From: a virus
Strand: one strand, 5' to 3'
IMG/VR virus record: IMGVR_UViG_3300009419_000013
Coordinates: 10,138 to 74,137 of that record
Length of the DNA: 64,000 bases
The translations under genes and the position numbers were made by a program. Of this stretch, positions 1 through 64,000 are shown one piece after another. How positions within the stretch are numbered: the first letter of the stretch is position 1; every line of letters begins with the position of its first letter. The notes under the pieces are model-generated. The model did not search any database. It was not told the origin of the DNA and saw nothing but the letters and a program-made list of their open reading frames with translations.

Positions 1-9417: not shown

Positions 9418-10060
9418 GAGAGAATCCACCATAAAGTGGTTTATCATTGGTACTTTTGTTACTCTATATTTAATAGTTTCAATCATATCAACTATTCACG
9501 TTATTGATTTTTTTAGATTATCCAATCCTGATTGGCTAGCTATATCTTTGGCATTAGCATTTGAAATAGGTGCTGCTGCATCTTTGGCATCCTTAATAGC
9601 TCTTGATAAGATGAATAAAACTATAGTTTGGATGCTATTTATTATCCTTACTTTAATGCAAGCTATGGGTAATACCTATTATGCATATACTAATCTCTCC
9701 GATTTTTCCAAATGGAGTGAGCTATTTGGCTTGGTTGAGGAGGAGATAATATACCAGAAAAGAATTCTATCATTGATAAGTGGTGCTATACTTCCCTTAG
9801 TTTCTTTAGGATTTATAAAATCACTGGTTGATTACATAAGACCAGATTCAGACTCCAAGGAAAATTCTAGCCATATTCCTATGGATATCCCTGAATCTGA
9901 TGATGTACAGATCGATGAGGTGGATGAAATCGTAGAAACCCCTATTGCCGATAGCTCCAATGAAATAAAATTAAAGTCAATTGACGCTGGAGGAAGTGGG
10001 GCGGAATTAAAAGACTTGGTGTACAAGGATGGACATGTAGATCCAACCATTCTTAAATAA
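9404..10060 (+). CDS. Multi-pass membrane protein (about 4 TM), possibly holin-like
   Basis: Four hydrophobic segments and an acidic C-terminal tail. Confidence 0.6.
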   Translation: MNQNKRESTIKWFIIGTFVTLYLIVSIISTIHVIDFFRLSNPDWLAISLALAFEIGAAASLASLIALDKMNKTIVWMLFIILTLMQAMGNTYYAYTNLSDFSKWSELFGLVEEEIIYQKRILSLISGAILPLVSLGFIKSLVDYIRPDSDSKENSSHIPMDIPESDDVQIDEVDEIVETPIADSSNEIKLKSIDAGGSGAELKDLVYKDGHVDPTILK

Positions 10061-10083
10061 ATATATAAAAAAATTATAAAGAT

Positions 10084-10761
10084 TTGTCAAATACAGAAAA
10101 CCAAAACGTAGATAATTTCGATGGAGGATCTGCAGCATCCTCTGGACCAATCGAATTTATAGGTGGTTCGTCAGAATTTGCTACTGATCCTCTGGGTGGT
10201 GCTACCGCGGGATTTAATACATTATATACTAATATTGCTCTTACTTATCCTGATATTGATAGAGTAAAGGCAACATTTGAAAGATTTAATGATCCAAGTG
10301 AGATTAGATTTATAAAGGAAGCTCTCACTGTAACGAAGCAGTCACAGACCTTAAATAAGCTGGAATTGGTTGATTTCTTTCACCCTCTGCAAAATTTTTC
10401 GGAGTATCAGAAACAAAGTATGATAATAGGTCCAAGATCATCAGTCAATATAGATGCTGGATCTTTCTATGGCACCACGGGCGAGGTTTCAATGTTTATC
10501 GCTAAGGCAAATTATCTTCCCGAGGCTGGGGATAATGATAGAATTTTATTTTGGGACTATAAGGCTAATGCCAGAAATATTATGGGAAGCATAATGATTT
10601 TGACCGGTGCGGTAAAAAATGGTTCACAATGGAGAGGATGGGACATGGATCCATTTTCAACATATGGACATACTGGGGATGCTAATAGTTCCCAAGGAGG
10701 TTTTATATTCACTAATCCAACGGATTATAGTGTTAACCTAACAGTAATAGCAGCTAATTAA
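10084..10761 (+). CDS. Putative virion structural protein, paralogue A
   Basis: C-terminal domain similar to the next ORF (MG..MIL.G, GW, GG..F.NP). Confidence 0.55.
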   Translation: MSNTENQNVDNFDGGSAASSGPIEFIGGSSEFATDPLGGATAGFNTLYTNIALTYPDIDRVKATFERFNDPSEIRFIKEALTVTKQSQTLNKLELVDFFHPLQNFSEYQKQSMIIGPRSSVNIDAGSFYGTTGEVSMFIAKANYLPEAGDNDRILFWDYKANARNIMGSIMILTGAVKNGSQWRGWDMDPFSTYGHTGDANSSQGGFIFTNPTDYSVNLTVIAAN

Positions 10762-10762
10762 T

Positions 10763-11248
10763 ATGGCAACACAACCAATAACTTGTCCGTATCTGGTAGA
10801 CGAAGGATTTAGATTCTATAATGGTAATCTAGTATTGGATAATGGACAGACGAATAATCCACCGGTGTATTTACCTATGGATGATATTGAATTAAAAGTT
10901 GATACGTTTGCAAGAAATCGAGCAATACTAAGAGTATCTAGCTGTTTTCTTTTAAGCCAAAGTGATATTGCTAATGTTGATGGCTACGTTGATTTTATAG
11001 CAATAAAAGCGATATTTCCAGCTAATATAGTGGAATCTAAGAAATATATAACTTGGGAATATCAAGGTGTCACTAATTATATGGGAGAATTAATGATTCT
11101 TAGCGGCAAGATGCTTTCGTCAACAGATTCAACTTTCGAGGGGTGGAATTTGGCTAAACCAGGTACTACTTTTAATAACGGTGGTATAACTTTTTGTAAT
11201 CCGCATACCGATATCGAGATAAGATTAGAAATATTAATAGGATCCTAA
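10763..11248 (+). CDS. Putative virion structural protein, paralogue B
   Basis: MGELMILSG, EGWN and GGITFCNP match the upstream ORF. Confidence 0.55.
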   Translation: MATQPITCPYLVDEGFRFYNGNLVLDNGQTNNPPVYLPMDDIELKVDTFARNRAILRVSSCFLLSQSDIANVDGYVDFIAIKAIFPANIVESKKYITWEYQGVTNYMGELMILSGKMLSSTDSTFEGWNLAKPGTTFNNGGITFCNPHTDIEIRLEILIGS

Positions 11249-11300
11249 AAATCGCTATTAAAATGAAATATATAATGTAAAAGTTTCTTGTCCCTTGATG

Positions 11301-11308
11301 GATATATA
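11301..11308 (+). promoter_or_regulatory. Putative late promoter GATATATA
   Basis: About 22 nt before ATG 11331; a variant AATATATA lies at 11267. Confidence 0.6.
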
Positions 11309-11330
11309 AACTGTAAAAAAAAATTTAACC

Positions 11331-13502
11331 ATGGACTTCATAAACCAAGTAAAAAAATTAAAAGAAGTAACTAAATCACCTGAGGTTAGAACTCTATGTG
11401 AAAGTTTTCTTAGCGGAGGATCAGTTTCGGAGAGCGATCTAGTTAAATCTATTAATGAACATAATATAACTCCAGACTTCGTATCTAACACACAAAATCA
11501 TTTAGATATGATAAGAAAAGAGGAGGCAGAACTTTCTAAAAAGAATGCTGCAGCTCTTATGGAATCTTGGGGTGGTTTGAAAAATGCATCTTTAAACAAT
11601 GCAGGATCATACATCTCTAGAAAAGAAGAGAAAGAAGATAGATCACTTTTAGAAAGCTTATCACAATTAGAGGGAAGTAATTTAGATTCTACTGCTAAAT
11701 CATTTATCAAATCACAAGAGGTAAATAATTTAGGAATAAGATTAGCATTAAATTCTATTAAAGAATCTTCAATTTATAGCTATCCAAAAGCTAAAATTAT
11801 GGTTGAACAATATAGTAATCTTTTGGAAAATAAAGGAGTCCCTGAATTTTCTTTGGTTCATAATTTTCTAAATGATATTAAATCTTTATCTTGGGATAAA
11901 GACGTAGCTCAAGTTGCTGAATCTGTTAAGGAGAAATCTGAATCATTGAGCAGAGAAATAGAGGTAGCTAAAGTTTTAGAGGCTTTAAAGAACAGCGGTA
12001 ACTCTTCATTCTATTCTGAATTAAACGAAACCTTGAATGATTGGTTGGTATCTGAAGAAAAATCTAATGGCCTACTTGTTAGAAATATTTCGAAATGGAA
12101 TTTCAATCCGATGGTTAGAGGATTAATAAACTATCTTAATGTTAATGAAACTGAAGATAAAAGAAAATTAGAAATTCCTGAAATGATACAGGGAGAATCT
12201 AGTGTATCGAGAGTATACTCTCCAGTTTTATTAGAAAATGGTAGATCCCTATTTTACCTAGGTGGATTCATATTTGAGGCTAATGAAGACGGTTTAAGAA
12301 AAATATCAGATAAAGAAATATCATCATTGCCACAGGAATATCTTTCATTAGTTTATACCTATGGTAAAAAACATGTTAGAGTTAATGAAAATGGAATCTT
12401 TATTAAATTAGGAAAAAGCATAGTTAGACTGGTTGAAGAAAATGACGAGGTAACTGCTTATATGGGAAAAACTAGATTGAAATTTAGTGATCCTAGTGGT
12501 CTTGCTAAAATTGTTGGATTGGAATCAGGGTCTTATTTCGGAGTTAATGAATCTGATGTAGTTAATGACATAATGAATCTTTATACTAATTACAGTAACA
12601 TCGTAGAATTAGACTTTGCTAAAAGTTTAACATCTAATGTATATGAAGGAGTTGGAGTTAATTTATTCAAATGGATGGATCAAATTTATCTTCAGAAGAT
12701 AAATGATTCAATGAATGAGAATTCAATACATAAAGTAACTGGAACACAAGCAGTTTCGGTTGTTAAAAATTATCTTAGATATGACATCTCTGAAGGTTTA
12801 ACAGAATTTTTAGAAGGTGAAAGTAAGGTTAAATCTGTTATGATCAACGATAGAGAGAAAGTTATTTCAAACATATCTAAAGTTGATGAAGAATTAAATA
12901 AAATAAATACACTAATAGGATCAAGCCCACTATACGGTGAATCAGATCAGATTAAAGCAGCTAAAAAAATGCTTGAATCCGAACTTGTTATGCTAAGAGA
13001 AAAGTGGAACCAAATAAATCTTGAAATTGAAAAGATAGATCTTGATATTAACATAAGTGGAAGCTTAGATTTATTCGAGGATGAAAAATTTAATATCGGT
13101 TCTTACATAAAGGTTAAGGAGTCTGGGGAGACTGGAAAAATTATATCTATGGATGGTACATCAGGAAGATATACAGTATTACTAGACAACGGTAAGACAT
13201 CTGACTTTTTAATAAATGAAATTAGTGATCTTGAGGAAGCATTATCTCAGGCAGCTGAAAAGAATGCTGAATCGTCTGACGAAGATGGTGAGGAAGAGGT
13301 TAAAGAATCTAATAATCTTAATAAATCAGATCTTTCAATAGAGGAGCAAAAAAATATACTAAAGAATTTTGCTAATATGCACGGATTTACTAAAGCACCT
13401 AAAGGTGAAACGGAAGAAAAAATAGAACTAGGCTTAGATAGCTTACACGGTTACAATATTTCGATGAATGAAGAATCTAGTGAAGATTTAAAAAAAAAGT
13501 AA
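11331..13502 (+). CDS. Large putative prohead core / internal head protein
   Basis: Glu-rich with many (I/L/M/V)-x-E sites (INE, LME, LLE, VNE, MNE); KOW/SH3-like segment FNIGSYIKVK..GKII; late box upstream. Confidence 0.5.
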   Translation: MDFINQVKKLKEVTKSPEVRTLCESFLSGGSVSESDLVKSINEHNITPDFVSNTQNHLDMIRKEEAELSKKNAAALMESWGGLKNASLNNAGSYISRKEEKEDRSLLESLSQLEGSNLDSTAKSFIKSQEVNNLGIRLALNSIKESSIYSYPKAKIMVEQYSNLLENKGVPEFSLVHNFLNDIKSLSWDKDVAQVAESVKEKSESLSREIEVAKVLEALKNSGNSSFYSELNETLNDWLVSEEKSNGLLVRNISKWNFNPMVRGLINYLNVNETEDKRKLEIPEMIQGESSVSRVYSPVLLENGRSLFYLGGFIFEANEDGLRKISDKEISSLPQEYLSLVYTYGKKHVRVNENGIFIKLGKSIVRLVEENDEVTAYMGKTRLKFSDPSGLAKIVGLESGSYFGVNESDVVNDIMNLYTNYSNIVELDFAKSLTSNVYEGVGVNLFKWMDQIYLQKINDSMNENSIHKVTGTQAVSVVKNYLRYDISEGLTEFLEGESKVKSVMINDREKVISNISKVDEELNKINTLIGSSPLYGESDQIKAAKKMLESELVMLREKWNQINLEIEKIDLDINISGSLDLFEDEKFNIGSYIKVKESGETGKIISMDGTSGRYTVLLDNGKTSDFLINEISDLEEALSQAAEKNAESSDEDGEEEVKESNNLNKSDLSIEEQKNILKNFANMHGFTKAPKGETEEKIELGLDSLHGYNISMNEESSEDLKKK

Positions 13503-13654
13503 GCCGTAACTTTTATTTTGCTCCTAAGGGGGAAAATCAGAATAAACCAGGCGAGACTTTTGTTCAATCTTCTGATGGTAAATTAAGTAAAGCTCCCGAT
13601 GGCAAAGAAATAGAATCCTCCGACGAAGACGAGGAGGAAGAGGATAAGGAATAA
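13499..13654 (+). CDS. -1 frame C-terminal extension (51 aa) of the 11331 ORF
   Basis: After TTA AAA AAA AAG TAA the -1 frame reads VSRNFYFAPKGENQNKPGETFVQSSDGKLSKAPDGKEIESSDEDEEEEDKE* and ends at the terminator. Confidence 0.55.
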   Translation, partial: VSRNFYFAPKGENQNKPGETFVQSSDGKLSKAPDGKEIESSDEDEEEEDKE

Positions 13655-13688
13655 AAAGAATGTAGCTCATGAGCTACATTCTTTTTTT
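13653..13688 (+). terminator. Intrinsic terminator
   Basis: aaaaagaatgtagctc-at-gagctacattcttttt perfect inverted repeat plus T-tract. Confidence 0.85.
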
Positions 13689-13690
13689 AT

Positions 13691-13720
13691 GAAATCATTT
13701 ATCTGTTTTATACTAAAACT
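13691..13720 (+). promoter_or_regulatory. Putative middle promoter GAAAT-N18-TAAAACT
   Basis: Upstream of the gp55-like late sigma. Confidence 0.55.
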
Positions 13721-13743
13721 ATAAACCAACCAAATAACAAACA

Positions 13744-14103
13744 ATGGCTAAAGAATATGTTAAAAACAGCGAGCTTTTAGCAGCTGTAATAGAATCTAAA
13801 AGTAAGGGTCAACTTACACCCGATACAATAGATATGTTTATGTTAATGATAAACGGAATATCTAAAAAAATGTCATATAAGGATCCGGAGGATAAAGAGG
13901 ATTGTATGGCATTTGCAATGGAGGATCTTTGTAAATATTGGAATAGATTTAATCCTGAAAAATCAAATAATCCATTTGCTTATTATACACAGATAGCTAA
14001 AAATGGATTTGCTAAGGGATGGAAAAAAATACATCCTCCGAAAAATCCTAAAACAATACCTTTTAGCTATATAACGGGTGAGGATAATTCGTATAACGTT
14101 TAA
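13744..14103 (+). CDS. gp55: Late-transcription sigma factor (T4 gp55-like)
   Basis: YVKNSELL and KYWNRFNPEKSNNPFAYYTQIAKN, the gp55 family signature. Confidence 0.85.
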   Translation: MAKEYVKNSELLAAVIESKSKGQLTPDTIDMFMLMINGISKKMSYKDPEDKEDCMAFAMEDLCKYWNRFNPEKSNNPFAYYTQIAKNGFAKGWKKIHPPKNPKTIPFSYITGEDNSYNV

Positions 14104-14109
14104 TCTATT

Positions 14110-14595
14110 ATGGTAGATATAAAGAAAGTAAAACCTAACGGTGATCACAAATCTGGAAAATATGCACCAAGAAATCCGGATAAGTATATAGGTGATATAC
14201 ATAATATCATCTATAGATCTTCATGGGAATATAGATTCTGTATCTACTGCGATACTAATGATTCTATATTAAAATGGAGTTCAGAGCCAGTTGCTATAGA
14301 TTATTATAATCCTCTCGATAAAAAAGATCATAAGTATAATGTAGATTTCTATATAAAGGTGCAAAGGGAGGATCAAACCGAGCAGGACTGGATAATAGAA
14401 ATAAAACCCGAAAACCAGACAAAGAAACCTATATATGAAGGTGTTAATACATTAGCAAAACTTAAATCATACAATAGAAATATGCAGATTTGGATAACAA
14501 ATCAAGCAAAATTTAAAGCTGCTAAATTATGGGCAGAGAAGAGGGGATATAAATTCGGAGTTGTTGATGAGAATTTTTTATTTAAAAGTAAATAA
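14110..14595 (+). CDS. gp4: Head completion nuclease (T4 gp4-like)
   Basis: GKY.P.NPDKYIGD, YRSSWE, KWSSE, IEIKP..QT, NQAKFKAA. Confidence 0.9.
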   Translation: MVDIKKVKPNGDHKSGKYAPRNPDKYIGDIHNIIYRSSWEYRFCIYCDTNDSILKWSSEPVAIDYYNPLDKKDHKYNVDFYIKVQREDQTEQDWIIEIKPENQTKKPIYEGVNTLAKLKSYNRNMQIWITNQAKFKAAKLWAEKRGYKFGVVDENFLFKSK

Positions 14596-15197
14596 TGTAC
14601 TCTGATCTTGTTTTGGAATATAAAGATTCCATTGAAATTGGTAAGAATGTATTTACCGAGACTGATTTATATTTTTCTGATAACTATTTCTTTTCTAACA
14701 AGGAAATGATACAATTCAAACCTCCCTTTGTACCTGGAACAATATATAATTTCAACTATTTAACGGATACTAGACTAAGTGAAACTAGAAAATTCATAGA
14801 CAGAAGACCATTGATATTATGTACGAATGTATATCAAAATCCGAATTCTGGTACGATTATAGAGGGAATAGATATTATAACGGTTCCTCCCCGCATAAGA
14901 ATAGATATAATAGGGAATTTTTATGATCAGTTTTATTCGCAGGTAGAATCAAATTATTTATCGTTCCAATCAGGAGGTGCAATTACACCAGTTAATTTAA
15001 AAAAGCCGCTATTAGAAAATCTGTTAAGAAACACCGGATATAATTTCTCATTATTTGGTTTTAAATATAAATTTATAAGAAATCCAAGAATAATATCTAA
15101 TAAAGATTGGGCCAAAATTCCATATCTTACCGATAGTAACATAGAGGGGTTAAGCTTACAAACGATATATAAGGAATATCAATCGAAATTAATTTAA
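14595..15197 (+). CDS. DNA end protector (T4 gp2-like)
   Basis: PGTIYNFNY...IDRRPLIL and C-terminal DW..IP.L; adjacent to gp4. Confidence 0.55.
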   Translation: MYSDLVLEYKDSIEIGKNVFTETDLYFSDNYFFSNKEMIQFKPPFVPGTIYNFNYLTDTRLSETRKFIDRRPLILCTNVYQNPNSGTIIEGIDIITVPPRIRIDIIGNFYDQFYSQVESNYLSFQSGGAITPVNLKKPLLENLLRNTGYNFSLFGFKYKFIRNPRIISNKDWAKIPYLTDSNIEGLSLQTIYKEYQSKLI

Positions 15198-15234
15198 TCT
15201 TTTGACTAGAATAAAACATATACTTTATAAATAA

Positions 15235-16833
15235 ATGGCAGGTTTTGTAGATAATAATGATCCTTCTCAAACTCCGGTAATACAGAGAATTAGAGATTCT
15301 GTAAGAAAAATTAGTTCATTTGGTATGAAATACGATGACATGGTCATTCGTAATTCACAGGCTGTTGGTGTTACTGAGGCTGCTTTTCTTAATAAGAATA
15401 AGTCCAATGTCGAGGACGAAAGCATGCTATGGACCTTAGCTAAGCAGGATATATCATCCAGACAATTTATAGGATATTTTGATAAGGACTATAAGGGAAA
15501 GAGAGACTATCTTAGAAAATTCTCATTAAATCCTGAAGTTGAATGGGTTCTTGATACCATATGTGACGAGGCAATATCTTATGATCCATCGAATTTCTTT
15601 GCTTATCCTGATTTCATAGATCTTAGCGACGTTAATGAAAAAATAAAGGAAGATTTATATGACTCTTATAAAAAACTTTATGATGTTTGGGGATTTTCCG
15701 ATGATATAACAGCTTGGCAATATTTCAGACAATTTATAATAGATGGATTTCTTGCATTTGAGATAATCTATGATAATAAGGGTGATAATATAATCGGATT
15801 TAAGGAATTGGATCCAATTACACTTATACCTAGTGTGGAGAAACAAATAGATGGTAGCTATCTTAGCACCTGGACACAGTATCCTCAGGATCCCAAGAGA
15901 AAAAGAGTATTATATGATCCGCAAATCATCTACATATCATATGCTAAGGGTAATAGCATATCAAGAATTAGCTACATAGAAAGATTAATAAGACCTTATA
16001 ATATTCTAAGAATTATAGAATATACTAGGGTTATATGGTCGGTCATGAATGCATCATTTAAACTTAAGATGACCATTCCAATAGGAAGCAAATCCCAACA
16101 GAAGGGTATGCAAACTTTGGGTGAGTTAATGAGTATCTATAAGGAAGATATTCAGCTGAATGATGATAGTGGTGAACTTACTGTGGATGGTAGACCTAAA
16201 ATACAATTCTATAAGAATTATCTGATGCCTTCAGGTGTTAATGGTACACCAACTATAGAACCTATAAATACTGAGGGTCCTAATCTTAATGATCCTCAGC
16301 CTTTATCATACTTCTTTGACAAGTACATCCTTGAATCTAAAGTTCCACCATCCAGATTTCATAATCCTGATGGCGGAACAACTTCGCCATATTCAAATGG
16401 TGCGGAAGGACTTGATAAGGAGGAAATTAGATTTGCTAAATTTATATCTAGACTTAGATCGGTATTTCAGGAGATATTACTAAAACCTTTATGGATACAG
16501 ATGGTCAAGAAACATAAATCACTTGATGAGGATTTTATGTTTAAGAGTCAGCTTGGATTAGATTACGTTTCTGATAACCCATTCAAATTAAATCAGGAGA
16601 TGGATTTAATAAATAAAAGGAAGGAAGCAGTCGTTGCAATGACCGGATTAATGGGGGATGAGGAAAAACCATATTTCTCTAGCGCATTTCTTATAGAGAC
16701 TTTTCTTGGAATATCTAAACAGGATATCGATGCTAATAAAGAGGCATTAGAAAGAAAAGAGAAGGAGAAGAAAAAAGAGGAAGGTAAAAAAGAAGAGGGT
16801 GGAGAAGAGGAAGCTCCAGAAGTAACACTATAA
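15235..16833 (+). CDS. gp20: Portal protein, paralogue 1 (T4 gp20-like)
   Basis: PEVE..LD.I.DEAI, FRQF.IDG, LDP, SYIERLIRPYN.LR..E, KVP.SRF, EEIRFAKFI.RLR..F. Confidence 0.88.
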   Translation: MAGFVDNNDPSQTPVIQRIRDSVRKISSFGMKYDDMVIRNSQAVGVTEAAFLNKNKSNVEDESMLWTLAKQDISSRQFIGYFDKDYKGKRDYLRKFSLNPEVEWVLDTICDEAISYDPSNFFAYPDFIDLSDVNEKIKEDLYDSYKKLYDVWGFSDDITAWQYFRQFIIDGFLAFEIIYDNKGDNIIGFKELDPITLIPSVEKQIDGSYLSTWTQYPQDPKRKRVLYDPQIIYISYAKGNSISRISYIERLIRPYNILRIIEYTRVIWSVMNASFKLKMTIPIGSKSQQKGMQTLGELMSIYKEDIQLNDDSGELTVDGRPKIQFYKNYLMPSGVNGTPTIEPINTEGPNLNDPQPLSYFFDKYILESKVPPSRFHNPDGGTTSPYSNGAEGLDKEEIRFAKFISRLRSVFQEILLKPLWIQMVKKHKSLDEDFMFKSQLGLDYVSDNPFKLNQEMDLINKRKEAVVAMTGLMGDEEKPYFSSAFLIETFLGISKQDIDANKEALERKEKEKKKEEGKKEEGGEEEAPEVTL

Positions 16834-16837
16834 TAAG

Positions 16838-18454
16838 ATGGCAGGATTTTTAGACTTTTTAAAACCGAATCAATCAGCTTTAGGTAATATACTAAAGAAT
16901 CTTGGAAACATATCAAAATTTGGTATGCAGTACGATGATATGGTTGTAAAAAATTCTCAGGCTATTGGTAAGACTGAGGGATTTTTCTATAATCAGGATG
17001 GTAATGGGTTTACACAGAATGATGCTTTCTATTGGACATCATCGTATCAAGACACCAAGGTAAGAAAATATATTGCATATTTTGACCGTGATTATATCGA
17101 GAAGAGGAATTACCTTAGAAAATTTTCACTTAACGGTGAGATAGAGTTTATATTAGATACTATAACTGATGAAGCAATAGTGTATGATGATAGAAATTAT
17201 TTTGCTCAGCCATCGTTTATAAATCTTGATCTTAAGGATAAGGTAAAAGATAAGATCTCGGAGCATTACAATAAGATCTATAATGTATTTGGATTTCAGA
17301 ACACAATACTTGGGTGGCAATATTTTAAACAGTTTCTAATTGATGGATTTCTTGCATTTGAAATAATATATGATAGCAAGGGAAAAAATGTGATTGGATT
17401 TAAAGAATTGGACCCAACCTCTCTTCAGCCTATAGTAGAAAAGATTGGTGAGGAAGAACATAAACAATTCTGGATTCAGTATCCAAAAAACCCACAAATG
17501 ACCAGAAAGCTAACTAATGAGCAGGTCATTTATATTTCATATGCTAAGGGAAATATGATAACTAGAGTTAGTTATGTAGAAAGACTAGTTAGGTCATATA
17601 ATATTCTTAGAATAATGGAGAATTCTAGAATTATATGGAACGTAATGAATTCGTCATATAGATTGAAATTTATTATACCTATTGGTACACAGTCTCAACA
17701 AAAAGCAATGCAGAATCTTGGTCAGTTAATGTCGAATTATAAGGAGGATATTAATATAAATGATTCTTCTGGAGAATTAACAATAAACGGTAAACCCAAA
17801 ATTCAATTCTATAAGAATTATTTATTTCCTGAAAAGGACGGTCAGAGTCCTCAGATAGAATCACTTAATCCTAGTGGACCTGATTTTAATGTTATGGAGA
17901 ATGTGGTTTATTTCTTCAATAAGCTTAAAATGGATTCAAAAATACCTTATGCTAGATTTGCATCCAGAAATAGTACACCAGGTAATTATCAGACAAGCAT
18001 AGATCAATTGGAAAGAGATGAAATTAGATTTGAAAAATTTCTGAGAAGACTTAGATCAATTTTCCAAGAGATATTAACTAAGCCTCTTTATATACAGATG
18101 TGTCTTGATAATCCCGAATTATCAAGGGATAAGAACTTTAAAGCAAATATAGGTCTTAATTACAATAGAGACAGCGAATTCGAGGAAATGGTTGAAATGA
18201 GTAATTACACTAAGAGAACTGAATTTATAACTGGACTTGGCGAACTTAAGGTTAAGATAGGCGAGGAGGAGAAGGGATATTTCGATAAGAACTTTTTAAT
18301 ACAAAGATTTCTTGGTATGAACCCGGATCAAATAAGAATGAATGAAAAGTATAAGGAAGCTGAAGCAAAACTAGCTGAAAAAGCAGGCGGTGAAGCACCA
18401 CCTGAAGGAGAAGCACCAGCTGAAGGCGAGGAAGCACCTGAGGTAACCCTATAA
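16838..18454 (+). CDS. gp20: Portal protein, paralogue 2 (T4 gp20-like)
   Basis: Colinear with paralogue 1; RDEIRFEKFLRRLRSIFQEIL; same EEAPEVTL C-terminus. Confidence 0.88.
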   Translation: MAGFLDFLKPNQSALGNILKNLGNISKFGMQYDDMVVKNSQAIGKTEGFFYNQDGNGFTQNDAFYWTSSYQDTKVRKYIAYFDRDYIEKRNYLRKFSLNGEIEFILDTITDEAIVYDDRNYFAQPSFINLDLKDKVKDKISEHYNKIYNVFGFQNTILGWQYFKQFLIDGFLAFEIIYDSKGKNVIGFKELDPTSLQPIVEKIGEEEHKQFWIQYPKNPQMTRKLTNEQVIYISYAKGNMITRVSYVERLVRSYNILRIMENSRIIWNVMNSSYRLKFIIPIGTQSQQKAMQNLGQLMSNYKEDININDSSGELTINGKPKIQFYKNYLFPEKDGQSPQIESLNPSGPDFNVMENVVYFFNKLKMDSKIPYARFASRNSTPGNYQTSIDQLERDEIRFEKFLRRLRSIFQEILTKPLYIQMCLDNPELSRDKNFKANIGLNYNRDSEFEEMVEMSNYTKRTEFITGLGELKVKIGEEEKGYFDKNFLIQRFLGMNPDQIRMNEKYKEAEAKLAEKAGGEAPPEGEAPAEGEEAPEVTL

Positions 18455-18482
18455 ATTATTAATCTTTAATCTTTATTAATTT

Positions 18483-19448
18483 TTGAACTTAATAGATAAA
18501 TTTGGATCTGTTAGAATATTGATTATTGGTGACGTGATGCTAGATCATTATGTTCATGGTAGCGTTACTAGGATATCACCGGAGGCACCTGTACCTATAT
18601 TGGATGTAACTCGTTCCGAATATTATTTAGGTGGATCTGGTAATGTTCTACTGAACATAAAATCAATGGGTGGTAAGGCCGATATAATTACCATGACAGG
18701 GGAGGACATTCATGGCGATATGATCGATGAGCTAATATCTGAACATAGTAATAACTCATTCGTTCTAAAGGATAGGTTAAGAAAAACAACATTAAAATCG
18801 AGATACATTTCAGGATCCAATCAATTATTCAGAGTTGATGAGGAAAGCAAAGATTATCTGGATCCCTTATTGGAGGAGAAAATAATCTCAGTATTCAATG
18901 ATACATTTCTTAATTATGATTGTATATTGATAGAGGATTATAACAAAGGACTATTGACACCAGGTATAATAAAGAATGTGATATCCAGATGTAATTCTTC
19001 AGGAATTCCAGTTATAGTGGATCCTAAGATTTTTAATGTACCTAGCTACTCTGGATGCAAATTACTAAAACCTAATTTATACGAATTTTCCATAATGACA
19101 GGGTTAGATTGTTCAGATTTAGATCTTACTGAACTGGAGGTTCATGCTCGTCAATTTATATCCGATAATAATATTGATTCGATGCTAGTAACTTTATCTG
19201 ATAAAGGACTGATTTACGTAGATGTAAATGAATCTGTTTATGATCCAGGATACCCGATGGATGTTTATGATGTTTCCGGTGCTGGAGATACTGTTATCTC
19301 TATTTTAGCATTATGTATGGTAAGCAATATAGATATTAAAAAATCATTATCCATCTGTAATATAGCTGCATCCATAGCATGCTCGAAGTCCGGGATAGCT
19401 TCAGTTGGTATAAATGAAATTCTAAATTCCAAATTTTATACATTCTAA
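18483..19448 (+). CDS. rfaE: D-glycero-D-manno-heptose-7-phosphate kinase (RfaE/HldE domain I, PfkB family)
   Basis: GDVMLDHY.HG.V.RISPEAPVP, DYNKG, VDPK, KPN..E, DVSGAGDT. Confidence 0.88.
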   Translation: MNLIDKFGSVRILIIGDVMLDHYVHGSVTRISPEAPVPILDVTRSEYYLGGSGNVLLNIKSMGGKADIITMTGEDIHGDMIDELISEHSNNSFVLKDRLRKTTLKSRYISGSNQLFRVDEESKDYLDPLLEEKIISVFNDTFLNYDCILIEDYNKGLLTPGIIKNVISRCNSSGIPVIVDPKIFNVPSYSGCKLLKPNLYEFSIMTGLDCSDLDLTELEVHARQFISDNNIDSMLVTLSDKGLIYVDVNESVYDPGYPMDVYDVSGAGDTVISILALCMVSNIDIKKSLSICNIAASIACSKSGIASVGINEILNSKFYTF

Positions 19449-19480
19449 TTTTTTTACTCCGTATATTTTTTCTATATTTG
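19449..19480 (+). promoter_or_regulatory. Bacteroidota-type housekeeping (early) promoter
   Basis: TTTTTTTACTC..TATATTTG(TGA), nearly identical architecture to 5955-5986. Confidence 0.7.
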
Positions 19481-19496
19481 TGAAAAAATAAATAAG

Positions 19497-20828
19497 ATGA
19501 TAGAAGAAATTAGAATTTTTTGTAGCTTAGAAAAAATGACCGGAAACGGATCTCAAAAATCTAAGCAAGATCTCATAATGAAATCGATGAATGATAGGAT
19601 GGAATACATTCTCGATGTTTGCTTCAATCCATTCGTTACAACAAAACTACATAGGATAGGTTTTAATGATGAATTATCGGAACCTAATGAAAATCATTGG
19701 AATGATTTTAAAAGTCTCGTAGAAGACTTAAAAAAAGCCCCAGCTGCTAATGATCTATTAAGAGAAAGAGCGCAATCTCTTATATCAACTAAAATATCGG
19801 ATGATCCAGAGGAAGATCTTGAACTTAGAACAATATTGATGAAGATTGTTACTAAGAGAATGAATATTGGGATTGGTGCAAAGTTAATAAACAAAGCTGT
19901 TGGAAAGGAATTAATTCCTGATCCATCATTGATGTTAGCAACCGACGACGAGAAAGTGATGTCCTCATGGGATTCAGTTTATTGTGAGGAAAAATATGAT
20001 GGCGTTCGTGTTATAGCATTATATAAGAATGGTGAATTTTCATATTTTACTAGAGCATTCAACGAATTGGACTCTAGCTATTTTCCTAGAATAACATTTG
20101 CATTAAAAACTGCCATTATAAATAGTGGAATAATTGGTGATTGGTTTTTTGACGGTGAGCTAACAGATCTTAATAGAAAATCGGTTAGTGGCAAGGTTAC
20201 TCAGATACTTAGAGGAACTGCAAATAGTAATATTGAGGATGGATTTCTATTCAATGTTTTTGACTTCGAGGAGCACTCAACACTTTCTCATGGTTCTGGT
20301 GTAATTGATTATTTAACTAGAAGAGATACACTCGAAAGAATATTATCTTATGTTCCTGCCGATTCTCCTATAAAATTAGCACAATTATGGAAACTCGATT
20401 CCGTTGCGGACGTTACAAAAATCTATAAGGATATTGTAGCTCTCGGAGGCGAGGGAGTTATTTGTAAATCCAATTCTGTATATGAATGTAAAAGATCAAA
20501 AACTTGGATTAAAATAAAGGAAGTTAATGAATGCGATCTGGAGGTTTGTGGATGGTATCCTGGAGAGGGAAAAAGAGAGGGACTTATAGGTGGATTTATC
20601 TGTACTGATAAGTCAAAGACACTGAATGTCAAGGTAGGATCTGGATTTACCGATGAGGATTTAAAATTATTTAGTGTTGATCCTAATTCTTATATTGGAA
20701 AAATAATTGCTGTTCAATATAATGTTGTTATAACTGATAAGCATGATAATAGATCATTATTTCTTCCTAGATTGGTCGAAGTTAGATACGATAAAAATGA
20801 ATCCGATGATCTTTCCTCGAAATTTTAA
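19497..20828 (+). CDS. ATP-dependent DNA ligase
   Basis: EEKYDGVR, FDGEL, FNVFD, EGVICK, KRSKTWIKIK, VGSGF, LFLPR...R.DK. Confidence 0.95.
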   Translation: MIEEIRIFCSLEKMTGNGSQKSKQDLIMKSMNDRMEYILDVCFNPFVTTKLHRIGFNDELSEPNENHWNDFKSLVEDLKKAPAANDLLRERAQSLISTKISDDPEEDLELRTILMKIVTKRMNIGIGAKLINKAVGKELIPDPSLMLATDDEKVMSSWDSVYCEEKYDGVRVIALYKNGEFSYFTRAFNELDSSYFPRITFALKTAIINSGIIGDWFFDGELTDLNRKSVSGKVTQILRGTANSNIEDGFLFNVFDFEEHSTLSHGSGVIDYLTRRDTLERILSYVPADSPIKLAQLWKLDSVADVTKIYKDIVALGGEGVICKSNSVYECKRSKTWIKIKEVNECDLEVCGWYPGEGKREGLIGGFICTDKSKTLNVKVGSGFTDEDLKLFSVDPNSYIGKIIAVQYNVVITDKHDNRSLFLPRLVEVRYDKNESDDLSSKF

Positions 20829-20858
20829 GAAACAACTTACCTAATTAGCGATAAAAAT
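20829..20858 (+). promoter_or_regulatory. Putative middle promoter GAAAC-N18-TAAAAAT
   Basis: Fills the ligase to clamp-loader gap. Confidence 0.5.
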
Positions 20859-20861
20859 AGT

Positions 20862-21806
20862 ATGATAAAAGAATTATTGACAGAAAAACTTAGGCCTAAA
20901 GAGCTAAGACATATGATTCTGCCTTCTAGAATTTCTAAGATATTTGAGAATGGCCTTGGACATAATGTTTTATTAAGCGGGCCTCCTGGTTGCGGAAAAA
21001 CAACGCTAGCTAAAATACTGGCCTCGCCATATCCTAGCTTATTCATAAATGTTTCGGATGAAAGTTCAGTTGAAACTATTAGAGTTAAGATAACTGATTT
21101 TTGCTCAACCATCTCCGTGATGGATGGTAAATCTTCTAAGAAAATAGTAATATTGGATGAGTTTGATGGTGCATCCGATCAATTTTATAAAGCACTTAGA
21201 GGAACTATAGAAAAGTTTGCTACAAATACAAGATTTGTTGCTACTTGTAACTATATAAATAAGGTTCCTGATGCTATACAGAGTAGATTTGAAGTAATCG
21301 ATTTCAACCCGGTAACTACTGAGGAAGATGATGCTTTAAAAGGTGAATGGAGAAAGAGAGTCAATTTAATCTTAGGTAAACTTAATATAGCAATTGATGA
21401 TGAATCAATTCTTGAATTTCAAAAAAATTACTATCCGGACTTTAGATCTGCATTAAATAAAATACAGACATGGACTCTTGAGGGAGTTACTGTTGTAGAT
21501 TCTGCAAAGATAAAAGAATTTGGCTGGTCATACGAGGAACTATATTCTCTTATAGTTACTTCGAAGGATCCCGTTAAGAATTATCAGGCTATAGTTGGCG
21601 AATATCAGGGTAAGGTTGACGAAGTCATGTCAGCTTTAGGCGAGGAGTTTATCGATTGGATAATAAACAATAAACCAGATCTTATTAAGATAATTCCAGC
21701 TGTGGTAGTATTAGTTGCTGAGCACCAGGCTCAAAGAATACAGGTCATAGATCCTATGGTATCTCTTCTTTCGTTAGTATTCCAGATACAGAAATTAGTT
21801 GTGTAA
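20862..21806 (+). CDS. gp44: Clamp loader AAA+ subunit (T4 gp44 / RFC-like)
   Basis: EKLRP, GPPGCGKTT, ILDEFD, ALRGTIE, TCNY, IQSRF. Confidence 0.93.
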   Translation: MIKELLTEKLRPKELRHMILPSRISKIFENGLGHNVLLSGPPGCGKTTLAKILASPYPSLFINVSDESSVETIRVKITDFCSTISVMDGKSSKKIVILDEFDGASDQFYKALRGTIEKFATNTRFVATCNYINKVPDAIQSRFEVIDFNPVTTEEDDALKGEWRKRVNLILGKLNIAIDDESILEFQKNYYPDFRSALNKIQTWTLEGVTVVDSAKIKEFGWSYEELYSLIVTSKDPVKNYQAIVGEYQGKVDEVMSALGEEFIDWIINNKPDLIKIIPAVVVLVAEHQAQRIQVIDPMVSLLSLVFQIQKLVV

Positions 21807-22352
21807 ATGGAAAGGAAAAGAGTTATATTGGTCGGTAAAGGAGGATCGGGTAAGGATCATGCTAGAAAAGTACTTGAAGATATCGGGTTTAGGTATTGTG
21901 TATCACATACTACCAGACCTCCGAGAATAGGTGAGATAGAAGGCAAGGATTATTATTACATAAGCAGAGACTCAGCATCGCATCATTATATAGCAAAAGA
22001 TCTATTCTATGAATATGTTATATTTAACGGATGGGTTTACGGAACATCCAGGGAAGAATTTGAAATTGCGGATCTTTTTATAATGACTCCTTCCGGGATA
22101 TCTAAAATAAAACCTGAGGACAGAGATGAATCATTTATAATCTACTTCGATATTCAGGAGGATGTAAGAAAGGAAAGATTGTCTGAGAGAAGAGATGCTG
22201 ATGATGTCACAAGGAGATTAGCTGCAGACGATTCGGATTTTTCTGAGTTTAAAGATTTCGATTTTAGAGTTATAGATCCATTGTTTGACATAAAATCAAT
22301 TTGGGCGAAAATAAAGATGGAACATTCCATCAAAATAAAGGATAAATTATGA
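21807..22352 (+). CDS. gmk: Guanylate kinase-like
   Basis: GKGGSGK, VSHTTRPPR.GE.EGKDYYY, YGTS. Confidence 0.88.
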   Translation: MERKRVILVGKGGSGKDHARKVLEDIGFRYCVSHTTRPPRIGEIEGKDYYYISRDSASHHYIAKDLFYEYVIFNGWVYGTSREEFEIADLFIMTPSGISKIKPEDRDESFIIYFDIQEDVRKERLSERRDADDVTRRLAADDSDFSEFKDFDFRVIDPLFDIKSIWAKIKMEHSIKIKDKL

Positions 22353-23488
22353 TTAATATACTGGTTGATGGAAATTACATATTCCATAAGACTTTCGGAG
22401 TTTTCGGAGGATACGGGAAAGCCGATCCCGGTAAGATATTAAAATCTAAAAGTGAACAGGGAGCTTTTATTAGAAAAGTTTCTACTGATCTATGCTCATC
22501 ACTTAAGCTTTTACCAACTGGGGGAAGAATGATATTTACCACTGATAGCAGAAGCTGGAGAAAGGATGTTGAGATAGAGGATGGTGGATATAAATCAGGT
22601 AGAGTCAGAGATGATGAAACTGATTGGACCATATTTTTTGAACTTATGAAATCATTTGGCGACCATATGGAAAAAATGGGATTTATTTTTTCCAGAGTTG
22701 ATGGTGCGGAGGGCGATGACCTCCTGATGTATTGGAGTAATTATTTCAACAGTAACGGTGAAAATTGTATTATCATAACTGGTGATAAAGATTTACATCA
22801 GCTATCTAGAAATACCGACAACTCATGGACAGCAGTTTGGAACAATAATTCTAAAAAAAATGTTCTATCAGTTCCCCAGGGATGGAAAGAATCTTGGTTA
22901 AATAAGGATGAGAGTGTCAGCATATTTAATATGGCTTCCGCAATTTCACCTGAGAAGGAATCTTTTAAGGTTTTTCTAAAAAAAGTTGAGATAGAGGAAA
23001 TCGATAGTGACTTCTTCATATTAAATAAAGTGTTGGTTGGTGATAAGGGCGATTCGGTGCCTAGTGTTTGGGAGACTGTTAACGGCACAAGAACTATGGG
23101 ATTTACACCTAAGAAAGCTGAATCGGTCCATGAGGCATTCAAATTATCTGAATGGAAATCCTTGGATTTTAAACAGATGCTAGATTCTCCAGATTTCCTG
23201 AATTGGTTAGCTGGGATGGTTTTAAGATCATCAAAATCTGTTGACAGCTCAGATAATAGAAAAAAAGTAAAAGCAAACATTGAAAGAAACTTTAAACTTA
23301 TGTGGCTTAATCAGTTAATGATACCTGATTTTGTTGCTTCTGGTTGTAATTTGGAAATAGAAAGAGGTGTTTCACTACTTAGAAAACCTATAACACTGGA
23401 TAGAATAAAGATATTGGAGGGAACCGAATGGGTCACGTCTGGTTATCAACCTAAGGGATTTGATCCGTTTGAACATATACTAGACTAA
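22349..23488 (+). CDS. rnh: 5'-3' exonuclease / RNase H (T4 rnh-like)
   Basis: LVDGN, SWRK, YK..R, EGDD, TGDKDLHQL, GDKGDSVP. Confidence 0.88.
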   Translation: MINILVDGNYIFHKTFGVFGGYGKADPGKILKSKSEQGAFIRKVSTDLCSSLKLLPTGGRMIFTTDSRSWRKDVEIEDGGYKSGRVRDDETDWTIFFELMKSFGDHMEKMGFIFSRVDGAEGDDLLMYWSNYFNSNGENCIIITGDKDLHQLSRNTDNSWTAVWNNNSKKNVLSVPQGWKESWLNKDESVSIFNMASAISPEKESFKVFLKKVEIEEIDSDFFILNKVLVGDKGDSVPSVWETVNGTRTMGFTPKKAESVHEAFKLSEWKSLDFKQMLDSPDFLNWLAGMVLRSSKSVDSSDNRKKVKANIERNFKLMWLNQLMIPDFVASGCNLEIERGVSLLRKPITLDRIKILEGTEWVTSGYQPKGFDPFEHILD

Positions 23489-23490
23489 CT

Positions 23491-23913
23491 ATGCAGCTTT
23501 TTGACATAATAAAAAATATATTTTCCACTAACAATAAAACGTGGAACCAGGTAGGAAGAATAGATAAATCCAGAAATTTTTTCATGATTAATAGGATTAT
23601 GGCTATTCAATTTCCGGTACAAGCAAACCAATTTAATAGGATGCGTATAGTACCTGGTCCGGTAGTAGACTGGTGGAGAAATACATTATCTGGCAGATAT
23701 TCAAAGCCACCTAATTGGATATACACAAAAACGAAAAAGACCTCGGTCGAAGATAAAACGAAGGAATCTAAGAATTTTGACCAGGTGGAGATCTTTATAA
23801 GAGAAAAATATTCAGTTTCAAAAAGGGAACTTTCCGATATAAAAAGATTTTATCCTGATAGATATAATAAATGGATATCCGATGTTGCAGATCAGCTAGG
23901 TATTCAAAAATAA
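23491..23913 (+). CDS. Clamp loader small subunit (T4 gp62-like)
   Basis: LFDIIK, FMINR.MA..ANQFN, W.YTK.KK, I.EKY.VS pattern; near gp44. Confidence 0.55.
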   Translation: MQLFDIIKNIFSTNNKTWNQVGRIDKSRNFFMINRIMAIQFPVQANQFNRMRIVPGPVVDWWRNTLSGRYSKPPNWIYTKTKKTSVEDKTKESKNFDQVEIFIREKYSVSKRELSDIKRFYPDRYNKWISDVADQLGIQK

Positions 23914-23925
23914 GATATATAATAA

Positions 23926-24462
23926 ATGAAGGGTAAAAATAGTAAGTTAATAGACAAAGTTATTTTAAGTCTGGACTGGGATACAATTTTTGAGGTTAAT
24001 AAATGCTTTAAAATAGGTGTCGGTGAGGGGATTTCAGGAATTCCTGGACTTAAAAGAAAACCCTTCCTAACCGGGGTAACTAAAAATGATATAAAAAACG
24101 AGCTTAAAAATTTACTTAAGCACGTAATCGAGAATGATATATCTGAATTTATATACAGCCACTGGATGATTTTTTGGAACAATGCTGAATGGTCACTAGA
24201 GGAACTAAATAAGATAAAAGATGATATGGACGATTCTGAAGATTATTATGATGATCATCTGGTAATAGATTCAACTCTAGAGGTTATATATTCACCTCAG
24301 AGGGTGTTAGCTATGGAACCAGTTTCTATAACTAGTATATCAGGTGAAGATTCTGATGAAACTAAGTTGGAAGAAATGCTAAAAAAAGCTCTGGAAAACG
24401 AACACTATGAATTAGCTTCGAAAATTAGAGATGTGCTGAAGATACAGAAAAACCAGCAATGA
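23926..24462 (+). CDS. Hypothetical protein with C-terminal UVR (UvrB/C) motif
   Basis: LEEMLKKALENEHYELASKIRDVL; GATATATA at 23914. Confidence 0.7.
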   Translation: MKGKNSKLIDKVILSLDWDTIFEVNKCFKIGVGEGISGIPGLKRKPFLTGVTKNDIKNELKNLLKHVIENDISEFIYSHWMIFWNNAEWSLEELNKIKDDMDDSEDYYDDHLVIDSTLEVIYSPQRVLAMEPVSITSISGEDSDETKLEEMLKKALENEHYELASKIRDVLKIQKNQQ

Positions 24463-24480
24463 TAAAGGATACATACTTTG

Positions 24481-24963
24481 ATGAAACACTTAAAATCTAT
24501 ATATGAATTTGATTCTGCCTTTGGTGATAGCTATGGGTATGGAGGTGCTAATGGGGTTCTTAAAATAAACTATAAGCCATTTAGCGATTTATCGGTATCT
24601 GTAGGACAAGATCCTAATATCGAGACAACAGTGAAAGGCTCACAATTTACCATAGGTGATATAGTTATTGCTAGTCCCATAGATTCTGATTCGAAAAAGA
24701 AAGTAATTGGTGTTATAGTTAGATCATTTAGAAACCCAGATAATAAACAATATAGATATTTTATACAAGTTTATAACAAGGGTAAAGAAACTGAAAGAGT
24801 AATAGAGGTAAAATCTGATTCTATAAAATTTGCTCCAGGCGGAGAACATGGAAACATGGAAACTGTATCTAAAATGAAAGCAAGCGATGTTCCTGCTTCA
24901 GCATACAATTCAAAAACGGTATACAGTGCGAGCGAACTTGGACTTGAAACTACCGGGGGCTAA
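24481..24963 (+). CDS. Hypothetical protein, possible head-packaged SH3/KOW-like
   Basis: MKHLKSIYEF N-terminus; FTIGDIV..G.IV; GATACATA at 24468. Confidence 0.6.
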   Translation: MKHLKSIYEFDSAFGDSYGYGGANGVLKINYKPFSDLSVSVGQDPNIETTVKGSQFTIGDIVIASPIDSDSKKKVIGVIVRSFRNPDNKQYRYFIQVYNKGKETERVIEVKSDSIKFAPGGEHGNMETVSKMKASDVPASAYNSKTVYSASELGLETTGG

Positions 24964-24992
24964 GAAACCAAAACGACTTTATACGGTACAAT
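24964..24992 (+). promoter_or_regulatory. Putative middle promoter GAAAC-N18-TACAAT
   Basis: Intergenic, upstream of the UvsE-like gene. Confidence 0.55.
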
Positions 24993-25004
24993 AATAAAAA
25001 GATT

Positions 25005-25904
25005 ATGGTATCAGGAAGCAATCCAAATATTTCATATTTAGGTTTACCTAAGGCTCTAGCACTAGGAAGTTTTTATATAAGATCCCACGAGGAAATATTA
25101 ACACTTATATTAGACCTTGCAAATACAAACCTTTCAATAGGATCCAATATGATTTGCTTAGATCTTAATGAAATGGATTTTCATGAGGATTTTTTTAATA
25201 TAGTTAGTGATGAGGAAGATCCCAAATTATCATCTATAATAGATTCCATAAATTTAATATTAAACAAAAATTCAATTAGAGTATCATTCTTTATAGGAAA
25301 GGAATACTTTATGGGTAGCCAATTGGAGGGTGTTAAGGAATCAACGGTAAGAGTGATAAATTCAATCTCCGCCCTACTGGACTTAATTGGTGTGGATTAT
25401 CCTTCGATAATAATTAGGGTTGGATCAGCTTACGGTAATAGAAAGCAAACGATGTCCAATTTCTGTAGCCGAATAAAATTATTAGACAAAAATGCGGTAG
25501 ATAAATTATGTGTTACTAATGACGAAAAACCAAGTCTATTTTCTGTGACAGATTTACTTACTGGAATATATTACGAAACTAAAATACCCATATGTTTTAG
25601 AACATTGGCTCATCATTTTAATAACGGTGGATTAAGTATAAGAGAAGCAATGTTTTTGAGTTCGTCCACCTGGAAGAATGAACATATACCATTTTTTATA
25701 CATTCAGAATCATCGGATGTCAATGATGATGGAATCTCCCTTTCACCTAATCCTTCAGCGTATTTAAAAAATAGAATACCAACTTTTGGTCTTTCGTGTG
25801 ATATTATAATAGAATCTCCTGAGAGGGAAAATAGTTATATTCATTATATTAAAAATCAAAAATCCTTACCACCTGTTGTAATTAATAAAATATCCGGTAA
25901 ATAA
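25005..25904 (+). CDS. UV-damage endonuclease (UvsE)-like, degenerate active site
   Basis: I.VGSAYG, L.V.NDEKPSLFSV.DL, IPI.F...HH.FN.GGL, TW....P..HSES. Confidence 0.7.
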   Translation: MVSGSNPNISYLGLPKALALGSFYIRSHEEILTLILDLANTNLSIGSNMICLDLNEMDFHEDFFNIVSDEEDPKLSSIIDSINLILNKNSIRVSFFIGKEYFMGSQLEGVKESTVRVINSISALLDLIGVDYPSIIIRVGSAYGNRKQTMSNFCSRIKLLDKNAVDKLCVTNDEKPSLFSVTDLLTGIYYETKIPICFRTLAHHFNNGGLSIREAMFLSSSTWKNEHIPFFIHSESSDVNDDGISLSPNPSAYLKNRIPTFGLSCDIIIESPERENSYIHYIKNQKSLPPVVINKISGK

Positions 25905-25954
25905 TTTTTTTATATCGGAATAATAAATTAAATTTACAGCTTAATATAAATAAG

Positions 25955-26656
25955 ATGCTAAGAAAAGAAGCAATACAAAATCTACTATATTTCGATGTTG
26001 AAACTGCAGCATTGTATCCAACTTTGGAAACAATGTATAAAGAAAATTACCGATTATATCATCTCTGGATGAAGAGGGAGGAATATTATAGGGGTGCTTA
26101 TCCAGCTTTAGCTGACATGGATTCATTATCAATATACAAACAAAAGGCTGGACTTGAGCCTGAATTTTCAAGAGTTGTTTGTGTTTCGTTTGGTACTTTT
26201 ACCGAGGACGGTGACCAAAAATATGTTTCTTTTTCTGGTAATGATGAAAAGGAAATATTAAATAAAGCAAATAAGGTATTTAATAATGCCATGGCTAAAG
26301 GATGGAAACTTTGTGGCCATAATATAAAAGGATTTGATGTTCCTTGCTTAGGTAAGAGAATGATTTATAATGGTATAAATCCTTCTGGTAACCTTCAAAT
26401 ATGGGATAAGAAACCATGGGAGGTTCCTTATATGGATACTTCCGATATATTTGCATTTGGTAGTTGGATGCATCAGAAATACTTAAGTCTTGATTTATTA
26501 ACATGCTCTTTGGACATAGATTCGCCAAAGGATGATATGGACGGATCTAAGGTTAATGATGTTTTCTGGATCGATAAGGATTTTGAAAAAATAGAATTGT
26601 ATTGTGAATCCGACGTTAGAGCTGTAATGACAGTAATGGAAAAAATTTGTTTCTAA
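25955..26656 (+). CDS. 3'-5' exonuclease, PolB/DnaQ-like stand-alone
   Basis: Exo I YFDVET, Exo II GHNIKGFDVP, Exo III YCESDV. Confidence 0.88.
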   Translation: MLRKEAIQNLLYFDVETAALYPTLETMYKENYRLYHLWMKREEYYRGAYPALADMDSLSIYKQKAGLEPEFSRVVCVSFGTFTEDGDQKYVSFSGNDEKEILNKANKVFNNAMAKGWKLCGHNIKGFDVPCLGKRMIYNGINPSGNLQIWDKKPWEVPYMDTSDIFAFGSWMHQKYLSLDLLTCSLDIDSPKDDMDGSKVNDVFWIDKDFEKIELYCESDVRAVMTVMEKICF

Positions 26657-26716
26657 ATTGACGATAATTAAAAATAATAAGCTTACATAATATAATATAA
26701 AATAGCTAATACATTT

Positions 26717-26752
26717 AAAAGCTTTCCTTGATATATAGAGGAAAGCTTTTTT
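26717..26752 (+). terminator. Hairpin terminator with the late-promoter box in its loop
   Basis: aaaagctttcct-tGATATATAg-aggaaagctttt-tt. Confidence 0.7.
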
Positions 26753-26753
26753 C

Positions 26754-27569
26754 GTGAATACAGTATTAGATTTTAATGATTTTTTAAATAATAATGAGAT
26801 TACTCTTAACGAAAGAGAGAGTAGTCCATATTACCATGACGTTTTAAATCCAGTTTTCTGGACACAAGGAAAAACAAAATCTGGTGAGACCCCTTGGGTT
26901 TTTGATCAGAGAGTTAGAAGAAAACTTATTAGAATAGCTGAAGATTTTTATACAAAATTTGAAGACATTCTGGGTGATAGAGCAATAAGAGATATCCAAC
27001 TAACCGGATCATTAGCAAATTTTAACTATACAGATTTTTCTGATCTTGATGTTCATGTTCTTATTAACATGGATGGCATAGATGACGATAATCCAAAAAT
27101 ATTAAAATCCGCAATCGACGGTATTAAATTTGTATGGAATCTTAGACATAACATAACAATAAGAGGTTATGACGTTGAACTATACCTGCAAGACCAACAT
27201 GAGCCACATACTGCATCCGCATTATTTTCATTAAAAAATAATGATTGGATAAGAAAACCAGTTTATAATTTTCCGGAGATTGATGATATGGATGTGGAAA
27301 AAAAGTATTCTGCTATAGCTTCAGATATAGAGGAACTGCAGACAAGACTTATAACCACCGATATCTTACCATCAAATGCTAAAACATTATATAGCAGAGC
27401 ATCTAAATTAAAATCAAAAATCCAAAAAATGAGAAAAGAGGAGCTTGCTAAAGGTGGTGAAATGGCAATAGGAAATCTTGTTTTTAAAAAGCTTAGAAAT
27501 TCTGGATATATAGAGAAATTAATAGATTTGATCTCCAAATCTTATGATAAAATTTACACTGAAAAATAA
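26754..27569 (+). CDS. Pol-beta superfamily nucleotidyltransferase
   Basis: LTGSLAN.NYT..SDLDVHV and VELY (third acidic residue); GTG start. Confidence 0.8.
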   Translation: MNTVLDFNDFLNNNEITLNERESSPYYHDVLNPVFWTQGKTKSGETPWVFDQRVRRKLIRIAEDFYTKFEDILGDRAIRDIQLTGSLANFNYTDFSDLDVHVLINMDGIDDDNPKILKSAIDGIKFVWNLRHNITIRGYDVELYLQDQHEPHTASALFSLKNNDWIRKPVYNFPEIDDMDVEKKYSAIASDIEELQTRLITTDILPSNAKTLYSRASKLKSKIQKMRKEELAKGGEMAIGNLVFKKLRNSGYIEKLIDLISKSYDKIYTEK

Positions 27570-27576
27570 TTAGATT

Positions 27577-30165
27577 ATGATAATATTATTACCAGCAGGA
27601 ACTAGATATAAGATAGGGAATAATTTTCCTCTTATGACAATTCCATTAGATATGCCAAATGCACAGAGTACCTCGTTCGAGGATTTTCAGTGGTGGGCAT
27701 TATCTTCGGATTTTCAAAAATGGTTAAAAAAGAATCCTAGAAAATGGGTTGCTGAATCAAATGATCTTGAAAAATACGAGGGATCGGTTTCTGAATATCT
27801 AAAGGAAAATTACAGTTTCTTAGATCCATTGAACGATGTTAATGAATCTGACGTGTTATCGTTTGAAGATTTTTCTAGAGAAAAGATGGTTTTTGAAGAC
27901 GAGAAAGGTGATGCAGATAGCGCAGAGTATAAGGAAGCCATAAAATTTCATTTTGCATACAATAGTTTAAAAAGTAAGGGTAAAATAGTTGATTCAATGA
28001 CCGCATCGGATATCAAGAAAGGTGACGATAAAGCGGTTTTCCTATTATTGGAGGATCCTGCTAATGGTGAAAACATGCTGGAAACAATGAAGGCCTATAG
28101 AATGACAGGCTATATCGATGTTGACGGTAAATCTAAGATAAGACTTATTGATGTTAGCGAGATGCTACCTGGTGGACCAATAAAAGACGACGAGAAAGCT
28201 GAAGATGTTATAGGAAAGGTTGTACAGGATGCTGCAGTAATAGCTGCTGCTGGGGGTGTGGGACTTGTTCTTTATAGTGCTTTAAAAGTTGCTGGTGGGG
28301 GATTAGCTGCTAGAGCTTTACTTAAAACAATTCAAGGATTTTCTCCCAATGCAGGGAAAGCAGCAGCTTCCGCTGCTCCTTCACTACTTGGTAAAATAAG
28401 AGCTGGCGGAGTTAAAGGCATTAAAAGTCTATGGGGAGGTGTTAAAGATATCGCTACATTAAAAAATACGAGGGCTTTGGCAACCAGGGGATTTAAAGGT
28501 GCTAAGGCAGCTTATACTTTAGGTAAAGTTGGAGTTGGTGGTGCTATTAAGGCTTTTGCTAAAGGAGTAACGAGAGGCGGTAGCAAACTAGGAAGTAGAG
28601 CAATACCTTTTGTTGGTGAGGTTCTTATGATTATAGATGCTGTTGGATCTACTTGGAATTGGTATAGTGATAATCAAGCTCCTAGATATGGTGAAGTCGA
28701 ATCTTTTGCAAAAAATGAAATGGATCCTTCTAAGTTGCCAATTGGCGTACCTATTACTGTATGTTGGTCACAACCAGCTAGTGGTGCTTTGGGTACAGGG
28801 ATAAGCTTCCTATTCAGTAATGAAACTAGAACTACTGCGGAACTAATTAAGATAGGTGACAAGAATGGTGAATCAATATTTATAATGACTCAGATTAATT
28901 CTAAGGAGGTTCAGAAATCCCTTGCAAGCCACGATCTAACATTGATATCTTTGGATAACAGTAACGTGGTTAATGATCAGGCAGAATCTAAAGATGGAGT
29001 ACTTGCTCAAATAGGTACGGCTATCCAAAGAACTTTTGATAATGAGGATCTTGATTTTAAAATATCACATATAGATGGAATAAATGATATTGCCGCTATG
29101 TTTAATTTTCAGGGTATTTGTGACTGGAGCGAATTTGAAACCGCATATCAGTCAGCTGGTGATCAATTGATAGTGGTAGATCCTAATGCTCCTGAAACCT
29201 ATGAATTTTACTACAAGGACAATGAAGAGAATGTGGTAAATGTCTCTGGTAGAATAGTATCAAATGATGAACTTAAGAATTCAAGTCCGGAAGAACTTCA
29301 AAATATATTCTATTCCGAGGAAATAGAAGGATCAGCAGAAAAGAAGAATGAGGAACACGATAATTCTGATATTCTAGGTGAGCTAATTAATGAATCAACT
29401 ATGATAACTAGTTTTAATGACTTCAGTAATAGACTATCAGGAATATATGAGAATAAGGACGTTGATTCTAAGAAGGAAAAAACAACTCTCGAATTAAGCC
29501 GTGAGCAATCCAGTACTGCAGCTGAGGTTGCTGTCTATGTTGTTACGGAGAGAGAATATGCAGATCCCGAGCTTAGAAAATATAAGGTTGGTGTATTCAG
29601 AAACTTTATGATAAATGCAGACGATTATAAGGCTAAAGTTAATTCACCGATTGAGGTTGAGACAAATACTGTTAATGAAGATATAGATGAGCCTAAAAGA
29701 GGAGTTTATGTATTTAAAAAAGAAGCAGATAAACCTAAACCTAAACCTAGCGAAGAAGAGGAAATTAAAAGAAATACTCAGCCTTTGACTGATGAGGATC
29801 CTAAGAATGACGATCAGAAGGTGAAGGATGATTATTATATAACTGTTGATCCTAAGGACGTAGTTATAAAGGACAAAAAGAATTCGACCGTAATAAGGGA
29901 TAACAGTTTTGCTGGTGGAATTAATCTGGTTGATACCTTCCTTACCGATAAGGATAAGGAGATTATGAATATAGCAAATTGGAAAGCAGTAACATATGCC
30001 AAGGCATCACTAGATACAAGAGGTGACATAATAGAGGTTAAAGTAAAGAATAAATTTGCACCATTCGGAGATAAGGTAAGAAAGTTTAAAGTATCTGATG
30101 GTGAAGCATTTGAAATAGCTAAAAAATTTGCTACTGAAGTTGAAAGTAGAATAAAATATCAATAA
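27577..30165 (+). CDS. Large hypothetical protein, possible ejected / membrane-active virion protein
   Basis: 862 aa; central basic Gly/Ala-rich hydrophobic region flanked by acidic domains; internal NES..SF.DF motifs. Confidence 0.55.
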   Translation: MIILLPAGTRYKIGNNFPLMTIPLDMPNAQSTSFEDFQWWALSSDFQKWLKKNPRKWVAESNDLEKYEGSVSEYLKENYSFLDPLNDVNESDVLSFEDFSREKMVFEDEKGDADSAEYKEAIKFHFAYNSLKSKGKIVDSMTASDIKKGDDKAVFLLLEDPANGENMLETMKAYRMTGYIDVDGKSKIRLIDVSEMLPGGPIKDDEKAEDVIGKVVQDAAVIAAAGGVGLVLYSALKVAGGGLAARALLKTIQGFSPNAGKAAASAAPSLLGKIRAGGVKGIKSLWGGVKDIATLKNTRALATRGFKGAKAAYTLGKVGVGGAIKAFAKGVTRGGSKLGSRAIPFVGEVLMIIDAVGSTWNWYSDNQAPRYGEVESFAKNEMDPSKLPIGVPITVCWSQPASGALGTGISFLFSNETRTTAELIKIGDKNGESIFIMTQINSKEVQKSLASHDLTLISLDNSNVVNDQAESKDGVLAQIGTAIQRTFDNEDLDFKISHIDGINDIAAMFNFQGICDWSEFETAYQSAGDQLIVVDPNAPETYEFYYKDNEENVVNVSGRIVSNDELKNSSPEELQNIFYSEEIEGSAEKKNEEHDNSDILGELINESTMITSFNDFSNRLSGIYENKDVDSKKEKTTLELSREQSSTAAEVAVYVVTEREYADPELRKYKVGVFRNFMINADDYKAKVNSPIEVETNTVNEDIDEPKRGVYVFKKEADKPKPKPSEEEEIKRNTQPLTDEDPKNDDQKVKDDYYITVDPKDVVIKDKKNSTVIRDNSFAGGINLVDTFLTDKDKEIMNIANWKAVTYAKASLDTRGDIIEVKVKNKFAPFGDKVRKFKVSDGEAFEIAKKFATEVESRIKYQ

Positions 30166-30199
30166 TTGGAAAAGTATTAAAATTATTTGATTTAGAATT

Positions 30200-30211
30200 G
30201 ATATATAAATA
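30200..30211 (+). promoter_or_regulatory. Putative late promoter (GATATATA overlapping TATAAATA)
   Basis: Upstream of the protease-capsid operon. Confidence 0.65.
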
Positions 30212-30233
30212 ACATAAAAAACACAATTAAGAA

Positions 30234-32204
30234 ATGCCAACAACCCAAAAGCTTAATGAAGATTTAGTTTTCATCCTTGAAAGACAGGAGAGAGTACTTG
30301 AATCTAAGAAGACAGATTCGGAGGATGATTATGTTCTGGAAGGTATAGCAGCTGTTTTCGGAAAAGAAAACAATAATAATAGAATATACGAGGAAAATGA
30401 ATATTTGCCTCATTTAGACTATCTTAAAGACAAAATCGCACAGAAGAGACTGGTTGGCGAATTGGATCATCCTGAAAAATTCGACGTTTCTCTTAAGAAT
30501 ATTTCTCATATTATAGAGGATCTCGCATATGATAAGGATAAGAGAGAACTTAAAATAAAGGTTAGACTTCTTGATACACCAGCTGGTATTATAGCTAAGA
30601 AATTAGTTGATGCCGGAGTACCACTTTCAATATCATCAAGAGCAGCTGGTTCAGTTGGTAATGATAAAAAGGTTCAGATCAAGAAAATATTTACTTATGA
30701 TTTAGTTGCTGATCCTGGTTTTCAGGATGCACAATTGGAAAGAGTATATGAAAGTGCAGGATTTAGTTTCGAAGACGTTTATAAAATGAGAAACAATACA
30801 ATTTTAAACGGATTAACTTGCGTTAATGAATCTTTCGGTCTTAAAAATGAATCTTCAATGAAGATATATAAAGTTGAAAATAACGAAGAATTCAACAATC
30901 TCGTAACAAAAACAGAAAAAAATAAAGAAATCCTTATGGAGAATAAAGAATTTGTTACTGCTGATGACCTAAATCAATATTCTATTTTCTTGAAGAAAGA
31001 AATGGATTCAATGAAATCGGCTATAGCAGAAATTAACGAAAAGAGAGACTCAATTCAAGAATCTGAAAAAACATCTAATGATGATGTTGTTACAGCATTG
31101 GAAGAAAGAGTAGCTAAATTGGAAAAATATTCTGAGTACTTAGCTGAAAACTTAGATAACGCAATTAAGTATGGAGAATACGTTGCTGAAAATCTAGATC
31201 AAAACATAACATATTCTAAGTATTTAGCTGAGAATTTGGATAAAAACATTTCTTATTCTAAATATTTAGCTGAGAATGTTGATAAATCTATATCTTATTC
31301 TGAATATGTAGCGGAGAGTGTAGATAAGAATATAGAGTATTCTAAATATTTAGCTGAAAAGGTAGATCAAAATATTTCATATTCTGAATACTTAGCTGAA
31401 AATGTTGATAATAGTATTTCTTACAGCGAGCACTTAGCAGAAAACTTAAATAAAGGTATTGCTTATACTGAATACGTTGCAGAAAAATTAAACGATGGTA
31501 TCGAATATGCCGAGTATTTAGGAGAAAATCTAAATAAAAATATTCAATATTCAGACTATTTAGCTGAAAATCTAAATAAAGGTTTAGATTATTCTGAGTA
31601 TTTAGCTGAAAAAGTTAAAAGATCTATATCTTACAGTGAATATATAGCAGAAAGCTTAAATAATTCTGATATGAAATCAGTAGGACAAGATTTAATGGAA
31701 AGTGCATCAGTATCAGCATCAGCAGGTTTAAACGAATCTGGATTTGCAGGTAATTATGACAACCTTTCAGACAAAATTGATAGTTTGGTAGAATCAGTTA
31801 AAACACAAAAAACTGAATCAAATATAAACGAAGCTTCAAAATCATTTGAAGCGCCAGCCAACACACAAAAGGCACAAGAATCAGCTCTTAATGAAAACGA
31901 GAGCACAACAAAAACAGGTCTTAAGTTTATTGACGAAATGCCTGAAGAATTTGCACAAGTTTGGGAATCACTTAATGAAGGACACAAGCAATCAATCGTT
32001 GCTCAAAGTAACTTCTATAGATTAGATTCTCCTTACCAAATCAAAAACTTCTGGTCAACAAGACAACTTGGAACCAAAACAGTTGGAGTTCAAAAATTGA
32101 ACGAGAGCGAAGAAACAGTGCCAAGTGCAACAACACAAGCTTATTCAAGCGATTACATGGCTTCGATAGCTGCTGCACTAGAGCAAAAATTTCCAAAAAG
32201 ATAA
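30234..32204 (+). CDS. gp21: Prohead protease (gp21-like) fused to scaffold/core (gp22-like)
   Basis: LEGI, N.N.RIY, GELDHP, SHII, LLDTPAG, ISSRAAGSV, YDLVADP; C-terminal coiled coil with 14-aa repeats. Confidence 0.9.
   Translation: MPTTQKLNEDLVFILERQERVLESKKTDSEDDYVLEGIAAVFGKENNNNRIYEENEYLPHLDYLKDKIAQKRLVGELDHPEKFDVSLKNISHIIEDLAYDKDKRELKIKVRLLDTPAGIIAKKLVDAGVPLSISSRAAGSVGNDKKVQIKKIFTYDLVADPGFQDAQLERVYESAGFSFEDVYKMRNNTILNGLTCVNESFGLKNESSMKIYKVENNEEFNNLVTKTEKNKEILMENKEFVTADDLNQYSIFLKKEMDSMKSAIAEINEKRDSIQESEKTSNDDVVTALEERVAKLEKYSEYLAENLDNAIKYGEYVAENLDQNITYSKYLAENLDKNISYSKYLAENVDKSISYSEYVAESVDKNIEYSKYLAEKVDQNISYSEYLAENVDNSISYSEHLAENLNKGIAYTEYVAEKLNDGIEYAEYLGENLNKNIQYSDYLAENLNKGLDYSEYLAEKVKRSISYSEYIAESLNNSDMKSVGQDLMESASVSASAGLNESGFAGNYDNLSDKIDSLVESVKTQKTESNINEASKSFEAPANTQKAQESALNENESTTKTGLKFIDEMPEEFAQVWESLNEGHKQSIVAQSNFYRLDSPYQIKNFWSTRQLGTKTVGVQKLNESEETVPSATTQAYSSDYMASIAAALEQKFPKR
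31125..31670 (+). repeat. About 13 x 42-nt (14-aa, xYSEYLAENLDKNI) coding tandem repeats
   Basis: Visible in the translation of 30234..32204. Confidence 0.92.
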
Positions 32205-32220
32205 AAAATAAAAACAAATC

Positions 32221-33912
32221 ATGAAATTGATCAACGAACAAGAAATCTATGATACATGGTCTCCGATTATCGAGAGCAAAGCTGGTATCACAGAAGAAGG
32301 AAAAAAAGGATGGTTGACTAAATATTGTCATTATCATTCATTAAACGAGTCTGCAGGTGCTTATAACACTTTAGGAGTTGTTAACGGTATGGGTGCAGTT
32401 GCGCCACCAGCATACCCAGGTATGGCATCTTTCCAAGGTGGTAATGCTAACGCTGGTTTCTATAACACAGGAAATCAAGGATCTGGAGATAAATTCCCAT
32501 CATTATTGCCATTAGCTATTCAGGTAGCTGCTAAGACTGTAGGTTTTGATATCGTTCCTGTTATCCCTATGTCAGGACCAACTGGTATCTTATCTTACTT
32601 AGATTACGTATATTCAGGTGGTAAAATTGCTGGTGCTACATCTGCTACTTCAGGAGATTCATTAGCTAAAGCTCCTACAATGATTAAATTCCCAGTTGCA
32701 CAAGGATCTTCTGCAGGTCTTACTGGTGCTACTGCTGGAACATTCGCAGTAGGTACTGTTTACACAGTTACTAATGGAGGTGTATTAACACTTAAATTCG
32801 TAGGTTTATCAAGAATCGATGGTTTCCCAATCTTCGAAATCGAAAACATTACTGATGGTTACAATGTTGCTGGTATTATTACAGCTTCAGGAAGTTTCAA
32901 CGTTGCTACTTCTACAATGTTTACTGCAGGTTCTGCACAATTAGTTAAAGCTTTAGAAGATCATATCCAAGGATTCTCTGGTGCTGGTTTCAACAACACC
33001 GCTGACTGGCAAGGTCCTTACGTAGATGGTACTAAAACTTACAACCCTATGTTAAGAGGAGTTGGTGAGTCTACTTACTACAACTCAATGGGTCTTTCTA
33101 CTTTCACTAAATTCGTGGAGGCTGAAACTTTCCAAGTTGCTGCTTCAGTTACAACTGAGCAAATCCAAGATCTTAACAAACAATTCGGTATCGACGTTAT
33201 CTCAATGATCGAGAACGCATTGGTTAATGAGGTTTCTCAAGCAATTAACAAACACATCTTATCAAGAGCATTCGCTTTAGGTTGGTCTAACCATAACCAA
33301 TTCTTCAATGTTGAAAACCAAAACCTTAACTTGAACTTAGTTCTTGGTGGTGGTGCTGGTACAACTTTAGCTTATGTTAACAAATCAGATGCTACACAAT
33401 CTATGCCTATCCCAGCTGGACCAGCTACAGGAGGTTACGAGAACTTATCAACTTTACAAAGAAGATTATTCTCAAGAATCCTTGCAGGTGCTAACGTGGT
33501 AGCTAATAGAGGTAGAAGAGGTCCTGCTAACTTCGTAGTAACGAATGCAGCAGTTGCAAGTGCACTTCAAGATATTTCTCAATTCACTTTCGCTCCATTC
33601 TCTAATACACTTACTCAAAATAACGGTACTTTATACCCTGTAGGTTCTCTTGCTGGTATGACAGTTTACGTAGATCAGAATATGAACTATAGCGATACAA
33701 GAGTATTAATTGGTAGAAAAGGTGGTGATGATGAACCAGGATTAAAATTCATGCCTTACATGATGGCAGAATCGATTCAGACTATCTCTGAAGGTACAAT
33801 GTCACCTAAAATCGCGGTTAAATCTAGATACGCTTTAGTAGAAGCTGGTTTCTTACCTGAAACTATGTACTTAACATTATTCGTTAACGTACCTGCTGGT
33901 GGTTTAGCATAA
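32221..33912 (+). CDS. gp23: Major capsid protein (T4 gp23-like)
   Basis: V.PMSGPTG, T.EQIQDL, L.NEV...IN, RGRRGPANFVV, G.LAG.TVYVD, FMPY, KSRYAL; strongly biased codons. Confidence 0.93.
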   Translation: MKLINEQEIYDTWSPIIESKAGITEEGKKGWLTKYCHYHSLNESAGAYNTLGVVNGMGAVAPPAYPGMASFQGGNANAGFYNTGNQGSGDKFPSLLPLAIQVAAKTVGFDIVPVIPMSGPTGILSYLDYVYSGGKIAGATSATSGDSLAKAPTMIKFPVAQGSSAGLTGATAGTFAVGTVYTVTNGGVLTLKFVGLSRIDGFPIFEIENITDGYNVAGIITASGSFNVATSTMFTAGSAQLVKALEDHIQGFSGAGFNNTADWQGPYVDGTKTYNPMLRGVGESTYYNSMGLSTFTKFVEAETFQVAASVTTEQIQDLNKQFGIDVISMIENALVNEVSQAINKHILSRAFALGWSNHNQFFNVENQNLNLNLVLGGGAGTTLAYVNKSDATQSMPIPAGPATGGYENLSTLQRRLFSRILAGANVVANRGRRGPANFVVTNAAVASALQDISQFTFAPFSNTLTQNNGTLYPVGSLAGMTVYVDQNMNYSDTRVLIGRKGGDDEPGLKFMPYMMAESIQTISEGTMSPKIAVKSRYALVEAGFLPETMYLTLFVNVPAGGLA

Positions 33913-33932
33913 TCCTAACCAACTTAAATATT

Positions 33933-33963
33933 AAAACCCTAGGACTATCCTAGGGTTTTTTTT
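33933..33963 (+). terminator. Intrinsic terminator after the capsid gene
   Basis: aaaaccctagga-cta-tcctagggtttt plus T-tract. Confidence 0.88.
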
Positions 33964-33971
33964 ATTGTTGG

Positions 33972-33979
33972 GATATATA
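33972..33979 (+). promoter_or_regulatory. Putative late promoter GATATATA
   Basis: Just after the terminator, before ATG 34005. Confidence 0.62.
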
Positions 33980-34004
33980 GATTATAAAAATTAAAGAATT
34001 CAAT

Positions 34005-35147
34005 ATGAAAAATCTACCTTCATTCGAGGAATATAAAAAATATGATCATTTTCTGGAAAGAACTGAAATCGATTTAGTGACTGAACTTAGATCACTTGAA
34101 ACTGCTGATCCTTATCATTCGGTTAATGAGGGACAAATTATGAATTCATTAAAAAATACTTTGTCCAAGTTCTTTTTAGGTTCAGCATCCAGGGTAAATA
34201 TGTTGGATGAGGCTAGAAAGATAATACTTGAGCTTGAGCTTGATTTAATAGAAAAAAGGCACGAATTTGAATTAAGTGTGGATAAAATAAATTCTCAGAT
34301 TGATGAATTAAGTAAAACTGAGGAGAATGATAAAGTTGTTGCACTTGGTAAGGAAAGGGAGGCTAAAGCTAAAGAAATGGAGGCTTACATAAAGGCTCAG
34401 AGGCTTAAAATTAAAAAATCTAAGGAAGTTGCTAATAAATTAGTTGACGGTAATGCCAGAAGAAGAGAATATCTTATGGCAGGATATTCTGAGGACGAAA
34501 TTGCTATTGCTGAATTGGAATATAAATTAGCTAAGGAAAGATCGGAGGAATCATCGGTTCTTAAAGATTATGAAGATAAGATAAAAACTGCCAAAGCTGA
34601 ATATGAAGAAAAAAGCTCGGATCTTAAATCAAAAATGGAGGATGTAGAGAAGGAAAAGGAGGATGATGAATCCACCGGTAACTTAAAAGTCGATCCACGT
34701 GAGGAGAAGAAAAAGATTTCAAGTAGAAAGGGTAGGGATATCATACAGAGAAAAAATGAATTAGAGAAGGATATAGCTGATATCAGATCTTCTATTGAAA
34801 GAAAATTGAATAGGTTATCAGATAAAATAAGCAAAGCAAAAGCACCAATCAGTGCTAGATCTATGAATCCATATAAGATGGATCTTTTAGAATTGGCATC
34901 CTCTCTTGATTCAAAAACAAATCTTCTGACGCTATTTAGAAATTTGGGTAAAACAGAGAATGAAATAACTAACAGTCTTAAGGGTGAGTCTGATTTTACT
35001 AAAATGGCAAATCAGATAAATCAAGTTATAATCGACGGTAATGATGCTAATTCTGGTACTAAGAAGATTATAAGCGAAGTATTTTCTGGAGGTAATACAG
35101 TTACTGTTGACATTATAAATTCAGCTAAGAAAAAACTAAATAAATAA
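34005..35147 (+). CDS. Coiled-coil protein, putative internal head protein
   Basis: MKNLPSFEEY N-terminus; E/K-rich helices. Confidence 0.6.
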   Translation: MKNLPSFEEYKKYDHFLERTEIDLVTELRSLETADPYHSVNEGQIMNSLKNTLSKFFLGSASRVNMLDEARKIILELELDLIEKRHEFELSVDKINSQIDELSKTEENDKVVALGKEREAKAKEMEAYIKAQRLKIKKSKEVANKLVDGNARRREYLMAGYSEDEIAIAELEYKLAKERSEESSVLKDYEDKIKTAKAEYEEKSSDLKSKMEDVEKEKEDDESTGNLKVDPREEKKKISSRKGRDIIQRKNELEKDIADIRSSIERKLNRLSDKISKAKAPISARSMNPYKMDLLELASSLDSKTNLLTLFRNLGKTENEITNSLKGESDFTKMANQINQVIIDGNDANSGTKKIISEVFSGGNTVTVDIINSAKKKLNK

Positions 35148-35153
35148 TAAATA

Positions 35154-36044
35154 ATGACTCTTAAATTTAAAGAATGGAATGAGCTGAATGAAGCTAATAT
35201 CTTTGATAAAGTTAAAGATTGGTTTAGTGTTAATTTCGGAGGTGCTCTAAATAAGATGGAGAATCTAATTACTGAATATAGATCTGCCGAGGAGGAGTAT
35301 ATCGACGAATGGGAAAAGGTTAACATAGAATTGGATAAACTGGATCTGCAAAAGGACCAAACAAAATCAGACCCTGCCGAATATAAGAAGATCGAGAGAT
35401 ATATTCAGAGAAATCAAGAATTGCTTTCTAATATGAAGAAAGCTCATGTTAAGAAGATAGATCACATAATGGTCAAAGTAAAATCTCTAATAAATGATAA
35501 TGCTAAACTTAGAACATATTGGGAGGTTAATAAAACCAGAGTTGATTCGGAGATAGCAGAGGATATGTACAAGAGATCAAAGGATCTTGCCGACGAGACA
35601 TTATCTAGGGATCTTTATAATAAATACAAGGATTCGGTACTAAGAGCAAAGAAAAAGGACGAAGAATTTAAGGAAAAATATGGTGATCTATTAAAAGGAT
35701 CTTATAAGAAGACAACACCAGCTCAACAGAAATCTACTTCAAAATCAGGTATATCTGAAGCCACATTAGATCTTTATATAACTATGTCGCTTAGCGAGTT
35801 TACCAAGGAGATAGAATCTCTGGATCCTAAGGAGAGAAAGGAATTGACAAATCTTCTAATAAAGAACCGAAATGAGCTATATGTTCAGATGGATATGGAA
35901 AGGGAAAATATAAACTCCTTGATATCTAAGGGCCAATTAACAAAGGAAGAGGCTTCTAAGGAACTAAAAGACATCAGAGAGAAACACATGAATGATATAA
36001 GAGAATTAAGATCTAAAATAACAATATCCAGAAAGAATGCTTAA
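35154..36044 (+). CDS. Coiled-coil protein, likely paralogue of 34005
   Basis: MTLKFKEWNELNE; NE(A/G).I...K...S..F.G is shared with the upstream ORF. Confidence 0.6.
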   Translation: MTLKFKEWNELNEANIFDKVKDWFSVNFGGALNKMENLITEYRSAEEEYIDEWEKVNIELDKLDLQKDQTKSDPAEYKKIERYIQRNQELLSNMKKAHVKKIDHIMVKVKSLINDNAKLRTYWEVNKTRVDSEIAEDMYKRSKDLADETLSRDLYNKYKDSVLRAKKKDEEFKEKYGDLLKGSYKKTTPAQQKSTSKSGISEATLDLYITMSLSEFTKEIESLDPKERKELTNLLIKNRNELYVQMDMERENINSLISKGQLTKEEASKELKDIREKHMNDIRELRSKITISRKNA

Positions 36045-36291
36045 TTTCAAAGATTTTAAAATGAATGAGATCGAAGGGAAGGGTAGGGTTCAAGAAATTA
36101 AACTCGAAATAACAAAAAAATTCGATGATATAAAGGAAGCTAAAGCTTCTAAAAAGGAGGGTGATGTTAATTCCGAAGTTACCAGTATAGATAAACAAGC
36201 ATTAATATATGCTGAAATTTCTGGCCTCATGAAAGAATTATCTGCAGAGATTAAAAAATTACCAAAGGAGGAGTCCTCTAATATATACTAA
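36037..36291 (+). CDS. Small helical protein
   Basis: MLNFKDFKMNE N-terminus. Confidence 0.6.
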   Translation: MLNFKDFKMNEIEGKGRVQEIKLEITKKFDDIKEAKASKKEGDVNSEVTSIDKQALIYAEISGLMKELSAEIKKLPKEESSNIY

Positions 36292-36293
36292 AT

Positions 36294-38786
36294 ATGATGA
36301 ATAAGAAGAACCCATATATTAATAATCCAATAGCTTCAATGCTTTTTGAAAGCTATAATTCAGGCATATTGGAAAATGAAAAAGTTGATGCATTATTAAA
36401 TAAAATAGCAGATAATGCTCTTAATACATTTAAAATATTAACATTTGATCTAGCTCCCAAAAGGGATAGAAATCCTGATGTTATGAGAGTTAAGTTATCT
36501 GATATATCTAACTCCACTAATGTTAAGGAGCTTACCGCAAAACTTGTGGATTATTCTGATGATAATGAATTATCAAATTCTAAATATGCTGAGGCTAAGA
36601 GACTTTATTTACAGTCATTAAATAAGTTTGCGGAAGCTTTAAATAGAGCTTCAGAGATTTCTAAGAGTAAGGATGAGGTCATTTTAAAAAGCTTTAAATT
36701 GGCTCCTATGAAGCTCCAAAGTAGTCTTGATAATATTGCTAAACAGGCTGAGGACGAAGCAAAAATAAAAGCAACTAGTGAATCTTTTGAATATCTAGGC
36801 GATGCTGTAAATGAATCTATATTTACTGGATACAGAGGAAGGATAGAAAAACTAAAAAAATTGTTAACTAATCTTATTTCATCTGCGGAAGGAAAAAATC
36901 AGAAGAATGGATATGGTAGGGATTGGAAAAGAACTTTCATTGATCTTGACGAGAAAAGAAAAGTTCTTGATACAACCAGATCTGGATTTGGTGAGAAGGA
37001 TAAAAAATCATTGGATGAACTGGAGAAGCAAGTAAATAAATTTCAGGATGAATTTAATAACGTTTTAGTTCAAACTGCTAATAGATCACTACAAGCTCTA
37101 GAGGATGATGAAGAAATTTATACGACATATAGCGATGTTGGTGAGTTAACAAATGTAGCATTAGATTTGTTAACAAGAGCAAAAGCACAATACACACTAG
37201 CTGATAAGGAGATTGTTGATGATTATGATGCTCAGGAGTCAACATTCAATAAAACTTTATTTCCTTTGAAAAGAGGAGACAAGGACTCTGATAAAAAAAT
37301 GAAAGGGAGTGGACTTGTTTATGCTATACAGAATGCTATATCGAATGGAATACCATCAGCCGGTAAATTAATAAGATCTAAAGGTGGACCTAATGGAATA
37401 TATGGACCTGCTACAACATCTGTTATCACAACCATACAGAAGCTATCAGGTAATAAGAATGCCAATGGCGAAATTGATAAGAATTTACTGGAGGATATAA
37501 TAGCATCTGACTGGGTTTCTGAAAAAGATAAAAAAGCAATACAGAAGTCGATAGATTCAGCTAGAATAAAAATGAATGAATCAGCTTTTGGTAGTTTTGA
37601 TTTTATTGGAATAGACTCTTTCATATCTTCAATAAATGAGGGAAAGATAGTAATTAATAATTCTGAATTTGAGAAGGAACTATCTAATCAATATAAAGAG
37701 GTCAAGTCAAAAACATCATCGACTGAGGGATCAGGTGTTAAAAAGTCCGCCAATTCTAGCGGTACTGTTAAGGAACTTGCTAAAGCGCTAAGACAAAATT
37801 ATAGTCTTAAAGTCGAGTCTGATGATTTTCTTAAAACCGATGGTTCGCTTAAGGCATCATTCAGTCCTCAGTTTATTGGTGCCTGGAACAAGGCAGTAAA
37901 TAAGGTTGAAAAAACGAAGGATGATTATTCATATTTCTTTTTCTCTGGTGGAGTGTATCCGATTAAATTATCGTCAACTTCACTTAAGAATCCTGCTAAC
38001 TGGAATAAATGGGCGGATTCAAGACAGCTAAAGGGATTGGGTAATGATGATGCGGTTGATTTCCTTAGTGATTATCTTAGAAATTGGAAAACTTTTGGTA
38101 TGGTTAAACCTGATAGTAGATGGAATGGTATAAAATCTGTGATTAAAGTGAGAGAAGATTCTGATCTTGCATCAGCTTATGAAATGATGGAGACATCAAT
38201 ACAGAATAAAGGAATTCCTTTCATTGATTTTGATAATTTAAAGGGTGATATAACCAAGGCATTTAATATGGCTCTACAGAAGTCTGAGAAATCGCCAGAT
38301 CTTGGAGTGGAGGATTTCACTGCTGTTAATGATTTTATGGTTATGTTATCTAATGCTGTATCCTTCGATGGTAAAAAATTCATAAGCTGTATAAAGTGGA
38401 TACATGACCATGTGCTGGGTGAGACGGTAGCCAAAAGGATATCTAAGGATTCCATTTACATGGAGAGAAGTCTATCTGATGATGAAATACTAAGTTATGT
38501 TGGAAGTGATATTAAATTGGTTAAGAGATCATCCATAGGTTCCGGATGGGGAAAAAAATTAGCTGATAGCAAGAATAGCCCTAGCGAGGATCTTTCTGGA
38601 TTTGGTCCTTTAATATATTTGAAAGATACTGATTCGAAATATAAAAAAGTACTTGGAGTAAATACTTTCTATATTGCAGCTGATATTTACCCTTCTCTTA
38701 AATCACATATTAGAAGAATGAATGCTACTAACTTTGACCAGATACCTCAATTTAAACCCTTTAAATGCGTGGATGTTAATCTCTAA
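36294..38786 (+). CDS. Large protein with a peptidoglycan-binding-like domain
   Basis: FPLKRGD...V.AIQ...NGIYGPAT..VI..IQ......NG.ID matches the PG_binding_1 pattern. Confidence 0.6.
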   Translation: MMNKKNPYINNPIASMLFESYNSGILENEKVDALLNKIADNALNTFKILTFDLAPKRDRNPDVMRVKLSDISNSTNVKELTAKLVDYSDDNELSNSKYAEAKRLYLQSLNKFAEALNRASEISKSKDEVILKSFKLAPMKLQSSLDNIAKQAEDEAKIKATSESFEYLGDAVNESIFTGYRGRIEKLKKLLTNLISSAEGKNQKNGYGRDWKRTFIDLDEKRKVLDTTRSGFGEKDKKSLDELEKQVNKFQDEFNNVLVQTANRSLQALEDDEEIYTTYSDVGELTNVALDLLTRAKAQYTLADKEIVDDYDAQESTFNKTLFPLKRGDKDSDKKMKGSGLVYAIQNAISNGIPSAGKLIRSKGGPNGIYGPATTSVITTIQKLSGNKNANGEIDKNLLEDIIASDWVSEKDKKAIQKSIDSARIKMNESAFGSFDFIGIDSFISSINEGKIVINNSEFEKELSNQYKEVKSKTSSTEGSGVKKSANSSGTVKELAKALRQNYSLKVESDDFLKTDGSLKASFSPQFIGAWNKAVNKVEKTKDDYSYFFFSGGVYPIKLSSTSLKNPANWNKWADSRQLKGLGNDDAVDFLSDYLRNWKTFGMVKPDSRWNGIKSVIKVREDSDLASAYEMMETSIQNKGIPFIDFDNLKGDITKAFNMALQKSEKSPDLGVEDFTAVNDFMVMLSNAVSFDGKKFISCIKWIHDHVLGETVAKRISKDSIYMERSLSDDEILSYVGSDIKLVKRSSIGSGWGKKLADSKNSPSEDLSGFGPLIYLKDTDSKYKKVLGVNTFYIAADIYPSLKSHIRRMNATNFDQIPQFKPFKCVDVNL

Positions 38787-38805
38787 TAATATTATTAAAT
38801 TTTAT

Positions 38806-38833
38806 AAAAACGGCCCAAATTGGGTCGTTTTTT
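38806..38833 (+). terminator. Intrinsic terminator
   Basis: aaaaacggccca-aat-tgggtcgttttt. Confidence 0.8.
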
Positions 38834-38855
38834 AGTGTTTATAGAAAAAATATAT

Positions 38856-38885
38856 GAAATCATATTGTTCTAATTGCATATAACT
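38856..38885 (+). promoter_or_regulatory. Putative middle promoter GAAAT-N18-TATAACT
   Basis: Upstream of the kinase/AsnB pair. Confidence 0.55.
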
Positions 38886-38899
38886 TCTAAACTTTAAGA

Positions 38900-39466
38900 A
38901 TGATTTATGTATTCGAAGGGGTTAGAAACTCCGGTAAAACCTATCTATCAAACCATATATCCGATGAATTTGGAATAGAAAGATTTCAATTCAATTTTGG
39001 ATCATATTTTAATTTACTTGATCTGGAGAGTAAAAATAACAGAGAGGCTCATTCGTTCTCTATGGGCAAGGAACTTATGTTAATGCAGCTAGCTAAAGAT
39101 CTGTCAGATAAATCAATTGGTAATTTTATACATGATAGGGGAATTCTTACTGTTTTATCATGGGGATTATCGGAAAATAGAATAAGCAAGGATGATGTAA
39201 TTAAGCAGCTTGAGTTTATAAGGGATAATGAGCTTCTTTCTAATATAGTTATAATTCATATAAAGGGAAACAATCCAAATAGGAGCGATAGAAATAAAGA
39301 TCAATGGGATTATGCGGATAACGACGATTCTGAATCAATAGCATTTGATTACGTTAAGAAAAAGCTTATTGAAATATGTAACATTGAGATCCATACAATT
39401 ACTAACAGATTTGACTTGGAATCAGTTTCTCATCTGGATCTTTTATTTAAAAATTTAATAGATTAA
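38900..39466 (+). CDS. P-loop nucleoside monophosphate kinase (dTMP-kinase-like)
   Basis: FEGVRNSGKT and IHDRG motifs. Confidence 0.7.
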   Translation: MIYVFEGVRNSGKTYLSNHISDEFGIERFQFNFGSYFNLLDLESKNNREAHSFSMGKELMLMQLAKDLSDKSIGNFIHDRGILTVLSWGLSENRISKDDVIKQLEFIRDNELLSNIVIIHIKGNNPNRSDRNKDQWDYADNDDSESIAFDYVKKKLIEICNIEIHTITNRFDLESVSHLDLLFKNLID

Positions 39467-39471
39467 TTGAT

Positions 39472-40881
39472 ATGTGTGGTATACTACTAACAACCGGAGC
39501 AAAGACTAATCCAGAGATATTAGATTCTATAAGTCATAGAGGTATAGAGAAATCAACGGAGACTATAGGTAACATAACAATGTGTCACCACAGACTGCCA
39601 ATACAGACACTTGATGGTGATGATTGGAGTCAACCTATCGAGATGTCGGAGGGTGTATATCTTATGTTCAATGGAGAAATATTTAATTATGATTCGACTC
39701 TGTTCGAATCGGATACTGAATATCTATGCAATCTATTCGGAAAATTTAAAAGCGGAGGTACGTTAGGATTTTTTGCTGCGATGTATCTTCCGCATATAGT
39801 TAAATGGGATGGTTTTTGGGCCATCGTTATATATGATTCTAAGACAGGTAACATAATAACTTTTACTGACCCCCTTGGTAAGAAATGTTTATATAAAAAT
39901 GAGCTTGGTGAGATTTGCTCCGAGATGAAGGGATTATATACGGACAATTCAAATATAGATGATAAGTTTATAAGTTCCGTTAGAAAATGGGGATATAATA
40001 AGGATGACCGGACTCCATATACAAATATAAAAAGATTATTACCCAATAAAATATATTCATATAATATTGGATCGCCGTCATTTGAAAACATCTATCATGA
40101 ATACTATAGATCTTGGGATCTACCAATTCCTGAGCTTATTGATGCTGACTATGATACACATATGGAATGGCTATGGTCAAAGATGATCGAAAGTGTTCAG
40201 AATAGATTGGTTTCCAGAAATTATCCGATCTCGATATTGGTGTCAGGCGGGTTGGATTCTGCTATTATAGCAGGTATTCTTAAGGAGATGAATGCTAATG
40301 TAACATGGTTTAGTATAGAGAATGGCGAAACCCCGTTTGTTAATGATTTAAGCAGCCATTTAAGCACTCCTGTTAATTTTCTAGACTATTCTATGGATAG
40401 TGATAAAAATGCTCTTATATACGCTAAATGGAACGAAAGTCCGATAGATCTAGGATCTGTTATCCCGCAATATCATTTATTTGAAGCTATTAAGAAAAAT
40501 ACTGATTACAGGATTGTTATAAGCGGTGATGGATCGGATGAATTGTTTGGTGGATATTCAAGAATACATGAATATGATTCACAAAAATCGGATATATTCG
40601 AGGAGCTTAGCTTTTATCATTTACCTAGACTTGACAAGATGTCAATGGCTCACACATTGGAACTTAGAAGTCCTTTTCTAAATCTGGATATAGTTAGATT
40701 CGCTATGCATCTCCCACTGGAATGGAGAAAGGATAAAAAAATATTAAAGGACACATTTGGTCCACTTTTACCAGCATCCATCGTAGATAGAAAAAAGGAG
40801 GCACTTAAGAATCCTGAAATAAAGCAAGACAAAATAGCATATAGACATAAAGCGGTGGATCTTTTTCTTTCCCTTGCTTAG
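39472..40881 (+). CDS. asnB: Asparagine-synthetase-B-like glutamine amidotransferase
   Basis: N-terminal MCG, HRG, FNGEIFN, SDTE, SGGLDS, SGDGSDELFGGY, DKMSMAH.LE.RSPFL. Confidence 0.9.
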   Translation: MCGILLTTGAKTNPEILDSISHRGIEKSTETIGNITMCHHRLPIQTLDGDDWSQPIEMSEGVYLMFNGEIFNYDSTLFESDTEYLCNLFGKFKSGGTLGFFAAMYLPHIVKWDGFWAIVIYDSKTGNIITFTDPLGKKCLYKNELGEICSEMKGLYTDNSNIDDKFISSVRKWGYNKDDRTPYTNIKRLLPNKIYSYNIGSPSFENIYHEYYRSWDLPIPELIDADYDTHMEWLWSKMIESVQNRLVSRNYPISILVSGGLDSAIIAGILKEMNANVTWFSIENGETPFVNDLSSHLSTPVNFLDYSMDSDKNALIYAKWNESPIDLGSVIPQYHLFEAIKKNTDYRIVISGDGSDELFGGYSRIHEYDSQKSDIFEELSFYHLPRLDKMSMAHTLELRSPFLNLDIVRFAMHLPLEWRKDKKILKDTFGPLLPASIVDRKKEALKNPEIKQDKIAYRHKAVDLFLSLA

Positions 40882-40905
40882 TGGATGTTTATTATTTTCT
40901 GATTG

Positions 40906-40913
40906 GATATATA
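40906..40913 (+). promoter_or_regulatory. Putative late promoter GATATATA
   Basis: Before ATG 40932. Confidence 0.6.
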
Positions 40914-40931
40914 GTTTAAATAAAAAATAAG

Positions 40932-41594
40932 ATGCAGAGAATACTTAGACTAGATCAATTTAAGAGCGATGCTATATCTTTAGAGGAGAATATAGACATT
41001 TCAGGAATACTTGGTAAGGTTATACCATCACTGGGAACTGGATTTATCAAAACACTTAAACAGAAATTAGCAGCAGTGCTGATGGAAAAAATAGGGGTTA
41101 AAGAAAATTCAAAATTTTCTATTATTATACAGGAACTAGTGGATTCAATAGAATTTAAAGAAATGCCAGGCTTAATAACTGGTGAAAATGCAAATGCAGA
41201 ATTTCTAGCACCTAGACTAGCTCAGGCTGTGCAAGAATATATACAAAGAAAAGGTATGGATTCTTTAATCGAGCCTTTTGGTTTGGAACCTAACGGATGG
41301 ATGTATTCGACCATTAGAGAATCATTACAAGGTGAATTAGGTAAAGAAAAATTAACAGCATTTTTCATGTCTGCATTTTCTGATGAACCAATAGGAGCAA
41401 AAACTATCTCCTCATTAAGCTCTAAAGAAAAAGAAGCATTTAAGAGTGAATTTTTACAAAAAGCTTCCAAATCTTATCCAACTTCAGCTTCCGCAAGAAA
41501 TTTAACTTCTGATAGTAAGGAAAATGGTGGTGGTGGAGTATTAGATACTCTATCTGGAATTTGGGACGGTTTTGTTTCAGGTGCTAAAAAATAA
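40932..41594 (+). CDS. Hypothetical protein
   Basis: 220-aa ORF; MQRILRLDQF..ISLEE N-terminus. Confidence 0.65.
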   Translation: MQRILRLDQFKSDAISLEENIDISGILGKVIPSLGTGFIKTLKQKLAAVLMEKIGVKENSKFSIIIQELVDSIEFKEMPGLITGENANAEFLAPRLAQAVQEYIQRKGMDSLIEPFGLEPNGWMYSTIRESLQGELGKEKLTAFFMSAFSDEPIGAKTISSLSSKEKEAFKSEFLQKASKSYPTSASARNLTSDSKENGGGGVLDTLSGIWDGFVSGAKK

Positions 41595-41618
41595 ATTAAT
41601 AACAAAAATAAAATAATT

Positions 41619-41690
41619 ATGAAAGCTATTTGCAATTTAATAACCAGGTTAACATTCGGTATTGTTTGTTTTGGTTTATGTAAAAAATAA
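41619..41690 (+). CDS. Unlisted 23-aa Cys-rich microprotein MKAICNLITRLTFGIVCFGLCKK
   Basis: ATG..TAA with a long A-rich leader like neighbouring genes; fills the intergenic gap. Confidence 0.55.
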   Translation: MKAICNLITRLTFGIVCFGLCKK

Positions 41691-41701
41691 AATTATAGAA
41701 T

Positions 41702-42049
41702 ATGAACGTACAGGACGTAGAAAAAAGAGAGGTTCTTGATTATAAACAATTTTTAGGTAAAGTCCATGATGATACTTATAAACCTTTCGCAGCGGACAAT
41801 CAAAAAGATTCTAGTGATAGAACGGGTCTTTCAACAATAAAGAGAGAACCAGCTTTTGATTTTGTTGGTTATGCAGATTCGGTATTTGGTAATAAATCCA
41901 AAATAGATGTACCTGCTTATAGAATAGATATGGATGGAAAGCAGGGAGAAGTAGATGCTCAGCAATTTGGAAATATGTTTAATATGGATACTAGTGAATC
42001 GAATGATAATTCTGAATACACTTTTATAAAAAATCTTAGTGATTTTTAA
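41702..42049 (+). CDS. Hypothetical protein
   Basis: 115-aa ORF. Confidence 0.65.
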   Translation: MNVQDVEKREVLDYKQFLGKVHDDTYKPFAADNQKDSSDRTGLSTIKREPAFDFVGYADSVFGNKSKIDVPAYRIDMDGKQGEVDAQQFGNMFNMDTSESNDNSEYTFIKNLSDF

Positions 42050-42064
42050 ATTTATCATTAAAAT

Positions 42065-42100
42065 AAAAAAAAGGCTTCGTTCTAAAACGAAGCCTTTTTT
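42065..42100. terminator. Bidirectional intrinsic terminator
   Basis: A-tract, aaggcttcgtt-ctaa-aacgaagcctt, T-tract; between convergent genes. Confidence 0.88.
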
Positions 42101-42824
42101 ATGATATTTTCTCTATAAACTTTTCTTTTGCTAACCTATATATTTCCGAGTTTTCCTCGAAATTTTCATATATCTGAATTACGTATAGACTCGGTGATGA
42201 TTTTTTTTCTAGATTGGACTCAGCCAATATTTCATGATAAATGTATTCGTAATTCAAAGAAAATTTAGAATTCTTTAAATATATTCTTTTTAATATACAT
42301 ATTTCCTTATCCCCCTCATCGGTTTTCATCGTTAATGATCCTTGCCAATGATAAGGTATGATTTTATCATTTATCATGTTTCTGATTATAAGAATTCCAG
42401 AATTTGATTTTTTGTTTAAATTCTTTTCTATTTCTGTTTCAACCTCAAATATCTTTATCTTTGATTCCTCATCCTTTAGTATATCCATGCATATTTCTGA
42501 ATATTCATATAATGTTTCCAGTGAGCTATCTACTATATTTAATATCTTTTCCCTGGTTGATTCGTCAAGAGCATTAAATTTAAAATTGACTATAATATCT
42601 CTATCCTCGGGTTTCCAACCATTAAATGATTTTAACTCCACCGAATTTTTTGATTTAAAGTTTGTTAATATTCTAAGTAATCTAGAAACCTCCCTTAGAG
42701 TGGAGTAGCAATTCTCGGAGTTTAGATTTTTACTGAGCTCTTTTAGATAATCCAGTAGAATATACTCCTTATGCTCCTGATCGATTGGCTCCTTTATGAA
42801 CCAAATTGGACTTATATTTTTCAT
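42099..42824 (-). CDS. Hypothetical protein (only credible minus-strand gene)
   Basis: No long + strand gene here. Likely start MKNISPIWF; PID.EHKEYILLDYL; converges on the bidirectional terminator. Confidence 0.75.
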   Translation of the reverse strand: MKNISPIWFIKEPIDQEHKEYILLDYLKELSKNLNSENCYSTLREVSRLLRILTNFKSKNSVELKSFNGWKPEDRDIIVNFKFNALDESTREKILNIVDSSLETLYEYSEICMDILKDEESKIKIFEVETEIEKNLNKKSNSGILIIRNMINDKIIPYHWQGSLTMKTDEGDKEICILKRIYLKNSKFSLNYEYIYHEILAESNLEKKSSPSLYVIQIYENFEENSEIYRLAKEKFIEKIS

Positions 42825-42878
42825 TTCTTTTAAATGGAATCTTATTTTATATATTTGATTAGATAAAAAGTTACGAAT

Positions 42879-42886
42879 GATATATA
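42879..42886 (+). promoter_or_regulatory. Putative late promoter GATATATA (divergent AATATATA on - strand at 42848-42855)
   Basis: In the divergent intergenic region. Confidence 0.55.
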
Positions 42887-42910
42887 CAATAACTAAAATA
42901 AAATTCAAAT

Positions 42911-43342
42911 ATGGCTAAAATATATGATTATGCTGCATTCGCTGGTAGTTCCAAAGGTGCCAAATATAACGATTACTCATTTGGGGTTGAATTAAAATAT
43001 ATTGATATAGACATATATGATAGACCGGAGGAATATTCAAATATTTCTGACGCTAAAGTTTTCATTGATTATTCGGTTGATCTTATTGTTAATAAAGCTG
43101 GAATAGAGGGGATGAATTTTAATATTAGCTCTGTTGAACTTGAATTTATGGTTGATGATCACCCAAACGAGGATAAGGAATTTGACATAGACCTAATACC
43201 TGGTAAAACTATAGACTTTAGTCAGCTTAAAATTGACACTAAGGAAAATACAATACCTTCATATCCAGCAAATGTATCCATTAATATGAGAAACTCGACG
43301 GATCCTAAAAATTTCGAAATAACCGTAGAGTTCGGAAAATAA
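42911..43342 (+). CDS. Hypothetical acidic beta-rich protein
   Basis: 143-aa ORF. Confidence 0.65.
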   Translation: MAKIYDYAAFAGSSKGAKYNDYSFGVELKYIDIDIYDRPEEYSNISDAKVFIDYSVDLIVNKAGIEGMNFNISSVELEFMVDDHPNEDKEFDIDLIPGKTIDFSQLKIDTKENTIPSYPANVSINMRNSTDPKNFEITVEFGK

Positions 43343-43349
43343 TTTAAAG

Positions 43350-44285
43350 ATGAGACATAGAGTAGTAAATTTTTCACAGTTTAATTTATCCGAATCCGAT
43401 ATAAATAATGAATATAACGTGCCCGGTATAAACAATTATATGACCGATGGATATGAAATATCTGCATTAGATTGTACCGAATCGGAAACCGAGGATGGTA
43501 AAATATTTATCAGAAAAGATACCGGAACATCTGTGCTATTATCTTTTGGTGACACTGAGTGTGATATTTGGATACCCAAGGATTCAATTGAAATAAAAAA
43601 ATTGGATGGTGCTTATATATTGACAATATCACCTGATTCAAAATGGTTTAATCGACCTGAAAATAGAATTATAGTGGAAGACTTTATAGAGGGATTTGAT
43701 TCTTATAGAATCGATAAATCCTCTAGCAATAAGAGAAACATTGACAACGTATTTGATGACATATCAACACTATTGGATATGCTTGGTTTGAATATCAATA
43801 TTAATAATATCGAGATGATATCCGACAATGAGTATGAGATAACATTAGATACTGGAATTTTCATATCGCATAAGAGAAGAAGCAGCAGTGATATAATAGG
43901 AAATACCAAATTTTATTTGGATCCAAGTTCTTCCGTACCTGGGGTGGAGATAGTATCTACCAAAAACGGGATAAATTTAATTTCCGATATTCCTGATATC
44001 TCCAAGAATGAGATAGAGACGGATTTCGAAAAAATTAAAAATAATCCATATCACAGATATTTATTAAAAAGACCTATCGGACTGGAAAGTAATAGTGACA
44101 GGGAGAACCTATACTCCCACTATCTGGAGGTTGCAAATTCCAATTTTAAGAATGATTCTAAATCGGAAGACCCTAATATATCGGACTCCGGAAGATCGGG
44201 AATGGCATACATTAGAGGTATTAAGAAATTAATATCCGAATACATCTCTCCTGAAAAAATTAGGGAGATATCTCCCGATCTATAA
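43350..44285 (+). CDS. Hypothetical protein
   Basis: MRHRVVNFSQFNLSE N-terminus. Confidence 0.65.
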   Translation: MRHRVVNFSQFNLSESDINNEYNVPGINNYMTDGYEISALDCTESETEDGKIFIRKDTGTSVLLSFGDTECDIWIPKDSIEIKKLDGAYILTISPDSKWFNRPENRIIVEDFIEGFDSYRIDKSSSNKRNIDNVFDDISTLLDMLGLNININNIEMISDNEYEITLDTGIFISHKRRSSSDIIGNTKFYLDPSSSVPGVEIVSTKNGINLISDIPDISKNEIETDFEKIKNNPYHRYLLKRPIGLESNSDRENLYSHYLEVANSNFKNDSKSEDPNISDSGRSGMAYIRGIKKLISEYISPEKIREISPDL

Positions 44286-44288
44286 GAC

Positions 44289-44318
44289 GAAACAAATTCC
44301 ATTTACTTTAACTATAAT
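44289..44318 (+). promoter_or_regulatory. Putative middle promoter GAAAC-N19-TATAAT
   Basis: Intergenic motif. Confidence 0.5.
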
Positions 44319-44323
44319 TTCTG

Positions 44324-44599
44324 ATGGATTTAGCTCCTAATTTTTACCTAGAATCTAACCGGGTAATATTTATTAAAAAAATTAAAGGATATACCATAAT
44401 AGAGATCAGAAGACATTCTAGTCCAATTATGGATAATATTATTGAGGTTTGGTACTATGATTCACGTAAAAAAATAAAAGGTGAGTCATCATGGATAACC
44501 GATAATGATCTTATGTCGCATATTTCCTATTACCGAACTCTTGGTTTTACCGAGATGAGTATAGAAACAAATCCTAATAACAGGTCTAAAATAAAATAA
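44324..44599 (+). CDS. Hypothetical protein
   Basis: 91-aa ORF. Confidence 0.55.
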   Translation: MDLAPNFYLESNRVIFIKKIKGYTIIEIRRHSSPIMDNIIEVWYYDSRKKIKGESSWITDNDLMSHISYYRTLGFTEMSIETNPNNRSKIK

Positions 44600-44601
44600 A
44601 G

Positions 44602-45270
44602 ATGATTAATTTTTTAAATCTCTTTTCTAAAAAATCTAAAAAAAAGAAAAAAATGGAGATAAGTCAGGAAACTTTGGAGGATGTTATTTCAAAGTACTCC
44701 GAAATGGAGTTTCAGTGGATAAAGGGTGAAGATATGTCAGTAACAGAGACATATAAAGATGTAAACTCCAATGGGGAGGACGTTTTCATTATTTTTAAGA
44801 GCGGAAAAAGGATAAACTTATCATTATTGGATGAATATATGGTTTGGTTCCCAGCAAACACAAGAATTCCAGAAACACCTGTTATTGATCAGAAACCAAT
44901 TAGAGTTAAATCTGAGCCGATGGTTACATCTATCCAATATTCAGACCAGCCAAATGGTGCATTCGATGAATCTCCGATATATAAGTTATTAAAAAAACAG
45001 AAAAAAAATACTGTTGAGGTTTCAATAAAGCTTAAATTAAATTTACCATCGAAGGATTTATATAATGTATTATGTCTTTCTTTTGATGATGCTGAAAAGG
45101 AAATAGTTGATTTTGTTTTGGATGACGTTAATATAGACGATATTAAGAGATCACTAGGCGAATCAATAAGAAAATCCTATTATACTGCATCAAGCAAATC
45201 TAATGATTCAGCTAAGGAGCCTATAGTAACAAATAGAAGAAGAAATAATAGCACCACCAATGAAAAATAA
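44602..45270 (+). CDS. Hypothetical protein
   Basis: 222-aa ORF; start may be the downstream Met (MEISQE). Confidence 0.65.
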   Translation: MINFLNLFSKKSKKKKKMEISQETLEDVISKYSEMEFQWIKGEDMSVTETYKDVNSNGEDVFIIFKSGKRINLSLLDEYMVWFPANTRIPETPVIDQKPIRVKSEPMVTSIQYSDQPNGAFDESPIYKLLKKQKKNTVEVSIKLKLNLPSKDLYNVLCLSFDDAEKEIVDFVLDDVNIDDIKRSLGESIRKSYYTASSKSNDSAKEPIVTNRRRNNSTTNEK

Positions 45271-45844
45271 AGATAAAGTTTGCTACGAAGCTCCTAAATT
45301 TAAGGTTGTCGAAAGGGAGGGTAAAGCTGGTATAGTTTCGACAGTCGAGACCGTTATGATTTTACCGTTCATTTCAGATGATCAAGGTTTACCCCTGATG
45401 TTGGGGGTCATTAAAGAACCTAATCTTTTTAGAGAGGGAGGTAATACCACAAGTTTGATTACTGGAACGTGTGATGATGAAGACCCCGATTATTTAGCTA
45501 CAGCTAAAAGGGAGCTAAAAGAGGAATCTGGATATGATGTTGAAGATAGTTCGAAATGGTATTTTTTAGGAACTGTCACATCCAATAAGTTTGTACAGAA
45601 GGAATATCCATGTTTCGCTGTTAATGTTACCGATATTAAAAAGGGTAAAGCTGAAACTGATGGCTCTAAGCAGGAAAAAATGGCAGAATTTACTTTTATT
45701 CCTGCTAACGATGTTGTTAAATCTCAGGATGTTTTCATCCCAGCATTATTTCTAAAACTTTTTAAGTTTGTGGTTGGTATGGATTTGTATAATAGAGACG
45801 ATTCAGTTTTTGGTAAGGATAAAGGATTTTCGGTAGATATTTAA
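45260..45844 (+). CDS. Nudix hydrolase
   Basis: Nudix box G..D......TAKRELKEESGY. Confidence 0.82.
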   Translation: MKNKDKVCYEAPKFKVVEREGKAGIVSTVETVMILPFISDDQGLPLMLGVIKEPNLFREGGNTTSLITGTCDDEDPDYLATAKRELKEESGYDVEDSSKWYFLGTVTSNKFVQKEYPCFAVNVTDIKKGKAETDGSKQEKMAEFTFIPANDVVKSQDVFIPALFLKLFKFVVGMDLYNRDDSVFGKDKGFSVDI

Positions 45845-45855
45845 TTTTATATATT

Positions 45856-46152
45856 ATGAGTGCTAATAGAAGAGAGAGAAGAAAGTTATTGAGACAGTAT
45901 GGTCTTTTAGATACGATTAAAAAGACATCGGTTGGATCCAGAATTGAGGAAGGTCAGAATACACATAGATTAAATTTACAGAGAATCAAGAATGATCAAT
46001 TAAAAAAAGATAGGGAAAGAATGGGTAATTCTGACACTACCGAGAATATTAATTTTTATCATGATAGCAAGGATGAATATAGTGCATTTACTTCGATGCT
46101 TTCTTCCAAGAATTGGGAAAATTTAGATACTGGAGAGAAAGATGGAGAGTAA
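45856..46152 (+). CDS. Hypothetical basic protein
   Basis: 98-aa ORF, NRRERRK. Confidence 0.6.
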   Translation: MSANRRERRKLLRQYGLLDTIKKTSVGSRIEEGQNTHRLNLQRIKNDQLKKDRERMGNSDTTENINFYHDSKDEYSAFTSMLSSKNWENLDTGEKDGE

Positions 46153-46471
46153 AATGAAGATAAATTTCTATATATCTAGATATTCTCCCAAGGAAGCTAA
46201 AAAAAGATCGACATACGGATCTGATTTTTATGTTGTTGATATAGCAAAGATAATAAGAGAACTTGGATATAGTACGGATGAACTTTCAGTAGAATCCGAA
46301 TTTATCATAAATTACACTATTCGCAAGAAAATAATACAAGGAATATATAGTACAAAGTGTGACGGTATACTTGTATGCTATAAGAATATATCTCCCGATT
46401 TTGTAGAAAATTTGGAGATCCTATTAGATGAATATTCAGAAGAATTCGAGTATGCTATCACAGATCTTTAA
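46142..46471 (+). CDS. Hypothetical protein
   Basis: 109-aa ORF. Confidence 0.55.
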   Translation: MESKMKINFYISRYSPKEAKKRSTYGSDFYVVDIAKIIRELGYSTDELSVESEFIINYTIRKKIIQGIYSTKCDGILVCYKNISPDFVENLEILLDEYSEEFEYAITDL

Positions 46472-46492
46472 AAAAAAAGATTTGTATAGTAA

Positions 46493-48364
46493 ATGGGTAG
46501 CCCAGCAAATTTAGTAGAAAAACAACAGAGAGGTATATCAAAGGACCTCATAGAGAAAGCAAGTAATCTTGGATCCAATAATCCTTTTAAGGGTCCAACT
46601 GCGAGAAGTTTATTCTATGAAGCTGCAAAAAGAAATCCTGGAAAATATGGACAATTCCTGTTCTATTCTTTAGGCAGTAACGAGAATGATTTCATAGATG
46701 CATATTATAGATCGGAAAATGCCCAATATAACAGAAGGGTATCCTCATTAAAATCTAAAAATCCATCAGCTGGATATTTAATATCACAAACCAATAGTTT
46801 AGAAAATTCATTAGCCAGTGCAGATTCAACTTTAGCTGGATTAAGCTCCAGCTTTGAGAGAGATATAGTGGGTGGATTAGCAGCTCCTTATTCATGGAAG
46901 GATTTTTTATATGCTAAGCATTATGGTACTATACCTAATAATTATATGATAACTTTGAGAAGGTTTCCGACTCCAGTTCTGGATAATTTCTCAATACCTG
47001 CTATTGTTAAGGATTCAGATTCGTATAAAAAAGAGGGTGCAGGAAGACCTGTTGCACAGGCGGTAACATGGTTTGGCGGTAATACAGGTAATGCTCTAGG
47101 TGAGCTTATTTCATTTACTACTGGGCTAGAATGGACTCCTAAAACGCAGGAAAGTATAAAGGAAAGTAAATCTACGAGTAATGGATTTTTTGGAGATCTT
47201 CCATTCCAGTGGTTTTCGTCAGCTGCTAGAACTGCAACAGGAACTGATATATTAGCGAATGGGGTATCTTCTTTTGCAGAGGGTGCCGCAATTGCATTCG
47301 ATCCAAATAATACTTCAATAGACGATCTTAGGGTTAGAGGACTTAGAGACAGAGCAAAGGACGGATCAGCTGGGCTTCTATCCGAATACATTTGGGTTCC
47401 CTTGGATGTAGTTAAACAAACACAGGTAAGGGATGAGGGTCTTAAATTCACTTGGGAATCCCTGGTTGTTAATTTTGAATATGAATTAACTTCAGTGGGT
47501 GAGGTTAATACAAAGGCAGCAATGCTTGATATATTAGGTAACATGCTATCAATAGGAACAAATTATGGTAATTTTTTAACCCCTGATATAAGATATAATT
47601 CACAATTCCCAGCAATAGGGTTTCCTGGTGGAGATGCTGGTCTTGCATCATTCTATAGGGACCCACTACAATTTGTAATTGAATATGGCGATCAGTTAAC
47701 TAATCCTACAAAAATAGCTACTGAAGCTGCTGGTGGTGCAACAGAAACTGGCGGATTTGGCTTGAATGGCGCAAATGGAAATAGTATGAATGATCTGAGA
47801 TCTGAATTTGAAAGAATAGTCGGAGATGGTACTGATGCTAATAAGGGTGAAAAATTAACGGTTAGTAAGCTGAAGGAGCTCTCTGCCAAATTTGGATCAG
47901 GTTTCGGTAAATTACTTAAATTAACAGTTTTACCTGATTTTATAGAAAAATGGCAGGCACCTGCTAGTTTACTTACCGGTGCACCTATAGGCGAATGGCA
48001 TTTAACTATAGGTAATCCATGTAATCCTATAGCAATGATCGGAAATCTTGTTTGTGACAGTGTTGATATATCTTTTGGTGATACATTAGGACCTGATGAT
48101 TTTCCAACTACTCTAAAAGCAAAATTTACTTTGCTACATGGTAGAGATAGGGAGCGAGGTGAGATAGAGAGTATATTTAATAGGGGTGATGGTAGACTTT
48201 ATCAATCCAGCTTGGAAACATCGGCATCCGCTCAATCTTATAATTCACAAGCTGATGTTAATGGTAATCCTCTTAGCGAACAAACCATTAATAGATATTT
48301 GAATATGAATTCATATACCACCGAATTGACAGATCAGCTAGGCCCTAATATACCTCAACCTTAA
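46493..48364 (+). CDS. Baseplate / tube-initiator-like structural protein (gp48-like)
   Basis: First gene of the baseplate module; tube-fold-like C-terminus (LTIGNP..IGNLVC..V.I.F...GPDDFPT.LKA.FTL). Confidence 0.5.
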   Translation: MGSPANLVEKQQRGISKDLIEKASNLGSNNPFKGPTARSLFYEAAKRNPGKYGQFLFYSLGSNENDFIDAYYRSENAQYNRRVSSLKSKNPSAGYLISQTNSLENSLASADSTLAGLSSSFERDIVGGLAAPYSWKDFLYAKHYGTIPNNYMITLRRFPTPVLDNFSIPAIVKDSDSYKKEGAGRPVAQAVTWFGGNTGNALGELISFTTGLEWTPKTQESIKESKSTSNGFFGDLPFQWFSSAARTATGTDILANGVSSFAEGAAIAFDPNNTSIDDLRVRGLRDRAKDGSAGLLSEYIWVPLDVVKQTQVRDEGLKFTWESLVVNFEYELTSVGEVNTKAAMLDILGNMLSIGTNYGNFLTPDIRYNSQFPAIGFPGGDAGLASFYRDPLQFVIEYGDQLTNPTKIATEAAGGATETGGFGLNGANGNSMNDLRSEFERIVGDGTDANKGEKLTVSKLKELSAKFGSGFGKLLKLTVLPDFIEKWQAPASLLTGAPIGEWHLTIGNPCNPIAMIGNLVCDSVDISFGDTLGPDDFPTTLKAKFTLLHGRDRERGEIESIFNRGDGRLYQSSLETSASAQSYNSQADVNGNPLSEQTINRYLNMNSYTTELTDQLGPNIPQP

Positions 48365-48379
48365 AAATAATAGATAAAA

Positions 48380-48970
48380 ATGGGACTTCTTCTGATAGAT
48401 ACTATATCAAGAAATAAATCAATATTTAATCCTTCATCCGATTTAGATTCCAATAAATTCGGGATTTGGGATTTAACTAGAGCATCAATTACTTACGATA
48501 ACGTGGATGTTAAAATAGGCGAGGTTTTTATTGTTGGCGATGATTATCAGATGAGACCAGATCTAATAGCAGCTATTAAATTTGGTGATCAGGGTAAAAT
48601 GGGATCTCTGCTAAAGTTGAATAACATAAGCAATCCATTTGCGATGGACCAGAATAGGGTGCTGATGCTTCCAACCAGTAGCACGATAGACAGCACATTT
48701 AATGTTAAAAAATCTAAAAACCAGGCAGTCTCATCATCCAATACCAGTACTAACGCTAATCAGGTATTTAGAAATAACCAAGAACAGAAGAAGTTTAAGG
48801 TTAGTGATGGTAGAAAAAAGTTTTTGGATTCCAAAATAAAGAATGTTCCAGAAATGGCTTTACCACCTAATGTTATGCAACCTAGTCAAAGAACAATAAT
48901 TAAAAAGGATGGATTTATAATATTCGCTCCCGACTCAGGTGGTGGAGGATTAACACAGCCATCAAATTAA
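48380..48970 (+). CDS. Baseplate wedge LysM-like protein (gp53-like)
   Basis: V.DDYQMRPDLIA...G......LLK.N.ISNPF......L.LP. Confidence 0.7.
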   Translation: MGLLLIDTISRNKSIFNPSSDLDSNKFGIWDLTRASITYDNVDVKIGEVFIVGDDYQMRPDLIAAIKFGDQGKMGSLLKLNNISNPFAMDQNRVLMLPTSSTIDSTFNVKKSKNQAVSSSNTSTNANQVFRNNQEQKKFKVSDGRKKFLDSKIKNVPEMALPPNVMQPSQRTIIKKDGFIIFAPDSGGGGLTQPSN

Positions 48971-48982
48971 CATTAACCGATT

Positions 48983-50536
48983 ATGAATACTGATGACATA
49001 AAGATAATTTCATTGGCTTTAAATAATATGAAGCTGGATGAGATGCTTAAAGTTGATAAGTCGGGCGGATCCGGTAACGTACAGAAACTTAGGGATACTG
49101 GTGAGACATCACAATATTCGATAGGTTTGGAATCACCCTATATAATGATCAATGGATATCCGGTAAGTAAAGGGCTCACTAAATTCCATCTGGATTTGAA
49201 TGGATTCTTACCTGTAATAAGGTTTTCTTTTAATGTATTGGAACCATTGTTTATTTCGGTTAGTTATCCCAAGGATGGAGATATAGTTTCAGTATATCTT
49301 AGATCACCAGGTGATCTATATAATCCGATGAGAATGGACTATAAGATATTATCCGTTGATGGTGGGGTATCCAGTAAATATTCGCCAACAGGTTCAGATC
49401 CAAATGGTATTAATTTTAAATTTTCAATAGTTGCTGAGTGTTATATACCGGGTTTATACTCGCCAGTCATAAAGTCATTCAGTAATAAATCATCAGCTGA
49501 TGTTCTACTTGAGGTTTCACAGGAGCTTAATTTGGGGTTTGCTACAAATGAAAATGCTACTGTTGATGAGATGACGTGGATATGTCCAAATTATTCATAT
49601 TATGATTTTATATCCGATGTTTGCATAAGATCATATAAAGATGATGAGACCAGCTTTTTTGATTGCTGGGTTGATCAGTATTATAATGTTAATTTTGTAA
49701 ATATGGGTACACAATTTGCATTTCAAGGTGATCCTAAACAGGAAGTAATGTTTATACCCGGTTATACCTCGGATGGGATTAAGCCTGATGCAAATATACC
49801 GGGATCTTCTGCTGCAGCTCCAACAACAACACCGTTTGTTTTGACCAATATGCTAGGTGCGGGGATAACCCCATTTTTTATAAATGGATATACTCTAACC
49901 TCAAGATCAGGTAATGTTTCAAACTATTCCGGTTATGTCAATACGATTGGTTTTTATGACGAGAATACTACTGCGGAGACACCTTCTGAAAAATATACCA
50001 AATATGATATGGAATCACAAACACCGGAGAATATAGAAACCGGTATGATTTTACAAAAGGGTAGAGCAAGAGATAATGAATATAAGAATGAAACCAGAAG
50101 AGAATGGCTAGGACCAATTAATATTAATGTGGATGCAACTTATGGTGGAGTCCATGAAAATTATTATCATACAAAAATGCAGAATATTATAAATATTTTG
50201 GATGTAAATAAACTAACCCTCGAAATAGAAATGAGTTCATATTTTGCTGGTGTCATAAAAGGACAGGTCGTCCCTGTTTCAATATATGCATTTGATGGAG
50301 GACCAAGACAGCAAAACACTGGAAACCTTCCGAACAAGGAATCTAATAAAACTATGTCACCTACTTTGGATTTATTTCTATCTGGGAATTATGTAGTTTT
50401 GGGTGTTGAAATATACTGGACCCCTAGCGGAGGTCTTAAACAAAAGCTGAATTTAAGTAGAAGAGCATGGACTGCTAATTCTTCAGGAGCTCTTCCTAAA
50501 GCTTTCCCAATATCCATACAAAGTGGACAATTCTAA
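48983..50536 (+). CDS. Baseplate hub protein (gp27-like)
   Basis: Position before the spike; SF..KS, MTWICPN, C-terminal LSG.Y.V.......L.LSRR. Confidence 0.55.
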   Translation: MNTDDIKIISLALNNMKLDEMLKVDKSGGSGNVQKLRDTGETSQYSIGLESPYIMINGYPVSKGLTKFHLDLNGFLPVIRFSFNVLEPLFISVSYPKDGDIVSVYLRSPGDLYNPMRMDYKILSVDGGVSSKYSPTGSDPNGINFKFSIVAECYIPGLYSPVIKSFSNKSSADVLLEVSQELNLGFATNENATVDEMTWICPNYSYYDFISDVCIRSYKDDETSFFDCWVDQYYNVNFVNMGTQFAFQGDPKQEVMFIPGYTSDGIKPDANIPGSSAAAPTTTPFVLTNMLGAGITPFFINGYTLTSRSGNVSNYSGYVNTIGFYDENTTAETPSEKYTKYDMESQTPENIETGMILQKGRARDNEYKNETRREWLGPININVDATYGGVHENYYHTKMQNIINILDVNKLTLEIEMSSYFAGVIKGQVVPVSIYAFDGGPRQQNTGNLPNKESNKTMSPTLDLFLSGNYVVLGVEIYWTPSGGLKQKLNLSRRAWTANSSGALPKAFPISIQSGQF

Positions 50537-50542
50537 GGTTGA

Positions 50543-50559
50543 GATAAATAGTATAAATA
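50543..50559 (+). promoter_or_regulatory. Putative late promoter (GATAAATA followed by TATAAATA)
   Basis: Before ATG 50571. Confidence 0.5.
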
Positions 50560-50570
50560 ATTTTTTTTAA

Positions 50571-52871
50571 ATGTCATTCGGAGCAACAGATCAACAAAGG
50601 AGTTTATTTCTAAAAGGCTTTAAATTATCGAAGCAAGGTAATTACGAGGATCCAACATATCTTGGATTTAAAATAGTATTCGATTTTGGTAATTTACCGG
50701 TTGGACCAGACGATGGTCTTCCGCCTAGTCCATTATTCAGGGATAGAAGTTATTTCTACGGTGCAGGTGCTAGTAATTTTGCAGAAAATCCATTCGGACA
50801 ACCACAATATGATTCAGTTTCAGGATCAGCTGACGGTAAGGTAGCTTTCTATTCGGCTACTAGTTATCTGGAGGAAAGAGAATCTGATTTTGCTTATGGT
50901 GGAAAAAGATCTGATATGCTGAGACAGTTTAAATTGACTCTTAATGACATAGTAACAAATTCACCATGGTTTATCCAATCAATAGGAGGTTTAGATAAAT
51001 TAGCACAGGTTGGAAGACCTGGGTACAGTCCACAATCCGATGGCGGAGAATTTAATCCACAAAGAACAGGTGGTAAGGTATTGGAAATATCTACGCTAGA
51101 ATCAATAAATCTTAGAATGTCTGCTTTGGCTGATTTATACAATCAGGCAACTTTCGATTATGATAATATGAGGGAATTATTACCCAGAAACCTTAGAAAA
51201 TTTAGAATGTATATTTTTGTTTCTGAGGTTAGAAATTTCTTTAAAACATCTAGACTTATAGGATCATCAGCAGCATTAACAGCTATTGACAATCTATCAA
51301 CATTACTTGGATCTGGTAATAATCCGGGGTCAAATTTGGGAGCTTCTACTGGTGTGGATTCACAACAGAATGAGAATTTCAAAGCTCCAAATGCTAATAT
51401 AAGTCCATCAAGCTCATTTAACTCATTTGTTGGTAATGTTGTAAATCAATCTGGACTTGATAATGATCTATCACTTTTAAAAAATCAGCAGGATCAATCC
51501 GGTATAAAACCAGTTATGGTTTTTGAATGTAGAGGTTGTGAATTTGACTTTACCGAGAGTACACCGATTTCAGATGACCTTAATATAGGAACATCAGCGG
51601 AAGCAGTTACACAGAAATTTAAAATTCATATAGACAGGGTTAGAGTTAGAAGTCAATATCCAAATATTAGACAGGATGGGAAACCTTTAGTACTTGGTGA
51701 TAGCTGGGATGGTGCTAGATCATCAGTTCAGAAAAATCCTAAGGATCAGGATGACATATTATCAATAGGAAGTCAATTGCTTACTAATTTTGTTAGTAAT
51801 TCACTAAATGATTTAATTAATGAAGGTGTTGCAAATTTCATACAACCAAATTTACAAGGGCTAAATAAGCTAGCACTTGGTAATGCATATAGTTTTAATC
51901 CTGGAGAGATATTAACAAGTTTATCATTTAATAACGCTCAAAAATTCTTGGATGGTCTAGGAGGAGTTAATGCAGGTATCAGTAAAACTGATTTCCCTAC
52001 TCCACAATCAACCGGATTAGGTGGTCCACCACAAAGAGCTTATCCTGCACCTGGTGGTGACGTTTATAGCAGAGTAGCTGGAGCTGATCTAGGCGTGCCT
52101 GAAAGAGTTTATCCTGAACCTAGTGGTGATGTCTACACTGGTGTACCAGGAGCTGATTTGGGTGCTCCTGACAGAGTTTATCCAGCTCCACAAGGTGATG
52201 TCTACTCTGGTGTACCAGGATCTGATCTAGGTGTACCTGGCAGGGTTTATCCAGCTCCTCAGGGTGATGTATATTCGGATGTTCCAGGTGCTGATTTAGG
52301 AGTTCCTGATAGGGTTTATCCAGCTCCACAAGGTGACGTGTATGATAATGTTCCTGGATCTGATTTAGGCTCGCCTGATAGAGTTTACCCTGCTCCTGGT
52401 GGTGATGTGTATGCTAATGTACCAGGATCTGATCTGGGAGTTCCTGATAGAATATACCCTGAATTTAATGATAGTGTTTATCCTGAGCCTGTACCAGGTC
52501 AAAATCTAGGAAATACTGAGAGAGTTTATAATGATGTTGAGCAATCAGCATCACTAGGTGAATCACAAGTTTATACCGATGTAATTCCTCCACCTAGTAA
52601 CGCCGAACTTAATCAATCGATATATCCTGCGGAAACACAAATAACCTCCAATGGTGAATTAAGAAGTCCTTCAAATACTTTTAACTCAACACCAACTCCG
52701 GTTTATCCAAGACAGGAAGTAAAATACAGAAGAGGTGATATAGGTAAGGTGTATCCATCGGTTAGCGGAGATTTCGATACATCGGATGAGAATCTAGGAA
52801 ACTTAAAACCTGATACCAAATATAATATTAGTATAGATGGATTTAATCCAAAAAGCTCCGATTTTAATTAA
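50571..52871 (+). CDS. Baseplate / tube-initiator-like protein with Pro/Gly tandem repeats
   Basis: EDPTYLGF N-terminal domain, located in the baseplate module; 23-aa repeats. Confidence 0.5.
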   Translation: MSFGATDQQRSLFLKGFKLSKQGNYEDPTYLGFKIVFDFGNLPVGPDDGLPPSPLFRDRSYFYGAGASNFAENPFGQPQYDSVSGSADGKVAFYSATSYLEERESDFAYGGKRSDMLRQFKLTLNDIVTNSPWFIQSIGGLDKLAQVGRPGYSPQSDGGEFNPQRTGGKVLEISTLESINLRMSALADLYNQATFDYDNMRELLPRNLRKFRMYIFVSEVRNFFKTSRLIGSSAALTAIDNLSTLLGSGNNPGSNLGASTGVDSQQNENFKAPNANISPSSSFNSFVGNVVNQSGLDNDLSLLKNQQDQSGIKPVMVFECRGCEFDFTESTPISDDLNIGTSAEAVTQKFKIHIDRVRVRSQYPNIRQDGKPLVLGDSWDGARSSVQKNPKDQDDILSIGSQLLTNFVSNSLNDLINEGVANFIQPNLQGLNKLALGNAYSFNPGEILTSLSFNNAQKFLDGLGGVNAGISKTDFPTPQSTGLGGPPQRAYPAPGGDVYSRVAGADLGVPERVYPEPSGDVYTGVPGADLGAPDRVYPAPQGDVYSGVPGSDLGVPGRVYPAPQGDVYSDVPGADLGVPDRVYPAPQGDVYDNVPGSDLGSPDRVYPAPGGDVYANVPGSDLGVPDRIYPEFNDSVYPEPVPGQNLGNTERVYNDVEQSASLGESQVYTDVIPPPSNAELNQSIYPAETQITSNGELRSPSNTFNSTPTPVYPRQEVKYRRGDIGKVYPSVSGDFDTSDENLGNLKPDTKYNISIDGFNPKSSDFN
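52035..52448 (+). repeat. Six 69-nt (23-aa, RVYPAPQGDVYSxVPGxDLGVPD) coding tandem repeats plus degenerate copies
   Basis: Visible in DNA and translation. Confidence 0.92.
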
Positions 52872-52874
52872 AAG

Positions 52875-53576
52875 ATGGAAAATAGAAAAACATATCTGGG
52901 TAAAATAGCGGATAACAAAGACCCTTTATATCAGGGTAGAGCAAAGATAAGTGTTTTTGGTATATTTGATGATATACCGGTTGAAGATTTGCCTTGGGCA
53001 GAACAGATACCTGGTGTTTCTTTTGGAGGTGGCGGGGTAGGTGGAAATATTTCCATCCCGAAAATAGATTCTGTTGTTGCAGTTTATTTTGAGAATGAAA
53101 ATTATTATAAGGTCTACTATGATTATATCAAGGAGATTGACCCCGTTCTTAAGGAGGAGCTAAAGACTGAGAATTCATACGAGGGCACACATTCTCTATT
53201 GTATGATAGTGAGTCTGAGTCCGGCGTGCTTAAAATGATTTACACCAGGAGTAAAGGCTTATTATTTCAGCTTGGTGAAGCTTCGATCCAGATAGACACA
53301 CAAAATGCGGGAACGGACAAGGAGAAACTCAGAATAGTTCTGAAAATGAATGAGGATGAGATAAGAATGGAAAAAAGCGGAGGAAAACAGAAGGTAATAG
53401 TTAAATCCGAAAATATTGAGCTCGGTGACGGAGCTGTAGAAAAACTCGTACTCGGAAATAAATTTTTATCGCTATTTAATCAACATACCCACCCTACTGG
53501 TGTTGGACCTTCAGGTGTTCCCATTATTCCCATGGTTGACATACAGCATCTAAGTCAAGTATCTAAAACCAAATAA
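52875..53576 (+). CDS. gp5: Baseplate central spike (gp5/gpV-like OB-fold)
   Basis: Y.G....NKDP..QGR.K..VFG, LPWA, IP.....V.V.F; C-terminal FNQHTHP metal-binding apex. Confidence 0.85.
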   Translation: MENRKTYLGKIADNKDPLYQGRAKISVFGIFDDIPVEDLPWAEQIPGVSFGGGGVGGNISIPKIDSVVAVYFENENYYKVYYDYIKEIDPVLKEELKTENSYEGTHSLLYDSESESGVLKMIYTRSKGLLFQLGEASIQIDTQNAGTDKEKLRIVLKMNEDEIRMEKSGGKQKVIVKSENIELGDGAVEKLVLGNKFLSLFNQHTHPTGVGPSGVPIIPMVDIQHLSQVSKTK

Positions 53577-53578
53577 CA

Positions 53579-55135
53579 ATGCCAGCAGATTGGACATCAT
53601 TTATAAATAACGTTAGCCAGAAATTTGGATCGCAGGATCTTAAGGATTCTGATGATCTTGCTGAATATTTAACATCACAATATATTGCAGCAACCGTTAA
53701 TAAGGCTCAATCACCATTCGGGAATCTACACAAGAAAGGCAAGGATTCAGTTATGAAATCTAAATTTTCTGAGGCATTCAAAATGTTGGAGAAAGAGAGG
53801 GTTCCGTCCTTTGCTGATAAAGAAAGTGATCCGATGTATGCAGATCTTGAAGAGGCTATACCTGAGGTAGATGCAAGTGATGCAGCAAATAAAGTTGAAC
53901 TTGATTTTAGGAACTGGACGGAGGTCAATAAAAAAACAATCCCTCCCTTTAGATTTTCCCAATTTTTTTCCCAATTCCCGAATATACCATCATCGAGAGA
54001 GCAGGTAGTTACCGAGATAGCTAGAAAAATAATTAAAGAATTTGATGGTAGTTCTAATTATTTAAAATGGATATACACATTAAAATATGGTGTATTCAGA
54101 GATTATGGAAGTGAAGTAATAGACAAGATAGATGATATATTAGCTCCCGTGCTATATAGAAGTCCTAAAATTGGTGATATTATAAAGGCTACTGTCCCGG
54201 TAGATGGAGTTACCTTTAATGCTAATGCTAAGATCGTAGCTATTTTACCTAATAAAAAATATAACGTAAGATTTACATATTTTAATGAGGTTTATACAAG
54301 AACTATAGAAATTACCGAAACCAGGGTAAATAGAAAATTGACGGATGAGGATCTTTCCAATATAAGAAATATTGAAAATCAAAACATATCAAAGCAAATA
54401 TATCAGGAGGATCATCAGATGAATCCCAATAGGATACCAAAATATATAACGCCATCATTTATATCTAAATTTACATATTCTGCTGGATCTGGTGATTCAT
54501 CATTATTCGGAGAATTTGGTAGACTTATAAATATAGATTTCGATGACCTCTATATTAGAGATCTGATATCTTTTTTTAATAATGATTCGTTACTTAGTAC
54601 TTTTGAAACAAATCGTAATCTTTTTAATGATTTTATCTCCAATATATCCCAGTCCATTCGTAAGAAAAATATAAGCTATGAATTCGAGAGAACTAGATAT
54701 TATGATCTTAAAATCAGATGGGTTAATGAAATAGCTGAAGCTGCTAAGAAAAATGAGGATCCAGATAAGCCGGAGGATCCATATCGTATTATGGCAAAGG
54801 GTGTTATAGATTATTGGAAATCTACTGTAACCCAACCATTACAGGCATCTCCACCGGTGCCACCTGCTTTATTGGTACCCCCACAGGGTGGATCCTATAT
54901 ACCCATTTATTATGGTAGTGCCGAGACATTGGCAAATAATCTAAGAAGAGCATTTAACTCAGGTAAAAAATACAGGGGACCTGGTCAGAAAGTAATAGCT
55001 GCTAAGGTAGTTGCTGCTGCTATAGCATACTCTTTTGCTATGAATTTATTGGAGCTTAAATTTATATATAGAGGTGGTATTCCTGGTCCTAACGGACCTG
55101 TTCCTATGATTGGTTTTGTGCCACTAGTTTTCTAA
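53579..55135 (+). CDS. Hypothetical baseplate-associated protein
   Basis: Follows the spike; Pro-rich C-terminal domain. Confidence 0.55.
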   Translation: MPADWTSFINNVSQKFGSQDLKDSDDLAEYLTSQYIAATVNKAQSPFGNLHKKGKDSVMKSKFSEAFKMLEKERVPSFADKESDPMYADLEEAIPEVDASDAANKVELDFRNWTEVNKKTIPPFRFSQFFSQFPNIPSSREQVVTEIARKIIKEFDGSSNYLKWIYTLKYGVFRDYGSEVIDKIDDILAPVLYRSPKIGDIIKATVPVDGVTFNANAKIVAILPNKKYNVRFTYFNEVYTRTIEITETRVNRKLTDEDLSNIRNIENQNISKQIYQEDHQMNPNRIPKYITPSFISKFTYSAGSGDSSLFGEFGRLINIDFDDLYIRDLISFFNNDSLLSTFETNRNLFNDFISNISQSIRKKNISYEFERTRYYDLKIRWVNEIAEAAKKNEDPDKPEDPYRIMAKGVIDYWKSTVTQPLQASPPVPPALLVPPQGGSYIPIYYGSAETLANNLRRAFNSGKKYRGPGQKVIAAKVVAAAIAYSFAMNLLELKFIYRGGIPGPNGPVPMIGFVPLVF

Positions 55136-55169
55136 TAATTTCCAAATATAATAAAGGAACTTAAAGATA

Positions 55170-55177
55170 GATATATA
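55170..55177 (+). promoter_or_regulatory. Putative late promoter GATATATA
   Basis: Upstream of the S1-like gene. Confidence 0.6.
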
Positions 55178-55221
55178 GTACAATTAATAACATTTTTATC
55201 ACTTTTTAAACTAAAAAAAAC

Positions 55222-64000: not shown

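Follow-up and report, generated by a model that had tools for sequence, protein, structure and literature searches.

IS elements and a few bacterial genes offer well-documented cases of programmed transcriptional slippage; deeply conserved examples outside mobile elements are, to our knowledge, rare. Pairs of C-terminal isoforms arising from frameshifting are familiar in phages, as with the capsid proteins 10A/10B of T7 and the tail chaperones G/GT of lambda. The phage gene described here would resemble those pairs in fixing a ratio of short to extended product by recoding near its 3' end, whereas they are ribosomal and concern structural genes, and here the length of the run points to the polymerase. 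With E. coli dnaX, the stretch of DNA that we analysed (64 kb, hereafter the window) shares the same in-phase heptamer, a nearby stop and, very probably, two C-terminal variants. The SD-like element upstream and the stem-loop downstream of the E. coli site are, however, missing here, the G of the heptamer is not conserved across the phage family, and in E. coli it is the short product that the shift yields.

In PMC5009743, bacterial RNA polymerase is described as slipping efficiently on nine A's or T's, and Thermus thermophilus dnaX as exploiting this: a 9-nt A/T run leads to mixed mRNAs, whose products share an N-terminus and have two C-termini. The tau/gamma layout of Thermus dnaX is that of one clade of the phage family, in which the two frames are continuous, but the polarity is reversed in the window and in most relatives, the short form being standard and the long form the product of a slip; moreover, the phage protein is unrelated and its slippage is read from sequence. 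PMC5009743 also describes spa13 and mxiE of Shigella flexneri, where a homopolymer lies in a disrupted ORF and a minority of transcripts restore a needed C-terminal extension, with 25–30% extended product for spa13; similarly, PMC4256274 reports transcriptional slippage with extended or two-length variants for Citrobacter rodentium tssM. These are bacterial secretion-system genes, whereas here we deal with a phage gene that has three layouts and spans identities down to about 53% among the best 120 of 303 protein relatives. IS1 and IS elements with nine A's place the A-run in a short ORF overlap and make a -1 fusion product, as given in PMC4066793 and PMC1088944; in contrast, no mobile element is involved here, and the downstream frame is a 50-residue tail rather than a catalytic domain. 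PMC1088944 also sets out, as a criterion for functional slippage, a conserved 9A within a conserved ORF overlap, and cautions that the polymerases of AT-rich hosts may slip less on A9.

Organization of the gene end

The main ORF (11331..13502, plus strand) is read by standard decoding into 723 aa, which make up the short isoform; its 3' end reads GAT TTA AAA AAA AAG TAA, such that the protein terminates in …DLKKK. The A9 run, the presumptive slippery site, occupies 13490..13498 on the plus strand; with the G at 13499 it contains A AAA AAG in the 0 frame, and the TAA that ends the short isoform follows directly at 13500..13502. An extension of 51 codons plus TAA in the -1 frame (13499..13654, plus strand) reads VSRNFYFAPKGENQNKPGETFVQSSDGKLSKAPDGKEIESSDEDEEEEDKE from 13499 and stops at 13652-13654; it consists of a conserved tail, the core of which is SRNFYFAPK…GKLSKAPDGK in the window, followed by an acidic C-terminal end. 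Since a TGA at 13481..13483 on the plus strand shuts the -1 frame upstream of the run, the two frames overlap over 13484-13499 only (16 nt), with the A9 run inside. The addition of one A would fuse the 51-codon frame to the 723-aa ORF, to give a long isoform of about 774 aa.

Three nucleotides beyond the extension stop lies an intrinsic-terminator-like hairpin (13658..13688, plus strand), with a 10-bp stem (13658-13667 and 13672-13681), the loop CATG and a T7 tract at 13682-13688. A terminator scan assigned the same palindrome to the minus strand, because the scanner had paired the flanking A5 with the T's. Direct reading thus agrees with the first-pass annotation, which had described a 723-aa ORF ending at A9, G and TAA, a 51-codon -1 frame with no ATG of its own that stops at a terminator, and echoes of upstream sequence within it. 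GTG and TTG are absent from the 51 codons as well as ATG, and the echoes are found in the two translations, upstream TKAPKGE and SSDEDGEEE recurring in the extension as FAPKGE, SKAPDG and SSDEDEEEE. An Rfam scan of the window returned no family and a tRNA search no tRNA. The T4 late-promoter consensus motif, TATAAATA, occurs 18 times in the window against 16.6 expected, i.e., without enrichment, and is absent upstream of the 723-aa gene.

An A9 run is in itself unremarkable, the window having three against approximately seven by a rough first-order expectation. Within the 57 coding ORFs of the window, the run at 13490 is the only one; under synonymous shuffling 5.4 +/- 1.9 coding runs of at least nine A's would be expected, and one or fewer was seen in 4 of 500 shuffles. 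Coding runs of at least eight A's number six against 14.8 expected (none of the 500 shuffles was so low), whereas runs of at least seven show no depletion (40 against 38.9). Avoidance of A8 and longer runs could also stem from DNA replication slippage. A complete 373-kb relative has 12 A9/T9 runs in all, among which the family site is the only one that links a long frame to a downstream frame.

Conservation of the run and tail across the family

We examined 76 loci including the window; 66 extend to the 3' end of the gene, and in the other 10 the contig breaks off short of it. Protein relatives numbered 303 at E<=0.001, the 120 best being listed; where relatives have complete genomes, these are of 290–434 kb and belong to T4-related huge phages. 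Both the A-run and the tail (SRNFYFAPK…SKAPxGK and an acidic end) are present in all 66 3'-complete loci, representing 41 distinct sequences. The run is A9 in 39 of these and A10 in the other two. A shift is needed in 36 of the 41 (56 loci from many assemblies), and it is always -1. The tail is fused in frame in four distinct sequences, all retaining A9, and forms its own small ORF in one, again with A9; this last arrangement defines a clade (L006, L007 and L014) in which a 75-aa ORF has its own ATG. Family proteins examined end in KK[NK] in 108 of 121 cases, and gene callers truncate the protein in 108 of 121 database entries, losing its most conserved segment.

Among the 36 distinct shift-needing sequences, the 0-frame stop is TAA in 34 and TAG in two, and in 33 it begins 1 nt past the run. 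Such proximity is not demanded by transcriptional slippage, and could hint at an effect at the level of the ribosome. Past the run comes C in 30, G in three and T or another base in the rest. An A is always present at the second position past the 7-nt heptamer, and L010 has the run in a different codon phase. Neither the window nor any of the 36 has ATG, GTG or TTG in the tail frame, and in relatives that frame is open for just 5–16 codons upstream of the tail. The first-pass annotation had called the heptamer dnaX-type. A AAA AAG does stand in the window in the proper frame, but it is confined to the window and a few further strains (G follows the run in 3 of 36, C in 30 of 36), and no SD-like or stem-loop stimulator is conserved.

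Several observations indicate that the tail is under coding constraint and translated, having a clear coding signature. Between the window and the strain represented by L001-L005, which diverges by 7% in DNA and has an identical A9-G-TAA, 13 of the 14 differences in the extension fall at third codon positions of the -1 frame. Across the family, variable columns in the tail frame number 20, 17 and 35 of 35 by codon position. Pairwise codon differences in this frame are 5536 synonymous against 3795 non-synonymous, compared with 713/8744 and 536/8589 for the two remaining frames, which are interrupted by stops across the tail in 27 of 30 and 30 of 30 sequences. Twelve residues are invariant among 35 distinct tails.

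The nucleotides of the A-run are also under selection themselves. Its wobble A's are invariant across the family, whereas elsewhere in the gene none of six conserved Lys columns is all-AAA and none of 21 invariant columns of 4- or 6-fold degenerate residues keeps a single third base. Family conservation of A9 goes far beyond chance. The case is built from an evolutionary record of 41 distinct sequences in three layouts, with an invariant homopolymer amid free synonymous sites, and this record lends strong support to the original proposal of two isoforms produced by ribosomal frameshifting or transcriptional slippage. That proposal had counted a continuous ORF in relatives as a refutation, a test that proves invalid: four distinct continuous relatives exist, and they do not refute recoding because they still carry A9.

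Polymerase or ribosome

Since the conserved next-frame tail can be reached only through a slip by polymerase or ribosome, two isoforms, short and long, are very probably made from this gene. We infer the production of both isoforms, their ratio and the machine that slips from the comparison of sequences, and we lean towards programmed recoding with transcriptional slippage on A9 as its likelier mechanism. Standard decoding of A9-G-TAA would give the 723-aa short form. In a part of the mRNAs, bacterial RNA polymerase would realign on the nine A's and insert one untemplated A; ordinary translation of these messages would read through into the -1 frame, and a fixed minority of products would thereby gain the 50-residue C-terminal tail of the long isoform. 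Unstimulated -1 slippage of ribosomes on A AAA AAG or A AAA AAC may contribute.

Against the criteria of Baranov et al. 2005 for the 9A/9T class of bacterial RNA polymerase slippage, the locus has at least nine A's in the sense strand, within an ORF overlap in which one base fuses the frames; both run and layout are conserved in 36 distinct shift-needing sequences, and such runs are selected against elsewhere in coding sequence. Retention of a run length of nine or ten while the 3' base varies points to the polymerase over the ribosome, and the change of phase in L010, together with A9 being kept in the in-frame and split forms, favours the same reading. So do the lack of RNA structure, the scarcity of SD sequences and the depletion of A8 and longer runs but not of A7. 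The sole RNA run with the gene (X20, as contigs) spans 13023-13281, short of the A9 run.

The alternative that the long isoform arises mainly from -1 programmed ribosomal frameshifting, by tandem or P-site slippage with no stimulatory RNA, is possible, at a likelihood that we place well short of even. Frameshifting of this kind could occur in every lineage, since A AAA AAG is a strong bacterial -1 shift heptamer and A AAA AAC is proven in IS1, and slow termination at the adjacent stop or sliding on poly(A) could possibly help. The window and every relative that needs a shift have the heptamer in phase, the shift needed is -1 without exception, and in 33 of the 36 distinct sequences the 0-frame stop lies directly behind the site; where a C follows the run, a ribosomal shift would moreover give …KKN-LSRNFYF, matching the KKN[LP]SRNFYF of in-frame relatives. 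PMC4066793 has IS1 shifting on A AAA AAC with no established stimulator. Against this, no stem-loop or pseudoknot is conserved: RNAalifold placed no consensus pairs between -60 and +90 in 29 sequences, and single-sequence folds gave weak, non-homologous hairpins only, starting at least 17 nt downstream, where a dnaX-type stimulator would be expected at 5–9 nt past the heptamer. Nor was a conserved SD-like motif found in the 60 nt upstream of the run, and the genome hardly uses SD: of the window's 58 gene starts, just 6 have an SD-like 4-mer. The final (Z) base of the heptamer varies while run length, including A's beyond the heptamer, is constant; coding sequence shows no avoidance of A7 runs, which contain the heptamer, but does avoid A8 and longer ones; and A9 persists where no shift is required. 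Where a relative has C behind the run, an extra A in the mRNA would yield the junction peptide KKK-LSRNFYF and a ribosomal shift KKN-LSRNFYF, so that the site is a clean natural system in which polymerase slippage can be separated from ribosomal slippage; in the window, either mechanism would yield KKK-VSRNFYF.

The tail might instead reach the protein through DNA-level phase variation, replication altering the tract so that genomes with A9 (short) and A10 (long) coexist. Homopolymer tracts are hypermutable and A10 does occur in two of 41 distinct sequences, but both A10 lineages need a -1 shift anyway, in none of the 36 distinct sequences that need a shift does an altered run length restore the frame, and contigs of three DNA runs, which would hide minor variants, have no indel; we regard this explanation as very improbable. 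Translation of the tail alone, unfused to the 723-aa protein, by reinitiation past the TAA or from a non-canonical start, seems similarly far-fetched. The separate 75-aa ORF with its own ATG in the L006, L007 and L014 clade means that the tail may act as a free peptide, yet ATG, GTG and TTG are absent from the tail frame of the window and of the 36 distinct sequences that need a shift, little sequence upstream is open in that frame, and four distinct relatives carry the tail fused in frame. Least credible of these is an error in sequencing or assembly, or a recently arisen frameshift with a decaying, untranslated remnant, which we would all but dismiss. Homopolymers are error-prone under some sequencing chemistries, and the first-pass annotation had named A10 in the reads as the sign of an error; contigs of two other DNA runs (X2, from another study, and X3, from another sample) cross the A9 with no gap, which refutes such an error. 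The identical arrangement in 56 loci (36 distinct sequences) from many assemblies, and purifying selection on the tail that continued after lineages split, tell against the decaying remnant too.

Alternative layouts and protein architecture

Returning to slippage by the polymerase, we give an even chance to a broader, joint reading. In this clade of huge T4-related phages, slippage of host RNA polymerase on A9 would set the ratio of two isoforms, the tail would be a separable docking module, and the layout would have been toggled three ways with the tract always kept: slip-to-extend in most lineages, slip-to-truncate in the in-frame clade, and the tail as a separate small gene. In the in-frame clade A9 is kept, the long form comes from standard decoding and the shifted frame meets a stop soon after; the clade also carries a peptidoglycan-binding insert and differs from shift-needing sequences outside the A-run. 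Such toggling would parallel the alternative dnaX solutions of bacteria. If this reading is true, no gene with deeply conserved transcriptional slippage would, as far as the literature searched extends, have been described before from tailed phages, mobile elements apart. For this conserved huge-phage protein, which is otherwise unannotated, the 50-residue tail is the likely functional handle. The tail occurs once per genome in four complete relatives, and compared with longer proteins it had no match at E<=0.01, weak evidence given so short a query.

In an AlphaFold2 model of the whole protein (pLDDT 67.6), the N-terminal residues 1-273 are helical and those from about 291 to 470 form a beta-rich domain; a coiled-coil hairpin at 497-576 is followed by a small SH3-like barrel at 592-633, and the acidic C-terminal region is disordered. 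The central domain modelled alone reached a pLDDT of 89.8. Foldseek against the PDB, with the whole protein or the central domain, gave nothing at E<=0.001, and a profile search of PDB sequences a single match at E 0.22. A VIA wide search matched residues 495-582 to coiled-coil hairpins only (Z 10-11) and the central domain at a best Z of 6.3, which is chance-level. Matches in BFVD are uncharacterised Myoviridae proteins, and the ESM Atlas held no match above lead level. PF20297 (MSSS, the MutS2 and Smr-associated SH3 domain) matched the barrel in 23 of 36 aligned relatives at E<=0.01, with all shown scores below the Pfam cut-off of 26.8 bits (the best relative at 1.3e-5 and 25.2 bits); the window's own protein had no match to it.

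The neighbour of the gene is always the late sigma factor gene. No cultured-phage DNA matched the gene, and at the protein level there was one distant match, in LR756500.1, at 24% identity. This homologue has 617 aa, ends after the barrel with the late sigma gene next downstream, and has neither the tail nor an A-run at its end.

The name 'head protein' given in the first-pass annotation finds no support, the 723-aa protein matching no family in Pfam or PHROGs and its fold matches being uninformative. The recognisable head genes of the window lie away from the 723-aa gene, with the portals at 15235-18454, the protease at 30234-32204 and the major head protein at 32221-33912.

The A9 site and its conserved tail

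The ORF at 11331-13502 encodes 723 aa and ends GAT TTA AAA AAA AAG TAA, with the A9 run at 13490-13498 (+ strand) and the 0-frame TAA at 13500-13502. From 13499 the -1 frame continues for 51 codons (VSRNFYFAPKGENQNKPGETFVQSSDGKLSKAPDGKEIESSDEDEEEEDKE), devoid of ATG, GTG and TTG, to a stop at 13652-13654. The frames overlap by just 16 nt, with the A-run inside, because the -1 frame is shut upstream by a TGA at 13481-13483. A 10-bp hairpin plus T7 (13658-13688) lies 3 nt past the extension's stop. The first-pass annotation, which described the ORF end, A9, the 51 codons without ATG and a strong terminator at their stop, is accurate in every detail. Comparative sequence evidence marks the site as genuine programmed recoding with deep conservation; recoding of some kind very probably takes place here, and the mechanism is probably polymerase slippage.

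Two further A9 runs occur in the window. The first, at 11315-11323, lies 7 nt 5' of the ATG of the same gene, is also present in a complete 373-kb relative (L085), and may serve for A-rich initiation or for reiterative transcription. The other (46470-46478) starts within the TAA of the ORF at 46142-46471, in the spacer before the ORF at 46493-48364.

Sequencing error as the cause of the layout is ruled out by DNA contigs from two other public runs, one of them from a different study, which span 12900-13618 and 12900-13682 without gaps, and by a second strain comprising five IMG/VR records (L001-L005) that are mutually identical at the locus. This strain retains A9-G-TAA although its gene has 151 differences to the window, 133 of them synonymous; of the 14 differences between the stop and an indel further 3', 13 are at third positions of the -1 frame.

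Searches recovered 303 protein relatives (E<=0.001), and identities among the best 120 span 98% to 53%. Among the query and these best 120 of 303, the C-terminus is KK[NK] in 108 of 121, SRNFYF is present in frame in three, and ten are otherwise terminated or truncated. At the DNA level we compared 76 loci, made up of the window, 52 IMG/VR loci and 23 from metagenome contigs; some are one contig present in both collections, and counts of distinct sequences are given alongside. Ten are cut by a contig end 5' of the gene's 3' end. All 66 that reach it (41 of 41 distinct) have an A-run followed by the tail, the run being A9 in 39 distinct sequences and A10 in two. A shift is needed in 36 distinct sequences and the tail is in the -1 frame every time; the 0-frame stop, TAA in 34 and TAG in two, starts 1 nt past the run in 33. 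Four distinct sequences are in-frame fusions that retain A9 (TCA or GGA AAA AAA AAC CCC/CCT AGT), and one (L006, L007, L014) has a split layout, where the main ORF stops earlier and the tail is a 75-aa ORF with its own ATG and A9 in frame.

The tail, overlooked by gene callers, evolves as coding sequence. Across 30 distinct sequences, the first 35 codons of the tail frame have 20, 17 and 35 variable columns of 35 at their first, second and third positions, and pairwise codon differences are 5536 synonymous to 3795 non-synonymous, against 713 to 8744 and 536 to 8589 in the other frames. Stops interrupt none of the 30 sequences in the tail frame, but 27 and 30 of them in the others. Mean column identity is 68% in the tail versus 45% across the whole protein, and 12 residues (N3, F4, Y5, F6, G17, F20, G26, K30, A31, P32, G34 and K35) are invariant among 35 distinct tails, which ranks this segment with the best conserved of the protein.

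Probable slippage, by polymerase or ribosome

The run is itself under selection. In the conserved central domain of 31 family sequences, none of six conserved Lys columns uses AAA throughout and none of 21 invariant Leu, Val, Ser, Gly, Ala, Thr, Pro or Arg columns keeps a single third base; both Lys codons within the run are nevertheless invariant, as is the wobble A in the preceding codon (TTA, GTA, TCA or GGA). When the 57 ORFs of the window were compared with 500 synonymous shuffles, runs of A>=7 were not depleted (40 observed, 38.9 expected; 313 of 500 shuffles at or below). Longer runs were scarcer, with six of A>=8 against 14.8 +/- 2.8 expected (no shuffle at or below) and one of A>=9 against 5.4 +/- 1.9 (four shuffles). 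The 373-kb relative has 12 A9/T9 runs, the majority intergenic or in leaders, and the present site is the sole one at which a long frame is joined to another frame 3' of it. The only other clear in-ORF A9 of that genome (L095 1501-1509; G001:C1:353239-353247) is in frame in a 369-aa ORF with N-terminus MKKYDFLIVGAGLFGS, presumably a flavin-dependent enzyme such as UDP-galactopyranose mutase.

PMC1088944 states that many bacterial genomes select against A/T runs at length nine, and takes a conserved 9A within a conserved overlap as the criterion for functional slippage. PMC5009743 reports that bacterial RNA polymerase slips efficiently on nine A's or T's, that about half of the Thermus dnaX product is made in another form by such slippage, and that the extended product of Shigella spa13 amounts to 25-30%. 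What is conserved here is the length nine, including A's beyond the 7-nt heptamer, which is retained also with another codon phase (L010) and where no shift is required.

The same nucleotides may instead support an unstimulated -1 ribosomal frameshift on A AAA AAG or A AAA AAC. Ribosomes have a strong shift site in A AAA AAG, the A AAA AAC of IS1 functions without a known stimulator (PMC4066793), and the strictly adjacent 0-frame stop is not needed under the polymerase model. Against the ribosome, the base 3' of the run varies while the nine-A length, including A's outside the heptamer, is kept. Among the 36 distinct sequences that need a shift, that base is C in 30 and G in three, and hence the dnaX-type AAG named in the first-pass annotation is not the conserved feature. 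Furthermore, 29 sequences gave a consensus RNA structure of 0 pairs between -60 and +90, single-sequence folds yielding weak, non-homologous hairpins that begin at least 17 nt past the run, and the family alignment has no conserved SD-like element 5' of the run; of the window's 58 gene starts, just 6 have an SD-like 4-mer. Both stimulators having been looked for and neither found, the site is not an E. coli dnaX-type signal. In its working it resembles productive transcriptional slippage as known from Thermus dnaX, Shigella spa13 and Citrobacter tssM or, alternatively, an IS1-type -1 frameshift without a stimulator. We lean moderately towards transcriptional slippage because of the conserved length of nine, the lack of stimulators, the variable 3' base and the fitting literature; polymerase and ribosome may both contribute. 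Among the papers listed by full-text literature searches, none linked frameshifting or slippage to huge or jumbo phages, which lends limited support to the site being previously undescribed.

The protein and its genomic setting

The first-pass label of head protein is unsupported, because neither family and fold searches nor the model and neighbourhood assign such an identity. Pfam and PHROGs returned no family for the 723-aa protein and fold searches no informative match, the top viral hits being uncharacterised Myoviridae proteins, one from Tenacibaculum phage PTm1. The predicted model comprises a helical N-terminal part, a beta-rich domain (well predicted, pLDDT 89.8 folded alone), a coiled-coil hairpin and a small SH3-like barrel, which matches PF20297 MSSS in 23 of 36 relatives, under Pfam's cut-off in the two members with scores shown. 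Past the barrel, a disordered acidic region contains "h-x-x-A-P-x-G … GYN" repeats, which vary in number, and the final two AP motifs reside in the tail. The sub-clade with in-frame or split tail layouts (proteins P0040 and P0052; loci L011-L015, L057-L059 and L006/7/14) has one or two PG_binding_1 domains in an N-terminal disordered loop, inserted near residue 120-172.

The window is a stretch of a T4-related phage with every gene on the + strand. Downstream lie genes for a gp55-like late sigma factor (13744-14103), a head-completion/TnsA-like protein (14110-14595) and tandem T4-type portals at 15235-16833 (PF07230, 3.5e-57; phrog_213) and 16838-18454 (PF07230, 2e-69; phrog_213); such adjoining portal paralogues are uncommon in a tailed phage. 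DNA ligase, clamp loader, prohead protease, major head protein, tail sheath, tail tube and baseplate genes are also recognisable. Immediately 3' of the sheath gene are tail-tube-like tandem paralogues (1864-2418 and 2435-3010; phrog_32623 and weaker tail tube families), and 6596-7228 encodes another sigma-factor-like protein (phrog_1740, 1.3e-17).

The record containing the window is a 74-kb fragment; locus relatives with complete genomes measure 290-434 kb, and within the phage collection the window's portals are closest to those of uncultured phages measuring 462-735 kb (LR7565xx, LR745206) and of Prevotella Lak phages. Leaders in the window are G-poor and A-rich, and such SD-poor leaders are typical of Bacteroidota-type initiation. 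The pattern suggests a host with SD-independent, Bacteroidota-like initiation. The SD-poor leaders agree with the Lak-phage and Tenacibaculum-phage affinities.

The late sigma gene comes 3' of the 723-aa gene in 45 of 52 IMG/VR loci, and also follows a distant homologue in LR756500.1 (L056) that has neither tail nor A-run. Immediately 5' of that homologue, a 411-aa ORF (L056 742-1977) with a C-terminal CxxC…CxC pattern encodes what we take to be a TnpB/IS605 OrfB-type protein.

Follow-up and report, generated by a model that had tools for sequence, protein, structure and literature searches.

The genome of an uncultured phage (~370 kb) carries two side-by-side portal genes, A then B, both intact and both of the T4 gp20 type, and our analysis of these genes and their relatives suggests, without proving, that the DNA gateway of this clade is a ring made of two kinds of subunit. 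In tailed phages and herpesviruses alike, the portal is by textbook account a homododecamer encoded by one gene; capsid assembly starts from it, the packaging motor docks onto it, and it senses the headful state and gates ejection. The window that we analyzed is a stretch of 64,000 nucleotides (positions 10,138 to 74,137 of IMG/VR record IMGVR_UViG_3300009419_000013), in which the pair is arranged as follows:

15235..16833, + strand: portal paralogue A, 532 aa (PF07230, E = 3.5e-57; phrog_213)
16834..16837, + strand: spacer TAAG, 4 nt, between the A stop and the B ATG (TAA-TAAG-ATG), from the sequence
16838..18454, + strand: portal paralogue B, 538 aa (PF07230, E = 2e-69; phrog_213)

The two proteins are 51% identical over 518 aa with 7 gaps (BLASTP). 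They begin with MAGFVD (A) and MAGFLD (B), and both close with EEAPEVTL after an acidic low-complexity linker; the preliminary description of two full-length tandem gp20-type reading frames lying 4 nt apart, with these shared ends, was exact. The Portal_T4 profile PF07230 was covered from position 7 to 431 of 433 by A (194.5 bits) and from 3 to 432 of 433 by B (234.8 bits; curated cut-off, 22.9), and phrog_213, "portal protein", was the match for both. A phmmer search of PDB sequences with portal B returned 3JA7_A (E = 1.4e-23), 6UZC_E (1.8e-23) and 9LU6 (2e-23). In AlphaFold2 monomer models, helices and strands follow one another in the same order in A as in B (mean pLDDT 59 and 54, respectively, with clip and stem poorly modelled). 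A Foldseek search with model A placed T4 gp20 chains at ranks 1-13 (best E = 1.4e-15) and other phage portals below them, at TM values of only ~0.35-0.44. As modelled, both proteins fold as portals, running through wing, stem, clip, tunnel loop and crown in the expected order. At 4 nt, the spacer is too small for a promoter-like or terminator-like site, and a terminator scan of it found none. Because so short a spacer fits neither element, A and B are probably co-transcribed and translationally coupled, which suggests coupled co-expression of the two subunits.

The same arrangement was found throughout the relatives. The A-then-B pair was present in 75 of 75 group-1 loci with space for both genes (IMG/VR contigs; gap, 1-23 nt) and in 47 distinct group-2 loci (IMG/VR; gap, 2-11 nt), and the three complete DTR genomes of the clade (373-434 kb) each contain exactly two full-length portal genes. 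Orthologues of A are 65-99% identical across all related loci and those of B 68-98%. Every sampled clade member with room for the pair therefore has both copies, and neither is missing from relatives, a possibility that the preliminary description had raised. Among proteins of 932-2660 aa no fused A-B portal was found, a result of little weight. Contigs from three other public runs span the A/B junction without indels or joints, at these window positions:

16617-17550: junction-bridging contig of run X2
15468-17347: junction-bridging contig of run X3
16148-17102: junction-bridging contig of run X5

Of 14 SNPs in other runs, 13 are synonymous, and the phage itself is present in runs X1-X3. Its lack of Shine-Dalgarno sites, together with the names given to some metagenome bins, hints at a possible host among the Bacteroidota. 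An assembly artefact, already thought unlikely given the divergence of the copies, is excluded because the three runs bridge the junction and 75 further IMG/VR contigs share the arrangement.

Upstream of the pair lie three conserved neighbours, two of them named from family profiles:

13744..14103, + strand: gp55-like late sigma factor
14110..14595, + strand: gp4-like head-completion nuclease
14595..15197, + strand: 200-aa ORF of no known family

The window also holds genes for a tail sheath, a tube, a gp21-like protease, a gp23-like capsid protein and the baseplate, a protease-scaffold protein is encoded at 30234..32204, and the portal pair lies within the virion morphogenesis module of a tailed phage. 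The three upstream genes precede the pair in the same order in groups 1 and 2, and they also precede the single portal of the sister clade, so the duplication arose in place. In the portal tree, A with A' (support 1.0) and B with B' (0.971) are each monophyletic, and all 204 A/B sequences form one clade (0.986) with the single-copy relatives outside. The stems that follow the duplication are symmetric (0.139 and 0.124). The trees show a single old in-situ duplication, in the lineage from which this large clade of uncultured huge phages descends. Selection on the copies is purifying, strong and equal rather than neutral (dN/dS, 0.022 in A and 0.016 in B; mean dN across 1540 genome pairs, 0.1728 in either copy), and the within-genome dS between A and B is saturated. 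A very recent whole-gene conversion was rejected, given this saturation and a codon identity in the gene bodies of only 1.11 times expectation.

The nearest portals, at 35-48% identity and with a similar low-complexity tail, come from huge phages with a single portal, namely LR756500 (462 kb), LR756502/LR756504/LR745206 (~635-642 kb), LR756501/3 (735 kb) and the Lak megaphages, and from a sister IMG/VR clade around P0121. The named huge phages and the sister clade each have one full-length portal and one tail-tube gene of the family described below; a second portal in LR756501/3 was rejected, the second BLAST place being a 60-residue C-terminal fragment. T4 gp20 (PF07230; PDB 3JA7, 6UZC, 9MKB, 9LU6/9LU7) has its family and domain order (N-terminal arm, wing, stem, clip, tunnel loop, crown) in common with A and B, and it is likewise set in a late morphogenesis module with a gp4-like nuclease and a gp55-like sigma factor adjoining. 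However, T4 has one portal gene and a homododecamer, whereas the clade described here has retained two paralogues that are only half identical.

A column-by-column comparison of A and B gave 127 conserved positions at which the two copies have the same residue, but only 7-11 fixed differences. Conservation is similar between the copies in every domain, and at ~14% of aligned positions one copy is conserved while the other varies freely (38 such positions conserved in A, 35 in B). Eight of the 11 fixed differences fall within the region corresponding to T4 gp20 323-399, which comprises the clip strand and inner clip loop, stem helix alpha7 and the end of the tunnel loop. The inner clip loop is the element that differs most consistently:

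16225..16248, + strand: inner clip loop of A, residues 331-338, consensus M-P-S-G-x-N-G-T, aligned with T4 gp20 336-343
17825..17848, + strand: inner clip loop of B, residues 330-337, consensus F-P-E-x-x-G-x-S

Its fixed differences are M331/F330, N336/G335 and T338/S337 (A/B), and the basic residues R338 and K342 of the T4 loop are conserved in neither copy. In T4, residues 336-343 form the channel-entrance loop, the clip strands and tunnel loop are the parts that contact neighbouring subunits and DNA, and the portal has seven inter-subunit salt bridges (PMC4493910). Since the ancestral states at the fixed sites are divided between A and B, neither can be called the derived one.

Each copy also has a C-terminal tail:

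16747..16830, + strand: tail of A, K/E-rich linker followed by EEAPEVTL, predicted disordered (pLDDT ~33, residues 519-532)
18371..18451, + strand: tail of B, E/A/G/P-rich linker followed by EEAPEVTL, predicted disordered (pLDDT ~30, residues 517-538)

The shared EEAPEVTL is written with the same codon at only four of its eight residues. A hydrophobic tail end is kept by both copies in 36 genomes, by B only in 13 and by A only in 5 + 44; in the remaining 4 genomes both copies miss the strict three-residue motif, yet end in L, I or V. This reciprocal loss points to redundancy inside one assembly. The C terminus of T4 gp20 is likewise a disordered acidic tail whose last residue is hydrophobic (...EQEDF), and such a tail is an ancestral feature of the gp20 family. 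The conserved peptide had been proposed to be a shared binding or cleavage site; it is better read as an ancestral gp20-family docking tail, and for cleavage we found no evidence. The tails of A and B evolve in concert, with selection and occasional gene conversion probably keeping the docking tail alike.

Together, the most economical reading of the pair appears to be a heteromeric ring: we give roughly even chances to A and B co-assembling into a single mixed portal ring, both being working subunits of one virion. This reading is indirectly supported by the tight coupling of the genes, by a single terminase, by the fixed differences in loops that contact neighbours and DNA, and by the reciprocal tail loss. 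With T4 gp17 as query, one full-length large terminase gene was found per complete genome; the PF17289 profile gave no terminase match. On this reading, neither copy could be spared once a tandem duplication in the clade ancestor had produced the two. A single late transcript would yield A and B in roughly equal quantity, and they would co-assemble into one mixed dodecamer at a single packaging vertex, serving one terminase and one neck and tail. Divergence between the subunits would be concentrated in the channel-lining loops and in those that contact the adjacent subunit. The disordered acidic tails, with their hydrophobic ends, may project into the capsid interior and dock one shared internal partner there, for example a scaffold or core component; because of such a proposed shared partner, the tails would be kept alike, and either copy but not both could lose the end motif. 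What the sequences show is the duplication with its age, retention, constraint and synteny, the single terminase, the sites of the fixed differences and the behaviour of the tails; we infer the presence of A and B in virions, their co-assembly, their stoichiometry and the partner of the tails. Co-expressed paralogues of a homomeric ring co-assemble by default, and in T4, rings that combine wild-type gp20 with a gp20 fusion are tolerated. An ordered alternation, A6B6, with a ring that is six-fold rather than twelve-fold, would be a further and more conjectural step. The fixed differences may be too few for ordered alternation, in which case the ring could be a random mixture; equally, a few residues could suffice to segregate two homomeric rings.

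That last arrangement, in which A and B form separate homo-dodecamers that differ in location or function within one particle (for example a second ring stacked on the true packaging and ejection portal, a ring inside the head or one at another vertex), is distinctly less probable, though it is the best of the alternatives. Two essential rings would each retain every portal domain and evolve at an equal rate, as both copies do, and tightly coupled, equal expression, if it holds, and equal constraint would also fit one ring of each kind per virion; the differences in the channel loops could equally mean two channels with different properties, and the doubled tail-tube gene of the same clade could point to a duplicated or two-part conduit. 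However, there is only one large terminase, the interfaces are probably too alike to stop mixing given the 127 shared conserved positions against so few fixed differences, and the reciprocal loss of the tail motif would be odd if each ring needed its own tail. To our knowledge, every tailed-phage portal characterised so far is a homododecamer encoded by one gene, and no tailed phage is known with two portal rings; literature searches for two, duplicated, paralogous or heteromeric phage portals found no report. Nothing in the analysis speaks for the two specialised vertices that had been suggested. A comparative study of jumbo phages handles the portal as one gp20 orthologue (PMC7824862). A preprint on a poxvirus "portal" with heterododecamers concerns unrelated proteins.

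It is unlikely that just one of the proteins serves as the virion portal and that its partner has become a non-structural factor such as an assembly template or chaperone for the ring, a terminase regulator or a decoy for host sensors of portal proteins. Duplicated structural genes do sometimes become assembly factors, and the positions conserved in a single copy indicate some division of labour; but neither A nor B is relaxed, truncated or without clip, stem, tunnel loop or crown, their stems and rates are symmetric, the ancestral states are split between them, and a factor needed in catalytic amounts is unlikely to be coupled at 1-23 nt in all genomes. Still harder to credit is that the two portals are alternatives, with particles carrying an A ring or a B ring according to host, condition or capsid size. 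Paralogue switching is known for receptor-binding proteins, and both copies look fully competent, but the genes appear to be transcribed together, no regulatory element separates them, their order is the same in >120 distinct genomes, and their constraint is exactly equal. Loss or relaxation would be expected in some lineages if a copy were used only sometimes; none was seen. An assembly artefact, or a recent neutral duplicate heading for loss, has a negligible chance of being right: beyond the general rarity of portal duplicates nothing favours it, and it is opposed by 51% identity between the copies with saturated dS, by independent contigs bridging the junction in many samples as well as the three other runs, by a dN/dS of ~0.02 in each copy, and by a duplication that predates the split of two groups themselves only ~50-55% identical.

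Besides the portal, the tail tube, whose subunit is likewise a ring-forming protein of the DNA conduit, is also encoded by a tandem pair in the window:

1864..2418, + strand: tail-tube paralogue 1, 184 aa
2435..3010, + strand: tail-tube paralogue 2, 191 aa

The two proteins are 56% identical, and their duplication occurs in exactly the same genomes as the portal pair, which is new here. This parallel doubling suggests that the change concerns the whole DNA channel. More speculatively, the whole conduit may have been rebuilt from paralogue pairs, with an ordered six-fold A6B6 portal and a tube of two alternating or stacked proteins. Both duplications would then have become fixed along a single ancestral branch, as parts of one change in how the head-to-tail channel of very large phages is gated or in its symmetry. 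The T4 connector consists of a gp20 12-mer, a gp13 12-mer and a gp14 6-mer, and its 12- to 6-fold step places identical subunits in alternating environments (PMC12929587). That step lies between gp13 and gp14, each from one gene and with no paralogue alternation, whereas an A6B6 ring would move it into the portal itself. In principle only, and with no homology, T4 gp23/gp24 (major capsid protein and vertex paralogue) offer a duplicated subunit that is retained because each paralogue has its own defined, non-equivalent position in one assembly. The rings of the thermosome/CCT, the proteasome and RuvBL1/2 are likewise built from paralogues; these too are analogies of principle without homology, and a mixed portal ring would follow the same logic.

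If the mixed ring is true, it would be the first two-subunit portal, or, if the two-ring arrangement holds instead, the first case of two rings, long needed in a large natural clade. The pair would then offer a natural experiment on which portal functions can be split between subunits, on how symmetry mismatches at the portal vertex are accommodated and on the entrenchment of paralogues in viral machines. Tools for annotation or completeness that use the portal as a single-copy marker will misjudge such genomes.

We found two intact portal ORFs of the T4 gp20 type in tandem, separated by the spacer TAAG, which agrees with the preliminary description of products of 532 and 538 aa encoded 4 nt apart and sharing the end EEAPEVTL:

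15235..16833, + strand, portal paralogue A (532 aa, intact ORF)
16838..18454, + strand, portal paralogue B (538 aa, intact ORF)

The two proteins are 51% identical across 518 residues, both match phrog_213, and both are spanned end to end by PF07230 (Portal_T4, Pfam; E = 3.5e-57 for A and 2e-69 for B); B also aligned with solved T4 gp20 chains (E about 1e-23). AlphaFold2 models, of low confidence except in the wing (pLDDT 59 and 54 for A and B), showed an identical order of elements and disordered tails, and T4 gp20 chains headed the PDB fold matches of model A, with other portals ranking next. Both N-termini read MAGF(V/L)D, and the shared EEAPEVTL is written with different codons at half of its eight residues. 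No Shine-Dalgarno-like purine run precedes the start of A (15225..15234, ...TTTATAAATAAATG) or B (16828..16837, ...CTATAATAAGATG), and some metagenome bins with orthologues are named Chitinophagia, which together hint at a Bacteroidota host.

The window lies within a 74-kb IMG/VR fragment, and a complete relative with terminal repeats (98% identical) measures 373,485 bp. Contigs of three other public runs spanned the A/B junction without indels, bearing out the earlier view that an assembly artefact was unlikely, and near-identical strains (window 15131..18401) occurred in other public metagenome runs with subsurface and freshwater labels. Inside A and B, 13 of the 14 SNPs in contigs of other public runs were synonymous, the sole non-synonymous one falling in the low-complexity tail of B.

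An IMG/VR search with B retrieved 227 relatives, of which the best 80 loci (68-98% identity) were examined. All 75 loci with room for both genes had A followed by B in the same orientation with a gap of 1-23 nt, confirming the conservation of both copies in these relatives, and the remaining 5 loci were interrupted by contig ends. More distant relatives (group 2), reached via the portal representative P0123, carried an equivalent A'-B' pair (47 distinct pairs; spacers of 2-11 nt), and complete genomes of 373, 430 and 434 kb contained exactly two portal genes. A single portal was present in each record of the sister group around representative P0121 and in each of the named huge phages LR756500/2/4 and Lak-A2. 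An apparent second portal in the 735-kb LR756501 was rejected, the match being a 60-residue fragment; this isolated piece of ~60 residues, seen in LR756501/LR756503 (LR756501.1 15166-15351, - strand), matches portal-profile positions 374-431, at the C-terminal end, and lies 57 kb from the real portal gene. The upstream order of a gp55-like sigma factor, a gp4-like nuclease and a 200-aa ORF is common to the close relatives (group 1), group 2 and the P0121 group, which indicates that the duplication arose in place. Between portal B and an ATP-dependent DNA ligase lies a pfkB-family sugar kinase gene (18483..19448, + strand); since only 31 of the 80 loci of group 1, and none of group 2, have it at this position, it is an accessory gene inserted into an otherwise constant order.

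In an LG+gamma tree of 229 portal sequences, A and A' were monophyletic (support 1.0), as were B and B' (0.971) and all 204 paralogue sequences together (0.986), with the single-copy P0121/P0122 group as sister (0.997). This topology implies one old duplication, after which the stems were symmetric (0.139 and 0.124), and loss of either copy was not seen in 102 distinct genomes. Within-genome dS between A and B was saturated; for unsaturated pairs, Nei-Gojobori dN/dS was 0.022 (A) and 0.016 (B), so that neither copy evolves neutrally. Mean dN across 1540 genome pairs was 0.1728 for both (r = 0.956). The portal pair is real, ancient and kept essential by selection, and neither copy is degenerating.

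We mapped the A/B alignment to the T4 gp20 domains (PMC4493910) and found similar conservation of both copies in every domain. Columns conserved and identical in both numbered 127 of 527, those conserved in one copy only 38 (A) and 35 (B), and fixed A/B differences 7 at the 90% level and 11 at the 80% level. Eight of these 11 fall within T4 323-399, about 15% of columns, in the clip strand and inner clip loop (M-P-S-G-x-N-G-T in A, F-P-E-x-x-G-x-S in B), at one site of stem helix alpha7, and at the tunnel-loop end, which has three D/E swaps. In T4 gp20, the clip sheet and tunnel loops contact neighbouring subunits, and the inner clip, channel and tunnel loops contact DNA (PMC4493910). At the fixed sites, A has the ancestral state in some cases and B in others, so neither is simply the derived copy.

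A disordered acidic or Gly/Ala/Pro-rich linker with a hydrophobic end residue is a trait of the portal family. T4 gp20 (gene 20; L187:5208-6779) has an acidic stretch and a terminal aromatic residue (...DPDQEQEDF), its terminal acidic residues being disordered in the cryo-EM structure, and single-copy huge-phage portals end in NFDF, EFEF, APTF and similar; since T4 gp20 has one, the tail is an old, unexplained feature rather than an invention of the duplicated genes. In group 1 the ends of A and B covary by genome (APEVTL, APAVTL, PPQVTL, PAVTI, TATL, EAVTL), and the last five residues were the same in 24 of 56 genomes (shuffled mean 7, maximum 14, kinship ignored). Codon identity at shared tail residues (122 observed versus 75 expected), against only 1.11 times expectation in the gene body, indicates that occasional gene conversion contributes, and different codons at 40% of identical tail residues indicate that selection also acts on the peptide. 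The hydrophobic end motif was shared by A and B in 36 genomes; B alone had it in 13, and A alone in 5 group-1 and 44 group-2 genomes. In the four genomes where neither copy has the strict motif, the final residue is nonetheless L, I or V. Such loss from either copy, never both, would be expected if the tails were redundant within one assembly. A comparable tail was not found in any other ORF of the window. T4 gp20 initially co-purifies with the scaffold protein gp22 (PMC4493910), and we infer that the tail partner is a scaffold or core component.

The window also encodes tail sheath, tube, gp26/51-region, gp21-like protease, gp23-like capsid and baseplate genes, including:

1864..2418, + strand, tail-tube paralogue 1 (T1; 184 aa)
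2435..3010, + strand, tail-tube paralogue 2 (T2; 191 aa)
30234..32204, + strand, prohead protease (656 aa; gp21-like domain, phrog_207, residues 20-310)
32221..33912, + strand, gp23-like major capsid gene, directly after the protease gene

The protease has a long C-terminal extension (about 350 residues, no family match) that may be a fused scaffold. Complete relatives carry a second gp23-like gene elsewhere (roughly 300 aa), possibly a vertex protein. The tube paralogues are 56% identical, both starting MAGLPHF and ending DYWEDLFL, and an all-against-all comparison of 68 + strand ORFs identified portals and tubes as the only paralogue pairs in the 74-kb record. Two tandem tube copies were present in 18/18 two-portal records covering the tube region, and one copy in 8/8 single-portal records; this co-distribution probably reflects one event on one branch and is a lead rather than a statistic. 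T1 of groups 1 and 2 was monophyletic (0.983), and T2 of both groups clustered while enclosing one single-copy sequence at weak support (0.448), suggesting duplications of similar age, with the tube node not firmly placed.

Each complete genome encodes one full-length large terminase, and the portal pair works with a single packaging motor. When paralogues of a homomeric ring are expressed together, mixing is the default. For this reason, and because A and B remain identical over most surfaces of interface size, the few fixed differences fall in loops that contact the neighbouring subunit and DNA, and the tails act like redundant parts of one assembly, we favour a single mixed ring of A and B, to which we give about an even chance. 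Two separate rings would fit the equal constraint on A and B and the doubled tube, but they have no known precedent and need a segregation not obviously encoded in the sequence, and we consider them distinctly less probable. A non-virion role for one copy is improbable, as it poorly fits the symmetric, tightly coupled and never-lost pattern; use of A and B as alternatives also fits that pattern poorly and is the least credible of these four readings. Our literature searches brought up no report of tailed phages whose portals are paralogous or heteromeric. In the T4 neck, symmetry steps from 12-fold (gp20, gp13) to 6-fold (gp14) (PMC12929587). Speculatively, an alternating A/B portal would shift this 12-fold to 6-fold step into the portal itself.

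Follow-up and report, generated by a model that had tools for sequence, protein, structure and literature searches.

The window analysed here, a stretch of 64,000 nt from the genome of an uncultured phage of roughly 370 kb, contains between positions 24481 and 44285 a head-gene region in which the genes for a prohead protease and a Gp23-type major capsid protein are interleaved with those for about nine proteins that begin with a short, T4-like peptide. All features described lie on the plus strand, and an arrow marks predicted cut sites. The protease (30234..32204) matches Pfam S77 (PF03420, 1e-7, 31.9 bits against a cut-off of 27) and phrog_207 (3e-37), and has the GELDHP and SSRAAGS motifs in common with the annotated protease of Tenacibaculum phage PTm1; a PDB sequence search with it returned no match. 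Its N-terminal ~230 aa are fused to a scaffold-like arm in which a 14-aa unit is repeated 13 times in tandem; every unit contains a tag-like heptad, Y-S-E-Y-L-A-E (nt 31128-31652), and nearly all orthologues have the 13 heptads. The whole product holds 37 [LIVM]xE sites, or 5.6 per 100 aa compared to a mean of 2.0 (T4 gp22, 5.9). The capsid protein (32221..33912) matches Pfam Gp23 (PF07068, 7e-40, 138 bits), aligns to T4 gp23 from residue 6 and has a predicted propeptide cut at YCHYHSLNE43↓S44 (nt 32323-32352) that is invariant in all listed orthologue N-termini and has the same form as the sites behind the tags. No tRNAs were found at the window end.

Seven of the N-terminal peptides are strong tags (24481, 26754, 34005, 35154, 36037, 40932 and 43350) and two are weak (41702 and 42911), with the second aromatic at residue 7-11 in eight of the nine proteins. 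ORF 24481 (24481..24963, 160 aa) begins with MKHLKSIYEF (MKHIKSINEF(F)D in orthologues) and has a small beta core; its AF2 model is of low confidence (pLDDT 54), with disorder across residues 1-49. The only tagged enzyme of the window is a Pol-beta-type nucleotidyltransferase (26754..27569, 271 aa, GTG start), whose N-terminus MNTVLDFNDF..LNE20 has its tag aromatics at F7 and F10 and, judged from sequence, is likely cleaved after LNE20; orthologues read M..VLDF..FvLNE↓ at this place. In its AF2 model (pLDDT 79.5) the tag is a short helix (residues 7-13) followed by a disordered linker that contains the putative cut site (residues 18-22 below 50). Its best Foldseek matches are CD-NTases and ANT enzymes (E=4e-5) at a TM of only 0.23, a superfamily-level placement only. 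Apart from a match of this enzyme to phrog_36119 (function not assigned, 1e-40), searches of the nine tagged window proteins against PHROGs and Pfam gave only sub-threshold noise.

Three further tagged products, each with 39% charged residues, resemble proteins of the scaffold or core more than effectors. These are 34005..35147 (380 aa), with MKNLPSFEEY and a conserved VNE42↓G; 35154..36044 (296 aa, N-terminus MTLKFKEWNELNE), with MTLKFKEWNELNE13↓A and orthologue N-termini such as MILKFEQWNQINE↓A and similar; and 36037..36291 (84 aa), with MLNFKDFKMNE11↓I, whose aromatics at residues 4 and 7 stand in the register of the T4 tag and whose orthologues read MLKFKEFVLNE↓A and MLSFDEFRLTE↓A. The remaining strong tags are those of 40932..41594 (220 aa; MQRILRLDQF..SLEE19↓N, with orthologues MSRIKSFEDFSLNE↓D and MSKIKKFEDF..IQE↓G) and 43350..44285 (311 aa; N-terminus MRHRVVNFSQFNLSE, MRHRVVNFSQFNLSE15↓S, with the orthologue MRHRVVKFSQFNLSE in the sister genome G001). 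Every tag N-terminus quoted in the initial annotation is present in its place, although that of 41702 (41702..42049) is not at the very N-terminus, as VLDYKQF occupies residues 11-17 behind a conserved MNVQDVEKRE. The other weak tag, that of 42911 (42911..43342), is MAKIYDYAAF with aromatics at 5, 7 and 10. Since neither has any [LIVM]-x-E site, both are doubtful members.

The tag also occurs inside larger proteins. The product of 27577 (27577..30165, 862 aa), with a Gly/Ala-rich hydrophobic middle, is likely a head polyprotein, and the internal tag copies reported for it do exist as two cassettes of cut site and tag, at residues 88-102 (nt 27838-27882) and 604-616 (nt 29386-29424), each directly after x-N-E. 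Orthologues as distant as 28% identity retain both cassettes (hydrophobic-x-E↓S..V(L/I)SF.DF, around residues 90 and 610), and the first ranks second of 94,263 internal positions when scored with the tag matrix described below; the ESM Atlas, with scores of at most 0.84, was uninformative for this protein. By the same matrix, the repeats of the protease arm make up 6 of the top 100 internal scores. An 830-aa protein of the head module (36294..38786) lacks a clean N-terminal tag and has three hydrophobic-N-E sites, one of them followed by a tag-like SAFGSFDF (nt 37569-37604), a cassette present in some orthologues only.

Genome-wide counts are based on G001, which is complete (373,467 bp, 529 ORFs). 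A loose pattern, defined as aromatic-x-x-aromatic within residues 2-16 with hydrophobic-x-E behind it, matches 44 of its proteins, compared to 12.5 ± 3.4 in composition-preserving shuffles of the same N-termini, 15.6 in internal windows and 6 in reversed N-termini. This pattern is not fully specific, since the N-termini of the tail sheath (MANKVKIDYSQF) and of a portal paralogue (MAGFLDF) also match it. The initial annotation had proposed scanning the genome with a profile of the tag; a leave-one-out position matrix, used in place of an overfitted form without leave-one-out, returned 32 members with about 2.6 false ones expected. The second aromatic is residue 10 in 21 of these, and the consensus reads M-x-(K/H)-(I/L)-K-x-Ar7-x-(D/E)-Ar10, then hydrophobic-x-Glu (often L/I/V-N-E). 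The cleavage-type site that had been noted near the tags, missing from 41702 and 42911, follows the tag in 28 of the 32 members, with mostly L or I at P3; in 12 of the 32, a Glu stands three residues past the second aromatic, about fivefold over a background of 6.9%.

By these counts, roughly 30-50 proteins carry the tag genome-wide (6-10% of genes), so the phage probably loads many proteins into its capsid; the earlier figure of about ten fits the window but understates the genome. Tagged products elsewhere in G001 include SLT and CHAP wall hydrolases and an OmpA-like wall binder, a set consistent with ejection proteins that open a way through the cell wall, and many small proteins of unassigned function; of 30 tagged G001 proteins searched against Pfam, 23 had no family. 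An ATP-grasp enzyme and an adenylate kinase are tagged as well. These two enzymes would be odd cargo, an observation that counts against packaging.

Across related huge-phage contigs the tag is kept in all eight window families examined while adjoining residues drift (26-63 loci per family, of 80; the 43350 family lies outside these flanks), and exchange among F, Y and W within the tag is conserved at the protein level. Synonymous codons inside the tags follow genome usage (for example, TTT/TTC 58/42 compared to 66/34), which points to selection on the peptide. A 462-kb phage whose capsid protein is 45% identical (LR756500) has an even tighter tag, MKYIKEYEEFLNE, with 44 matches compared to 17.1 ± 3.7, whereas phage PTm1, which is AT-rich, from Bacteroidota and equipped with the same protease type, has no tag excess (8 compared to 8.2).

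Tagged genes are also linked to a putative promoter element. The box GATATATA is the most enriched upstream 8-mer genome-wide (63 genes compared to 3.9 expected), stands upstream of protease, portal, sheath and tail-fibre genes, and lies just 4 nt ahead of the ATG in 11 late genes. In G001 it precedes 18 of the 32 tagged genes compared to 45 of the 497 others (odds ratio 12.9, p=3e-10), and a further eight tagged genes follow a boxed gene at a distance of no more than three closely packed genes. At the sequence level, box association and operon context together indicate that the tagged genes are late genes, co-expressed with the head genes. The claim that most tagged genes of the window sit behind such boxes holds directly for four of nine, with boxes at 26730 (a late-promoter-like box, 26730..26737, upstream of 26754), 33972, 40906 and 42879, for the genes at 26754, 34005, 40932 and 42911, respectively. 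Four others (24481, 35154, 36037 and 43350) lie downstream in boxed units, 24481 being one gene past the box at 23914, and the 108 nt ahead of 41702 showed no box. The polyprotein and protease genes have their own boxes, at 27505 and 30200. RNA runs yielded only contigs of relatives at 85-95% identity, which are uninformative on transcript starts and levels and whose uncovered parts carry no meaning.

The closest parallel is the capsid targeting sequence (CTS) of T4, which the internal proteins IPI, IPII and IPIII and Alt carry and which the gp21 prohead protease removes (Mullaney and Black 1996, as cited in PMC5694885). This sequence, MKTYQEFIAE (PMC8442874; reviewed in PMC3012670), scores 8.9 bits against a matrix built from G001 tags only, within the top 0.033% of the 94,263 internal positions. 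Both systems have an N-terminal tag with two aromatics three apart, an acidic residue between them and then hydrophobic-x-Glu; both place it on otherwise unrelated late proteins and encode a gp21-family protease and a gp23-family capsid protein. The tags described here are usually longer by three residues, with the aromatics at 7 and 10 (4 and 7 in T4), and have mostly Asn at P2; they occur on some 30-50 carriers, not just a handful, and recur within polyproteins immediately behind cut sites. A further difference is that the protease carries a fused arm with 13 tag-like units, heptads that are absent from T4 gp22.

Other loading systems offer partial parallels. Giant phiKZ-like phages have T4-related proteases that cleave after x-x-Glu (phiKZ gp175 and SPN3US gp245; PMC5694885, PMC10052503) and, as would be the case here, heads with tens of protein species, many of them processed, with propeptides thought to direct incorporation. 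Those propeptides, however, are mostly longer than 100 residues, without consensus and with S/A/G-x-E or A-x-E sites (PMC5694885), whereas the present tags are 10-20 residues in length, share a clear consensus and have hydrophobic-x-E sites, and so are not of the long-propeptide type. In encapsulins, with their cargo-loading peptides, and in phage P1, with the N-terminal incorporation regions of its Dar proteins (PMC9024508), a short terminal peptide suffices to address unrelated cargo to the interior of an HK97-fold shell; encapsulin peptides, unlike the putative propeptides here, sit mostly at the C-terminus, where they attach to the shell itself and are not cleaved off, and the Dar system has neither a shared short consensus nor a protease step, a likeness of function only. 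None of the papers searched connects capsid targeting sequences with phages that are huge or known from metagenomes, and the available part of the 'Moraphage' paper (PMC12619734), on genomes up to 307 kb, has nothing on head targeting.

We consider it probable that the motif is a T4-like capsid-targeting propeptide, removed after hydrophobic-x-Glu and used on a scale far beyond T4. The initial annotation had proposed such a tag and prohead-protease site, and indirect evidence converges on it: the S77 protease, the Gp23 capsid protein, the LNE43↓S form of the capsid site, late expression and the score of the T4 tag. Late genes would be expressed from GATATATA promoters, giving proteins with a short amphipathic helix over the first 10-20 residues, and this peptide would carry them into the prohead core as it assembles around the protease and its fused scaffold arm with the 13 tag-like repeats (YSEYLAE). 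After closure of the shell, the S77-family protease would cut after Glu, thereby removing the tags, splitting the 27577 polyprotein at its internal cassettes, shredding the scaffold arm and trimming the capsid protein at LNE43. The matured cargo would remain in the head, and at least part of it would leave with the DNA. From the window this cargo would comprise scaffold- or core-like proteins, the large hydrophobic polyprotein and the nucleotidyltransferase, so that the earlier suggestion of enzymes among the cargo fits one protein here, and that of effectors does not appear to suit 34005, 35154 and 36037. Cargo coded outside the window would be the SLT and CHAP hydrolases, the OmpA-like binder, the ATP-grasp enzyme, adenylate kinase and many small proteins.

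The heptad could instead be an extended recognition site of the prohead protease, recruiting proteins as substrates without separate docking, in which case many of them would be transient assembly or core proteins, destroyed rather than delivered. The maturation site of T4 gp23, FGSFLTE↓A, has the same heptad form as the T4 tag and the tags here, the scaffold arm repeats the heptad 13 times at a [LIVM]xE density resembling that of gp22, and the three charged proteins are scaffold-like. Scored in register against the tag matrix, though, the T4 gp23 site gets no further than 3.4 bits (top 0.5%) and that of the window capsid protein is negative, and the tagged set includes folded enzymes (nucleotidyltransferase, SLT, CHAP and adenylate kinase). 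T4 internal proteins, moreover, enter the proheads of protease-defective mutants. We regard this alternative as unlikely.

Somewhat less likely still is that the tag addresses proteins to another late process, such as recognition by a modifying enzyme or a chaperone, or transport to the membrane or periplasm, with the Glu sites incidental. SLT, CHAP and OmpA-like proteins do work outside the cytoplasm, and a metabolic kinase carries the tag. However, the tag lacks a hydrophobic stretch of the signal-peptide kind, Glu is over-represented at one fixed distance, internal cassettes combine cut site and tag, the window genes lie among head genes, interleaved with protease and capsid genes, and the peptide resembles the T4 tag. 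One candidate of this kind, a leader for a radical-SAM/SPASM enzyme, was rejected, as the complete G001 has no PF04055 match while all control genomes did. A chance, composition or translation effect, whereby AT-rich codons (K, N, I, F, Y) are favoured at 5' gene ends in a 33% G+C genome without Shine-Dalgarno sites, is very improbable: N-termini in the genome are rich in K, N and I, and the box so close to the ATG might make first codons matter for initiation, but the shuffled and reversed N-termini, the PTm1 control and the codon usage inside tags already contradict it, as do the internal copies and the F/Y/W exchange conserved at the protein level.

Returning to capsid targeting, docking to the scaffold is suggested by the likeness between tags and repeats. 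Two observations count against it: in LR756500 the repeats are degenerate (three strict heptads) though the tags are very uniform, so tags and repeats do not co-vary closely, and gp22, the scaffold protein of T4, lacks these heptads. More tentatively, and with the odds against it, the heptad aromatic-x-acid-aromatic-hydrophobic-x-Glu may be an ancient address-and-cut code reaching from T4 to 370-460-kb phages, in which cargo tags dock by mimicking one of the 13 scaffold repeats and 6-10% of the proteome is delivered with the DNA. The delivered set would then include wall hydrolases, the nucleotidyltransferase, adenylate kinase, the ATP-grasp enzyme and cassette-cut polyproteins, and the injected proteome of uncultured huge phages would be readable directly from sequence.

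Hardly any huge phages have been cultured. Should the tag function as it does in T4, the proteins that a whole clade packages, and may inject, could be listed by a simple rule applied to sequence, and those listed would be candidates for first-minute host takeover and counter-defence functions. It would also mean that the T4 loading mechanism reaches far beyond T-even phages and can be expanded about tenfold, and that nature offers a portable tag with which foreign proteins could be loaded into very large capsids.

The initial annotation held that a set of otherwise unrelated ORFs in the window open with a short tag, hydrophobic-x-[FYIL]-x-[EDQ]-[FYW], often followed by an (L/M/V)-x-E site, and likened it to the MKTYQEFIAE of T4 internal proteins. 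All the N-termini it quoted were found in the sequence, with one exception in position: in the ORF starting at 41702 the motif is present but begins at residue 11, after a conserved leader, and is not N-terminal. The internal copies described for the ORF starting at 27577 were also borne out (residues 88-102 and 604-616), each directly after an x-N-E, and these cassettes of putative cut site and tag are still present in orthologues down to 28% identity. Orthologues from related loci keep the motif, with varying linkers, in eight of nine tagged families; the ninth, 43350, lies outside the flanks fetched for these loci, so that conservation covers the other eight. Orthologous tags read, for example, M..VLDFSRFVLNE for the 26754 family, MLKFKEFVLNE for 36037, MSRIKSFEDFSLNE for 40932, MILKFEQWNQINE for 35154, MKNIPSFNEF...VNE for 34005 and MKHIKSINEF for 24481.

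The window, with a G+C content of roughly 33%, covers 64 kb of the 74 kb of its viral contig; nearly all genes share a strand, and the stop codons are standard (TAA 62, TGA 4, TAG 2). The phage is present in groundwater or lake samples. It encodes a gp23-type major capsid protein (32221-33912, +; Pfam Gp23 at 7e-40), whose alignment with T4 gp23 begins at residue 6 and whose closest named relatives are those of LR756500, an uncultured 462-kb phage (45% identity), and the Lak megaphages (roughly 40%). At least 80 related loci in IMG/VR, on contigs of up to 434 kb, have capsid identities of 71-96%, and one of them, G001 (96%), is a complete genome of 373,467 bp with terminal repeats, which was analysed in full. 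Only two minus-strand ORFs were called on the contig; the longer and sole substantial one (42099-42908, -; 269 aa) sits between tagged genes in the stretch of lowest G+C (29.5%) and is conserved in G001.

Across the 427 G001 proteins of at least 80 aa, a loose pattern (aromatic-x-x-aromatic within residues 2-16, then hydrophobic-x-E) matches 44, compared to 12.5 ± 3.4 for shuffled N-termini, 15.6 for internal windows and 6 for reversed N-termini. A leave-one-out position matrix trained on G001 N-terminal tags yielded 32 members with roughly 2.6 false ones expected, and by eye about 20 additional proteins appear tagged. The second aromatic is residue 10 in 21 of the 32 members, and three more would join them should translation begin at an internal Met. 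Tags follow the consensus M-x-(K/H)-(I/L)-K-x-(F/Y)-x-(D/E/S)-(F/Y), then often (L/I)-N-E; in 12 of the 32, Glu is at +3 from the second aromatic, compared to a background of 6.9%. Because synonymous codon usage within the tags is that of the genome, the constraint acts on the peptide. The tail sheath (from upstream of the window to 1833, +), which begins MANKVKIDYSQF, and a portal paralogue (16838-18454, +), which begins MAGFLDF, also match the loose motif, and as neither is expected as head cargo, the specificity of the loose pattern is limited.

Within 80 nt upstream of G001 genes, no 8-mer is more enriched than GATATATA, found at 63 genes where 3.9 are expected. Its occurrence ahead of the protease, a portal gene, and sheath and tail-fibre genes marks this box as a predicted late promoter element. 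The association of the motif with late genes holds, as the box precedes 18 of 32 tagged genes compared to 45 of the remaining 497 (odds ratio 12.9, p=3e-10); roughly 15 of these 45 bear weaker tags, and a further eight tagged genes follow a boxed gene by at most three closely packed genes. Of the 15 boxes in the window, 14 are on the coding strand, and nearly all are immediately upstream of genes. At 11 G001 genes only 4 nt separate the end of the box from the start codon, most other boxes being 16-31 nt away; such short spacings, exemplified in the window by the box at 23914-23921 ahead of 23926, may result in late mRNAs with no leader or almost none.

The tag is not general to the N-termini of AT-rich phages, since the excess is absent from one such phage and present in another huge phage. 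The Tenacibaculum phage PTm1, a cultured AT-rich control that shares this type of protease-scaffold fusion and has x-N-E sites, has no excess (8 compared to 8.2 ± 2.7), and its scaffold lacks tag-like heptads. LR756500, over its first 381 kb, carries a still more uniform tag (MKYIKEYEEFLNE and variants), the loose pattern giving 44 matches against 17.1 ± 3.7 and a stricter one 37 against 10.2 ± 3.1; about 30 proteins begin with the tighter form MKYIK(E/S)YE(E/D)F(L/I)xE, and there are no tagged genes around the head genes in this part. An artefact of composition or translation is excluded by the shuffled and reversed N-termini, the PTm1 control and the codon usage of the tags. A role of the tag as leader for a radical-SAM enzyme does not apply, as G001 has no such gene.

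The prohead protease (30234-32204, +; Pfam S77 at 1e-7, above cut-off, and phrog_207 at 3e-37) carries a conserved LNE9, eight hydrophobic-N-E sites and a long C-terminal repeat arm (31128-31652, +) of 13 tandem 14-residue units, each with Y-S-E-Y-L-A-E. Nearly all orthologues, at 59%-99% identity, have 13 units, and this fixed count suggests a length-measuring role for the scaffold arm. Its [LIVM]xE density of 5.6 per 100 residues compares with 5.9 in T4 gp22. With the matrix trained on N-terminal tags only, scaffold units provide 6 of the top 100 internal scores among 94,263 positions, a typical unit ranking in the top 0.085%. Four hydrophobic-x-E sites fall within residues 1-43 of the capsid protein and none within the next 50; the last of the four, YCHYHSLNE43/S44, is invariant across all listed orthologue N-termini. 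Predicted cuts would fall after LNE20 in the 26754 product, NE13 in that of 35154, NE11 in that of 36037 and E43 in the capsid protein. Within the protease gene, past the protease domain, a GATATATA box (30863-30870, +) precedes an in-frame ATG near 30936. A 3,796-nt metatranscriptome contig from a relative (30135-33921; run X19, depth 78, roughly 92% identity) covers precisely the protease and capsid genes, its end coinciding with the capsid stop codon, a weak hint of a single abundant late transcript, as contigs cannot prove transcript ends. The 723-aa product of 11331-13502 (+; box at 11301) has no N-terminal tag and as many hydrophobic-N-E sites as the protease (8, about sevenfold the genome average), and may likewise be a head protein that undergoes extensive processing.

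With 39% charged residues, the products of 34005, 35154 and 36037 resemble core or scaffold proteins, and that of 27577 is a predicted polyprotein of three parts, the middle one hydrophobic and rich in Gly/Ala. The 26754 product is a Pol-beta-type nucleotidyltransferase (GS...DxD motif; AF2 pLDDT 79.5) that Foldseek places near CD-NTases and aminoglycoside nucleotidyltransferases, at superfamily level only; in the model the tag forms a short helix (residues 7-13) and the putative cut site falls where model confidence is lowest (residues 18-22), before the fold. Proteins ejected with phage DNA typically include wall hydrolases. Tagged G001 proteins elsewhere include two SLT transglycosylases, a CHAP peptidase, an OmpA-like wall-binding protein, a RimK-type ATP-grasp enzyme, an adenylate kinase and a DUF5661 protein, and a Pfam scan of 30 tagged proteins found no family for 23.

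On the matrix trained on N-terminal tags only, the T4 tag MKTYQEFIAE ranks in the top 0.033%. The T4 gp23 maturation site FGSFLTE/A (gene 23, 4946-6511 of T4 locus L116) scores weakly (top 0.5%) but has the same heptad form, aromatic-x-x-aromatic-hydrophobic-x-Glu, as YQEFIAE of the internal-protein tag. The T4 tag, like its use, is textbook knowledge (PMC3012670, PMC5694885, PMC8442874); giant-phage propeptides are described as long and without consensus (PMC5694885), and our literature search found no paper tying capsid targeting sequences to huge or metagenomic phages. New here are the tag count for a whole genome, the link to the promoter, the test on codon usage, the PTm1 control and the extension to LR756500, together with the constant number of 13 units in the scaffold array, the conservation of the internal cassettes and an objective score for the T4 tag. 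The simplest account of this system would be T4-type capsid-targeting propeptides, greatly expanded, and among huge phages at least two deep branches have the tag in common.
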